This document shows, piece after piece, positions 1 through 29,769 of a stretch of DNA of 29,769 nucleotides (positions are counted from its first letter, which is position 1; the number at the start of each line of letters is the position of its first letter). The stretch covers positions 1 through 29,769 of the forward strand of contig DVKN01000007.1 in assembly GCA_018716005.1 (NCBI GenBank), in the 5' to 3' direction. A model generated the notes under the pieces. The model saw nothing but the letters and a program-made list of their open reading frames with translations, was not told where the DNA came from and ran no database searches. Source of the stretch: Candidatus Scatomorpha stercoravium (GTDB lineage: Bacteria > Bacillota > Clostridia > Oscillospirales > Oscillospiraceae). The position numbers were made by a program, and so were the translations under genes.

Positions 1-213
1 CAAAGCCTTCGCGGTTTGCAGATGGGAATAGCGCATATCTTCAAAATTGATTGAGATAAACTGAGATGGATGAACGCCGGACTCACAAAGCTCCTGTTTG
101 ACAAGCTCCAACATGACTGACTTTCCGCAGCGGCGAATACCGGTCATGACCTTAATGAGGTCCGATCCGATAAAGGGACGGATGCGGCTCATATATAATT
201 CGCGTTTGATCAT
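1..213 (-). CDS. AAA_14-family ATP-binding protein (probably AAA_14+DUF4143), 5' part only; runs off window start; not in ORF track
   Basis: Hand translation of minus strand from ATG at 213: MIKRELYMSRIRPFIGSDLIKVMTGIRRCGKSVMLELVKQEL...FISINFED; Walker A GIRRCGKS and the INFED motif typical of this family. Confidence 0.85.
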   Translation of the reverse strand, partial: MIKRELYMSRIRPFIGSDLIKVMTGIRRCGKSVMLELVKQELCESGVHPSQFISINFEDMRYSHLQTAKAL

Positions 214-247
214 GGGTTTCACAGCCCCCTTTCCCGCGGCTGATCTT

Positions 248-276
248 AGTATAACCCAATTATACTTGAAATACAA
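248..276 (-). promoter_or_regulatory. sigma70-type promoter for the AAA ATPase
   Basis: Minus strand TTGTAT (276-271), 17-bp spacer, TATACT (253-248), about 35 bp upstream of ATG. Confidence 0.55.
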
Positions 277-473
277 TAGAGAAAACGTGAATTTATAAGA
301 TACAACTGATAAAATCCGAATTTCGACACCGTTTGTCAGTTACAGTTGATTCAATTCCGGCCTCCCGGCGGCGCACAACCGCAAGTCCGGCGAAGCGGGC
401 CGCGATCGGAGCGGAGGAGAACGGACGGACGGCGTTTTTTGCCGCAGGCACGGACATTAAAACCCCAAAAACA

Positions 474-502
474 CAAACCCGAAGCCTCCGGCTTCGGGTT
501 TG
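474..502 (-). terminator. Intrinsic terminator downstream of tRNA-Ser
   Basis: 13-bp perfect stem CAAACCCGAAGCC/GGCTTCGGGTTTG with 3-nt loop, followed on minus strand by TGTTTTT. Confidence 0.7.
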
Positions 503-508
503 AGAGGA

Positions 509-589
509 GGAGCAAACGGAGCGGAACGAATGCCAACAGGCACAGCCTTTCGGCTGTGCCTGTTGGCGTAGTGGAGCGCAGTTTGCTCC
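509..589. repeat. Nested inverted-repeat element immediately 3' of tRNA-Ser
   Basis: 16-bp perfect stem 532-547/552-567 (GAAA loop on minus strand) enclosed by 9-bp IR GGAGCAAAC 509-517 / GTTTGCTCC 581-589. Confidence 0.7.
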
Positions 590-593
590 GACG

Positions 594-682
594 TGGCGCA
601 GCGGGTGGGATTCGAACCCACGTGCAGTTTCCTGCAAACTGATTTCGAGTCAGCCCCGTTATGACCACTTCGATACCGCTGC
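594..682 (-). tRNA. tRNA-Ser (anticodon CGA)
   Basis: Minus strand GCAGCGG...CCGCTGC-G-CCA acceptor stem, anticodon arm GCTGA-CTCGAAA-TCAGT, long variable arm, T-loop GTTCGAATC; 89 nt, encoded CCA. Confidence 0.97.
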
Positions 683-693
683 ATAGCCTATGT

Positions 694-722
694 ATTATAC
701 ACGGCGCGGGGAGAAAAATCAA
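694..722 (-). promoter_or_regulatory. sigma70 promoter of tRNA-Ser
   Basis: Minus strand TTGATT (722-717), 17 bp, TATAAT (699-694), 11 bp upstream of tRNA 5' end. Confidence 0.8.
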
Positions 723-745
723 GCCTTTTGCGCGGCTTGGGCGGG

Positions 746-754
746 TGATATAAT
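746..754 (+). promoter_or_regulatory. Extended -10 element for the PhzF-family gene (divergent from tRNA promoter)
   Basis: TG-A-TATAAT at 746-754, 30 bp upstream of ATG 785. Confidence 0.55.
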
Positions 755-784
755 GGCTCCATTCTGTTTTTGGAGGGGTTTATT

Positions 785-1558
785 ATGAAGTGCTGGCACG
801 TCGACGCTTTTGCGGAAAAGGTTTTCGAGGGCAATCCTGCCGCCGTCTGCGTATTGGACGGGTGGCCGGAGGATGCGCTGCTGCAGGCCGTCGCCGGCGA
901 GAACAACCTCTCTGAGACGGCCTACGCCGTCAGGGACGGGGAGCGCTGGCGCCTGCGCTGGTTCACGCCGGGCGGGGAGATAGACCTCTGCGGCCACGCC
1001 ACGCTGGGCACGGCCTTCGTCCTCGCGAACTTCGTGACGCCTGAAAAAACCCACTTCGTCTTCGACACCATGAGCGGCGAGCTCGTCGTGGAGCGGCGCG
1101 GCGATATGTACGAGCTCGACTTCCCGGCCTATGAGCTGCGCGGCGTGCCCGTGACGCCGGAGATGGAGCGCGCGATAGGCCGGCCGGTCAAGTCCGCGTG
1201 GATGGGCCGCGACCTCGTCTGCGAGCTCGAGAGCGAGGAGGCGGTCAGGACCGCCGAAGTCGACCAGGCGCTGGTGCGCGCTCTCGACGGGCTGCTGCTG
1301 CACATAACCGCGCCCGGCGCGGACTACGACTGCGTGACGCGCTCCTTCGCGCCCAAGCTGGGCGTGGCGGAGGACCCGGTCTGCGGCAGCGGGCACTGCC
1401 ACGTCGCCCCGCTCTGGGCCGGGAAGCTGCATAAGAGCGCCCTGCGCGCCCGCCAGGCCTCGAAGCGCGGCGGCACGCTGCTCTGCCGCGTGGAGGGCGG
1501 CCGCTGCTATCTCGCGGGCGGCGCTGTGCTCTATTCCACGGCGGAGCTCAATATCTGA
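785..1558 (+). CDS. PhzF-family (phenazine-biosynthesis-like/DapF-fold) isomerase
   Basis: Motifs VDAF...GNPAAV, ENNLSETAY, RWFTP..EIDLCGHATL, EDPVCGSG; start moved to ATG 785 after GGAGG RBS. Confidence 0.9.
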   Translation: MKCWHVDAFAEKVFEGNPAAVCVLDGWPEDALLQAVAGENNLSETAYAVRDGERWRLRWFTPGGEIDLCGHATLGTAFVLANFVTPEKTHFVFDTMSGELVVERRGDMYELDFPAYELRGVPVTPEMERAIGRPVKSAWMGRDLVCELESEEAVRTAEVDQALVRALDGLLLHITAPGADYDCVTRSFAPKLGVAEDPVCGSGHCHVAPLWAGKLHKSALRARQASKRGGTLLCRVEGGRCYLAGGAVLYSTAELNI

Positions 1559-1577
1559 ACGGGACACCACATATAGC

Positions 1578-1599
1578 GGGGAGGCCGGCGGGCCTCCCC
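1578..1599 (+). terminator. Hairpin after PhzF gene (probable terminator)
   Basis: GGGGAGGCC/GGCCTCCCC 9-bp stem, 4-nt loop; weak U-tract. Confidence 0.45.
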
Positions 1600-1767
1600 A
1601 TCTTATTGCGTTTGCCGTCAGGCGGGGGCGGGGCGGCCGGATTTTTAACCGGGCTTTACGTTAATTTTAACAGAGAAAATGGATTTTGGGTGTTCCCTTT
1701 TGACGGAGTACATAGTATAATGTGCTCGTTAGGCTGTAAGCCGAAACTTACATAAAGGAGAATTGAT

Positions 1768-4077
1768 ATGAAAAAGCTGTTATCTGTTTTCCTGGCCCTC
1801 GTAATGGTGTTCGCCCTGTGCGGCGGCGTCCTCGCGGACGAGACCACCGTTACCGAGGCGCCCGCTACCGAGGCCCCGGCCGAAGATACCGCGACCGAGA
1901 CCCCGGCGGAGGAGCCCGCCGAGGAACCCACGGAAGAGCCCGCGGAAGAGCCCGCTGAGGAGCCCGCCGCCGGCGACATCGTCGTCCTCTACACCAACGA
2001 CGTCCACTGCGCCATCACCGGCGAGCTGGGTTATTCCAACGTCGCCGCCTATGAGGACGCCATGCTCGCCGAGGGCAACTACGTCACGCTCGTCGACGCC
2101 GGCGACGCCATCCAGGGCGCCGCTTACGGCTCCATGAGCAAGGGCGAGGACATCATCGGCATCATGAACGCCATGGGCTATGACGTCGCCGTCATCGGCA
2201 ACCACGAGTTCGACTACGGCCGCGACCGTCTCTTTGAGCTGGCCGGCAAGCTCGAGTGCGGCTATGTGAGCGCCAACTTCATCAGCCTCGCCGACAACGA
2301 GCCCGTCTTCGACGCCTACAAGCTCATCACCTACGGCGACACCACCGTCGCCTACGTCGGCTTCTCCACCCCCGACACCTACACCAAGTCCACCCCCGTC
2401 TACTTCCAGGACGACAACGGCAACTACATCTACAGCTTCGGCGAGGATGACTTTGCCGGCCACGTCCAGGCCGCGATTGACGCCGCCGTCGCCGAGGGCG
2501 CCGACTACGTCATCGGCGTCGGCCACCTGGGCATCGACCCCGAGAGCGCTCCCTACCGCTCCACCGACGTCATCCCGCAGCTGAGCGGCCTCGACGCCTT
2601 CATCGACGGCCACAGCCACAGCGTCATCGCCTCCCAGCTCGTTAAGGGCGCGGACGGCGAGGACGTCATCCTCACCTCCACCGGCACGAAGTTCGCGAAC
2701 TTCGGCAAGCTGACCATCGACGCCGAGACCGGCGCCATCACCACCGAGCTTATCAGCGACTACACCGAGACCGCCGCTGATATGGACGAGTATCTCAACG
2801 CCCTCTTCGCCAAGTACGCCGACACCTTCAGCACCGTCGTTGCGAAGAGCGACATCACCCTCACCGGCTACGCCGAGGACGGCACCCGCCTCGTCCGTAC
2901 CGAGGAGACCAACATCGGCGACCTCTGCGCCGACGCCTACCGCGTCGTCGGCGAGGCTGACATCGGCCTCGTGAACGGCGGCGGCATCCGCGCCGACATC
3001 GCCGCCGGCGACATCACCTACCAGAACATCATCGACGTCCACCCCTTCGGCAACATGCTCTGCGTCGTTGAGGCCACCGGCCAGCAGATTCTCGACGCCC
3101 TCGAGATGGCCGTCATGGCCCTGCCCACCGAGAGCGGCGGCTTCCTGCACGTCTCCGGCCTGAGCTTCAGCGTCGACACCAGCGTCGAGAGCCCGGTCGT
3201 CCTTGACGCCATGGGCAACTTCGTCGAGGTTGACGGCGCGCGCCGCGTCTCCAACGTCGAGGTCGCCGGCGAGGCCATCGACCCCGAAGGCACCTACACC
3301 GTGGCCAGCCACAACTACATGCTCAAGCAGGGCGGCGACGGCTTCACCATGTTCATGGGCGACAAGCTGCTCGTCGACGAGTCCATGGCCGATAACGAGG
3401 TCCTGATTACCTACATCACCGAGGATCTCGGCGGCGTCGTCCCCGAGACCTACGCCGAGCCCCAGGGCCGCATCGTCATTGACGGCACTTCCGAGCCCGT
3501 CGAGGAGGGCCTGCCCTTCACCGACGTCGCCGAGGGCGCCTGGTACTACGACTACGTCGTCACCGCTTATGAGAACAGCCTCATGCTCGGCGTCAGCGAC
3601 ACCGCGTTCGCTCCCAACACCGAGCTCACCCGCGGCATGATGGTCACCATGCTCTACCGTCTCGCCGGCAGCCCCGAGGTCACCGGCAGCGCCTCCGACG
3701 TCTTCGCCGACGCCGAGGACGACAGCTGGTACTCCGACGCCGTCGTCTGGGCCGACCAGAACGGCCTCTTCGAGGCCCTGGCCCTCGAGACCCTCGACGC
3801 CGACGCGGTCATCACCCGCGAGGAGCTCGCCGAGATGCTCTACGCCTACGAAGTCGCCACCGGCGCCGAGGCCGTTGAGGACGCCGAGCTCACCTGGGCC
3901 GACGCCGCCGAGGTCAGCGCCGACGCCGTCAGCGCCGTCGCCTACTGCACTGACGCCGGCCTCATGAACGGCGTGAGCGACACCGAGTTCGATCCCGACG
4001 GCTCCGCCACCCGCGCCATGTGCGCCACCGTCCTCGTCCGCCTCTTCGAGGCCGGCGAGCTCGAAGCCGCCGCGTAA
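1768..4077 (+). CDS. Secreted bifunctional metallophosphatase/5'-nucleotidase with C-terminal SLH domains
   Basis: Signal peptide MKKLLSVFLALVMVFALCGGVLA; motifs TNDVH, DAGD, GNHEFD, DGHSH; 5'-nucleotidase C-domain (ETNIGDL.ADA, NGGGIR, HPFGN); SLH repeats (FTDVAEGAWYY, LTRGMMVTMLYR, ATRAMCATVL); AAGGAG RBS. Confidence 0.92.
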   Translation: MKKLLSVFLALVMVFALCGGVLADETTVTEAPATEAPAEDTATETPAEEPAEEPTEEPAEEPAEEPAAGDIVVLYTNDVHCAITGELGYSNVAAYEDAMLAEGNYVTLVDAGDAIQGAAYGSMSKGEDIIGIMNAMGYDVAVIGNHEFDYGRDRLFELAGKLECGYVSANFISLADNEPVFDAYKLITYGDTTVAYVGFSTPDTYTKSTPVYFQDDNGNYIYSFGEDDFAGHVQAAIDAAVAEGADYVIGVGHLGIDPESAPYRSTDVIPQLSGLDAFIDGHSHSVIASQLVKGADGEDVILTSTGTKFANFGKLTIDAETGAITTELISDYTETAADMDEYLNALFAKYADTFSTVVAKSDITLTGYAEDGTRLVRTEETNIGDLCADAYRVVGEADIGLVNGGGIRADIAAGDITYQNIIDVHPFGNMLCVVEATGQQILDALEMAVMALPTESGGFLHVSGLSFSVDTSVESPVVLDAMGNFVEVDGARRVSNVEVAGEAIDPEGTYTVASHNYMLKQGGDGFTMFMGDKLLVDESMADNEVLITYITEDLGGVVPETYAEPQGRIVIDGTSEPVEEGLPFTDVAEGAWYYDYVVTAYENSLMLGVSDTAFAPNTELTRGMMVTMLYRLAGSPEVTGSASDVFADAEDDSWYSDAVVWADQNGLFEALALETLDADAVITREELAEMLYAYEVATGAEAVEDAELTWADAAEVSADAVSAVAYCTDAGLMNGVSDTEFDPDGSATRAMCATVLVRLFEAGELEAAA
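1909..1968 (+). repeat. Five 12-bp tandem repeats encoding an EEPA/EEPT acidic linker
   Basis: GAGGAGCCCGCC GAGGAACCCACG GAAGAGCCCGCG GAAGAGCCCGCT GAGGAGCCCGCC. Confidence 0.85.
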
Positions 4078-4102
4078 TCGCGCAGCACCCCGCAATACAG
4101 CG

Positions 4103-4133
4103 AACCGCCCCGGACCACTCCGGGGCGGTTTTT
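4103..4133 (+). terminator. Intrinsic terminator (probably bidirectional) after the nucleotidase
   Basis: AACCGCCCCGGA/TCCGGGGCGGTT 12-bp stem followed by TTT; lies between convergent genes. Confidence 0.85.
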
Positions 4134-4157
4134 CGCGCGCATATCCCGGCCAAGCCC

Positions 4158-4406
4158 TCAGCCTCTCGCCTCCACAAACCACTTTGCGCCCTCGTTGAAG
4201 AGGTAGGTCTCGCGGCCGTTTATCTGCACGGTGTAGCGTATCCCGCCGCCGCCGACTTTTTGGGAGGCGGCGCGGCATTTGTAGAGGACGCGGTCTATGC
4301 GGTACGAGCGGCCGCCGCGCCAGCGTATCGCGCGGGGCTGCACCGCGCCCTCCTCGTCTATGTCCACGTTGACCGAAACGTAAGCCTTGCGGCACTGCGC
4401 GTCCAC
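4158..4406 (-). CDS. Small conserved hypothetical protein (82 aa) of the type found beside clostridial Y-family polymerase genes
   Basis: GTG start at 4406 after AAGGAGG; sequence pattern P..I.W..GR.Y.IDRVL....AAS.K.GG.GIRYTV.I.G.ETYLF.E..KWFVE recalled as a conserved family; function unknown. Confidence 0.75.
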   Translation of the reverse strand: MDAQCRKAYVSVNVDIDEEGAVQPRAIRWRGGRSYRIDRVLYKCRAASQKVGGGGIRYTVQINGRETYLFNEGAKWFVEARG

Positions 4407-4430
4407 CGCAATCCCTCCTTCAATACCGTG

Positions 4431-4459
4431 TTGACACACGCTGTTTCAAGTGGTAAAAT
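4431..4459 (+). promoter_or_regulatory. Near-consensus sigma70 promoter driving XRE-ImmA
   Basis: TTGACA (4431-4436), 17 bp, TAAAAT (4454-4459), with TG at 4451-4452. Confidence 0.85.
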
Positions 4460-4462
4460 GTA

Positions 4463-4550
4463 AGCACGAACATTATTTCGCTTATCTGAGGCGAGTATAG
4501 CACGAACTTTTTTGCGTGTCAAGAGGCGGTGCGGAATTTCCGTTCGTGCT
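4463..4550. promoter_or_regulatory. Three copies of 9-bp AGCACGAAC (operator-like)
   Basis: AGCACGAAC at 4463-4471 and 4499-4507, and its reverse complement GTTCGTGCT at 4542-4550. Confidence 0.7.
4494..4522 (-). promoter_or_regulatory. Near-consensus sigma70 promoter driving the small ORF, facing the + strand promoter
   Basis: Minus strand TTGACA (4522-4517), 17 bp, TATACT (4499-4494). Confidence 0.85.
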
Positions 4551-4568
4551 CATGGAAAGGGGCGCACT

Positions 4569-4979
4569 ATGTCGTTTGCCGAGAAGCTTAAAGAGAAGCG
4601 CGCGCAGTCCGGGCTGACGCAGGCCGACCTGGCCTGGAAGGCGGGCGTGACCGCGCGCACGATACAAAACTACGAATTGGGGACGCGCCGGCCCTCCAAC
4701 ATGGTCGTCGTGCAGAAGATAGCCGACGCGCTCGGCACCACGACGGAGTACCTGCTCGGCAGCGCCGGGACGCTCATAGTAGAGGCGCACGAGCGCGGCG
4801 GGGCGAAGGCCGCGCGGGACATAGACGCGCTGGTGAGCGAGGTCACGGGCATGTTCGCGGGCGGCACGCTCAGCGACGACGCCATGGACGGGGCCATGCG
4901 CGCGCTCAGCGAGGCGTACTGGATAGCCAAGGAGAAAAATAAGAAATACGGCCGCAGGAAGGGCGCGGACAAGGCATGA
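4569..4979 (+). CDS. XRE/Cro-CI family HTH transcriptional regulator
   Basis: MSFAEKLKEKRAQSGLTQADLAWKAGVTARTIQNYELGTRRPS HTH_3 pattern; start moved to ATG 4569 (GAAAGGGG RBS). Confidence 0.9.
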   Translation: MSFAEKLKEKRAQSGLTQADLAWKAGVTARTIQNYELGTRRPSNMVVVQKIADALGTTTEYLLGSAGTLIVEAHERGGAKAARDIDALVSEVTGMFAGGTLSDDAMDGAMRALSEAYWIAKEKNKKYGRRKGADKA

Positions 4980-5485
4980 ACGCGAGGCAGTTATCCGAGG
5001 TCGGCGAGCGGCTCGTGCGCCGCTGCGGCACGCGCGACCCCTTTGAGATGGCCCGCCAGCTCGGCGTGGAGGTGCTCTTCTGCCCGGATTTCGGCAGCAT
5101 GAAGGGTATGTACCGGGTGATACGGCGCAACCGCTTCATCTTCCTCAACGACGGCCTGACGCCGCAGATGCAGCGCATAGTCTGCGCGCACGAGCTGGGC
5201 CACGACCAGCTCCACCGGAATCTCGCCAAGGACGGCGCGCTGCGTGAGTTCATGCTCTACGACATGAGCACGAGGCCCGAGTACGAGGCCAACATCGTCG
5301 CCGCCGAGATCCTGCTCGACAGCGGCGAGGTGCTGGACTACGTCTACCGCTGCGGCTACACGACCGAGCAGATAGCCCGCGCCATGGAGACAGACATAAA
5401 CCTCGTCGCGCTAAAAGTGGCGCACCTTATTGAGGCGGGCTTTGCCCTGACCCCGGGCGAGTATAGGGGCGACTTTTTGAAGTAG
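4976..5485 (+). CDS. ImmA/IrrE-family zinc metallopeptidase
   Basis: CAHELGH (HExxH) and downstream EYEAN motif; ATGA overlap with XRE stop. Confidence 0.9.
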   Translation: MNARQLSEVGERLVRRCGTRDPFEMARQLGVEVLFCPDFGSMKGMYRVIRRNRFIFLNDGLTPQMQRIVCAHELGHDQLHRNLAKDGALREFMLYDMSTRPEYEANIVAAEILLDSGEVLDYVYRCGYTTEQIARAMETDINLVALKVAHLIEAGFALTPGEYRGDFLK

Positions 5486-5524
5486 GAAAGGAACCGGCCC
5501 GGGCGCGGAGCGCGTTGAGACAGC

Positions 5525-5559
5525 GCAAAATCCCGGAACCGAGCATTCCGGGATTTTGC
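5525..5559. terminator. Bidirectional terminator between ImmA and the convergent AAA gene
   Basis: 14-bp perfect stem GCAAAATCCCGGAA/TTCCGGGATTTTGC, 7-nt loop. Confidence 0.75.
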
Positions 5560-5574
5560 TTCGAAATTTCAGGC

Positions 5575-6867
5575 TCAGAGCAGCTCTTTGGCCCTTCGGG
5601 CCAGATAAAGGGGAATGTTTGTGACTTCTCCGTCCCTGCGGTAACCGCGTTTGGAAAAGCGTATCGCGTGCTCCGGATGATTTTCGGCAATATAGCGTTT
5701 GAAGGACGGCGCAGATTTATCCTCGCCGCCTTTAACTTCCACGGGGATAATTTCGGCGCCGTTTTGCAGCAGGAAATCTATCTCCCCGCGCTTATCCGAA
5801 TAGTAGCGGGGCGCCACTTCAAATTGGCCGCGAAGCTGCTGCAGCACATAGTTTTCGGTGAGCGGCCCCTTGAATTGGTAGTCGGCTTTCAGCAATATAG
5901 CGCTGTTGTCAACGCCCGCCATGTGCTTGAGCAGCCCGGTATCAAAGAGAAACAGCTTGAACTGGTCGAGCTTGTCAAAGGCGGAAAGCGGATGCTCCAT
6001 CTTGGAGACATTGTAGACGCGGTTGAGCATACCGGCCGAGACAAGCCATTCTATGGCTTCTTCAAAGTCCCGCGCCCGTCCGCCCTGCCGGACGGCGCCG
6101 TAGATAAACTTTTCATTGGATTTGGCAAGCTGGGAGACGATGCTGCGGAACACCATCAGGATGCGGGCGCTGTTTACCTTCCCGTTGTGCTTCCCGAAGT
6201 CGTTCTCGTAAATCTCCACGAGCTCCCGCTGGATTTGGGAAACCGCCGCCGGATCCTTGTGGTTGACCCAGGAGGCCACACATTCCGGCATCCCGCCGAT
6301 GATAAGATAGCTGTTGTAGGCTTCCAGCAGGCGGTTGTGGAAGATTTCTTCAATGGCCTGATCCTTCCGGATGCTCTCGTAGTAAGCAAATAGCGCCGGG
6401 TCGGCGGCCTCCAGGAATTCGTCGAAGGTGAGCGGGCAGAGGTCGAGCAGATTGACCATGCCCACGGGATAGGACTTTGGCTGCGCGAGCAGGGTGCCAA
6501 GCAGGCTCCCGGCTGCGATGACATGGTACTCGTTCGCCTTCTCTTTGAAGTATTTGAGCGCATTGAGCGCCTCCGGGCATTCCTGCACCTCGTCAAAAAT
6601 GACGAGGGTCTCCCCGGGCAGAATTTTTTCACCCGCGACCATGGAAAGGAGCTCGACAATGCGCTGCGGGTTTTTGTTCGCCTCGAAAATGGATTTCAGC
6701 TCGTCTTCCTCGTCGAAGTTGAAGTAGACATAGCTTTCATAGCAGCTCTGCCCGAACTCCTTCATGAGCCAGGTCTTCCCGACCTGACGCGCGCCGCGGA
6801 TGATAAGCGGCTTCCTTTCGGGGGCGTCTTTCCACTTTTTAAGGTCGTATATTGCGCTGCGCTGCAA
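5575..6867 (-). CDS. AAA_14 ATPase with C-terminal DUF4143 domain
   Basis: Walker A GARQVGKT, Walker B LVIFDEVQ, C-terminal EIDFLLQ...IPVEVK (PD-(D/E)xK-like); TTG start after GGTGGTG; visibly lower GC than neighbours. Confidence 0.9.
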   Translation of the reverse strand: MQRSAIYDLKKWKDAPERKPLIIRGARQVGKTWLMKEFGQSCYESYVYFNFDEEDELKSIFEANKNPQRIVELLSMVAGEKILPGETLVIFDEVQECPEALNALKYFKEKANEYHVIAAGSLLGTLLAQPKSYPVGMVNLLDLCPLTFDEFLEAADPALFAYYESIRKDQAIEEIFHNRLLEAYNSYLIIGGMPECVASWVNHKDPAAVSQIQRELVEIYENDFGKHNGKVNSARILMVFRSIVSQLAKSNEKFIYGAVRQGGRARDFEEAIEWLVSAGMLNRVYNVSKMEHPLSAFDKLDQFKLFLFDTGLLKHMAGVDNSAILLKADYQFKGPLTENYVLQQLRGQFEVAPRYYSDKRGEIDFLLQNGAEIIPVEVKGGEDKSAPSFKRYIAENHPEHAIRFSKRGYRRDGEVTNIPLYLARRAKELL

Positions 6868-6899
6868 TTATATCACCACCGGCATGGATATCCGATTAA

Positions 6900-6928
6900 A
6901 TGATAACACATTTTTCCGAGGTTTTCAA
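6900..6928 (-). promoter_or_regulatory. sigma70 promoter of the AAA/DUF4143 gene
   Basis: Minus strand TTGAAA (6928-6923), 17 bp, TATCAT (6905-6900), with TG at the extended -10 position. Confidence 0.7.
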
Positions 6929-6985
6929 CGACTGTTTCACACGTTTTTCCGACTATATTAAGCACGGTTAAACACGTTTTTCCGA
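6906..6985. repeat. Three 14-bp direct repeats at exact 33-bp period
   Basis: ACACATTTTTCCGA 6906-6919, ACACGTTTTTCCGA 6939-6952, ACACGTTTTTCCGA 6972-6985; 19-bp unrelated spacers. Confidence 0.9.
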
Positions 6986-7064
6986 AGCGAAAAGGAAAGC
7001 GGCAGGCCTTCGTGCGATCCGAGCGGCCTATAACCCGAGCATATACGAAAGGAGCTGACCGGGC

Positions 7065-8567
7065 GTGGAGAGGACATTTATTGCTATAGACCTCAAGAGC
7101 TTCTACGCCTCGGTCGAGTGCCGGGAGAGGGGGCTGGATCCGCTGGACACGAACCTCGTCGTCGCGGACGAGAGCCGGACGGACAAGACGATTTGCCTCG
7201 CCGTGACGCCCTCGCTCAAGAGCTACGGCATAGGCGGGCGCTGCCGGCTCTTCGAGCTCAAGCAGCGCGTGCGCGAGGCGAACGCCGGCCGTCGGCACGA
7301 CGCGCCGGGGCATAAGCTGGAGGGCAAGTCGCATTTCTTCTCAGAGCTGCAAGCGAATCCGTCGCTCGCCGTGGACTTCCTCATCGCGCCGCCGCGCATG
7401 GCGCATTACATGGAGTACAGCACGCGGATATACAAGGTCTACATGAAATACGTCGCGCCCGAGGACATCATCGTCTACTCCATTGACGAGGTGTTCATGG
7501 ACGTGACGCGCTATCTCAAGACCTACGGCCTTTCGCCGCACGAGCTCGCGATGAAGATTATCCTCGACGTGCTCGCGACGACCGGCATCACGGCGACGGC
7601 GGGCATCGGCACGAACCTCTATCTCTGCAAGGTCGCGATGGACATCGTCGCGAAGCACATCCCGGCCGACGAAAACGGCGTGCGCATAGCCGAGCTCGAC
7701 GAGCGGAGCTACCGGGAAAAGCTCTGGGCGCACACGCCGCTCACGGACTTCTGGCGCGTGGGCCGCGGCTACGCGAAGAAGCTCGAGGAGAACGGCATGT
7801 TCACGATGGGCGACGTCGCGCGCCGCTCGCTGACGGACGAGGACGCGCTCTTCAAGCTCTTCGGCAAGAACGCGGAGCTGCTCATAGACCACGCCTGGGG
7901 CTATGAGCCCTGCACCGTCGAGGCCGTGAAGGCGTACAAGCCGAGCACAAACAGCCTCGGCTCAGGGCAGGTGCTGCACGAGCCGTACACGGCGGACAAG
8001 GCGCGCATAGTCCTGCGCGAGATGGCCGACGCGCTCTCAATGGACCTGTTCGCGAAAAAGCTCGTCACCGACCAGATTGTGGTCACGATAGGCTACGACA
8101 TCGAGAACATCAAGGACGCGAAGCGCCGCGCGAATTACAAGGGCGAGGTCGTCCGCGACGGCTACGGGCGGCAGATACCGAAGCACTCGCACGGGACGAT
8201 TAACCTCCCGCGCCATACGTCCTCGACGAAGCGGATAATGGACGCCGCCTCGGAGCTCTACGACCGCGTCGTGAACAGGGAGCTGCTTATACGCCGCCTC
8301 AACGTCACGGCCTGCCGCGTCATACCCGAGGCCGAAGCGCCGCGCGGGGACGCGCCCGAGCAGCTCGACCTCTTCACGGACTACGCCGCCCTCGAGGCCG
8401 AGCGCGAGCGGGAAAACGCCGCCCTCGAGCGCGAAAAGCGCAAGCAGGCGGCGCTGCTGAAGATAAAGCAGAAGTACGGCAAAAACGCCGTCCTCCGCGG
8501 CATGAACTACGAGGACGGCGCCACCATGCGGGACCGCAACGGGCAGATAGGAGGGCACAAGGCGTGA
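7065..8567 (+). CDS. Y-family error-prone DNA polymerase (ImpB/MucB/SamB, UmuC/DinB-like)
   Basis: IAIDLKSFYASVEC and YSIDEVFMD catalytic motifs; GIGTNLYLCKVA; WRVGRG HhH; C-terminal QLDLF clamp-binding-like motif and IKQKYGKNAVLRG; GTG start after AAGGAG. Confidence 0.92.
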   Translation: MERTFIAIDLKSFYASVECRERGLDPLDTNLVVADESRTDKTICLAVTPSLKSYGIGGRCRLFELKQRVREANAGRRHDAPGHKLEGKSHFFSELQANPSLAVDFLIAPPRMAHYMEYSTRIYKVYMKYVAPEDIIVYSIDEVFMDVTRYLKTYGLSPHELAMKIILDVLATTGITATAGIGTNLYLCKVAMDIVAKHIPADENGVRIAELDERSYREKLWAHTPLTDFWRVGRGYAKKLEENGMFTMGDVARRSLTDEDALFKLFGKNAELLIDHAWGYEPCTVEAVKAYKPSTNSLGSGQVLHEPYTADKARIVLREMADALSMDLFAKKLVTDQIVVTIGYDIENIKDAKRRANYKGEVVRDGYGRQIPKHSHGTINLPRHTSSTKRIMDAASELYDRVVNRELLIRRLNVTACRVIPEAEAPRGDAPEQLDLFTDYAALEAERERENAALEREKRKQAALLKIKQKYGKNAVLRGMNYEDGATMRDRNGQIGGHKA

Positions 8568-8962
8568 GTGAATACGACGACATCATTGACCTCCCGCGGC
8601 CGAAGTCTGCGCATGAGCCGATGCCGATGAGCGACCGGGCGGCGCAGTTTTCGCCCTTTGCGGCGCTGACGGGGTATGAGGACGCGATTGACGAGACGGC
8701 GCGGCTCACGGACGCGCGCGTCGAGCTCGGCGAGAGCGCCGTCGAGGAGCTCGAGCGCGCCCTCGCCGGTATTGCCGCGCGCATATCCGAGCGCCCCGAC
8801 GTGACCGTGACTTATTTCGTCCCCGACGGGCGCAAATCCGGCGGCGCGTATGTGACGCGCGCCGGCGCGCTCAAGCGCATAGACGAGCTCGAGCGCGAGA
8901 TCGTGTTCGCGGACGGGACAAGGATAGCCGTCGGGGATATAGTCTCCATAGAGGACGCCTGA
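8564..8962 (+). CDS. YolD-like protein
   Basis: YDDIIDLPRP...PM.MSDRAAQFSPFAALTGYEDAI.E pattern; GTGA overlap with polymerase stop; the usual partner downstream of these polymerases. Confidence 0.8.
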   Translation: MSEYDDIIDLPRPKSAHEPMPMSDRAAQFSPFAALTGYEDAIDETARLTDARVELGESAVEELERALAGIAARISERPDVTVTYFVPDGRKSGGAYVTRAGALKRIDELEREIVFADGTRIAVGDIVSIEDA

Positions 8963-8974
8963 ACGCAAAAGCCC

Positions 8975-9009
8975 AAAAGAGCCGCCGGAATAAACCGGCG
9001 GCTCTTTTT
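8975..9009. terminator. Bidirectional intrinsic terminator
   Basis: AAAAGAGCCGCCGG/CCGGCGGCTCTTTT stem with A- and T-tracts, between convergent genes. Confidence 0.88.
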
Positions 9010-9069
9010 CCGTCCCCGGATTTTCCGGGAACTTTTTTGTTGGGGAGCGTCTGAACTTTGGCCGGGCGG

Positions 9070-9654
9070 TCAGTCCGGTTCGGGGAGGGGGGAGGCGGGG
9101 GCGCCGGATCTGTCTATGGCGGCCTCGACGCCGGAGAATTTTATGAGGAAGCCGAAGACCTCCATAATCTGAAGTATCTCGCGGTCGCCGTGGCGGCCCT
9201 TGGAGTGGCTCACTAGGATGTAGCCCATGAGCCGCTCGACGGTCTCCGCGTTCTTCTCGTCGAGGTCGGCGTATACGGGCTGCGCCCCGAAGCCGGGCGA
9301 GCGGAAGCGGAAGTAGGGGTTCGCCATGAAATACAGGAAAAGCAGGTAGGGGAACTGGCACTCCACGTAGTGGAGGACGCCGCCCTCCGGCGTTATCTTA
9401 TAGGGCTGGTAGTCGCTTATCGCCATGAGCACGCCGCGGTGCAGCTCGTGGACGCCGGCGTTTATGGATATCCGGCCGCGCCCGCTCTTTATATAAATGA
9501 GGGTTATGCTCTCGTTGTGGCGGATGGGCGTCTCCACCGCCGCCGTGCGCAGCGCGGCCTTGATAAAGGGCTGGGAGTCGGCCTCGCTGCTGAAGAAGTA
9601 GTCCATGCTGGTCATGGGCTGGGTGAAGCCTTCAATTTTCTTTTTCTTCGCCAA
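9070..9654 (-). CDS. barB: Stand-alone AraC-type cupin/ligand-binding domain protein (barB-like by synteny)
   Basis: HNESITLIYIKSGRGRISINAGVHELHRGVLMAI cupin pattern, no HTH; TTG start overlapping end of upstream AraC gene; symbol from position relative to bai operon only. Confidence 0.55.
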   Translation of the reverse strand: MAKKKKIEGFTQPMTSMDYFFSSEADSQPFIKAALRTAAVETPIRHNESITLIYIKSGRGRISINAGVHELHRGVLMAISDYQPYKITPEGGVLHYVECQFPYLLFLYFMANPYFRFRSPGFGAQPVYADLDEKNAETVERLMGYILVSHSKGRHGDREILQIMEVFGFLIKFSGVEAAIDRSGAPASPLPEPD

Positions 9655-10879
9655 GCTGGCCCCATCCTTTCTTCATGCGGAATTCGGTCGGCGTCATGCC
9701 GTTTATGTTCTTGAAGGCCCTCGAGAAGACCTTGACGGAGTTGAAGCCGACGCTCATCGAGATGTCGAGGAGGGGGAGGTCCGTGTTCAGCAGCAGGGAC
9801 TCGGAGTGCCTCACGCGGCAGAGGGAGATGATATACCTCACGCTGAGCCCGAAGAGCTCGCGGAACTTCTCGCTCAGCAGCGTCTCGGAGATGTAGAGCT
9901 CGGCGGCTATCTGCTTCTGGGTTATGGGCTGGGCGTACTTCGTCTGGATGATGTTCAGCGCGGAGATGACGGTGCGGCTGTTCACCATGCCGTAGTAGCC
10001 GCTGCCCGCGCACATGCGCATGAGCCGGTACTCGTTCGGCGAGACGCCCTTGAGCCGCTTGAACACGCGGTAGAACGAGGCCTCTGTCGAGAAGCCGGCG
10101 TAGGAGAGCAGGTAGGAGAGGGACACGTCCTCGAAGAACATGGCCCCCGCGGCGATGTTTATGCGTATCCTGTCGAGGGACTGCTGGAAGTCGCGGCCGC
10201 TTATCCGCCGCAGCTCGTAGTTGAGCTGCGCGCTCGTGCAGCCGAATTCGGCCGCCACGCCCGCCGAGGTCAGCGGATCGCGGTAGTGCTCCGCGATGTA
10301 CAGCACGACCGTCCAGCCGAGGGGGCGCGGCTCCGGCTCCTCGCCGCGCCGCGCGCGCTTTATGCAGTCGTTGATGAAGAAGACGACTATCTGCCCGAGC
10401 GTCGCGACCTTTATCATCGAGCTGCCCTGGCTGACGGAGTCGTTCTCGGCCTCGAACTCGCTGAGCAGGCGCTGGATTATCTCCTTCTTCTCCTTGCGCA
10501 TCTGCATGACGGGCCGCGACTGCATGATGGCCCGGGACGCCAGGGGCGTCAGCGTCTGCGTGACGAGGTAGGACGAGAGTGGGTAGTCGTACGCGCACAG
10601 CGAGAAGCTGAGCGTGCTGCCGAAGGCGGGCTCTATCGTATAGGTGTGGTAGGATTGCAGCCAGCACAGGCTGCCGTCGGAGAGGGGGAACTCGACCCCG
10701 TTGATGGTTATCACGCCCTCGCCCGAGGTGACGAAGAGCACCAGGCTCTCGTCCTCGGATATGGGCGGCGTGGGCTCGGTTATGGAGAAGTGCTGCAGCT
10801 TCAGGAACTTGTCGCCGCTCACAAATACGCCGCTCACGGGCTTAACCGGTATGCTCTTGGAAACAGGCCAATTCTTCAT
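9632..10879 (-). CDS. barA: AraC/XylS-family regulator with N-terminal cupin and two AraC DNA-binding domains (barA-like)
   Basis: Cupin LVLFVTSGEGVITINGVEFPL; two AraC C-terminal signatures (AGFSTEASFYRVFKRLKGVSPNEYR and VGFNSVKVFSRAFKNINGMTPTEFR); divergent from baiB; start chosen at ATG 10879 (AGGA 8 nt upstream), 10888 also possible; symbol by synteny. Confidence 0.7.
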   Translation of the reverse strand: MKNWPVSKSIPVKPVSGVFVSGDKFLKLQHFSITEPTPPISEDESLVLFVTSGEGVITINGVEFPLSDGSLCWLQSYHTYTIEPAFGSTLSFSLCAYDYPLSSYLVTQTLTPLASRAIMQSRPVMQMRKEKKEIIQRLLSEFEAENDSVSQGSSMIKVATLGQIVVFFINDCIKRARRGEEPEPRPLGWTVVLYIAEHYRDPLTSAGVAAEFGCTSAQLNYELRRISGRDFQQSLDRIRINIAAGAMFFEDVSLSYLLSYAGFSTEASFYRVFKRLKGVSPNEYRLMRMCAGSGYYGMVNSRTVISALNIIQTKYAQPITQKQIAAELYISETLLSEKFRELFGLSVRYIISLCRVRHSESLLLNTDLPLLDISMSVGFNSVKVFSRAFKNINGMTPTEFRMKKGWGQLGEEKEN

Positions 10880-10916
10880 CTGCGCCATCCTGACTGGTAA
10901 AAAATAGGGATATTTT

Positions 10917-10942
10917 GCGGGCGTCCCGCTTTTGGACGCCCG
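10917..10942. promoter_or_regulatory. GC-rich hairpin in the barA leader
   Basis: GCGGGCGTCC/GGACGCCCGC 10-bp stem, 6-nt loop. Confidence 0.55.
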
Positions 10943-11086
10943 CTGTGTTTTACGTGCTACATGAACGTGGGAACTGTTAAAGTTCGGACAAAGAAAGGCC
11001 GCGCCTGTGCGCCATGCACACAATCCGGGCGTGAAAGCCGCCCTTAATTTGCTACTTAGCATACACAAACGGGCCTTACCGATAGT

Positions 11087-11115
11087 ATTTTACTTGTTTT
11101 GTTCCTCTCTGTCAA
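11087..11115 (-). promoter_or_regulatory. sigma70 promoter for the AraC regulator genes
   Basis: Minus strand TTGACA (11115-11110), 17 bp, TAAAAT (11092-11087). Confidence 0.8.
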
Positions 11116-11185
11116 TAAAGAATCAATGGTTTCAAGCCTCGGGATGCAAATTTTTTGCCCACTTTTCACCCCTACTTATCAAGTC

Positions 11186-11201
11186 AAATGTGTTAACATT
11201 T
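11186..11201. promoter_or_regulatory. Palindrome overlapping a candidate extended -10 of the bai promoter
   Basis: AAATGT-GTTA-ACATTT; includes TG-T-TAACAT; 67 bp upstream of baiB; no good -35. Confidence 0.4.
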
Positions 11202-11268
11202 TAGCAAAAGGGAACGAAGAAAGCATGAGTGGGACAAGCGTCCGCGCGCTTAGGGGGGTATAGAGAAT

Positions 11269-12795
11269 ATGTCCGAAGGCGTCCGCCTTAACAAATACAA
11301 TCTCGGAGAGAGCGACTTCGTAACGCCGGGGATGCAGCTGCACTATGTGGCGCAGGCGAAGCCCGACGAGCCGGCCGTCATCCACGTGAAGGACGGCGGG
11401 ACGGAGGAGCGGATAAGCTGGAGCGAGCTCGACAGGCTGACAAGCCGCATGGCTTGGATGCTTATGGACCACGGAGTTGGGCCGAAAAGTACGGTATTAT
11501 GCACGTATCCCAACGGAATTGAGCATATTGCGGCGAATTTGGCAATATGGAAGACGGGCGCGGCCTATATGCCCACCTCGCACCGCACCTCGCCCGAGGA
11601 GCTGCTCGAGCTCCAGGAGCTCCTGTCCCCGGCCGCGGCGCTCACGGACATAGACGTCGACGAGAAGGTCTTCAAGTGCGGCATGGCCGAGCTCCGCGAG
11701 GCCTGCTCCGGCTACTCCGACGAGATGCCGCCCGACGTCCTCGCGAACCCGAACATAATAAACGCCTCCGGCGGCACGACGGGGAAGCCCAAGCTCATAA
11801 AGCAGAACATCCCCTGCGGCCACTCGGACGGCTCCATCGGCTCCTGGTTCCAGGTGAGCGGCATGGCGATGGACCAGACGCAGCTGCTCGCGGGCGCGCT
11901 CTTCCACGGCGCGCCGCACATAGCCGCGATGAACGGCCTCTTCTCCGGCGGCACGCTCGTGATACCCTCGACCTTCTGCCCGGAGGGGCTCGTGGAGTGC
12001 ATAGAGAAGTATAAGGTGCAGTTCATGCAGACCGTGCCGACGCTCATGCACAGGATAATAAAGACGCCCGGCCTCAAGAAGGAGAGCTTCGCCTCCATAG
12101 AGGCGCTCTGCCACACCGGCGGGGCCTGCTCCGAATGGCTCAAGCGCGCCTGGTTCGAGATACTCGAGCCCGAGAAGATATACGAGATGTACTCTATGAC
12201 CGAGGTCATAGGCATGTGCGCCATACGCGGCGACGAATGGCTCAAGCACCCGGGCAGCGTCGGCCTCCCCAAGTACGGCAGCCGGATATCCATCCGCGGC
12301 GCCGAAGGCGAGCCGCTCGCGCCCTACGAGGTCGGCAACATCTATATGTCGCCGCCGGCCGGCTTCTTCTACACGGAGTACATAAACGAGAAGCCGCTCG
12401 GCACGATTGAGGACAGCTTCCGCAGCGTCGGAGATATGGGCTACGTCGATACCGAGGGCTACCTCTACTTCTCCGACAGGCGCAGCGACATGATAGTCAC
12501 CGGGGGCGAGAACGTCTTCGCCGCCGAGGTTGAGAACGCCCTGCTGCGCGACGCGCACGTCCTCGACGCCGTCGTCGTCGGCATACCCGACCCGGAGTGG
12601 GGCAGGAGGCTGCACGCGGTCATTGAGACGGACGGGCTCGTCACGGCGAAGGAGCTCAAGGCCTTCCTCAAGACCTTCATGCTGCCCTACAAGATACCGA
12701 AGACCTACGAATTCGTCGACCGCATCCGCCGCAAGGACAACGGCAAGGTCGCGAGGGACGAGATACTCCGAGACAGCATCGCCAAGGGCGTCTGA
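11269..12795 (+). CDS. baiB: Bile acid-CoA ligase
   Basis: ANL superfamily; matches recalled C. scindens BaiB segments (NKYNLGESDFVTPGMQL, LANPNII..SGGTTGK.K.IKQN.PCG, PEKIYEMYSMTE, YLYFSDRRSDM). Confidence 0.93.
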   Translation: MSEGVRLNKYNLGESDFVTPGMQLHYVAQAKPDEPAVIHVKDGGTEERISWSELDRLTSRMAWMLMDHGVGPKSTVLCTYPNGIEHIAANLAIWKTGAAYMPTSHRTSPEELLELQELLSPAAALTDIDVDEKVFKCGMAELREACSGYSDEMPPDVLANPNIINASGGTTGKPKLIKQNIPCGHSDGSIGSWFQVSGMAMDQTQLLAGALFHGAPHIAAMNGLFSGGTLVIPSTFCPEGLVECIEKYKVQFMQTVPTLMHRIIKTPGLKKESFASIEALCHTGGACSEWLKRAWFEILEPEKIYEMYSMTEVIGMCAIRGDEWLKHPGSVGLPKYGSRISIRGAEGEPLAPYEVGNIYMSPPAGFFYTEYINEKPLGTIEDSFRSVGDMGYVDTEGYLYFSDRRSDMIVTGGENVFAAEVENALLRDAHVLDAVVVGIPDPEWGRRLHAVIETDGLVTAKELKAFLKTFMLPYKIPKTYEFVDRIRRKDNGKVARDEILRDSIAKGV

Positions 12796-12859
12796 GCCCG
12801 GACGGCGCTTTGGTTACATGGAAGCAATTAAAACAAACCGTTCAAAGGAGAAATGAAAA

Positions 12860-14773
12860 ATGTTTGACGCACTGTTTAGCCCCATGAAGATTCGCGGCCT
12901 CGAGCTCAAGAACCGCGTTGTCCTCCCCGGCATGAACACCAAGATGGTCCGCAACAAGCACGAGATAGGCGAGGACATGATAGCCTACCACGTCGCGAAG
13001 GCCAAGGCCGGCTGCGCCCTGAACATCTTCGAGGTCGCCGCCGTCTGTCCGGAACCCCACGCCTATATGTACATGGGCCTCTACACCGACAAGGACGTCG
13101 AGGAGCTCCGCAAGCTCACCGACGCCGTCCACGCCGTCGGCGGCAAGATGGCCATCCAGCTCTGGCACGGCGGCTTCACGCCCCAGTACTTCTTCGACGA
13201 GAGCAACAAGCTCGAGACGCCCGACACCCTGAGCGTCGAGCGCCTGCAGGAGATTGAGAAGCAGTTCGGCGCCGCCGCCAAGCGCGCCGCCGACGCCGGC
13301 TTCGACGCCGTCGAGTTCCACGGCGGCCACAGCTACCTGCCCCACGAGATGCTCAGCCCCGGCACCAACCACCGCACCGACGAGTACGGCGGCAATTTCG
13401 AGAACCGCTGCCGCTTCGCCTGGAACTGCATTAAGGAAATCCGCGCGAACATCCCCGACAGCATGGCCCTCTTCATGCGCTGCGACGCCGTCGACGAGCT
13501 CATGCAGGAGAACATGACCGAGCAGGAGATAGTCGACTTCATCAACCGCTCCGCCGAGCTGGGCGTCGACGTCGTCGACCTCTCCCGCGGCAACTCCATG
13601 AGCTTCGCCACCGTCTACGAGGTCCCGCCCTACCTGCTGAAGCCCGGCTTCAACATGGACAACATCGCCAAGATAAAGGCCCAGGTCAGCATCCCCGTTA
13701 TGGGCGTCGGCCGCGTCAACACCCCCGAGCTCGCCGACAAGCTGATAGCCGAGGGCAAGGTCGACCTCGTCGGCATCGGCCGCGGCCAGATTACCGACCC
13801 CCAGTGGGTCAAGAAGGCCCAGGAGGGCCACCCCGAGCTTATCCGCAGGTGCATCGGCTGCGACCAGGGCTGCTATGACGCCGTCATCGACCCGCGCTTC
13901 AAGACCATCACCTGCACCCGCAACCCGCTCGCCTGCCTCGAGTACAAGGGCCTGCAGAAGACCGAGAGCCCGAAGAAGGTCATGATAATCGGCGGCGGCA
14001 TGGGCGGCATGATGGCGGCCGAGATACTCAAGGCCCGCGGCCACGAGCCCGCCATTTTCGAGGCCTCCGACCACCTGGGCGGCCAGTTCCTCCTCGCCGG
14101 CGTCGCTCCGCAGAAGCAGGAAATGACCGCCGCCGCCGAGTGGGAGGTCAAGGAGGTCGAGCGCATGGGCATCGAGACCCACCTCAACACCCCCGTCACC
14201 CCCGAGCTCATCGCCGAGGTCAAGCCCGACGAGGTCATAGTCGCCATCGGCTCCGACTACGTCTGCCCGGCCATCCCCGGCGCGGAGACCGCCTATCACC
14301 AGTACCAGGTCCTCACCGGCGAGGTCAAGCTCTCCGGCAACGTCTGCGTCGTCGGCTGCGGCAGCGTCGGCAGCGAGGTCGCCATGCTCCTCGCGGCCCA
14401 GGGCTGCAAGGTCACCGTTATGGAGAAGAAGGGCGTCGGCAACGACCTCACCATGCTCCGCAAGATGTTCATCAAGCCCCAGTTCAAGGGCTTCGGCATC
14501 ACCGGCATGAGCGGCACCGCCGTGCTCGGCATTGAGGACGGCAAGAAGGTACACTTCGTCGTCACCGACCGCAAGACCAAGGAGAGCACCCAGGGCAGCG
14601 CCGACTTCGACGCCGTCGTTATCTGCATGGGCATCACCGCCCGCGGCAGCGAGGACCTCCAGGCCAAGTGCGCCGAGCTGGGCGTGCCCTGCCACGTTAT
14701 CGGCGACGCCAAGCAGGCCCGCACCGCCCTCTGGGCCACCCGCGAGGCCGCCAAGGTCGCGCTGGATATGTAA
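12860..14773 (+). CDS. baiCD: 3-oxo-delta4-cholenoic acid oxidoreductase BaiCD (OYE TIM barrel + 4Fe-4S + FAD/NAD domains)
   Basis: RGLELKNRVVLPGMNTKM, PHAYMYMGLYTD, QLWHGGF.PQ.FFDE.N.LETPDTL, CIGCDQGCYDAVI match recalled BaiCD. Confidence 0.95.
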   Translation: MFDALFSPMKIRGLELKNRVVLPGMNTKMVRNKHEIGEDMIAYHVAKAKAGCALNIFEVAAVCPEPHAYMYMGLYTDKDVEELRKLTDAVHAVGGKMAIQLWHGGFTPQYFFDESNKLETPDTLSVERLQEIEKQFGAAAKRAADAGFDAVEFHGGHSYLPHEMLSPGTNHRTDEYGGNFENRCRFAWNCIKEIRANIPDSMALFMRCDAVDELMQENMTEQEIVDFINRSAELGVDVVDLSRGNSMSFATVYEVPPYLLKPGFNMDNIAKIKAQVSIPVMGVGRVNTPELADKLIAEGKVDLVGIGRGQITDPQWVKKAQEGHPELIRRCIGCDQGCYDAVIDPRFKTITCTRNPLACLEYKGLQKTESPKKVMIIGGGMGGMMAAEILKARGHEPAIFEASDHLGGQFLLAGVAPQKQEMTAAAEWEVKEVERMGIETHLNTPVTPELIAEVKPDEVIVAIGSDYVCPAIPGAETAYHQYQVLTGEVKLSGNVCVVGCGSVGSEVAMLLAAQGCKVTVMEKKGVGNDLTMLRKMFIKPQFKGFGITGMSGTAVLGIEDGKKVHFVVTDRKTKESTQGSADFDAVVICMGITARGSEDLQAKCAELGVPCHVIGDAKQARTALWATREAAKVALDM

Positions 14774-14829
14774 TCCGAGAGAGACAATAAACCCGACCGA
14801 GAGAAAAAAGATTAGGAGACAAGCTTACA

Positions 14830-16746
14830 ATGCACTTTGAAAACCTCTTTTCCCCCATCAAGCTCCGCGGCCTCGAACTCAAGAACCGCGTGCTTATGCC
14901 GGGCATGGACACCAAGTTCGCGCACGACCACATAGGCGATGAGGTCATCGCCTATCACGTCGCGCGCGTCAAGGGCGGCTGCGCGCTCAATATGTTCGAG
15001 TGCACCGCCGTGCACATCACCTCGCGCTCGAGGATGAACTTCGGCCTCTACACCGAGGAGCAGCGCGACGAGTTCAAAAAGCTCACCGACGCCGTCCACG
15101 CGGCCGGCGGCAGGATAGGCGTGCAGCTGCTGCACTGCGGCTTCGTCTACCGCCCCTTCCTCTATGAGGGCGTCCGCTGCCTGGACGTCAACAACATGAC
15201 CAAGGAGGACATAGACGAGATAGTCGCCGCCTTCGGCCGCAGCACCGCCCTCGCCGTCGAGGCCGGCTTCGACACCGTCGAATTCCACGCCGCGCACACC
15301 TACCTCGCCCACGAGTTCCTCACCGCGGCCATCAACCGCCGCACGGACGAGTACGGCGGCAGCCTCGAAAACCGCGCGCGCTTCGCCCTCGAGTGCATCC
15401 GCGAGATGCGCCGCAATATGCCCGAGGATATGCCGCTGCTCATGCGCGTCGACGTCCACGACGACTACCTCGAGAACGGCCTCACCGTCGACGACGTCGC
15501 CCAGTTCGTGAACTGGGCCGGCGAGGCCGGCGTCGACCTTGCGGATGTGTCCCGCGGCAACATCCTCTCCTTCGCCAACGTTTACGAGGTGCCGCCCATC
15601 AACCTGCCGAAGGGCCTCAACATAGACCTCATCGGCGAGCTCAAGAGCAAGGTCAAGGACGTCGCCATAGCCACCGTCGGCCGCATAGTCGAGCCCGAGA
15701 TGGCCGAGCGCGCCCTCGCCGAGGGCAAGGCCGACATGGTCGCCATCGGCCGCGCGCAGATAGCCGACCCCGACTGGTGCGTCAAGGCCATGCGCGGCGA
15801 GAGCGACAAGATAGTCAAGTGCATCGGCTGCCTCCAGGGCTGCTACGACGCCGTGACCCTGCCCGACCGCGCCCACATAACCTGCCTGCGCAACCCCATG
15901 TGCGGCCGCGAGAGCAAGCCCGTCCCCACCGCCAAGCGCAGCCTGCGCGTCATGGTCATCGGCGGCGGCATGGGCGGCATGGTGACCGCGCGCTACCTCA
16001 AGCAGTTCGGCCACGAGCCCGAGATTTACGAAATGACCAACGCCCTCGGCGGCCAGTTCGTCCTCGCCGGCAAGGCCCCGCACAAGGACGAGATTGGCGA
16101 GGCCGACCTCTGGGAGCAGCACGCCGTGCTCAGCCTGGGCATCCCCGTCCACCTGAACACCACCGTCACCCCCGAGCTCATCGCCCGCGTCAAGCCCGAC
16201 GCCGTCATCTGCGCCACCGGCGCGACCCCGCTCATCCCGCGCATCCCCGGCTACGACCTCCCGCACGTCTGCAACGCGCACGAGGTCCTCGCCGGCGATA
16301 TAACCCCGTCCGGCAACGTCGTCATCATCGGCGGCGCCTCCGTCGGCGTCGAGGTCGCCGAGTACCTCGCCGAGCGCGGCGCCCACGTGAGCGTCATCGA
16401 GATGCGCAACAAGCCCGGCATCGGCTACGGCCCGCTGCGCCGCAAGTTCGTCAAGAAGAACCTGTTCGAGTACGGCATCAACTTCATCGGCGAGGCCAAG
16501 TGCGAGGAGATACGCCCCGACAGCGTGGTCTACACGAAGCACGAGAAGACCGCCAGCATCCCCTGCGACGCCGCCGTCATCTCCGTCGGCTCCCGCAGCC
16601 GCGACACCACCGACATCGTCTCCGCCTGCAAAAAGCTCGGCATATTCTGCCGCGTGATAGGCGACGCGAAGGCCGTCGGCAACGCGCTCGACGCCACCAC
16701 CGCCGGTATGGACGCAATCTACGAGCTTCTCGCCGAGAACGCCTGA
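14830..16746 (+). CDS. Second BaiCD-like flavoenzyme (tandem paralog)
   Basis: Same architecture and strong similarity to the upstream BaiCD (RGLELKNRVLMPGMDTK, SRGNILSFANVYEVPP, CIGCLQGCYDAV) but divergent substrate loops. Confidence 0.88.
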   Translation: MHFENLFSPIKLRGLELKNRVLMPGMDTKFAHDHIGDEVIAYHVARVKGGCALNMFECTAVHITSRSRMNFGLYTEEQRDEFKKLTDAVHAAGGRIGVQLLHCGFVYRPFLYEGVRCLDVNNMTKEDIDEIVAAFGRSTALAVEAGFDTVEFHAAHTYLAHEFLTAAINRRTDEYGGSLENRARFALECIREMRRNMPEDMPLLMRVDVHDDYLENGLTVDDVAQFVNWAGEAGVDLADVSRGNILSFANVYEVPPINLPKGLNIDLIGELKSKVKDVAIATVGRIVEPEMAERALAEGKADMVAIGRAQIADPDWCVKAMRGESDKIVKCIGCLQGCYDAVTLPDRAHITCLRNPMCGRESKPVPTAKRSLRVMVIGGGMGGMVTARYLKQFGHEPEIYEMTNALGGQFVLAGKAPHKDEIGEADLWEQHAVLSLGIPVHLNTTVTPELIARVKPDAVICATGATPLIPRIPGYDLPHVCNAHEVLAGDITPSGNVVIIGGASVGVEVAEYLAERGAHVSVIEMRNKPGIGYGPLRRKFVKKNLFEYGINFIGEAKCEEIRPDSVVYTKHEKTASIPCDAAVISVGSRSRDTTDIVSACKKLGIFCRVIGDAKAVGNALDATTAGMDAIYELLAENA

Positions 16747-16770
16747 GTTCCCGGCCTGACATTGAAAAAA

Positions 16771-16795
16771 CGCCGCGCCGGGCCCCGGCGCGGCG
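16771..16795. promoter_or_regulatory. Intergenic hairpin upstream of baiE
   Basis: CGCCGCGCCGG/CCGGCGCGGCG 11-bp stem; no downstream U-tract on + strand. Confidence 0.6.
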
Positions 16796-16830
16796 CGAAA
16801 AACCGCGAACTATTGTTAGGAGGTACAGTT

Positions 16831-17352
16831 ATGACGATTGAAGAAAGGCTCGAGGCTCTCGAGAAGGAGACCCAGAAGCTCCGAGACGTTATCGAGATTA
16901 TGAACCTGAAGGGCAAGTATTTCCGCTGCCTCGACAGCAAGGACTGGGACGGCCTCGAGACTACGTTCTCCCCCAACGTCGCCACTTCCTACTCCAACGG
17001 CAAGCTCTCCTTCCACGGCCCGAAGGAGGTCACTAACTACTTCAAGCAGACCATGCCCGCCGAGATGATAAGCATGCACATGGGCCACACCCCCGAGATT
17101 ACCGTCAACGACGACGGCACCGCCGTCGGCCGCTGGTACCTCCAGGACAACCTCATCTTCACCGAGGGCAGCCCCTACGCCGGCGTGGGCATCCAGGGCG
17201 GCGCCTTCTACACCGACAAGTACGAGAAGATAGACGGCCAGTGGCTCATAGTCGAGACCGGCTACGTCCGCATCTACGAGGAGAGCTTCAAGCGCCCCCA
17301 CACCCGCATGACCGCCAATATGCACGCCAAGAAGGAAGTAAAGGCCGAATAA
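16831..17352 (+). CDS. baiE: Bile acid 7alpha-dehydratase
   Basis: MTIEERLEALEKE..., LKGKYFRCLD, ISMHMGHTPEI, GGAFYTDKYEKIDGQW; residues equivalent to BaiE Y30, D35, H83, D106, R146 present; start moved to ATG 16831 (AGGAGG). Confidence 0.96.
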   Translation: MTIEERLEALEKETQKLRDVIEIMNLKGKYFRCLDSKDWDGLETTFSPNVATSYSNGKLSFHGPKEVTNYFKQTMPAEMISMHMGHTPEITVNDDGTAVGRWYLQDNLIFTEGSPYAGVGIQGGAFYTDKYEKIDGQWLIVETGYVRIYEESFKRPHTRMTANMHAKKEVKAE

Positions 17353-17400
17353 GGCGGAAATCTGAGCCCAATCCCGAGAATAAGAAAGGAAAGATATATC

Positions 17401-18153
17401 ATGGAACTCGTCAAAGGCAAAGTAGCTTTCATAACCGGCGGCACCCGCGGCATCGGCTTCGCGGCCGCTAAGAAGTTCATCGAGAACGGCGCCCACGTCG
17501 CCATCGCCGGCCACTGCCAGGAGACCGTCGACGCCGCCCTCGCCAAGCTCAAGGAGCTCTACCCGGACGTCGAGGTCCTCGGCCTGCATCCCACCCTGAC
17601 CAGCCGCCAGGAGATGCTCGACGCCGTCGGCCAGGTCGTCGCCAAGTGGGGCCGCATCGACGTCATGATTAACAACGCCGGCGTGACCCACAGCACCGTG
17701 TTCAGCAAGATTCAGGAGGGCGAGTTCGAGCATATGTTCGACGTCAACGTCGAGGGCGTGTACAACGGCGCCTGGGCCGCCTACCAGTACATGAAGGCCA
17801 ACAACGCCGGCGTCATCATCAACACCGCCTCCGTCACCGGCATCTTCGGCTCCACCTCCGGCGTCGGCTACCCCGCCAGCAAGGCCGCGGTCGTCGGCTT
17901 CACCCATGAGCTCGGCCGCGAGCTGGTCCGCCGCAACATCCGCGTCGTCGCCGTCGCCCCCGGCGTTGTCAACACCGACATGACCAACGCCAACATGGAC
18001 CCCGTCATCAAGGAGCAGTACCTCAAGTACCTGCCCATGAAGCGTATGCTCGAGCCCGAGGAGATTGCCAACGTCTATCTCTTCCTCGCCAGCGACCTCG
18101 CCAGCGGCATCACCGCCACCACCGTCAGCGTTGACGGCGCCTACAGGCCGTAA
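17401..18153 (+). CDS. baiA: 3alpha-hydroxy bile acid-CoA dehydrogenase (SDR)
   Basis: ITGGTRGIGFAAAK, GVGYPASK and C-terminus LPMKRMLEPEEIANVYLFLASDLASGITATTVSVDGAYRP matching recalled BaiA. Confidence 0.96.
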   Translation: MELVKGKVAFITGGTRGIGFAAAKKFIENGAHVAIAGHCQETVDAALAKLKELYPDVEVLGLHPTLTSRQEMLDAVGQVVAKWGRIDVMINNAGVTHSTVFSKIQEGEFEHMFDVNVEGVYNGAWAAYQYMKANNAGVIINTASVTGIFGSTSGVGYPASKAAVVGFTHELGRELVRRNIRVVAVAPGVVNTDMTNANMDPVIKEQYLKYLPMKRMLEPEEIANVYLFLASDLASGITATTVSVDGAYRP

Positions 18154-18156
18154 GCT

Positions 18157-18918
18157 ATGCTGCTGAAAGACAAGGTCGCCATAATAACCGGCGCGAACTC
18201 GGGCATAGGCCATGAGTGCGCCCTGACATTTATAGCCGAGGGGGCCATAGTCGCCGGCGTCGACATCAACACCGGCAGCATGGCCGGCCTCGCCGAAGCC
18301 GCCGAGAAATACGGCACCCGCTTCGAGGCCTTCCAGTGCGACGTGCGCAGCGAGGAGTCCGTCATGGGCGTAGTCGACGCCGTGGCCGAGCGCTTCGGCG
18401 GACGCATCGACATCATGCTCAACGTCGCCGGCATCACCGTCGACTCCCCCATCACGCGCACGGACAAGAGCGTCTTCGACCGCGTCATAGACGTCAACGC
18501 CGGCGGCACCTTCAACTTCTGCAAGCACGTGGCGCGGTACATGAAGCGCCAGCGCTCCGGCTCCATCGTGAACACGAGCTCCGTCACCGCCCAGTTCGGC
18601 ACCCAGATGGGCACGCCGTACAGCGCGAGCAAGGCCGCCATACTCGGCATCACCCGCTCGCTCGCCATGGAGCTCGCGCCCTGGAACGTCCGCGTGAACG
18701 CGGTCGCCCCCGGCGTCGTGAACACGGAGATGGTCTCCAACCTCAACGAGCAGGAGCGCGAGAGCTGCGCGAGGAGCATCCCCCTCGCCAGGCTCGGCGA
18801 GCCCCGCGACATCGCGAACGCCATGCTCTTCCTCGCGAGCGACATGGCCTCGTACATAACCGGCAGCACGCTGAACGTCGACGGCGGATACCGCCCCGCC
18901 TTCGTGCCGCTGCACTGA
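18157..18918 (+). CDS. Additional BaiA-like SDR oxidoreductase (candidate hydroxysteroid dehydrogenase)
   Basis: TGANSGIG, acidic D in GVDIN (NAD-type), YSASK, VAPGVVNTEM and VDGGYRP resembling BaiA. Confidence 0.85.
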   Translation: MLLKDKVAIITGANSGIGHECALTFIAEGAIVAGVDINTGSMAGLAEAAEKYGTRFEAFQCDVRSEESVMGVVDAVAERFGGRIDIMLNVAGITVDSPITRTDKSVFDRVIDVNAGGTFNFCKHVARYMKRQRSGSIVNTSSVTAQFGTQMGTPYSASKAAILGITRSLAMELAPWNVRVNAVAPGVVNTEMVSNLNEQERESCARSIPLARLGEPRDIANAMLFLASDMASYITGSTLNVDGGYRPAFVPLH

Positions 18919-18955
18919 ACCACCTCAAGCTATACCCGAAAGGAGCAGAAAACCA

Positions 18956-20257
18956 ATGGCTGGTCTTAAAGATTTCCCCAATAACGGCGCCCTCCACGGG
19001 CTAAAGATACTCGACAGCGGCTCCAACATAGCCGGCCCCTTCGCGGGCGGCCTGCTGGCTGAGGCCGGCGCCACCGTCATCCACTTCGAGGCCCCCAAGA
19101 AGCCCGACAACCAGCGCGGCTGGTACGGCTATCCCCAGAACCACCGCAACCAGCTCTCCATGGTCGCCGACATCAAGACCGAAGAGGGCCGCGAGATATT
19201 CCTGAAGCTCATCAAGTGGGCCGACATCTGGGTCGAGTCCTCCAAGGGCGGCCAGTACGACCGCCTGGGCCTGAGCGACGAGTTTATCTGGACCATCAAC
19301 CCCAAGCTCGCCATCTGCCACGTCTCCGGCTACGGCCAGAGCGGCGTGCCCGAGTACGTCACCAAGGCGAGCTACGACGCCGCGGGCCAGGCCTTCTCCG
19401 GCTATATGTCCCTCAACGGCATCGACTACTCCCTCAAGACCAACCCCTACCTGAGCGACTACGTCTGCGGCCTCACCACCTGCTGGAGCATGCTCGCCTG
19501 CTACGTCAGCACCCAGCTCACCGGCAAGGGCGAGAGCGTCGACGTCGCCCAGTACGAGGCCCTGGCCCGCATCACCGACGGCCGCTTCATGCAGTACCTC
19601 ACCGACGGCGTCAAGATGCCGCGCACCGGCAACAAGGACGCCCAGGCCGCGAGCTTCAGCTTCTACACCTGCAAGGACGGCGGCGTCATCTTCATCGGCA
19701 TGACCGGCGCCGAGGTCTGCAAGCGCGGCTACCCGATTATCGGCCTGCCCGTGCCCGGCACCGGCGACCCCGACTTCCCCGAGGGCTTCACCGGCTGGAT
19801 GATTAACTCCCCCGTCGGCCAGAGGATAGAGCGCGCCGTCGAGAACTACGTCTCCCAGCACACCGTCGACGAGGTCGAGGCCGAGATGCTCGCCCATCAG
19901 ATCCCCTGCCAGAAGGTCTACGAGCTCGAGGACTGCGCCAAGGATCCCCAGTGGCAGGCCCGCGAGACCCTCACCGAGTGGGACGACCCCATGTTCGGCC
20001 ACGTCAAGGGCCTCGGCCTCCTGAGCAAGTTCAAGAACAACCCGAGCCAGATCTGGCGCGGCGCCCCGCTCTTCGGCATGGACAACCGCGACATCATGCG
20101 CGACCTCGGCTACACCGACGAGCAGATTCAGGACTACTACGACCGCGGCATCGTCGGCGAGTTCGACCTTGAGACCACTATCAAGCGCTACCGCCTGCGC
20201 GAGGTCATCCCCCATATGCGCCCCGACTGGAAGGGCCTCCCCGAAGACAAGAAATAA
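18956..20257 (+). CDS. baiF: Bile acid CoA-transferase (family III)
   Basis: MAGLKDFP..GAL.GLKILDSGSNIAGP, KKPDNQRGWYGYPQNHRNQLSMVADIK, GLPVPGTGDPDFPEGFTGW match recalled BaiF. Confidence 0.96.
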   Translation: MAGLKDFPNNGALHGLKILDSGSNIAGPFAGGLLAEAGATVIHFEAPKKPDNQRGWYGYPQNHRNQLSMVADIKTEEGREIFLKLIKWADIWVESSKGGQYDRLGLSDEFIWTINPKLAICHVSGYGQSGVPEYVTKASYDAAGQAFSGYMSLNGIDYSLKTNPYLSDYVCGLTTCWSMLACYVSTQLTGKGESVDVAQYEALARITDGRFMQYLTDGVKMPRTGNKDAQAASFSFYTCKDGGVIFIGMTGAEVCKRGYPIIGLPVPGTGDPDFPEGFTGWMINSPVGQRIERAVENYVSQHTVDEVEAEMLAHQIPCQKVYELEDCAKDPQWQARETLTEWDDPMFGHVKGLGLLSKFKNNPSQIWRGAPLFGMDNRDIMRDLGYTDEQIQDYYDRGIVGEFDLETTIKRYRLREVIPHMRPDWKGLPEDKK

Positions 20258-20267
20258 GAATCTATTC

Positions 20268-20291
20268 GGGCCCGGCCCGACGGCCGGGCCC
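20268..20291. promoter_or_regulatory. Intergenic hairpin after baiF
   Basis: GGGCCCGGCC/GGCCGGGCCC 10-bp stem, CGAC loop, no U-tract. Confidence 0.6.
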
Positions 20292-20310
20292 GGCCTCCGG
20301 AGGGTTTGAT

Positions 20311-21108
20311 ATGAAAAAACTGGAGAATAAGGTGGCGCTCGTCACCGCGAGCACGCGCGGCATCGGCTATGCCATAGCGGAGACCTTCGCCCGCGAGGGC
20401 GCGACGGTCTATATGGCCTGCCGCAACCTTGAAGCCGCCAACGAAAAGGCCGCGGCCCTCAACGCGGAGGGCTGCTGCGTGAAGACCGTGTACTTCGAGG
20501 CTCACGACAAGCAGAGCATGAAGGACATGATAAAGACCGCCGTCGAAAACGAGGGCCGGCTGGACATACTCGTCAACAACTTCGGCGGCACGAGCCCGAA
20601 GGACGACCTGCCGTTCCAGTACACGAAATACGACAAGTTCGCGAACTATATTGACATGCACCTCTCCAGCGTGTTCATAGCCTCCCAGGAGGCCATACGC
20701 CTCGCGATGGAGAAGCAGAAGAGCGGCTGCATAATCAATATCGGCTCCGTCGCCGGCATCACGCCCGATACGAGCCAGGTCGCCTACGGCACCAGCAAGG
20801 CCGCCATTATCCACCTGAGCAAGATGATAGCCGTCCACGCCGCGAAGGACAACATCACCTGCAACGTCGTGTGCCCCGGCATGACCGCGACCGAGGCCGT
20901 CATGAACAACCTGACGCCCGAGTTCATGCAGTTCTTCCTCAAGCACACGCCCATCGCGCGCATGGCCACGCCCCAGGAGATGGCCGACGCCGCGCTCTAC
21001 TTCGCCACCGCGCCCTTCACCACGGGCCAGGTGCTGGCCGTCCACGGCGGCTTCGGCGTGCCGAGCCCCGTATACGGCGACATGCTGCTCATGACCAACA
21101 AGCGCTAA
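20311..21108 (+). CDS. hdhA: 7alpha-hydroxysteroid dehydrogenase, NADP(H)-type SDR
   Basis: LVTASTRGIG, MACRN (basic residue, NADP-type), LVNNFG, PDTSQVAYGTSKAAI, PGMTATEAV.NNLT..F..FFLKHTP match recalled clostridial 7alpha-HSDH. Confidence 0.85.
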   Translation: MKKLENKVALVTASTRGIGYAIAETFAREGATVYMACRNLEAANEKAAALNAEGCCVKTVYFEAHDKQSMKDMIKTAVENEGRLDILVNNFGGTSPKDDLPFQYTKYDKFANYIDMHLSSVFIASQEAIRLAMEKQKSGCIINIGSVAGITPDTSQVAYGTSKAAIIHLSKMIAVHAAKDNITCNVVCPGMTATEAVMNNLTPEFMQFFLKHTPIARMATPQEMADAALYFATAPFTTGQVLAVHGGFGVPSPVYGDMLLMTNKR

Positions 21109-21119
21109 AGGAGACAGAT

Positions 21120-21629
21120 ATGGAACGTCAACTCCAGGAACTCATAGAGAAGGAAGCCATCCGCGAGCAGATATACACCTACTGCCGCGCGCTTGACCGC
21201 ATAGACAACGAGCTGGGCTACACTGTCTTCGCCGAGGACGCCAAGGTCGACTACGGCCCCACCTATAAGGGCGACGGCCGCGGCTTCATCGACATGATGC
21301 TCAATATGCACCGCGGGATGGTCGCCACCCACCACATGATGACGAACATCCTGATAAAGTTCAATGACGACATGACCCGCGCCGCGAGCGAGACCTATAT
21401 GTACGCCGCCTGCAAGTACAAGAACAAGGCCGGCGAGGCCAGCTTCACCGTCGAGGCCCGCTGCCGCGACATCGACAAGTGGGAGAAGCGCGACGGCAAG
21501 TGGGTCATCACCGAGCGCGTCGTCGCCGGCGACAACACCTTTATGCTCACGCCGAGGTACTTCGACGACTACAACAACGGCCGCGACACCGTCAAGGACC
21601 CGTCCTACACCTTCTTCGAGGAAGTGTGA
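21120..21629 (+). CDS. SnoaL/NTF2-like protein (dehydratase/isomerase fold), additional to BaiE and BaiI
   Basis: LIEKEAIREQIYTYCRALD...THHMMTN...DKWEKRDGKWVITER SnoaL_4 pattern; start moved to ATG 21120 (AAAGGAG). Confidence 0.85.
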   Translation: MERQLQELIEKEAIREQIYTYCRALDRIDNELGYTVFAEDAKVDYGPTYKGDGRGFIDMMLNMHRGMVATHHMMTNILIKFNDDMTRAASETYMYAACKYKNKAGEASFTVEARCRDIDKWEKRDGKWVITERVVAGDNTFMLTPRYFDDYNNGRDTVKDPSYTFFEEV

Positions 21630-21657
21630 GCGCGGCTCGCATTGAGGAGGCCGTGCA

Positions 21658-23469
21658 GTGAAGCTGAATCCAGGTACATATGAGGGCTGCGCGCGCGGAT
21701 ACGGCGGCAGGCTCTATGTGAGCGCCGAGGTCTCCGAGGGGAGCATCCTCAGCGTAAAGATAACCAAGCACCGCGAATACCGCGGCATAGCCTGGGGGCT
21801 GAACACCACGCCCATCGAGAGCTTCCCCGGGCTCATAGTCAAATACCAGAGCCTCAACATTCCCCCGGTAACGGGCGCGGACGTCACCTGCGAGGCCATC
21901 CTCGGCGCGGTTTCCGCCGCCCTCGCGGCCGCGGGCGCGTCCGAGGAGGACATAGCCGCGCTCCGCTCCGCCCCCGGCCCCGTGCCGCCCGAGTATGAGG
22001 ACGAGGTCCGCCATGTCGACGTCGTGGTCTGCGGCGCGGGCGCGGGCGGCCTCGCCGCCGCCATCGAGGTCAAGGAGGCCGGCGGCGACGTCGTGATTGT
22101 GGAGAAGCAGGGCGTGACCGGCGGCGCGACCGCGCGCTCCGGCGGCAAGCTCCTCGGCGCGGGCACCGAATGGCAGAAGCGCCAGGGCATCTACGACAGC
22201 GAGAACATGGTCTACGACTACCTCATGGAGGTGGGCGACCGGCAGGGCAAATTCATGGACGCCGGGAAGACCCGCTATCTCGTCGACAACCTGAACTCCA
22301 CCATAGAATGGCTCAGCTCCATCGAGGCCACCGTGAAGGGCGATGAGGAAGAGATACTGGCCATGCCGTATCAGGAGCTCTCCCGCCCGCGCAGGAAGGA
22401 CGGCGCGCTCAAGACGAGCTACCACGTCCTCGACGTCGAGGCCATACACAAGAGCCTCCAGCCCTGGAGGGTGCACAATTCCCCCGGAGGCGGCGGCCAG
22501 ACGAACGGCCAGGGCGGCGAGATTTCCACCCCGCTCACGCTCTACTATGAGAACGACATCGGCGGCGAGATAATCTACAACACCGCCATGCAGGAGCTGC
22601 TCACCGACGAATACGGCGCGGTGACCGGCGTCGTATGCCGCCGCGCGAACGGCGCGAAGCTGACGCTCTACGCCCGCCGCGGCGTGATAATCGCCACCGG
22701 CGGCTACGCGCGGAACAAGGAGATGTGCTCCCGCTACCCCGTGGCGCACTACTTCAGCAACGTCCCGTGCGGGAACGTCGGCGAGGGCCTCACGGCCGCC
22801 GAGAGGATAGGCGCGCTCAACTACGAGCACCCGGCCGTGCAGGTGGTCTACACCTCGCTGAGCTGCGGCGTCGGCATAAACGACGAGAGCGGCCTCATAG
22901 TGAACAGCCGCGGCGAGCGCGTCGTAAACGAGTGGACCTATCAGTACACGGTCTCGGACGCCATCGCACGCTCCGGCAGCAGCTGCGGCTGGTACATAAC
23001 CAGCGGCGACGAGCCCTATCCGACCGTGCGCTACGGCTTCGCCCAGGCTGTCGAGGGCAAGAGCCGCGACTACGCCGCCGACAGCATAGAGGAGCTGGCC
23101 GTGAAGATAAAGGCCGACCCCGCCGTGCTGAAGGCCACATACGAGCGCTACTGCGAGCTCGTGGAAAAGGGCGCCGACGAGGACTTCGGGAAGCCCGCGA
23201 AGTTCCTCCACCCCATAAAGGGGCCGAAGTTCGCCGCGCTCAGGCTCCACCCCTGCGTGACCGTCACCTTCGGCGGGCTGGACACCGACCTCTCGGCGCG
23301 CGTAATACGCCCCGACGGGAGCGTCATACCCCGCCTGTACGCGGCCGGCGAGGTCGCCGGTACGGGAATGTACGGCACGCAGTACCCCACCTGCGGCACC
23401 TCCATAGGCAGCGCGCTCTTCTACGGCCGCATAGCCGGACGCGCCGTCATGGATAAGAAGATGCTTTGA
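21658..23469 (+). CDS. FMN-bind + FAD_binding_2 (flavocytochrome/fumarate-reductase-like) oxidoreductase, BaiJ/BaiP-like
   Basis: N-terminal PGTYEG.ARGYGG.L.V...V FMN-bind domain; DVVVCGAGAGGLAAAIE, EKQGVTGGATARSGG, TFGGL, IPRLYAAGEVAG; GTG start after GAGGAGG; no signal peptide. Confidence 0.8.
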   Translation: MKLNPGTYEGCARGYGGRLYVSAEVSEGSILSVKITKHREYRGIAWGLNTTPIESFPGLIVKYQSLNIPPVTGADVTCEAILGAVSAALAAAGASEEDIAALRSAPGPVPPEYEDEVRHVDVVVCGAGAGGLAAAIEVKEAGGDVVIVEKQGVTGGATARSGGKLLGAGTEWQKRQGIYDSENMVYDYLMEVGDRQGKFMDAGKTRYLVDNLNSTIEWLSSIEATVKGDEEEILAMPYQELSRPRRKDGALKTSYHVLDVEAIHKSLQPWRVHNSPGGGGQTNGQGGEISTPLTLYYENDIGGEIIYNTAMQELLTDEYGAVTGVVCRRANGAKLTLYARRGVIIATGGYARNKEMCSRYPVAHYFSNVPCGNVGEGLTAAERIGALNYEHPAVQVVYTSLSCGVGINDESGLIVNSRGERVVNEWTYQYTVSDAIARSGSSCGWYITSGDEPYPTVRYGFAQAVEGKSRDYAADSIEELAVKIKADPAVLKATYERYCELVEKGADEDFGKPAKFLHPIKGPKFAALRLHPCVTVTFGGLDTDLSARVIRPDGSVIPRLYAAGEVAGTGMYGTQYPTCGTSIGSALFYGRIAGRAVMDKKML

Positions 23470-23542
23470 GGCCGTTGCGGAGAAACGGCCGGCCGGCGGC
23501 AGCGCCGGATGAGTAAAATGATTTGAGAGGACAACTGACACC

Positions 23543-25528
23543 ATGGACATGAAAGACTCTAAGCTGTTTTCCCCGCTCAAGGTGGGCTCCCTGACGCTGC
23601 GCAACCGCGTCGGCATGGCCCCCATGAGCATGGACTACGAGGCGAAGGACGGCACCGTGCCCAAGCGCCTCGCGGACATCTTCGTCCGCCGCGCCGAGGG
23701 CGGCACCGGCTATGTCATGATAGACGCCGTCACGATTGACCGCAAGTACCAGTACATAGGCAAGACCACCTGCCTCGACTCCGACGACCTGGTCCCGCAG
23801 TTCCGCGAGTTCGCCCAGCGCGTCGCCGCCACCGGCAGCACCCTCGTGCCCCAGATTATCCACCCCGGCCCGGAGAGCATCTGCGGCTTCCGCGGCATCC
23901 CGCCCCTGGGCCCGAGCGTCAACACCAACGCCAACTGCCACGTCTCCCGCGCGATGACCATCGACGAGATACACGAGGTCGTCAAGCAGTTCGGCCAGGC
24001 CGCCAGGAGGGTGGAGGAGGCCGGCTGCGGCGCCATCGGCCTGCACTGCGCCCACGCCTACATGATGCCCGGCGCCTTCCTGAGCCCGCTGCGCAACAAG
24101 CGCATGGACGAGTACGGCGGCTGCATCGACAACCGCGCCCGCTTCATCCTCGAGGTCATAGCCGAGGTACGCGCGAACGTCAGCCCCGACTTCCCGATTT
24201 TCCTGCGCGTCTCCGGCAGCGAGCGCGTCGAGGGCGGCAACAGCCTCGAGGAGATGCTCTACCTCGCGCCCAAGTTTGAGGCGGCCGGCGTCAACCTCAT
24301 CGAGGTCTCCGGCGGCACCCAGTACGAGGGCCTCGAGAACATTATCCCCAGCCACGGCAAGCACATAGGCATGAACGTCTATGAGGCCAGCGAGATAAAG
24401 AAGGTCGTCAACATCCCCGTCTACGCCGTCGGTAAGATAAACGACATCCGCTACGCCGCCGACATAGTCGAGCGCGGCCTCGTGGACGGCGTGAGCATGG
24501 GCCGCCCCCTGCTCGCCGACCCCGACCTCTGCAACAAGGCCTACGAGAACCGCTTCGACGACATCACCCCCTGCGGAAGCTGCGGCGGCAGCTGCATCAC
24601 CCGCACCGCGGAGCGTCCCCAGTGCCGCTGCCATATCAACCCGCGCGTCGGCCATGAGTACGACTATCCCGACAACCCGACCGACAAGCCGAAGAAGACC
24701 CTCATCATCGGCGCGGGCCCCGGCGGCATGTACGCCGCCGTCACCGCCGCCGAGCGCGGCCACGACGTCACCGTCTGGGAGGCCGACGACAAGATAGGCG
24801 GCCAGCTCAACCTCGCCGTCACCAGCCCCGGCAAGCAGGAGATGACGAAGTGGCTCGTCCACCTCAACTACCGCGCGAAGAAGGCCGGCGTCAAGTTCGA
24901 GTTCGGCAGGGAGGCCACCGTCGAGGCCGTCCGCGAGTTCAATCCCGACGCGGTTATCGTCGCCACCGGCGCGAAGCCGCTCATCCCGCCCATCAAGGGC
25001 ACGCAGGAGTATCCCGTCCGCACCGCTCACGACTACCTCAGGGGCAAGTTCGTCATCCCGAAGGGCCGCGTGTGCATCCTCGGCGGCGGCGAAGTCGCCT
25101 GCGAGACGGCCGAGACGATACTCGCCAACGCCCGTCCGACCGCGTTCACCCGCGGCTTCGACGCGAGCATCGGCGACGTCGAGGTCACCATCATAGAGAT
25201 GCTCCCCCAGATCCTCACCGGCGTCTGCATGCCCAACAGGGCGCCCCTTATGCGCACGCTGAAGGCCAACGGGGTTGACATCAACGTAAATACCAAGGTA
25301 CTCGAGGTCACCGACCACGACGTAAAGGTCCAGAGGAAGGACGGCACCGAGGAGTGGCTCCGCGGCTTCGACTACATCATCTTCGGCCTCGGCGCCCGCA
25401 ATTACGATCCCCTCAGCGAAGAACTCAAGGCCTTTGTCCCCGAGGTGCACGTTATCGGCGACGCCGTCAAGGCCCGCCAGAGCAGCGACGCCATGTGGGA
25501 AGGCTTCGAGGTCGCATATAACCTGTAA
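23543..25528 (+). CDS. baiH: BaiH NADH:flavin oxidoreductase (OYE + 4Fe-4S)
   Basis: MDMK.S.LFSPL..GSLTL.NRVGMAPMSMDYEA.DGTVPKRLAD, GGTQYEGLE, EMTKWLVHLNYRAKKAGVKFEF match recalled BaiH. Confidence 0.96.
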   Translation: MDMKDSKLFSPLKVGSLTLRNRVGMAPMSMDYEAKDGTVPKRLADIFVRRAEGGTGYVMIDAVTIDRKYQYIGKTTCLDSDDLVPQFREFAQRVAATGSTLVPQIIHPGPESICGFRGIPPLGPSVNTNANCHVSRAMTIDEIHEVVKQFGQAARRVEEAGCGAIGLHCAHAYMMPGAFLSPLRNKRMDEYGGCIDNRARFILEVIAEVRANVSPDFPIFLRVSGSERVEGGNSLEEMLYLAPKFEAAGVNLIEVSGGTQYEGLENIIPSHGKHIGMNVYEASEIKKVVNIPVYAVGKINDIRYAADIVERGLVDGVSMGRPLLADPDLCNKAYENRFDDITPCGSCGGSCITRTAERPQCRCHINPRVGHEYDYPDNPTDKPKKTLIIGAGPGGMYAAVTAAERGHDVTVWEADDKIGGQLNLAVTSPGKQEMTKWLVHLNYRAKKAGVKFEFGREATVEAVREFNPDAVIVATGAKPLIPPIKGTQEYPVRTAHDYLRGKFVIPKGRVCILGGGEVACETAETILANARPTAFTRGFDASIGDVEVTIIEMLPQILTGVCMPNRAPLMRTLKANGVDINVNTKVLEVTDHDVKVQRKDGTEEWLRGFDYIIFGLGARNYDPLSEELKAFVPEVHVIGDAVKARQSSDAMWEGFEVAYNL

Positions 25529-25591
25529 CCCAGCGCAGCCGCTCCGGGGCGGCAAACGCCCCGGAGGACACCACCAAGGAGGAGAAAAAGC

Positions 25592-27013
25592 ATGGATGCT
25601 ACAGTAAACAAAAACTACATGAAGGGCTTTGTGCCCTTCGCCATGGCCGCGGCCCTGGTCAGCCTCGCCGGCGGCTTCACCGCGTCTATCCCCAACAACA
25701 TAGTCAGCGCCTGGGGCCTGGATTCCACCTGGGTCACCTGGATCACCCTCTCGATGAGCATGGGCATGGCCGCCTGCGCGCCTGTCCTCGGCAAGCTCGG
25801 CGACATCTTCGGCCGCCGCGGCGCCGCCCTCGTCGGCATAGCCCTCATGGCCATCGGCGAGCTCGCCATCGGCCTCGCGCCCGACGGGGCCATCTGGATG
25901 GTCCTCGCCGCCAGGTTCGTCGTCGGCGTCGGCGCGGCCGCCATTTCCCCGACCGTCATCGCCTACATCACCAGCGAGTTCCCGCCCGTGAAGATGGGCA
26001 ACGGCTTCGCCGTCTACATGGCGCTCTCCAGCGGCATGGTCATCTTTGGACCCACCGTCGGCGGCCTTATCTTCCAGGCCACCCAGAACTGGCGCCTCAT
26101 CCTCTACATCTGCGCCGGCCTCGCCGCTCTCTGCTTCGTCATCTGCCTCGTCACCATGAAGAAGGAGACCGGCCCCAGGAAGGGCCTCGCCGGCTTCGAC
26201 ATCTTCGGCGGCATCTTCATCATCCTCGGCTTCTCCCTGGTGCTCTGCGTGCCGACCGTCGGCCAGGGCGCGGGCGGCTGGCTCGGCACCGCCAGCCTCG
26301 CTGTTATTGGCTGCACCGTCGTTGCGCTCATAGTCCTCTTCCTCGCCGAGCGCAAGGCCAAGAACCCCATCCTCAACGGCAAGTTCATGGCCCGCAAGGA
26401 GTTCATCCTCCCCGTCGTCGTCCTCTTCCTCACCCAGGGCCTCATGCAGGCCTGCATGACGAACACCATCCGCTTCTCGATGATGTTCGACCCGACCAGC
26501 TCCGTCGCCAGCTTCGCGACCTCCATCATGTACGTCGGCATGACCATCGGCAACATCGCCGTGGCCCCGCTCTCCAACAAGCACGAGCCGCGCTACATCT
26601 CCGTCCTCGCGCTGCTCTTCTGCCTCGTCGGCGCCGCCATCCAGCTGCTCTTCACGGCTGAGTCCGGCTTCGTCCTGTTCGCCTCCAGCCTGTTCTTCAT
26701 CGGCCTGGGCCTCGGCGGCAACGGCACCATCTTCATGAAGGTCGCCCTCTCCGGCCTCGACCCGCAGATCGCGGGCGCCGGCAGCGGCACCTACACCGTG
26801 TTCCGCGATATGTCCGCCCCCTTCGGCGTCGCGGTGTTCAGCTCCATGTTCGTCGGCGGCTATGCCGCCGCCCAGCAGGCGGGCGACGCCGCCGCCCTCG
26901 GCGCGGCCGTCGTCAGCTCCATGCACAACGTCGCCTGGGTCCAGATGGCCTGCGTCGTCGTCGGCATGGTCGTCTGCCTGATGCTCCCCAAGATTTACAG
27001 CAAGAAGGCCTGA
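25592..27013 (+). CDS. baiG: Bile acid MFS transporter
   Basis: 14-TM-type MFS; NY.KGFVPFA, GKLGDIFGRR, KNPILNGKFMARKEF.LPV, GLGGNGTIFMKVALSGL, FRDMSAPFGVAVF match recalled BaiG. Confidence 0.93.
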   Translation: MDATVNKNYMKGFVPFAMAAALVSLAGGFTASIPNNIVSAWGLDSTWVTWITLSMSMGMAACAPVLGKLGDIFGRRGAALVGIALMAIGELAIGLAPDGAIWMVLAARFVVGVGAAAISPTVIAYITSEFPPVKMGNGFAVYMALSSGMVIFGPTVGGLIFQATQNWRLILYICAGLAALCFVICLVTMKKETGPRKGLAGFDIFGGIFIILGFSLVLCVPTVGQGAGGWLGTASLAVIGCTVVALIVLFLAERKAKNPILNGKFMARKEFILPVVVLFLTQGLMQACMTNTIRFSMMFDPTSSVASFATSIMYVGMTIGNIAVAPLSNKHEPRYISVLALLFCLVGAAIQLLFTAESGFVLFASSLFFIGLGLGGNGTIFMKVALSGLDPQIAGAGSGTYTVFRDMSAPFGVAVFSSMFVGGYAAAQQAGDAAALGAAVVSSMHNVAWVQMACVVVGMVVCLMLPKIYSKKA

Positions 27014-27025
27014 GACATTCAAACC

Positions 27026-27051
27026 GGCCCCCTGCCCTAAAGCAGGGGGCC
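27026..27051. promoter_or_regulatory. Intergenic hairpin after baiG
   Basis: GGCCCCCTGC/GCAGGGGGCC 10-bp stem, 6-nt loop, no U-tract. Confidence 0.6.
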
Positions 27052-27071
27052 TATTGAGAAAGGAGCAACCC

Positions 27072-27578
27072 TTGACTATTCCTGCCGATAAGGAAATCAC
27101 CGAACTCGTACGCGAGATACTCACCGAGGCCGGCAAGGGCTATACCCCCGAGCAGCTAGCCGAAATCCCCAACATCCTCGCCACCAAGTACAAGTACTGG
27201 TGGTGCATAGACATGCAGATGTGGGACCTGCTCCCCGAGGTCTATACCGAGCCCTTCGAGGCCTATTCCAACGGCCGCCTGGTGCCCAACAAGTGCATTC
27301 AGGACCAGGTCGACCGCGCCGCCGTCGTGTGCAACGACTCGATGGTGCCGACCCACATGGGCCACAACCCCATCGTGCAGTTCACCGGCGAGCGCTCCTG
27401 CCGCCTGCTCACCCGCCTGAACGACTACCACACCTATAAGGACGACGGCTCCACCTACGAGGGCTGGGCCCTTTACGTGGACGACATGGTGAAGTGCGAC
27501 GACGGCGTCTGGCGCATAAAGACCCTGCGCCTCACCTACCGCAAGATACTGGGCAAACTTCGCACCCTGGGAGTTTAA
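27072..27578 (+). CDS. baiI: SnoaL/NTF2-like protein, probable BaiI
   Basis: KYKYWWCID...PTHMGHNP...LYVDD...DGVWRI; BaiE-like fold; located beside baiG/baiH; TTG start 27072 after AAAGGAG; name from fold plus synteny. Confidence 0.65.
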   Translation: MTIPADKEITELVREILTEAGKGYTPEQLAEIPNILATKYKYWWCIDMQMWDLLPEVYTEPFEAYSNGRLVPNKCIQDQVDRAAVVCNDSMVPTHMGHNPIVQFTGERSCRLLTRLNDYHTYKDDGSTYEGWALYVDDMVKCDDGVWRIKTLRLTYRKILGKLRTLGV

Positions 27579-29560
27579 TGATGAACGACACCTGCTTCAA
27601 GCTGCTCGAGCCGGGCAAGATAGGCCGCCTCGAGCTCAAAAACCGCATAATCCTCGCCCCCATGGGCACCATCGTGGGCAACCTCGGCCCGCGCGGCGTC
27701 GAATACTTCGTCGAGCGCGCCAGGGGCGGCGCGGCCATGCTCATGTGCAACATAGTCGCGTCCGACTACTTCGAGGACCCCAGCCACTCCATTTTCCTCA
27801 ACGACCATAGCACGCCGTATTTTAAGGAGCTGTGCGAGCGCGCCCACGCCCTGGGCAGCAAGGTCTGCGCCCAGCTGCACCCCGGCAACGGCCGCATCGG
27901 CGGGCCCAGCCTGCGCTACCCCGTGCCGATAAGCGCGAGCGCCTGCCCCTGGATGCATGCCCCGCAGGTCATGTGCCACGAGCTGAGCGTCGACGAGATA
28001 CACAAGCTCGAGGACGACTACCGCGCCGCCGCGCAGCGCGCCGTCGGCGCCGGCTGCGACGCCATCGAGATTCACGCCTACGGCGGCTACCTCACCGACC
28101 AGTTCCTCACCGCGCGCTGGAATAAGCGCACGGACGAGTACGGCGGGGACCTGGACGGCCGCATGCGCTTCCTCAGGGAGCTCATCGCCATCTCCAAGGA
28201 GGTCGGCGGAGCGGACTTCCCGGTCATCGTCAAGTACTGCCCCGACCACTACCTGCCCGTCGAAGAGGGCTACCGCGGCATAGAGGAGGGCCTCGAGCTC
28301 ACGCGCAAGCTGCTCGAGTGCGGCGTGGACGCGCTCCACGTCGACGCCGGCTGCCATGACGACTGGTACCTCGCCATGCCGCCCGACTACATCCAGGAGA
28401 TGACCCTCCAGGCCCGCAGCGCCAAGGCCGTCAGGGAGATAAGCACCGTGCCCGTCCTGACCCACGGCCGCTACTCCAACGTCGAGAAGGCCGAGAGCGT
28501 CCTGCGCCACGACGTCTGCGACTTCACGGTCATAGGCCGCGGCCTCCTCGCCGACCCCGAGCTGCCCAACAAGCTCGCCGAGGGCCGCGCCGAGGACATC
28601 CGCCCCTGCATCTCCTGCAACGAGGGCTGCATAGCCCGCTCCTACGCGCTAAAGAACGCCACCTGCGCCGTGAACCCTGTCTGCGGCCATGAGATAGACG
28701 GCGGCATCCCCAAGGCGAAGACGCCCCTGCGCGTCCTCGTCGTCGGCGCCGGCCCCGGCGGCTGCACCGCCGCGCTCTACGCGAAGGCCGCCGGCCACGA
28801 GGTCGAGCTCTGGGAGAAGAGCGCCTCCATCGGCGGCAACGCCCTCGCGGCGAGCCAGCCCTACTTCAAGGCCGATATGCACGCCCTCATGACCTGGTAC
28901 AAGCTCCAGCTCGCCAAGGCCGGCGTGCCCGTCCGCTACTGCCGCGAGGCCAACCACGACAACGCGGCCGCCTGGAAGCCCGACAGGATAATCTGGGCCG
29001 CCGGCGGCGCGCCGATACTGCCCGCGAGCATCCCGGGCCTCGACGGCTACAGCGTCTACTCCGCCACCGACGCGCTCAGGAACCTCGTCGACGTCGGCGA
29101 GCGCATAGTCATGGTCGGCGGCGGCATGGTCGGCATCGAGGCCGCGCTGCACTTCGACCGCATGGGCAAGCAGGTCACCGTCATCGAGATGGCGAAGAAG
29201 ATGCTGCCACAGCCGATGTTCAAGATGAACGGCGACCTGCTCAAGAAGATGATGCGCGAGAGCGGCATCACCTTCCGCACCAGCACCAAGCTCGTGTCCG
29301 TCGACAGCACCCGCACCCACACCGCCGTGACGGTCGAGGGTTCCGAGGGTGAGGACACCATAGAGTGCGACACCGTCCTCATGGCCCTGGGCTTCGCCCC
29401 CACGGCCAAGGCCGGCGAGGCCCTCGCCGACATCTGCCCCGTCATAGCGATAGGCGACGCGGTGGAGGCCAGGAAGATTCTCTACGCCACGACCGACGCT
29501 TACAACGCCGTCCTCGGGCTTGAGAATCCGGAAACCATAGACTTCAGCGACAAAGGCTGA
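27578..29560 (+). CDS. Fourth OYE/BaiCD-BaiH-family NADH:flavin oxidoreductase (4Fe-4S)
   Basis: LKNRIILAPM, NKRTDEYGG, CISCNEGC...CAVNP, VVGAGPGG, VGGGMVG; TAATG coupling to upstream stop; start moved from 27494. Confidence 0.88.
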   Translation: MMNDTCFKLLEPGKIGRLELKNRIILAPMGTIVGNLGPRGVEYFVERARGGAAMLMCNIVASDYFEDPSHSIFLNDHSTPYFKELCERAHALGSKVCAQLHPGNGRIGGPSLRYPVPISASACPWMHAPQVMCHELSVDEIHKLEDDYRAAAQRAVGAGCDAIEIHAYGGYLTDQFLTARWNKRTDEYGGDLDGRMRFLRELIAISKEVGGADFPVIVKYCPDHYLPVEEGYRGIEEGLELTRKLLECGVDALHVDAGCHDDWYLAMPPDYIQEMTLQARSAKAVREISTVPVLTHGRYSNVEKAESVLRHDVCDFTVIGRGLLADPELPNKLAEGRAEDIRPCISCNEGCIARSYALKNATCAVNPVCGHEIDGGIPKAKTPLRVLVVGAGPGGCTAALYAKAAGHEVELWEKSASIGGNALAASQPYFKADMHALMTWYKLQLAKAGVPVRYCREANHDNAAAWKPDRIIWAAGGAPILPASIPGLDGYSVYSATDALRNLVDVGERIVMVGGGMVGIEAALHFDRMGKQVTVIEMAKKMLPQPMFKMNGDLLKKMMRESGITFRTSTKLVSVDSTRTHTAVTVEGSEGEDTIECDTVLMALGFAPTAKAGEALADICPVIAIGDAVEARKILYATTDAYNAVLGLENPETIDFSDKG

Positions 29561-29585
29561 CAACATTATAAGGAGGAAATTTATC

Positions 29586-29769
29586 ATGGACAGACTGAAA
29601 GGCAAAGTATGCGTAATCACCGGCGCTGACGGCGGCATCTGCCACAAGGCCAGCGAGCTCTTCTGCGCCGAGGGCGCGAAGGTTGTCATGGTCGACATCG
29701 ACCCCAACGTCGAGGCCAAGTGCGCCGAGCTCGTCGCCAACGGCGGCGACGCCATCGCCATCACCGCCG
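29586..29769 (+). CDS. SDR oxidoreductase, 5' part only; runs off window end; not in ORF track
   Basis: Hand translation MDRLKGKVCVITGADGGICHKASELFCAEGAKVVMVDIDPNVEAKCAELVANGGDAIAIT; AAGGAGG RBS. Confidence 0.85.
   Translation, partial: MDRLKGKVCVITGADGGICHKASELFCAEGAKVVMVDIDPNVEAKCAELVANGGDAIAITA

Follow-up and report, generated by a model that had tools for sequence, protein, structure and literature searches.

A variant bai gene cluster with accessory steroid-type enzymes in an uncultured chicken-gut Oscillospiraceae species

The DNA analysed here (the window, 29,769 nt) is an entire contig of a metagenome-assembled genome (MAG) from an uncultured chicken-gut Oscillospiraceae species of the same genus as Candidatus Scatomorpha pullicola. 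From position 11269 to the contig end it carries 15 genes, all on the plus strand, in the order baiB, baiCD, CD2, baiE, baiA, SDR2, baiF, SDR3, Sno2, baiJ, baiH, baiG, Sno3, OYE4 and SDR4 (Table 1), with gaps from 5' to 3' of 64, 56, 84, 48, 3, 37, 53, 11, 28, 73, 63, 58, -1 and 25 nt. Since the array is truncated in its 15th gene, SDR4, at 29769, this count is a minimum. An earlier note on this DNA described at least 15 co-directional genes with short gaps and no clear internal terminator; this is what we find from 11269 onwards, but the start it gave, 9070, takes in two divergent minus-strand regulator genes (9070-11068). The C. scindens operon has eight genes (baiB-CD-E-A2-F-G-H-I), whereas the window has at least 15, with H placed before G as previously reported.

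Table 1. Features of the locus with their coordinates in the window, strand and supporting evidence (cut-offs given for NF038344 and NF041087 are NCBIfam curated cut-offs)
Feature	Coordinates	Strand	Evidence
barB-like cupin protein, 194 aa, without DNA-binding domain	9070..9654	-	weak Cupin_2 match
barA-like AraC-family regulator, cupin and two HTH_18 modules	9632..11068	-	HTH_18 3.5e-32 in two stretches; AraC_binding
barA-baiB intergenic control region	11069..11268	+	two conserved motifs
baiB, bile acid-CoA ligase	11269..12795	+	NF038344 760.8 bits, cut-off 650
baiCD, Fe-S flavoenzyme (3-oxo-delta4 oxidoreductase)	12860..14773	+	NF041087 846.8 bits, cut-off 825
CD2, deep BaiCD paralogue	14830..16746	+	NF041087 805.7 bits, slightly below cut-off 825
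GC-rich stem-loop, CD2-baiE spacer	16770..16796	+	stem of about 10-12 G+C-rich pairs
baiE, bile acid 7alpha-dehydratase	16831..17352	+	PDB 4L8O E 1e-80, 4LEH 4e-77, 4L8P 3e-74
baiA, 3alpha-hydroxysteroid dehydrogenase	17401..18153	+	BaiA2 (PDB 4IS2/4IS3) E 5e-116; next match 3e-45
SDR2, BaiA-like SDR, starts 3 nt past baiA stop	18157..18918	+	42% identity to baiA
baiF, bile acid CoA-transferase (family III)	18956..20257	+	CoA_transf_3 4.5e-91
SDR3, 7alpha-HSDH-like SDR	20311..21108	+	NF049979 333 bits, slightly below curated cut-off 350
Sno2, SnoaL_4 protein with BaiE-type Tyr/Asp/His	21120..21629	+	SnoaL_4 5e-22
baiJ orthologue, FMN_bind and FAD_binding_2 flavoprotein	21658..23469	+	Pfam domains
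baiH, Fe-S flavoenzyme	23543..25528	+	80-87% identity to baiH-position gene, canonical operons
baiG, MFS bile-acid transporter	25592..27013	+	MFS_1 9.5e-31
Sno3, BaiI-like SnoaL_4 protein, first cassette gene	27072..27578	+	34-35% identity to gene after baiH, Extibacter muris and Dorea sp. D27
OYE4, divergent OYE/4Fe-4S/FAD flavoenzyme	27578..29560	+	Pfam domains
SDR4, first 61 codons (contig ends)	29586..29769	+	translation

That the locus is a genuine bai cluster of the canonical lineage is well supported by curated HMM cut-offs, by matches to solved structures and by sequence identities of 65-85% with operons from genera known to 7-dehydroxylate, in agreement with the bai identity first proposed for its core. 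The baiB product is 51-63% identical to BaiB of known bai operons, while that of baiCD shares 64-68% identity with canonical BaiCD and is placed within the BaiCD clade of our tree. Both baiE (start codon refined to an ATG with an upstream AGGAGG) and baiA match solved structures from the C. scindens group; the former retains Y30, D35 and H83 and shows 64-71% identity to the loci of E. muris, Dorea sp. D27, Proteocatella and Peptacetobacter, which have nearly the same gene order and the same divergent AraC plus cupin pair as the window. The gene at the baiF position in these four, and in an Aminipila MAG, is 79-83% identical to baiF; baiH falls within the BaiH clade of the tree, and baiG is 46-51% identical to its positional counterpart in canonical operons. 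Of the eight C. scindens genes that had been claimed to be present, baiB, CD, E, A, F, G and H are found, but the BaiI-like gene, Sno3, is merely 34% identical to the baiI-position gene of E. muris.

The window is a variant layout of a known bai system. The earlier note mentions bai clusters in uncultured Oscillospiraceae MAGs, and such clusters are indeed published (PMC6692061, PMC9426597), those based on MAGs being still without proof of activity (PMC6692061). However, the published Oscillospiraceae layout, of the CAG-103 type, differs from that of the window and is merely 44-52% identical, and we found no prior description of the present layout in the literature.

The accessory enzymes had been tallied correctly as two OYEs (CD2 and OYE4), two SDRs (SDR2 and SDR4), a 7alpha-HSDH-like SDR, a third SnoaL protein and a BaiJ-type flavoprotein. 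CD2 is 46.5% identical to the baiCD product of the window, its close homologues form a small set of protein clusters, and in the tree it belongs to a clade that branches as sister to every BaiCD sampled (support 99/94 and 100/100). It retains the catalytic Tyr, T-Y...E and the 4Fe-4S cysteines; Thr precedes the catalytic Tyr and Glu follows four residues after it, as is typical of the bile-acid clade, whereas the hormone clade has Asn and Ser at these positions (PMC12238238). The PDB matches of SDR2 are generic FabG, with BaiA2 third, and a homologue occupies the same position in related Oscillospiraceae clusters (60-90% identity). For SDR3 the best PDB match is 5EPO, a 7alpha-HSDH (6e-62), followed by other 7alpha-HSDHs (about 1e-40) and by the first protein of another kind at 2.5e-36; homologues are found inside other bai clusters (45-95% identity). 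The alignment columns of Sno2 that correspond to Y30, D35 and H83 of BaiE show no variation. Its 173 homologues are named merely 'hypothetical' or 'nuclear transport factor 2 family'; one adjoins a BaiP-type gene in Proteocatella and another lies upstream of baiB in Peptacetobacter. A Sno2 homologue was also observed on its own next to an MFS gene. The flavoprotein earlier described as BaiJ/P-like is specifically of the BaiJ type, with 66-67% full-length identity to the first gene of the baiJ-baiK-baiL-baiA series in Dorea sp. D27 and to a Peptacetobacter gene, as against 39-45% to BaiP-type copies. The BaiJ and BaiP clusters have been defined, with Dorea sp. D27 listed in the former (PMC9645264).

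The last three genes, Sno3, OYE4 and SDR4, are a self-contained, portable cassette, adjacent to one another in seven genomes of the genus (34-98% identity). Sno3 retains the Tyr/Asp/His columns, and its stop is overlapped by the start of OYE4 (TAATG). OYE4 shares 32% identity with baiH and is placed in the tree as a sister clade of BaiH on a long branch; its motif is HAYGGY versus HGGHSY in BaiCD, the Tyr and the Fe-S cysteines are retained, and the best PDB matches are 6QKG and the 2,4-dienoyl-CoA reductase 1PS9. The SDR4 fragment has 93% identity to residues 1-61 of a 254-aa SDR found after OYE4 in locus L007, and a second contig of the same MAG, C248, duplicates the OYE4 tail and SDR4 at 91% identity, with SDR4 present at full length. 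The cassette lies inside bai clusters in the window, G416 and G418, on another contig in G412, and 220 kb from baiB amid housekeeping genes in G428. It also occurs in G409 and G410, genomes in which BaiB was not found, in the latter with different SDRs, and the detached cassettes have no CoA ligase, CoA transferase or transporter genes nearby. Its occurrence apart from bai genes means that it may lie outside the 7alpha pathway, a point that the earlier view of extras interleaved among bai genes understates.

The barA-like gene is divergent from baiB, and its product is 41-45% identical to the regulator divergently encoded at bai operons in Lachnospiraceae and Peptostreptococcaceae, and 58-83% identical to that in most Oscillospiraceae relatives. 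The barB-like gene is conserved, following the AraC gene at every canonical bai locus (28-70% identity), and an equivalent 195-aa gene has been named barB (PMC9426597 Table 1). Two motifs of the control region, GATAGTATTTTAC (11081-11093) and GTTAACATTTTAGCAA (11192-11207), are conserved from the window to E. muris and Proteocatella, and the second is also present directly upstream of baiA1 in Dorea sp. D27 and E. muris. Within the window there is no second exact copy of it, the only other match (two mismatches) being inside barA at 10976-10991. A consensus scan of the window found no plus-strand terminator-like site between array genes; the sole two plus-strand matches are both inside barA, and matches overall are not above chance (16 found, 12.8 expected). 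Four metatranscriptome libraries yield contigs along the whole array, some of which cross the junctions baiCD-CD2 (1 nt into CD2), baiE-baiA, SDR3-Sno2, Sno2-baiJ, baiH-baiG and Sno3-OYE4; these are assembled contigs of low depth, compatible with contaminating DNA or separate transcripts. The single conserved promoter motif, the lack of plus-strand terminators and the RNA contigs over six junctions are indirect evidence that the array is probably read from one bai-type promoter beside the divergent barA/barB-like pair, and it would then form a single transcript induced by bile acids.

A tentative case can be made for several units with their own promoters and regulation, namely baiB-CD2, baiE-baiG and the cassette. 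Weak promoter-like matches are present within the array, the positions of the cassette in G412 and G428 indicate that its expression need not depend on the baiB promoter, and the CD2-baiE junction has a GC-rich palindrome, of other sequence, in 3 other species. Such a strong conserved hairpin could attenuate or process the transcript. However, it is followed by no U-tract on the plus (coding) strand, no array gap exceeds 84 nt, and the starts of SDR2 and OYE4 abut or overlap the preceding stops, which together with the unique promoter motif and the six crossed junctions argues for reading from one promoter.

The best overall explanation is that the locus is very probably a functional Hylemon-Bjorkhem bile-acid 7alpha-dehydroxylation operon of the canonical lineage with accessory routes. 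Judged from characterised orthologues, BaiG would import free bile acid, BaiB ligate it to CoA, BaiA oxidise the 3alpha-OH, BaiCD introduce the delta4 bond, BaiE remove the 7alpha-OH as water and BaiF transfer CoA, while reduction of the 3-oxo-4,6-diene, giving deoxycholate or lithocholate, would fall to BaiH, BaiCD and BaiA. Against this reading, a bile salt hydrolase was not found in the host MAG, which is 78% complete. The BaiJ orthologue, as a putative bile-acid 5alpha-reductase, predicts the formation or use of allo-bile acids, and SDR3 would convert 7-oxo and 7alpha-OH bile acids into one another, letting 7-oxo forms enter. SDR2, CD2 and Sno2 are dispersed over the array and would repeat the three enzyme types SDR, OYE and SnoaL, which the cassette has in compact form; both sets may provide parallel routes to oxidise, desaturate and dehydrate or isomerise bile-acid isomers on which the core enzymes work poorly. 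We infer all substrates of the array enzymes, accessory functions included, from sequence, and the extra steroid-type enzymes suggest that the operon probably handles more kinds of bile acids than the textbook operon. The 7-oxo, iso, allo and 7beta chemistry proposed in the earlier note would be putative examples.

It seems rather unlikely that the extras add no new chemistry and are isozymes splitting labour within the ordinary 7alpha pathway. In that case CD2, OYE4 and BaiJ might serve only the reductive arm, in place of the C. scindens BaiN, BaiH or BaiCD, and the last step, 3-oxo reduction, might be carried out by SDR2 and SDR4. This would fit the debate on reductive-arm flavoproteins in the model organism, where BaiH, BaiCD, BaiN, BaiJ and BaiP are all implicated (PMC12065433), as well as the bile-acid-clade active-site residues of CD2 and the fewer extras in sister species. 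The latter differ in gene content, with baiE, baiF or baiJ absent from the cluster in some, and hence not every extra is needed for the pathway. However, the dehydratase-type Tyr/Asp/His of Sno2 and Sno3 would be superfluous for a purely reductive role, the persistence of the cassette in genomes where BaiB was not found points to use outside the CoA-dependent pathway, and two HI0933-type (BaiN-family) genes are already present elsewhere in the MAG.

We consider it improbable that some accessory genes act on steroid hormones or cholesterol-derived ketosteroids and are merely co-located with bai. Clades of steroid-hormone 5beta-reductases and delta6-reductases have been described as sisters of BaiCD and BaiH, and some genomes have such a hormone-reductase gene near a bai operon (PMC12238238); the long branch of OYE4 beside BaiH and the surroundings of the detached cassettes are in line with this. 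By the residues reported in that study, however, CD2 departs from the hormone clade, and the extras sit among core bai genes with short gaps and without a second bai-type promoter motif. Finally, it is very hard to sustain that the array is a chimera in which assembly or binning joined two strains or species: the MAG is fragmented (291 contigs, 3.3% contamination) and has the second copy on C248, but independent assemblies carry baiF-SDR3-Sno2-baiH-baiG-Sno3-OYE4-SDR4 on one 65-kb contig (G418) and baiB through SDR4 on one contig (G416), and 13 chicken or bird gut runs, mostly metagenomes, contain 87-95% of the sampled words of 14830-24800.

The window is one entire contig (C2) of a fragmented MAG (1.97 Mb in 291 contigs, 78% complete, 3.3% contamination). 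Because the high G+C content (~60-69% across the region) yields many overlapping spurious ORFs, genes were picked by domain content and homology. Fifteen plus-strand genes with gaps of -1 to 84 nt lie between 11269 and the contig end, in agreement with the earlier note, which had described at least 15 co-directional genes with short gaps, placed baiH before baiG and counted at least seven extra steroid-type genes. The latter are CD2 (a BaiCD paralogue), the short-chain dehydrogenases SDR2, SDR3 (7alpha-HSDH-like) and SDR4, the SnoaL_4 protein Sno2, baiJ, and OYE4 (an OYE/4Fe-4S/FAD flavoenzyme). The same note let this co-directional array start at 9070, which has to be corrected, as that position falls in a minus-strand regulator pair. 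An ORF at 9605-10900(+) (431 aa), considered as the first array gene, is spurious, having no Pfam or NCBIfam match and overlapping the minus-strand AraC gene. Longer ORF starts for baiE (16762), Sno2 (20871), Sno3 (27054) and OYE4 (27494) were replaced by starts supported both by ribosome-binding sites and by homologues.

Regulators and array genes of the bai locus, with positions in the window
Feature	Position	Strand	Remarks
barB-like	9070-9654	-	cupin-only protein
barA-like	9632-11068	-	AraC regulator, two HTH modules
baiB	11269-12795	+	
baiCD	12860-14773	+	
CD2	14830-16746	+	
baiE	16831-17352	+	
baiA	17401-18153	+	
SDR2	18157-18918	+	
baiF	18956-20257	+	
SDR3	20311-21108	+	
Sno2	21120-21629	+	
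baiJ	21658-23469	+	FMN_bind + FAD_binding_2
baiH	23543-25528	+	
baiG	25592-27013	+	
Sno3	27072-27578	+	
OYE4	27578-29560	+	start codon overlaps Sno3 stop
SDR4	29586 to contig end	+	truncated

By several independent lines of sequence comparison, the locus is a bai operon, predicted to carry out bile-acid 7alpha-dehydroxylation. BaiB scores 760.8 bits with the NCBIfam model NF038344 (curated cut-off 650, passed by 0/14 control genomes), and BaiCD scores 846.8 bits with NF041087 (NCBIfam; cut-off 825) and is placed within the BaiCD clade of our tree. BaiE keeps Tyr30, Asp35 and His83, which we take from structural work on BaiE to be the catalytic residues, in invariant alignment columns. It matches three solved BaiE structures with E-values from 1e-80 (PDB 4L8O) to 3e-74, while BaiA matches BaiA2 (PDB 4IS2) at 5e-116, with the next PDB match at 3e-45; both thereby match solved proteins of the C. 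scindens group. A pattern scan with BaiF, using one genome per species, recovered 13 loci, including those of Extibacter muris, Dorea sp. D27, Proteocatella sphenisci, two Peptacetobacter genomes and several uncultured Oscillospiraceae. The window proteins have one-to-one matches on these loci in nearly the same order, with a divergent AraC and cupin pair upstream (named barA and barB by Kim et al.; PMC9426597, Table 1). Identities are 51-63% for BaiB, 64-68% for BaiCD, 64-78% for BaiE, 68-86% for BaiA, 79-86% for BaiF (79-83% to genes at the baiF position in known operons), 80-87% for BaiH and 46-51% for BaiG. The cut-offs, PDB matches and identities to known operons thus uphold the earlier claim of a true bai cluster. 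Its further claim that all eight core genes are present stands for baiB-CD-E-A-F-G-H and less well for baiI: the SnoaL_4 protein Sno3 is the best match to the gene after baiH (the baiI position) in E. muris and Dorea sp. D27, at only 34-35% identity.

The canonical baiBCDE(A)FGHI operon (Clostridium scindens, C. hylemonae, Peptacetobacter hiranonis and E. muris) shares with the window its core genes in nearly the same order, the divergent barA and barB upstream and conserved upstream motifs, and protein identity to the operons of E. muris, Dorea sp. D27, Proteocatella and Peptacetobacter is 46-87%. The window differs in having baiH before baiG, a BaiI-like gene of only ~34% identity, the seven added genes, and a chicken-gut Oscillospiraceae host of ~62-65% G+C. 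In line with the earlier note, bai clusters are known from uncultured Oscillospiraceae MAGs (PMC6692061, PMC9426597). The cluster of 'Firmicutes bacterium CAG:103'/UBA11811 from human MAGs is from the same family and an uncultured ~2-Mb high-GC genome, has barA and barB, and in some clusters of this type also a 7alpha-HSDH-like SDR. However, in its published layout one strand carries baiE and baiCD and the opposite strand baiH-barA-barB-baiA-baiB-baiG-baiF-baiF (PMC9426597, Table 1), and BaiA, BaiB, BaiF and BaiG of the matching loci are only 42-52% identical to those of the window. Because of the different gene order and an identity of only 44-52%, membership of the window in the CAG-103 clade of Kim et al. 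was rejected. Other bai-positive genera of the family have either baiA-baiB-baiG-baiF-baiF-SDR-SDR, which matches the CAG-103/UBA11811 cluster (Table 1, PMC9426597), or baiB-barA-barB-baiA-baiA-baiF-baiF, and their BaiA, BaiB, BaiF and BaiG are only 39-52% identical to those of the window. Given this differing architecture and low core identity, the window cluster does not belong to the published Oscillospiraceae type and is much closer to the Lachnospiraceae/Peptostreptococcaceae type than to the CAG-103 type. These comparisons place it in the lineage of the operons of those two families, which fits the horizontal-transfer signals that Vital et al. noted (PMC6692061).

Among the added genes, CD2 is 46.5% identical to baiCD and scores 805.7 bits with NF041087, under the cut-off of 825. 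In a maximum-likelihood tree the six members of its clade (support 99/94) are sister to a clade (100/100) of all other sampled BaiCDs, and hence we file it as a BaiCD-like paralogue and not as BaiCD; the tree points to an old paralogue, not a recent tandem copy. CD2 homologues with more than 53% identity make up a small set of protein clusters. SDR2 begins 3 nt past the end of baiA, with which it shares 42% identity, and the NCBIfam and PDB matches of both SDR2 and SDR4 are generic FabG or glucose dehydrogenase. SDR3 is a predicted 7alpha-HSDH-type SDR, whose top PDB matches are all 7alpha-HSDHs (5EPO at 6e-62, other structures at ~1e-40) and which scores 333 bits with NF049979 (curated cut-off 350); similar genes are found inside other bai clusters.

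The baiJKL operon reportedly goes back to Ridlon 2012, and the window differs from it in that baiJ forms part of the main operon, has neither baiK nor baiL with it and is preceded by Sno2. Our comparisons group this gene with BaiJ rather than BaiP, as a predicted 5alpha-reductase: it is 66-67% identical to the Dorea sp. D27 gene heading baiJ-baiK-baiL-baiA and to a Peptacetobacter gene, and its identity is 39-45% to the second copies in Peptacetobacter and Proteocatella, which are of the BaiP type. Cluster membership of the comparison species was taken from Lee et al., who assign the proteins of Dorea sp. D27 and P. hiranonis to the BaiJ cluster and that of Proteocatella to the BaiP cluster, showed that BaiJ and BaiP are both bile-acid 5alpha-reductases, and mention homologues in such Oscillospiraceae MAGs (PMC9645264). 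The window protein has the same domain architecture as these enzymes and is 67% identical to the Dorea member of the BaiJ cluster. In model organisms baiJ is in a separate baiJKL unit (PMC12065433), as it is in Dorea sp. D27, and E. muris has only fragments of a baiJ-type gene. Unlike the window, the related locus L005 (BaiF 97% identical) has an SDR and a BaiF/BaiK-like CoA-transferase (46% identical to BaiF) between Sno2 and baiJ (2941-6836), so that its main operon has all three baiJKL-type gene types in the order L-K-J. Its baiJ match comes in two pieces (residues 1-461 and 573-603), possibly owing to a deletion or a faulty assembly.

Sno2 belongs to an unnamed SnoaL_4 family, for which 173 homologues were found, all labelled either 'hypothetical' or 'nuclear transport factor 2 family', and in the alignment Sno2 is invariant at the three BaiE Tyr/Asp/His columns. 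A 67% identical homologue lies directly before a BaiP-type flavoprotein gene in Proteocatella sphenisci (L030:6882-9187), so the SnoaL-flavoprotein pairing recurs with the other 5alpha-reductase type; another is directly upstream of baiB in Peptacetobacter. A strict linkage of Sno2 to bai was rejected, because homologues of 83% and 67% identity occur outside bai clusters (L073:10001-11740, L075:10001-10525), one immediately ahead of an MFS transporter gene, the second alone among housekeeping genes.

OYE4 is 32% identical to baiH, belongs to a long-branch sister clade to BaiH, and keeps the Tyr and Fe-S cysteines, with the motif HAYGGY against HGGHSY in BaiCD. Together with its neighbours it forms a cassette, Sno3-OYE4-SDR4, whose genes are adjacent in seven genomes of the genus. 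The cassette lies within the bai clusters of the window and of the relatives G416 and G418, on another contig than the bai cluster in G412 (listed in the genus of the window genome), and alone among housekeeping genes for ThiI, CinA, BacA and FtsK in G428, 220 kb from baiB (68-76% identity). It is also present in G409 and G410, genomes in which BaiB was not found; in G410 the Sno3- and OYE4-like genes are paired with two BaiA-like SDRs. Occurring inside, apart from and without bai clusters, the cassette is portable and self-contained. On its 3' side relatives have either TetR and MFS genes or a MarR regulator together with a fourth SnoaL gene. Selenocysteine in OYE4 homologues, considered because of a 'TGA inside' flag in G408 and G409, was discarded, the TGA of G409 being an ordinary stop codon.

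The core pathway of characterised orthologues has been reviewed (PMC12065433). By analogy, BaiG would import the bile acid and BaiB ligate CoA, BaiA would oxidise the 3-OH and BaiCD desaturate at delta4, BaiE would perform the 7alpha-dehydration, BaiF would transfer CoA, and BaiH, BaiCD and BaiA would perform the reductions. The embedded baiJ could add co-expressed formation of allo (5alpha) products or, in reverse, an entry for allo-bile acids, and SDR3 could interconvert 7-oxo and 7alpha-hydroxy forms, such that 7-oxo forms from neighbours may enter the pathway. The remaining six extras (SDR2/CD2/Sno2 and SDR4/OYE4/Sno3) are the enzyme types of BaiA, BaiCD and BaiE twice over, and would, in our reading, form parallel routes for substrates on which the core set works poorly. 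Alternatively, the extras may be isozymes of the reductive arm that bring no new chemistry. A bolder form of the parallel-route proposal, which we consider rather unlikely, has up to three units of HSDH, Fe-S flavoenzyme and SnoaL dehydratase (BaiA/BaiCD/BaiE, SDR2/CD2/Sno2 and SDR4/OYE4/Sno3), with the cassette as a self-contained, CoA-independent system dehydroxylating or isomerising another position or stereoisomer (for example 7beta-OH, 12alpha-OH, a 6-OH or the 5alpha allo series). The 5alpha (allo) bile-acid series is said to be common in birds. If true, the cassette would represent a bile-acid transformation with currently unknown genes.

As another alternative, some of the extras may act on steroid hormones. 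Arp et al. (2025) describe steroid-hormone 5beta-/delta6-reductase clades of gut Clostridia, sister to BaiCD and BaiH, whose genes sometimes adjoin bai operons (PMC12238238), and the window flavoenzymes share the OYE/4Fe-4S/FAD superfamily with them. In CD2 the catalytic Tyr and all four Fe-S cysteines are retained, with Thr before the Tyr and Glu four residues after it. Thr and Glu are typical of the bile-acid clade, whereas Asn and Ser are found in the hormone 5beta-reductase clade (PMC12238238); by comparison with these reported residues, CD2 has the bile-acid-clade pair.

Alternatively, the array may comprise several transcription units instead of one. We aligned the barA-baiB spacer across nine species and found two motifs whose conservation extends to E. 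muris and Proteocatella, GATAGTATTTTAC at 11081-11093 and GTTAACATTTTAGCAA at 11192-11207. In Dorea sp. D27 and E. muris the second, written GTTAANNTTNTANCAA, recurs right before baiA1, which fits the conserved promoter that separate bai transcription units are reported to share (PMC9645264). The window has one exact copy, the other match having two mismatches and lying inside barA; no copy was found inside the array in the window scan. A consensus scan likewise gave no plus-strand terminator-like site between array genes, as expected from the first reading of the sequence, which saw no clear internal terminator. A strong GC-rich stem-loop is located at 16770-16796 in the CD2-baiE spacer, the whole 96 nt of which folds at -36 kcal/mol (z = -2.05). 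The stem is followed by no U-tract on the coding strand and resembles a terminator on the minus strand. GC-rich palindromes of different sequence occur at the same junction in three other species, and hence the structure itself seems to be maintained; the stem may be a processing, stabilising or attenuating mRNA element within the operon. Many metagenomes from chicken and bird guts contain window sequence (87-95% of sampled words), and six metatranscriptome libraries contain part of it, four of which have contigs along the whole array (at low depth, with no strand information and possibly with DNA present). Some of these contigs span the junctions baiCD-CD2 (only 1 nt into CD2), baiE-baiA, SDR3-Sno2, Sno2-baiJ, baiH-baiG and Sno3-OYE4; the contigs are weak support for transcription of the array and show just the presence of the sequence in the libraries.

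That the array is an assembly chimera is very unlikely, since independent assemblies have the same gene order. BaiB is above its cut-off in 8/34 species genomes of the genus and in 13/401 sampled genomes of the family, and within the genus the bai cluster is modular. For instance, the clusters of G412 and G422 (L069, L070) lack baiE and baiJ and end after baiG, that of G416 (L067) lacks baiF and has a family III CoA-transferase a few genes (~3 kb) downstream, and in one genus member baiE is placed before the CD2-like gene. The window gene set is the largest among the clusters compared, except for L005. We examined the two clusters without baiE for Sno2 as a replacement of BaiE; G412 has a BaiE-like gene (50% identical) on a contig other than that of the cluster, and a search of the 76%-complete genome of G422 gave none. 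In the window MAG (78% complete) the search gave no bile salt hydrolase, and two BaiN-family (HI0933) genes are present. Contig C248 of the same MAG (L089:1-3109) includes the 3' end of OYE4 and a complete SDR4, together with a fourth SnoaL_4 gene and a MarR-like region. It was rejected as the downstream continuation of the window, being only 91% identical to the window tail over the overlap and 97% identical to locus L007. Judged from these identities, C248 probably derives from a co-binned second strain or species, which may be the reason why the window contig breaks at this point.

Secondary bile acids shape host metabolism, immunity and pathogen resistance, and knowledge of the pathway has been defined by a few cultured Clostridia. 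Carriers of bai genes in the gut are mostly uncultured Oscillospiraceae (PMC6692061, PMC9426597). For the chicken gut we found one study, which gives only KO-level counts of baiB, plus 7alpha-HSDH and BSH counts, and has a Scatomorpha species among the bile-acid-related taxa (PMC12575232). The locus is a variant of the known bai system, and in our literature search we found its architecture, CD2, the Sno2 family and the three-gene cassette nowhere described. Its core genes are near enough to the model operon for confident annotation, and the BaiJ orthologue, the 7alpha-HSDH-like gene, CD2, the Sno2 family with its dehydratase-type residues and the mobile three-enzyme cassette make a short list of candidates for unassigned or disputed bile-acid reactions (the 7beta route, allo-bile-acid entry and the reductive arm). 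Counts of baiCD-, baiH- and baiE-like genes in surveys will include such paralogues, as well as the stand-alone cassette from genomes that lack the pathway.

Beyond the regulator pair, the window encodes a 769-aa 5'-nucleotidase/metallophosphatase with C-terminal S-layer homology (SLH) domains (1768-4077), pointing to a cell-wall-anchored nucleotidase. A separate cassette at 4512-8962 is composed of an XRE-type HTH gene (4512-4979), an IrrE/ImmA-type M78 peptidase gene (4976-5485), and a Y-family (ImpB/DinB-type) polymerase gene (7065-8567) followed by a small ORF (8564-8962); an AAA_14/DUF4143 ATPase gene lies on the minus strand (5575-6867) between the peptidase and polymerase genes.

Follow-up and report, generated by a model that had tools for sequence, protein, structure and literature searches.

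The window, a stretch of 29,769 nucleotides from Candidatus Scatomorpha stercoravium, contains a bai operon on the forward strand. The first gene is baiB (11269–12795), encoding the bile acid-CoA ligase (NF038344 score 760.8 bits, cut-off 650). Divergent from it on the reverse strand is the gene of an AraC-type regulator (9632–11068; HTH_18 and HTH_AraC matches), an arrangement seen also in loci L001, L081 and L082. Downstream of baiB are baiCD (12860–14773), the gene considered here, which we call BaiCD2 (14830–16746), and baiE (16831–17352), encoding a SnoaL_4 protein of 173 aa. A TTG at 16762 was rejected as the start of baiE, the real start being the ATG at 16831, located behind AGGAGG. 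Next, again on the forward strand, profile matches identify two SDR genes (17401–18153 and 18157–18918), a baiF-like CoA transferase gene (18956–20257) and a 7alpha-HSDH-like SDR gene (20311–21108). They are followed by genes for a SnoaL_4 protein (21120–21629), a BaiJ/BaiP-like protein with FMN_bind and FAD_binding_2 domains (21658–23469), BaiH (23543–25528), which is 80–85% identical to known BaiH, an MFS transporter (25592–27013), a BaiI-like SnoaL_4 protein (27054–27578), and the fourth Fe-S flavoenzyme of the cluster (27494–29560). Thus the operon that holds BaiCD2 has baiB, baiE, a baiA-type SDR gene, baiF and baiH.

The baiCD gene of the window is canonical. Its product scores 846.8 bits with the NCBIfam profile NF041087 (cut-off 825), belongs to the canonical clade in the trees, and is 64–66% identical to the BaiCDs of Proteocatella sphenisci, Dorea sp. 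D27 and Extibacter muris.

The product of the BaiCD2 gene is a Fe-S flavoenzyme of 638 aa. A spacer of 56 bp lies between the stop of baiCD (at 14773) and the start of the gene, which the earlier note described as directly following baiCD. The Shine-Dalgarno sequence AGGAG (14814–14818, forward strand) is located 11 nt before the ATG. The fraction of GC in third codon positions is 0.94, and the composition resembles that of the operon neighbours. No terminator on the forward strand was found in the two spacers flanking the gene (56 and 84 bp). The spacer between BaiCD2 and baiE, the longer of the two, does contain a 12-bp GC-rich hairpin (16770–16796), which has no U-tract on the forward strand and is terminator-like on the reverse strand only. 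The best reading of this arrangement is that BaiCD2 would be co-transcribed with baiB, baiCD and baiE. Contigs from RNA libraries of three chicken-gut or gut metatranscriptome studies match the inside of the gene with 0–2 mismatches; being assembled contigs, they indicate presence rather than expression level, strand or transcript boundaries, and contaminating DNA is a possible source. Six genomes carry the gene in intact form, the orthologs having neither stops nor frameshifts. It is under purifying selection, like baiCD and baiH: the dN/dS ratio is 0.08–0.16, compared to 0.08–0.23 for baiCD and 0.07–0.14 for baiH.

The domain architecture of the protein is identical to that of BaiCD: an Oxidored_FMN barrel (residues 6–324), the Fe-S linker and Pyr_redox_2 (373–594), about 640 aa in total. 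Window BaiCD and BaiCD2 are 47% identical over 632 residues (BLASTP, E = 0). The scaffold motifs RGLELKNR, SRGN..SFA.VYEVPP and CIGCxQGCYDAV are present in both proteins, so the earlier note was right in describing a retained BaiCD scaffold. The AlphaFold2 model (pLDDT 92.5, pTM 0.89) matches 1PS9 and 6QKG with TM 0.91 (Foldseek E-values 3e-57 to 6e-54); the structural match covers the whole chain, including the Cys4 cluster site, as in the FadH-like superfamily. His153, His156 and Tyr158 (15286–15303), aligned with H164, H167 and Y169 of YqjM, form the OYE-type carbonyl-binding histidine pair with the proton-donor tyrosine. This triad and the FAD-binding GxGxxG (G378, G380, G383; 15961–15978) are shared by all aligned proteins in each of the four groups. 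The cysteines of the [4Fe-4S] site, C331, C334, C338 and C352 (15820–15885), are invariant in both alignments and align to the cluster region of FadH. One deviation is seen in the NAD(P)H-site motif GGASVG (16330–16347), where the central glycine is replaced by Ala503. This alanine occurs only in the genus of the window, and 77 of 78 other proteins have glycine.

The NF041087 profile proved to be a poor guide to membership. BaiCD2 of the window and its ortholog in L008 score 805.7 and 816.2 bits, respectively, both below the cut-off, and the BaiCD2 subclade of L001 and L081 scores 829–835 bits, above it. Non-bai relatives score 1071–1153 bits, and the abundant Oscillospiraceae type from bai operons reaches 776–797 bits. 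Since non-bai proteins outrank genuine BaiCDs, the cut-off does not track function, and it was dropped as a criterion. Gene-count surveys that take every BaiCD-like match as BaiCD will miscount.

The phylogeny with BaiCD and BaiH suggested in the earlier note places BaiCD2 beside the BaiCDs of bai operons, with BaiH in a separate deep clade. The BaiCD2 clade comprises the window gene, orthologs from five species of related Oscillospiraceae, and a further two bai-operon lineages that branch deeper. Its sister group is the whole set of bai-operon BaiCDs (joint support 99), which places it outside the clade formed by BaiCDs of bai operons that are proven or accepted, and the two together form a supported clade that leaves non-bai relatives outside. 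The support uniting the three BaiCD2 subclades is moderate (SH-aLRT 84–92), and in a later tree protein P0031 branches basal to the clade on a long branch. A recent tandem duplication of baiCD within the lineage of the window is ruled out by the trees and by the AU test, which rejects the corresponding constraint (delta lnL 195, p-AU 8e-71). The duplication is therefore old, in agreement with the earlier note. No asymmetric acceleration after the duplication is seen, the path lengths from the common node to BaiCD2 and to BaiCD being similar. Protein P0015 (65% identical), found in one contig, at first resembled an intermediate form within the clade; it proved to be a hybrid of BaiCD (residues 1 to about 375) and BaiCD2 (about 376 to 639) and was left out of the analysis of the BaiCD2 clade.

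In the window's group, six genomes have BaiCD2 directly behind baiCD; the order in L001, L081 and L083 is baiCD-baiE-BaiCD2-SDR. Hence "tandem", the term used in the earlier note, is misleading, as baiE separates the two genes in two other lineages. In every lineage examined, BaiCD2 is seen only inside bai operons, near baiCD and baiE. A canonical BaiCD is always present as well, and in no case does BaiCD2 take its place. Among the compared loci, no accessory gene (a second SDR, SnoaL2 or BaiJ-like) strictly co-occurs with it. Most bai operons lack BaiCD2, among them those of all bacteria in which 7-dehydroxylation has been proven by experiment; as these operons work without it, the pathway does not depend on it. 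In the searched library we found no description of the BaiCD2 clade, and a second baiCD copy or paralog was mentioned only in gene lists, as baiCD_1 and baiCD_2 of a Peptacetobacter preprint. The same search also returned unrelated Fe-S flavoenzymes, e.g. IsmB and OsrB.

Positions in the BaiCD2 pocket rest on sequence alignments with YqjM (1z41) and FadH (1ps9) and on the secondary structure of the model. The three changes listed in the earlier note, PGMNTK to PGMDTK, PHAYMYMGL to SRSRMNFGL, and WHGGFTPQYFFDESNKLETPD to LHCGFVYRPFLYEGVRCLD, are all present, and the suggestion that they are close to the barrel agrees with the model, where the segments come directly after β1 (residues 21–24), β2 (53–60) and β3 (96–101). 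The model thus places all three on the active-site face. The first change holds for the window protein but not for the whole BaiCD2 clade. It introduces Asp27 (14908–14910), which in the HMMER alignments occupies the position of Cys26 in YqjM and His26 in FadH, a contact of FMN O4/N5; this position is Asn in most BaiCDs and Asp only in the genus of the window. Since both Asn27Asp and Gly503Ala are limited to one genus, they do not define the function of the clade. The β2 loop (residues 62–73, HITSRSRMNFGL; 15013–15048), corresponding to the Ile69 loop of YqjM, is polar and basic, whereas in BaiCD it is the aromatic CPxPHAYMYMGL.

The strongest clade-wide change is one that the earlier note had not singled out, the loss of tryptophan from the QLW motif. 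The canonical Q-[LIV]-W-H-G-G reads QLLHCG in BaiCD2 of the window, with Leu101-His102-Cys103 at 15130–15138, and QLFHSG, QLLHSG or QLLHAG in other subclades. Thus Trp is replaced by Leu or Phe, and Gly two residues on by Cys or Ser (Ala in the QLLHAG variant). Leu101 is at the position of Trp116 in OYE1 and Ala104 in YqjM. Both Trp101 and Gly103 are kept in 78 of 78 other BaiCD-like proteins from the loci and are replaced in the BaiCD2 clade only; among database matches with the motif, Trp is always kept save in the BaiCD2 clade and P0031.

The β3 loop (residues 104–124, GFVYRPFLYEGVRCLD...; 15139–15201) is conserved within the BaiCD2 clade. As the same-function control for loop drift, we compared two canonical BaiCD clades with each other. 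They share 72% identity in this loop, whereas the identity between the BaiCD2 clade and the canonical clades is 23–25%, and non-bai relatives have 22%. For the catalytic-face loops overall, the identity is 66% between the canonical clades (59% in the rest of the barrel) and 48–50% between the BaiCD2 clade and the canonical ones (53–54% in the rest of the barrel). Hence the divergence of active-site loops in BaiCD2 exceeds ordinary loop drift. The rebuilt loops are β2, β3 and β5, all of them conserved in canonical BaiCD clades. The differing loops could instead tune a property unrelated to steroid specificity, e.g. CoA binding or oligomerisation.

The nearest known relative is BaiCD, the 3-oxo-Δ4-cholenoic acid oxidoreductase of the type found in Clostridium scindens, Peptacetobacter hiranonis and E. 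muris (47–50% identity). The two share the three-domain architecture, the His-His-Tyr triad, the Cys4 Fe-S motif, the FAD motif and the operon, but BaiCD2 lacks the Trp and Gly of QLWHGG and the canonical form of the three loops. BaiH, the 3-oxo-Δ4,6 reductase, is of the same superfamily and the same operon but shares only 29–30% identity with BaiCD2, far below the 70% or more seen among BaiHs of bai operons. FadH and 2-naphthoyl-CoA reductase resemble BaiCD2 in the whole-chain fold (TM 0.91), the Fe-S site and the CoA-thioester type of substrate, but are only 27–28% identical, and in place of the OYE motif His-x-x-His-x-Tyr of BaiCD-type enzymes FadH shows Glu and Tyr.

The barrel can also be aligned residue for residue with thermophilic-like Old Yellow Enzymes, YqjM (1Z41), TOYE (3KRZ) and TsER (3HF3), although these are single-domain proteins that lack the Fe-S and FAD domains. 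Engineered TsER variants include C25D/I67T (5NUX) and C25D/I67T/A102H (5OGT). In this register Asp27 corresponds to C26 of YqjM and through it to C25 of TsER, the loop 62–73 to the I69 loop of YqjM, and Leu101 to A104 of YqjM. The equivalents of I67 and A102 in BaiCD2 would follow from the register and the TsER sequence. In biocatalysis, the TsER positions C25, I67 and A102, together with W116 of OYE1, are the classic sites at which mutations alter substrate scope and invert stereoselectivity. This parallel points to the sites where the specificity of BaiCD2 may reside; it is not evidence for the outcome.

What we infer for BaiCD2 concerns its chemistry, its bile-acid substrate and its division of labour with BaiCD. 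It would be an ene-reductase/dehydrogenase dependent on NAD(P)H, FAD, [4Fe-4S] and FMN. By homology to FadH and OYE, electrons would pass from NAD(P)H to FAD, the [4Fe-4S] cluster and FMN; His153 and His156 would hold the 3-oxo group of the substrate; hydride would be transferred between FMN N5 and C5, and a proton between Tyr158 and C4. Because of this mechanism, BaiCD2, like BaiCD, would most likely interconvert 3-oxo and 3-oxo-Δ4 bile-acid CoA esters, in a pocket different from that of BaiCD. BaiCD acts on CoA esters and catalyses one oxidative and one reductive step (PMC10936602). The two jobs are oxidation of the 7-hydroxylated substrate and reduction of the 7-deoxy one, and our reading is that sub-functionalisation would have left BaiCD2 with a subset of them or given it another bile acid, differently hydroxylated or with a different configuration of the A/B rings. 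Neofunctionalisation, the particular substrates named in the earlier note (7beta-OH, 5alpha or 12-variants) and a split of the oxidative and reductive steps have the standing of hypotheses. The substrate is probably a bile-acid intermediate that BaiCD handles poorly. We put it at a little better than even that BaiCD2 is a working, co-transcribed second 3-oxo-Δ4 bile-acid-CoA oxidoreductase whose specificity, direction or stereochemistry has shifted.

A rather unlikely alternative is that the regiochemistry or the substrate class is different, so that BaiCD2 acts on Δ6, like BaiH, on Δ1, or on a co-regulated steroid, sterol or enoate that is not a bile acid. Fe-S flavoenzymes have repeatedly shifted substrate (BaiH, IsmB, OsrB), the genome encodes at least nine members of this superfamily, and the pocket is clearly altered; however, BaiCD2 is much closer to BaiCD than to BaiH (30%), IsmB itself being only 29% identical to BaiCD, the operon already has a bona fide baiH, and confinement to bai operons, near baiCD and baiE, speaks against an unrelated substrate. 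The identical domain set, catalytic triad and operon, and the passing NCBIfam scores of the L001 subclade, would also suit a redundant isozyme with the reactions, substrates and 5beta stereochemistry of BaiCD, kept for dosage or robustness. We consider this unlikely, as truly redundant copies are rarely retained in the long term, whereas this split is older than the divergence of all bai-operon BaiCD clades, purifying selection keeps both copies in at least three lineages, and it is Trp101, Gly103 and the canonical loops that have been specifically replaced. It is very improbable that BaiCD2 is a relic nearing loss or an inactive structural partner: the Gly to Ala substitution in the NAD(P)H motif, the hybrid gene and the apparent loss from most bai operons hint at decay, but the six orthologs are intact and their dN/dS equals the values of baiCD and baiH, no catalytic or Fe-S residue has been lost, the fold is confidently predicted, and the sequence is present in RNA libraries.

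A narrower proposal, to which we assign only a small chance, is that BaiCD2 is a stereocomplementary or direction-specialised partner of BaiCD, handling A/B-trans (5alpha, allo) 3-oxo CoA esters or the reductive arm only. Loss of Trp at the W116 position of OYE1, together with the FMN-contact Asp of the genus, would then flip or re-seat the steroid. In 7-dehydroxylating bacteria, 3-oxo-Δ4 bile-acid intermediates are also substrates of the known 5alpha-reductases BaiP and BaiJ (PMC9645264, PMC10936602), which are of an unrelated fold family. BaiCD2 itself is not an enzyme of that type: its significant Pfam matches are to Oxidored_FMN and to domains of the Pyr_redox type, and it has neither FMN_bind nor any FAD_binding_2-type signal. 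As a BaiJ/BaiP-like gene is already present in the operon, the need for a 5alpha role of BaiCD2 is weakened rather than removed. If the proposal is true, Oscillospiraceae of bird and human gut would have a path to allo-bile acids that runs through a Fe-S flavoenzyme and does not depend on BaiP/BaiJ.

Bile-acid 7-dehydroxylation shapes the pool of secondary bile acids and through it resistance to Clostridioides difficile, liver and colon disease, and host signalling. In current models of the pathway, one enzyme, BaiCD, has two opposite jobs, and the control of 5alpha/5beta stereochemistry and of the substrate range is left open beyond a few cultured Lachnospiraceae. BaiCD2 is a second, divergent Fe-S flavoenzyme of the BaiCD type, encoded in the 7-dehydroxylation operon of a chicken-gut bacterium. 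Since an anciently diverged BaiCD2 is found in three bai-operon lineages of uncultured Oscillospiraceae, at least some bacteria would run the pathway with two enzymes of the BaiCD lineage. For a family that is oxygen-sensitive and structurally unsolved, the pair of BaiCD2 and BaiCD is a natural experiment on the pocket residues that set specificity.

The BaiCD2 gene (14830-16746, + strand) encodes a protein of the BaiCD lineage of the FadH-like Fe-S flavoenzyme superfamily. Unlike BaiCD proper, it falls outside the canonical clade and lacks the QLWHGG motif. The reading frame, open over 638 residues, starts 56 bp past baiCD with AGGAG ahead of it, and its base composition resembles that of the neighbours (GC3 0.94). 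The product is 47% identical to the window's own BaiCD over 632 residues and has the same domain architecture, Oxidored_FMN plus Pyr_redox_2. The AlphaFold2 model (pLDDT 92.5, pTM 0.89) superposes along its full length on 2-naphthoyl-CoA reductase and FadH (TM 0.91). Orthologs are intact in five related species-level genomes (85-92% identity), each directly downstream of that genome's own baiCD. The pairwise dN/dS of BaiCD2, 0.08-0.16, is in the same range as that of baiCD (0.08-0.23) and baiH (0.07-0.14). In three studies, contigs assembled from RNA libraries fall within the gene at 0-2 mismatches, which supports transcription weakly, since assembled contigs may stem from DNA carry-over. The literature searched does not describe bai operons with a second gene of the BaiCD lineage.

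The source genome is a metagenome assembly of 1.97 Mb in 291 contigs (64% GC, 78% complete) from an uncultured lineage of Oscillospiraceae close to 'Candidatus Scatomorpha', UMGS893 and HGM13002, and the window is found near-identical in chicken-gut metagenomes of at least six studies. Its + strand carries an expanded bai cluster, with an AraC-type regulator transcribed divergently upstream. The order is baiB (11269-12795), baiCD (12860-14773), BaiCD2, baiE, two SDRs, a baiF-like CoA transferase, a 7alpha-HSDH-like SDR, a second SnoaL protein, a BaiJ/BaiP-like flavoprotein with FMN_bind and FAD_binding_2 domains (21658-23469), baiH (23543-25528), an MFS transporter, a BaiI-like SnoaL protein and a fourth Fe-S flavoenzyme. 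The true start of baiE is the ATG at 16831, preceded by AGGAGG, not the TTG at 16762 of the mechanical ORF. The BaiCD2-baiE spacer (16747-16831) contains a 12-bp GC hairpin (16770-16796) that follows an A-run and is terminator-like on the minus strand only. In the window's closest relatives (loci L008 and L009) baiE is absent at the corresponding position. Among the operons compared (L004, L008, L009, L081), the BaiJ/BaiP-like gene occurs in the window only, where it seems to have been inserted recently between the SnoaL gene and baiH.

The whole genome encodes, on several contigs (C180, C136, C86, C257, C4), at least nine full-length FadH/BaiCD-type Fe-S flavoenzymes, four of them in the window. 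A BaiCD-type match at E <= 1e-150 was seen in none of the five sampled genomes of the window's GTDB genus and in 12 of 400 genomes of the family sample. The distribution of the bai cluster is patchy, which agrees with hints of horizontal transfer in the literature.

Trees of 139 and of 48 proteins were built under a site-heterogeneous model. In both, BaiCD2 joins its close orthologs and a subclade of 55% identity (loci L001 and L081, proteins P0017 and P0019). This group is sister to all bai-operon BaiCDs, comprising the canonical clade (Extibacter muris, Dorea sp. D27, Proteocatella sphenisci) and the abundant Oscillospiraceae 'divergent baiH' type, with joint support 99; non-bai BaiCD-like proteins fall outside. 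When BaiCD2 is constrained to form a clade with the BaiCD of its own genome, the log-likelihood drops by 195 units (p-AU 8e-71), with the caveat that the constrained group was chosen only once the tree had been inspected. Hence the old duplication proposed in the earlier note is upheld. A third member on a long branch, P0031 from locus L083, joins the clade at its base (support 86). In the L001/L081 and L083 lineages the gene order is baiCD-baiE-BaiCD2-SDR. Since the BaiCD2 subclades are each partnered by a different canonical BaiCD branch, we infer that carrying both genes is an old condition of canonical-type operons, later lost in most of them. The clade is rare: it is present in 6 of the 77 loci kept from a species-representative genome collection (211 relatives confirmed), and a search of 5.8 billion proteins gave only a handful of clusters above 52% identity.

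The NCBIfam model NF041087 ('BaiCD equivalog', cut-off 825) was considered as a membership criterion and dropped, as non-bai proteins (Hungatella hathewayi, 1071 bits; Anaerosporobacter mobilis, 1153; range of such relatives 1071-1153) outscore genuine bai-operon BaiCDs (847-907). The abundant Oscillospiraceae/Sporofaciens bai-operon type scores 776-797, below the cut-off. The proteins tested were L070:9962-11926, L013:10001-11935, L018:9992-11923 and L054:9989-11920. Automatic BaiCD names are therefore unreliable both ways.

BaiCD2 retains the OYE-type residues His153, His156 and Tyr158 (aligned with YqjM H164, H167 and Y169). Also kept are all four cysteines of the Fe-S site, the GxGxxG motif for FAD and the acidic residue usual at NADH sites. 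All strings that the earlier note quotes, conserved or changed, are present, and the three changed segments, described there as barrel-proximal, indeed directly follow strands β1, β2 and β3 on the catalytic face of the AlphaFold2 model. Throughout the BaiCD2 clade, Leu or Phe takes the place of the Trp of Q-[LIV]-W-H-G-G, and Cys, Ser or Ala that of the Gly two positions further on. The other BaiCD-like proteins from the loci have both the Trp and the Gly (78 of 78), and among database matches carrying the motif the Trp is kept in all but the BaiCD2 clade and P0031. By HMMER alignment its position is that of YqjM Ala104, equivalent to OYE1 Trp116.

Behind strands β2, β3 and β5 the BaiCD2 loops are rebuilt. 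Their identities are 61%, 72% and 48% between the two canonical BaiCD clades, but 34-47%, 23-25% and 18-21% between BaiCD2 and the two canonical clades, and 36%, 49% and 68% between the BaiCD2 subclades. In the same-function comparison, canonical against canonical, the catalytic face is more conserved (66%) than the rest of the barrel (59%), whereas between BaiCD2 and canonical proteins it is less conserved (48-50% against 53-54%), a pattern that is the signature expected of shifted ligand binding. Two changes are confined to the window's genus. One is Gly503 to Ala, in the middle of GxGxxG at the NAD(P)H site; the other is Asn27 to Asp, which aligns with YqjM Cys26 and FadH His26, a residue that in OYE enzymes contacts FMN O4/N5. 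The fold matches include engineered Thermus ene-reductase variants mutated at matching positions (C25D/I67T and C25D/I67T/A102H); these sites and OYE1 W116 are classic switches of substrate scope and stereoselectivity, and serve as a lead only.

Several loci have unusual arrangements. The gene L082:8157-10076 (protein P0015) is a hybrid, about 90% BaiCD-like from residue 1 to about 375 and about 90% BaiCD2-like from about 376 to 639, with the junction at the FAD motif VM(V/I)IGGGMGGM common to both paralogs. It is the only copy in its operon, no baiE follows it, and its contig has 3.5x coverage and was found in two samples; it arose either when the two paralogs crossed over unequally or as a chimera of the assembly. 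Three tandem BaiCD-like Fe-S flavoenzyme genes, 40%, 49% and 51% identical to BaiCD2, occur in an Oscillospiraceae MAG from water-buffalo caecum (L011:40-6452) and branch outside both BaiCD and BaiCD2. Another cluster type (L002:2829-14925 and L083:2921-14523), without baiB or baiF nearby, contains divergent baiH, an AraC regulator, a small ORF, baiCD-baiE-second paralog and three SDRs. The paralog of L083 has QLLHAG, without the Trp, and clusters with BaiCD2, whereas that of L002 keeps QLWHGG and the canonical loops and branches beside canonical BaiCD; gene conversion may account for the difference.

By homology, electrons would pass from NAD(P)H via FAD and [4Fe-4S] to FMN, and BaiCD2 would add hydrogen to, or remove it from, a C=C bond conjugated with a carbonyl. 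Most likely this bond is C4=C5 of 3-oxo bile-acid CoA intermediates, because the nearest relative is BaiCD, the gene is located exclusively in bai operons beside baiCD and baiE, and a genuine baiH is present alongside. Action on another bond or substrate class is rather unlikely given this gene context and the distance from BaiH, IsmB and OsrB; the known 5alpha-reductases BaiP and BaiJ have a fold unrelated to that of BaiCD2. Simple redundancy with BaiCD appears quite improbable in view of the age of the pair, the retention of both copies and the pocket changes, and decay is hardly credible, as dN/dS is of the purifying type and the motifs are intact.

On balance, we lean towards BaiCD2 being a specialised second Δ4 bile-acid oxidoreductase. 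BaiCD has two roles in the published pathway: it oxidises 3-oxo-7alpha-hydroxy CoA esters and, at a later step, reduces the 7-deoxy-3-oxo-Δ4 CoA ester (PMC10936602). With its different pocket, BaiCD2 could assume one of these two jobs; alternatively, it could take bile acids of another hydroxylation pattern or A/B-ring geometry.

Follow-up and report, generated by a model that had tools for sequence, protein, structure and literature searches.

Two flavoenzymes from Clostridium scindens, BaiJ from strain VPI 12708 (ACF20978, with orthologues in C. hylemonae and Dorea sp. D27) and BaiP (the 'BaiJ' of strain ATCC 35704, HDCHBGLK_03451, with an orthologue in Proteocatella sphenisci), convert 3-oxo-delta4-LCA and 3-oxo-delta4-DCA into 3-oxo-allo products when they are produced in E. 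coli (PMC9645264), and their 5alpha-reductase activity was confirmed in vitro (PMC10936602). BaiJ is described in the literature as a gut-bacterial maker of "flat" (allo) secondary bile acids, and allo-DCA and allo-LCA have been associated with colorectal cancer and with longevity cohorts. One difference between the C. scindens enzymes is that only BaiP/BaiJ(ATCC) reduces 3-oxo-delta4,6-LCA (PMC10936602). In vitro, BaiJ(ATCC)/BaiP produces 3-oxo-allo-LCA mainly from the unconjugated intermediate, CoA-bound intermediates lead to 5beta products via BaiCD, and one laboratory detected no allo-bile acids from C. scindens cultures (PMC10936602). Since the allo product comes mainly from unconjugated intermediates and none was seen in cultures, the physiological output is uncertain.

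BaiJ and BaiP consist of an FMN_bind domain followed by a FAD_binding_2 domain. The same domain order and fold are found in extracytoplasmic reductases flavinylated by ApbE (Shewanella UrdA, the Listeria fumarate reductase, many Firmicute lipoproteins), which have a lipoprotein signal peptide and a D-x-x-[ST]-G-A-T motif, and whose covalent FMN passes electrons from the membrane (PMC8238504). The two domains also occur in the cytoplasm, in NADH:fumarate and NADH:acrylate reductases (Klebsiella FRD, Vibrio harveyi ARD); these enzymes have an additional OYE-like NADH-oxidising domain, they keep the motif DVISGAT, and their NADH-driven activity requires covalent FMN from a cytoplasmic ApbE (bioRxiv 10.1101/2022.01.20.477176). 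The 3-ketosteroid delta4-(5alpha)-dehydrogenase from Rhodococcus jostii (4at0) has a similar FAD_binding_2 fold and acts on C4-C5 of 3-oxo steroids with 5alpha configuration, but it has no FMN_bind domain and is an aerobic catabolic dehydrogenase, which works in the opposite physiological direction.

The window analysed here is a stretch of 29,769 nucleotides from Candidatus Scatomorpha stercoravium. A preliminary description proposed that ORF 21658-23469 encodes a BaiJ/BaiP-like reductase, and the two domains, the identity to BaiJ and the position in the BaiJ clade confirm it. The features of the gene are the following.

21644..21650, + strand: GAGGAGG ribosome-binding site, read off the sequence, 7 nt 5' of the GTG, inside the 28-nt gap that follows the SnoaL gene
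21658..23469, + strand: baiJ orthologue, predicted cytoplasmic 3-oxo-delta4 bile acid 5alpha-reductase (GTG start, 603 aa; 67% identity, 100* BaiJ clade)
21697..21924, + strand: FMN_bind domain, residues 14-89 (Pfam, 30.3 bits, cut-off 22), scaffold conserved
21862..21882, + strand: degenerate flavinylation motif P69-P-V-T-G-A-D75 (sequence reading and alignment)
22018..23406, + strand: FAD_binding_2 catalytic domain, residues 121-583 (Pfam, 193.6 bits)
22321..22413, + strand: 31-residue insertion, about residues 222-252 (BLASTP gaps), high-confidence in the structure model

The product has the architecture and size of the BaiJ clade (FMN_bind together with FAD_binding_2, about 570-610 aa). 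It is 67% identical to the BaiJ protein of C. scindens strain VPI 12708 (P0122), with which it shares the absence of a signal peptide and the association with bai genes, and 41% identical to the BaiP cluster of C. scindens (P0285). The phylogenetic check that had been proposed places it inside the 100* BaiJ clade (27 rows in one tree, 23 in another), together with the BaiJ proteins of C. scindens, C. hylemonae, Dorea sp. D27 and Peptacetobacter; BaiP and the P. sphenisci protein form a separate 100* clade. Judged from its sequence, it is a BaiJ orthologue that belongs to the BaiJ clade rather than to the BaiP clade, whose substrate range can differ at 67% identity to the characterised BaiJ. 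The 31-aa insertion is present in Oscillospiraceae BaiJ and missing from C. scindens BaiJ and BaiP (BLASTP). The nearest relatives are from chicken-gut Oscillospiraceae (87% identity for Ca. Scatomorpha pullicola).

We consider it probable that the protein acts in the cytoplasm as an FAD-dependent 3-oxo-delta4 bile acid 5alpha-reductase, orthologous to BaiJ and devoid of covalent FMN. This proposal is based on the architecture, the clade, the state of the flavinylation motif, the absent signal peptide, the operon context and the selection on the FMN_bind domain, all of which are observed here. We infer from them the substrate, the 5alpha stereochemistry, the co-transcription with other bai genes and what the FMN_bind domain does. 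BaiJ is a flavoprotein that is soluble and cytoplasmic, and it uses its FAD_binding_2 domain to reduce C4=C5 of 3-oxo-delta4 bile acid intermediates on the alpha face.

It may also be that the enzyme mainly reduces C6=C7 (3-oxo-delta4,6 to 3-oxo-delta4). As this reaction comes first among the reductions of 7-dehydroxylation, the enzyme would then be a core enzyme and not a side-branch enzyme. BaiJ(ATCC) does perform this step and can stand in for BaiH in vitro, but the window protein belongs to the clade of the VPI 12708-type BaiJ, not to that of BaiP, and the VPI 12708 enzyme cannot reduce 3-oxo-delta4,6-LCA (PMC10936602). The position of the gene, mid-way in the main operon, would suit a core function; a gene for a BaiH-like OYE is nevertheless located directly 3' of baiJ. 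We think this function unlikely.

Close homologues of the protein carry the source name 'urocanate reductase', and the solved structure nearest to it in sequence is that of UrdA (6t85, E 1.4e-39). This could mean that the protein reduces urocanate, fumarate or another enoate, and that its bai neighbourhood is coincidental. However, the identity to solved enoate reductases is 26-27%, versus 67% to BaiJ, the bai neighbourhood is conserved across many genomes, and the protein has neither a signal peptide nor a flavinylation site. Arg402, His504, Arg544 and His365 of Fcc3 are the conserved carboxylate-binding and proton-relay residues of fumarate, methacrylate and urocanate reductases (bioRxiv 10.1101/2022.01.20.477176). 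HMMER alignments to UrdA and flavocytochrome c, with column counts, show that the first three are replaced by Q429, T535 and Y576 and the last by V397; both the carboxylate-binding Motif I and the proton-relay residues of these reductases are thus missing. An enoate reductase function is extremely improbable, and on the basis of the active-site residues and the phylogeny we rejected the fumarate/urocanate reductase reading. The gene can be annotated as baiJ instead of "urocanate reductase".

The AF2 model of the product (pLDDT 94.8) matches 6t86, 1qjd and 4at0 in Foldseek searches. The resemblance to the R. jostii dehydrogenase 4at0 (sequence match E 2e-34; Foldseek E 5e-35, TM on target 0.77, 27% identity) is to be read as a comparison at the level of the fold. 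The closest relatives of the window protein come from the chicken gut, and birds hold more allo-bile acids than mammals. These observations, the reversibility of the reactions of BaiJ(ATCC) in vitro (PMC10936602) and the bacterial 7-dehydroxylation of allocholic acid cited in a review (PMC10382948, its reference 77) would be consistent with a chiefly oxidative enzyme, a 3-oxo-5alpha-steroid delta4-dehydrogenase that admits allo (5alpha) primary bile acids to 7-dehydroxylation, a role that is compatible with a reductive one. We find a chiefly oxidative function improbable: at C4=C5 only the reductive direction has been demonstrated for BaiJ, and the position in the operon is uninformative on direction. 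As a side remark, BaiCD, which is 5beta-specific, would not perform this allo entry step.

Regarding the FMN_bind domain, its scaffold columns are common to the window protein and to the flavinylated relatives, the nearest of which are lipoproteins with 44-49% identity. Its flavinylation motif is degenerate. Using D-x-x-[ST]-G-A-[TS] as the canonical ApbE motif, we found that the product lacks the acceptor Thr/Ser: residues 69-77 are P-P-V-T-G-A-D-V-T (nt 21862-21888), with Asp at the acceptor position 75, where the canonical residue is Thr, and Pro at position 69, that of the recognition Asp. The reading VTGAD given in the preliminary description was therefore correct, and so was its statement that an export signal is absent. 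Neither a signal peptide nor a lipobox, the marks of an extracytoplasmic location, was found at the N-terminus. The stop upstream of the start is only 4 codons away (607 codons of open frame in total) and FMN_bind begins at residue 14, so that a signal peptide would not fit; hydropathy over 12 residues peaks at 0.86, against values of 2.2-3.2 for the relatives that are lipoproteins. Motif and N-terminus together predict, as had been proposed, a cytoplasmic enzyme that cannot carry ApbE-type covalent FMN at the usual site. The source genome has two ApbE genes, and its other FMN_bind proteins keep canonical motifs (DAITGAT, DVVAGAT, DFVASAT and DSITAAT, that is, D-x-x-[ST]-[GA]-A-T).

What did not hold is the idea that the loss of the threonine and of the signal peptide is special to this copy. 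The 44 BaiJ/BaiP-like sequences all have Asp or Glu at the position of residue 75 and no N-terminal hydrophobic segment, and lipoprotein signal peptides are present in 25 of 25 relatives that bear the Thr. The acceptor position reads GAD in BaiJ and GAE in BaiP, and both characterised enzymes have no signal peptide. On a tree of 62 proteins, the threonine loss corresponds to one change and the loss of the signal peptide to one change, and the two co-occur perfectly (41 versus 21 proteins). Similar observations were made in a wider sample (191 FMN_bind domains, drawn from the nearest 150 clusters at 50% identity): in all 11 cases that have no Thr/Ser, a signal peptide is absent too. A threonine loss peculiar to ORF 21658-23469 is thus excluded, since the loss is clade-wide; being common to all BaiJ/BaiP examined, the change from Thr to Asp/Glu and the absence of a signal peptide are family-defining and not copy-specific.

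In the whole BaiJ/BaiP group, both halves of the motif that ApbE recognises are gone, as is the export signal, and the FMN_bind domain has been kept under selection. This explains the activity of these enzymes in plain E. coli: unlike FRD and ARD, they lack both the OYE domain and the acceptor Thr and are still active in an ordinary host (PMC9645264). Among the papers searched, none names BaiJ along with ApbE. We propose that the FMN_bind domain descends from extracytoplasmic, ApbE-flavinylated lipoprotein reductases, and that, in the ancestor that BaiJ and BaiP share, this N-terminal part lost its signal peptide as well as the Asp for recognition and the acceptor Thr; with the two residues gone, no phosphoester-linked FMN would be present at the FMN_bind site. 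This raises, for the family as a whole, the questions of the role of the FMN_bind domain and of the electron donor.

The dN/dS ratio of the FMN_bind domain (0.08-0.26) indicates purifying selection, and the values are 0.15-0.26 across all three regions of ORF 21658-23469. On this and on the conservation of the scaffold we rejected a vestigial domain. Being under purifying selection, the FMN_bind domain is most likely still useful to the enzyme; it may bind a flavin non-covalently or dock the electron donor. The terminal branch of ORF 21658-23469 is longer (0.14-0.15) than those of its two nearest relatives (0.03-0.05), the FMN_bind domain of this lineage changed faster (dN 0.155 versus 0.038), and the baiJ copy of a close relative (L030) is truncated. 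One could conclude that the gene is a decaying or regulatory remnant, with a vestigial FMN_bind domain and an enzyme that became inactive after baiK and baiL were lost. The dN/dS values in the three regions, the intact ORF with a good ribosome-binding site and the confident structure model argue against this, and we judge it very unlikely. Only 3 deviations, all conservative, occur at the clade-conserved positions (at least 93%), and we rejected pseudogenisation on this count. ORF 21658-23469 is an ordinary, intact BaiJ relative, and no second baiJ or baiP copy was found elsewhere in the genome (78%-complete assembly).

The preliminary description placed the gene inside the main bai operon, and it does belong to a run of 14 genes on one strand, in which baiB and baiCD come first.

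11269..29560, + strand: run of 14 bai genes on one strand; baiB and baiCD exceed the NCBIfam cut-offs
within 11269..29560, + strand: first seven genes of the run, in order baiB, baiCD, baiCD paralogue, baiE, baiA, SDR, baiF
within 11269..29560, + strand: last seven genes, in order 7alpha-HSDH-like SDR, SnoaL, baiJ, OYE3, MFS (baiG-like), SnoaL (baiI-like), OYE4
21120..21629, + strand: upstream neighbour of baiJ, third SnoaL_4 gene, with its stop at 21629
23543..25528, + strand: downstream neighbour, OYE/Fe-S flavoenzyme (BaiH-like), which starts 73 nt past the baiJ stop

BaiB scores 761 (cut-off 650) and BaiCD 847 (cut-off 825), and 12 other bai-type genes complete the run. The spacers mostly measure 3-73 nt, the final two genes overlap, and a simple scan of the + strand for terminator-like sites detected none within the run; spacing and scan suggest that the 14 genes are co-transcribed. 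If baiJ is transcribed within one long bai operon, the enzyme is probably made along with those of 7-dehydroxylation.

The embedding of baiJ among bai genes is real, as had been claimed, but it is not unique. It recurs in other Oscillospiraceae: Ca. Limivicinus clusters also embed baiJ, and baiJ is next to bai genes in many genomes. Searches of the literature for a previous account of baiJ within Oscillospiraceae bai operons gave only general statements, about Oscillospiraceae MAGs carrying BaiJ-clade genes. The preliminary description also predicted co-induced formation of allo products. Co-induction is not a new prediction, because baiP and the baiJKL genes of C. hylemonae are already reported to be induced by bile acids (PMC9645264, PMC10936602), and co-expression does not guarantee an allo output (PMC10936602). 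With this gene, a chicken-gut Oscillospiraceae lineage joins the organisms with the genetic potential for allo-DCA and allo-LCA.

Whereas VPI 12708-type baiJ belongs to a distinct baiJKL operon adjacent to baiA1, the window baiJ is not flanked by baiK (CoA transferase) or baiL (SDR). Neither gene was found elsewhere in the 78%-complete assembly, the best matches to the baiK-like and baiL-like proteins of L030 being baiF (47%) and other SDRs (32%). The adjacency of baiK and baiL is a feature of the context and not of catalysis. L030 has SnoaL-baiL-baiK-baiJ at the equivalent site, and its equivalent of the downstream OYE/Fe-S protein is 93% identical. The two partners were either lost by the window locus or never in it: the spacers of the two loci are unrelated, so the junctions cannot distinguish a loss of baiL-baiK from a gain, and a loss is favoured solely because the J-K-L association is widespread.

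Family history and bird-gut context can be combined in a single scenario, which we regard as rather unlikely. The BaiJ/BaiP proteins, originally respiratory reductases flavinylated by ApbE, would have moved from the extracytoplasm to the cytoplasm in a single step. FMN_bind would have been retained as a conserved module that binds flavin non-covalently or docks the donor, an acidic residue having replaced the threonine of phospho-FMN; in the bird gut, the gene would have been taken up into the core operon without baiK and baiL, and a reverse 3-oxo-5alpha delta4-dehydrogenase activity would allow allo primary bile acids to be 7-dehydroxylated.

Last, we note that a homologue of the SnoaL_4 gene upstream of the window baiJ is also found directly 5' of the BaiP-clade gene in Proteocatella sphenisci.

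The gene coding for the window protein is an intact open reading frame with a GTG start, preceded 7 nt upstream by a ribosome-binding site that reads GAGGAGG in the sequence.

21658-23469, forward strand: baiJ, 603 aa
Residues 14-89 of the window protein: FMN_bind domain (Pfam, 30.3 bits, cut-off 22)
Residues 121-583 of the window protein: FAD_binding_2 domain (Pfam, 193.6 bits)
22321-22413, forward strand (residues about 222-252): 31-residue insertion

No NCBIfam model scores above its cut-off against this protein. Its closest named relative in a search space of 5.8 billion proteins is a 573-aa cluster (C. hylemonae, C. scindens VPI 12708), with 67% identity, and the 563-aa C. scindens cluster P0285 is only 41% identical. 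The accessions of P0285 include a Lachnospiraceae 5_1_57FAA protein assigned to the BaiP cluster in PMC9645264. In that paper, Lee et al. report that cloned baiJ from VPI 12708 turns 3-oxo-delta4-LCA and 3-oxo-delta4-DCA into 3-oxo-allo products, and that the BaiP from ATCC 35704 (563 aa) carries out the same conversion. We built two maximum-likelihood trees in IQ-TREE (LG+C20 with a quick search; SH-aLRT support). In each, the window protein falls into a clade with a support of 100, along with many Oscillospiraceae MAGs, a Peptacetobacter and the BaiJ of Dorea sp. D27, C. hylemonae and C. scindens VPI 12708; closest to it are Candidatus Scatomorpha pullicola (87%) and an uncultured Oscillospiraceae bacterium. 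BaiP belongs to a separate clade, also with a support of 100, together with P. sphenisci, an Oscillospiraceae MAG locus (L060) and the cluster representative P0108, and it is improbable that the window protein is a delta6-reductase of the BaiP type. The BaiJ/BaiP-type assignment made in the preliminary description is thus borne out by the trees, on the BaiJ side. The presence of Oscillospiraceae MAGs in the BaiJ cluster was already noted in both BaiJ/BaiP papers, and the window protein is a new member of this known clade, in a variant operon arrangement.

The AlphaFold2 model has a mean pLDDT of 94.8 and a pTM of 0.93, with a well ordered N-terminal domain. The protein departs from its clade at three positions that are conserved to at least 93% (A138V, L301I, G456T); many other members of the BaiJ clade show more such deviations. 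The 31-residue insertion is seen when Oscillospiraceae BaiJ are aligned with the C. scindens enzymes, BaiJ and BaiP, which both lack it; in the AlphaFold2 model it is a short strand-helix-strand excursion of high confidence.

The nearest solved structures, all at 22-27% identity, are the urocanate reductase UrdA (6t85/6t86), the flavocytochrome c3 fumarate reductases of Shewanella, the 3-ketosteroid delta4-(5alpha)-dehydrogenase (4at0) and delta1-KstD. In HMMER alignments to UrdA and flavocytochrome c, four functional residues of the fumarate reductases are replaced in the window protein: V397 stands for the His of A-H-P-T (His365 in Fcc3), Q429 for the catalytic Arg of T-R-D (Arg402), T535 for the first His of H-H-T-M-G-G (His504) and Y576 for the Arg of G-A-N-R-L-G-G (Arg544/545). 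Bertsova et al. describe Motif I and the proton relay as conserved among the reductases of fumarate, methacrylate and urocanate; as they are replaced here, the label "urocanate reductase" is untenable. Y428-Q429-Y430 and Y576 show little or no variation within the BaiJ clade, and the same set is found in the nearest lipoprotein relatives, so the change of the substrate pocket is older than the move to the cytoplasm. These flavinylated, exported relatives (44-49% identity; loci L051-L080, for example from Holdemania, Hungatella, Faecalibacterium and Clostridium) also lack the carboxylate-binding residues of fumarate and urocanate reductases; their substrates, reduced outside the cytoplasm, may be enones without a carboxylate, perhaps steroids or bile acids.

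The preliminary description had read the flavinylation motif as VTGAD, with Asp in place of the Thr that accepts FMN from ApbE, and had noted the absence of a signal peptide. Both features are present: residues 69-77 read P-P-V-T-G-A-D-V-T, and there is no space for a signal peptide because only four open codons precede the start and FMN_bind takes over from residue 14. They are not peculiar to this protein, however, but are traits of the BaiJ/BaiP family. In an alignment of 111 full-length hits, all proteins of the BaiJ clade have G-A-D or G-A-E at the acceptor position, residue 75 (the motif of C. scindens BaiJ is P-L-V-N-G-A-D-L-T); BaiP has G-A-E, as do the cytoplasmic relatives at 45-50% identity, except two with G-x-K. 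More distant relatives of 588-700 aa have D-x-[IV]-[ST]-[GS]-A-T, and those bearing the Thr all have a typical lipoprotein signal peptide (a hydrophobic stretch, then a Cys lipobox), which none of the acid-bearing proteins has. The two groups share the columns of the FMN_bind scaffold (H38, E40, G43, T50, P52, E54, P57, Q64-S65-L66, G73-A74, T77, I81, A84, G93), and column comparison finds clean flips at two motif positions only, Asp69 to Pro and Thr75 to Asp/Glu. On a 62-row tree, the acceptor and signal-peptide states require one change each and coincide perfectly (41 proteins with neither Thr nor signal peptide, 21 with both).

A wider HMMER search of 1.84 billion cluster representatives gave 13,620 hits at E <= 0.001. 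The best 150 of these hold 191 FMN_bind domains, 174 of which combine Thr/Ser with a signal-peptide-like N-terminus; the 11 domains without Thr/Ser all lack such an N-terminus and are all in the nearest relatives of the query. Since the great majority of the wider family is exported and has the Thr, the simplest view is that the cytoplasmic state without an acceptor is derived and arose once, the direction being inferred on an unrooted tree. On this view, BaiJ/BaiP are a cytoplasmic offshoot of ApbE-flavinylated lipoprotein reductases in which the export signal disappeared along with the two key residues of the motif, while the domain was retained. This family-level reading is the single point that goes beyond the literature searched, in which we found no paper naming BaiJ together with ApbE.

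The retained domain is clearly under purifying selection, with a constraint slightly weaker than that of the FAD domain: pairwise Nei-Gojobori dN/dS in the BaiJ clade is 0.08-0.26 for the FMN_bind region (codons 1-95) and 0.07-0.24 for the FAD domain, the former range ruling out a dead FMN_bind domain. The genome of the window has two ApbE genes, and three other proteins of the assembly carry FMN_bind or RnfD-type sites that read DAITGAT, DVVAGAT, DFVASAT and DSITAAT, so BaiJ appears from the motifs to be the sole FMN_bind protein of this 78%-complete genome whose canonical site is closed to modification. The ApbE-related genes lie on contig C51 (about 1606-5557) and at C119:6668-7486; one ApbE gene is near a tandem double-FMN_bind protein (DAITGAT, DVVAGAT) and an RnfD-like protein (DFVASAT), and the locus resembles those for electron transfer of the Rnf type or outside the cytoplasm.

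When the covalent bond is missing, apo-NqrC has very low affinity for free FMN (PMC4348036). The cytoplasmic NADH:acrylate and NADH:fumarate reductases cannot do without the covalent FMN on D-V-I-S-G-A-T, whose attachment in E. coli requires a cytoplasmic ApbE (bioRxiv 10.1101/2022.01.20.477176). By contrast, ordinary E. coli BL21 is sufficient for BaiJ and BaiP to be active (PMC9645264), consistent with an enzyme for which covalent FMN is dispensable. Meibom et al. supplied free FAD and FMN in purification and assay.

The gene is the tenth of fourteen in a same-strand run, in which baiB and baiCD score above their NCBIfam cut-offs; the embedding in the main bai operon proposed earlier is therefore confirmed.

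Genes 1 and 2: baiB (NCBIfam, 761 bits, cut-off 650); baiCD (847 bits, cut-off 825)
Genes 3-5: baiCD paralogue; baiE-like SnoaL; baiA-like SDR
Genes 6-8: second SDR; baiF-like CoA transferase; 7alpha-HSDH-like SDR
Genes 9-11: third SnoaL (SnoaL3, 21120-21629, forward strand); baiJ; BaiH-like OYE/Fe-S enzyme (OYE3, 23543-25528, forward strand)
Genes 12-14: MFS transporter; baiI-like SnoaL; fourth OYE enzyme

The spacers are mostly 3-73 nt, the final two genes overlap, G+C is about 63%, and a simple scan detected no terminator-like hairpin on the forward strand from baiB to the end of the window. In the best-supported reading, which draws on homology to BaiJ/BaiP and to the delta4-(5alpha)-KSTD fold, FAD N5 would deliver a hydride to C5 of a 3-oxo-delta4 bile acid on the alpha face, the C4 proton would probably come from the Tyr/Gln set that stands in for the fumarate-reductase arginines, and the BaiA-type SDRs of the operon would then reduce the 3-oxo group. 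That the protein acts instead oxidatively, letting allo primary bile acids in, is unlikely. The predicted co-induced formation of allo-bile acids is reasonable but soft: induction by bile acids is known for baiP and the baiJKL of C. hylemonae, VPI 12708 baiJ is reportedly not induced, and in vitro the allo branch is a poor competitor with CoA-bound intermediates (PMC10936602).

We mapped the Bai proteins of the window on 80 loci of GTDB species representatives. Most Oscillospiraceae baiJ belong to a cassette of three genes, ordered L-K-J or J-L-K, whose other two members are a baiK-like CoA transferase and a baiL-like SDR, and core bai genes are absent from the surrounding 10 kb; in Lachnospiraceae, J-K-L is beside baiA, as published. 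Embedding among bai genes recurs, so the position in the window is only partly special. In Ca. Scatomorpha pullicola and a relative (L001, L002), L-K-J is divergent from baiB-baiCD-baiCD2, about 3 kb upstream; in three Ca. Limivicinus-type loci (L018, L019, L023), baiJ is within a CAG:103-type bai cluster, between baiH/SDR and regulator genes; and L044 has two BaiJ/P-like paralogues in a divergent bai-like operon. This last operon (L044:1-14700, Oscillospiraceae MAG) contains baiA, SDR, baiE-like, baiB, baiF and MFS genes, and the paralogues, which share 39% and 45% identity with the window protein, lie on either side of a 7alpha-HSDH-like gene.

Among the loci compared, a solitary baiJ with SnoaL3 and the BaiH-like gene as its immediate neighbours was seen only in the window. 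The locus with the closest flanking genes, L030 (baiF 97%, OYE3 93%, SnoaL3 92%), has the same operon in the order SnoaL3-baiL-baiK-baiJ-OYE3, and a 28-nt spacer in the window takes the place of 2.39 kb (L030:2868-5256) with the baiL-like and baiK-like genes. A single baiJ, and no orthologue of baiK or baiL, was found in the window's assembly, which is 78% complete at 1.97 Mb in 291 contigs. Loss of both genes in this lineage would be a simpler reading than their never having been present, since the J-K-L association spans both families. The L030 baiJ lacks about 230 nt near its 3' end (L030:6639-6911), which leaves a truncated 527-aa ORF; pseudogenisation or faulty assembly could account for this.

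The window baiJ is more diverged than its neighbours: the protein is 87% identical to the L030 and L001 copies, compared to 97% for baiF and 93% for OYE3 with L030, and its terminal branch exceeds those of L001 and L002 by a factor of 3-4. Its dN/dS against L001, L002 and L030 is still 0.15-0.26. The same SnoaL precedes baiJ in the window and baiL-baiK-baiJ in L030, and in Proteocatella sphenisci a 67%-identical homologue of SnoaL3 (L065:9375-9866) immediately precedes the BaiP-clade gene; that SnoaL and BaiJ/P genes are paired in different bacterial families may reflect a functional link. Last, the contigs L059 (labelled as a Bacteroides thetaiotaomicron MAG) and L013 (Bacteroidaceae bacterium) carry genes nearly identical to those of Hungatella-type and Oscillospiraceae-type reductases, and these labels are probably binning errors in public MAGs.
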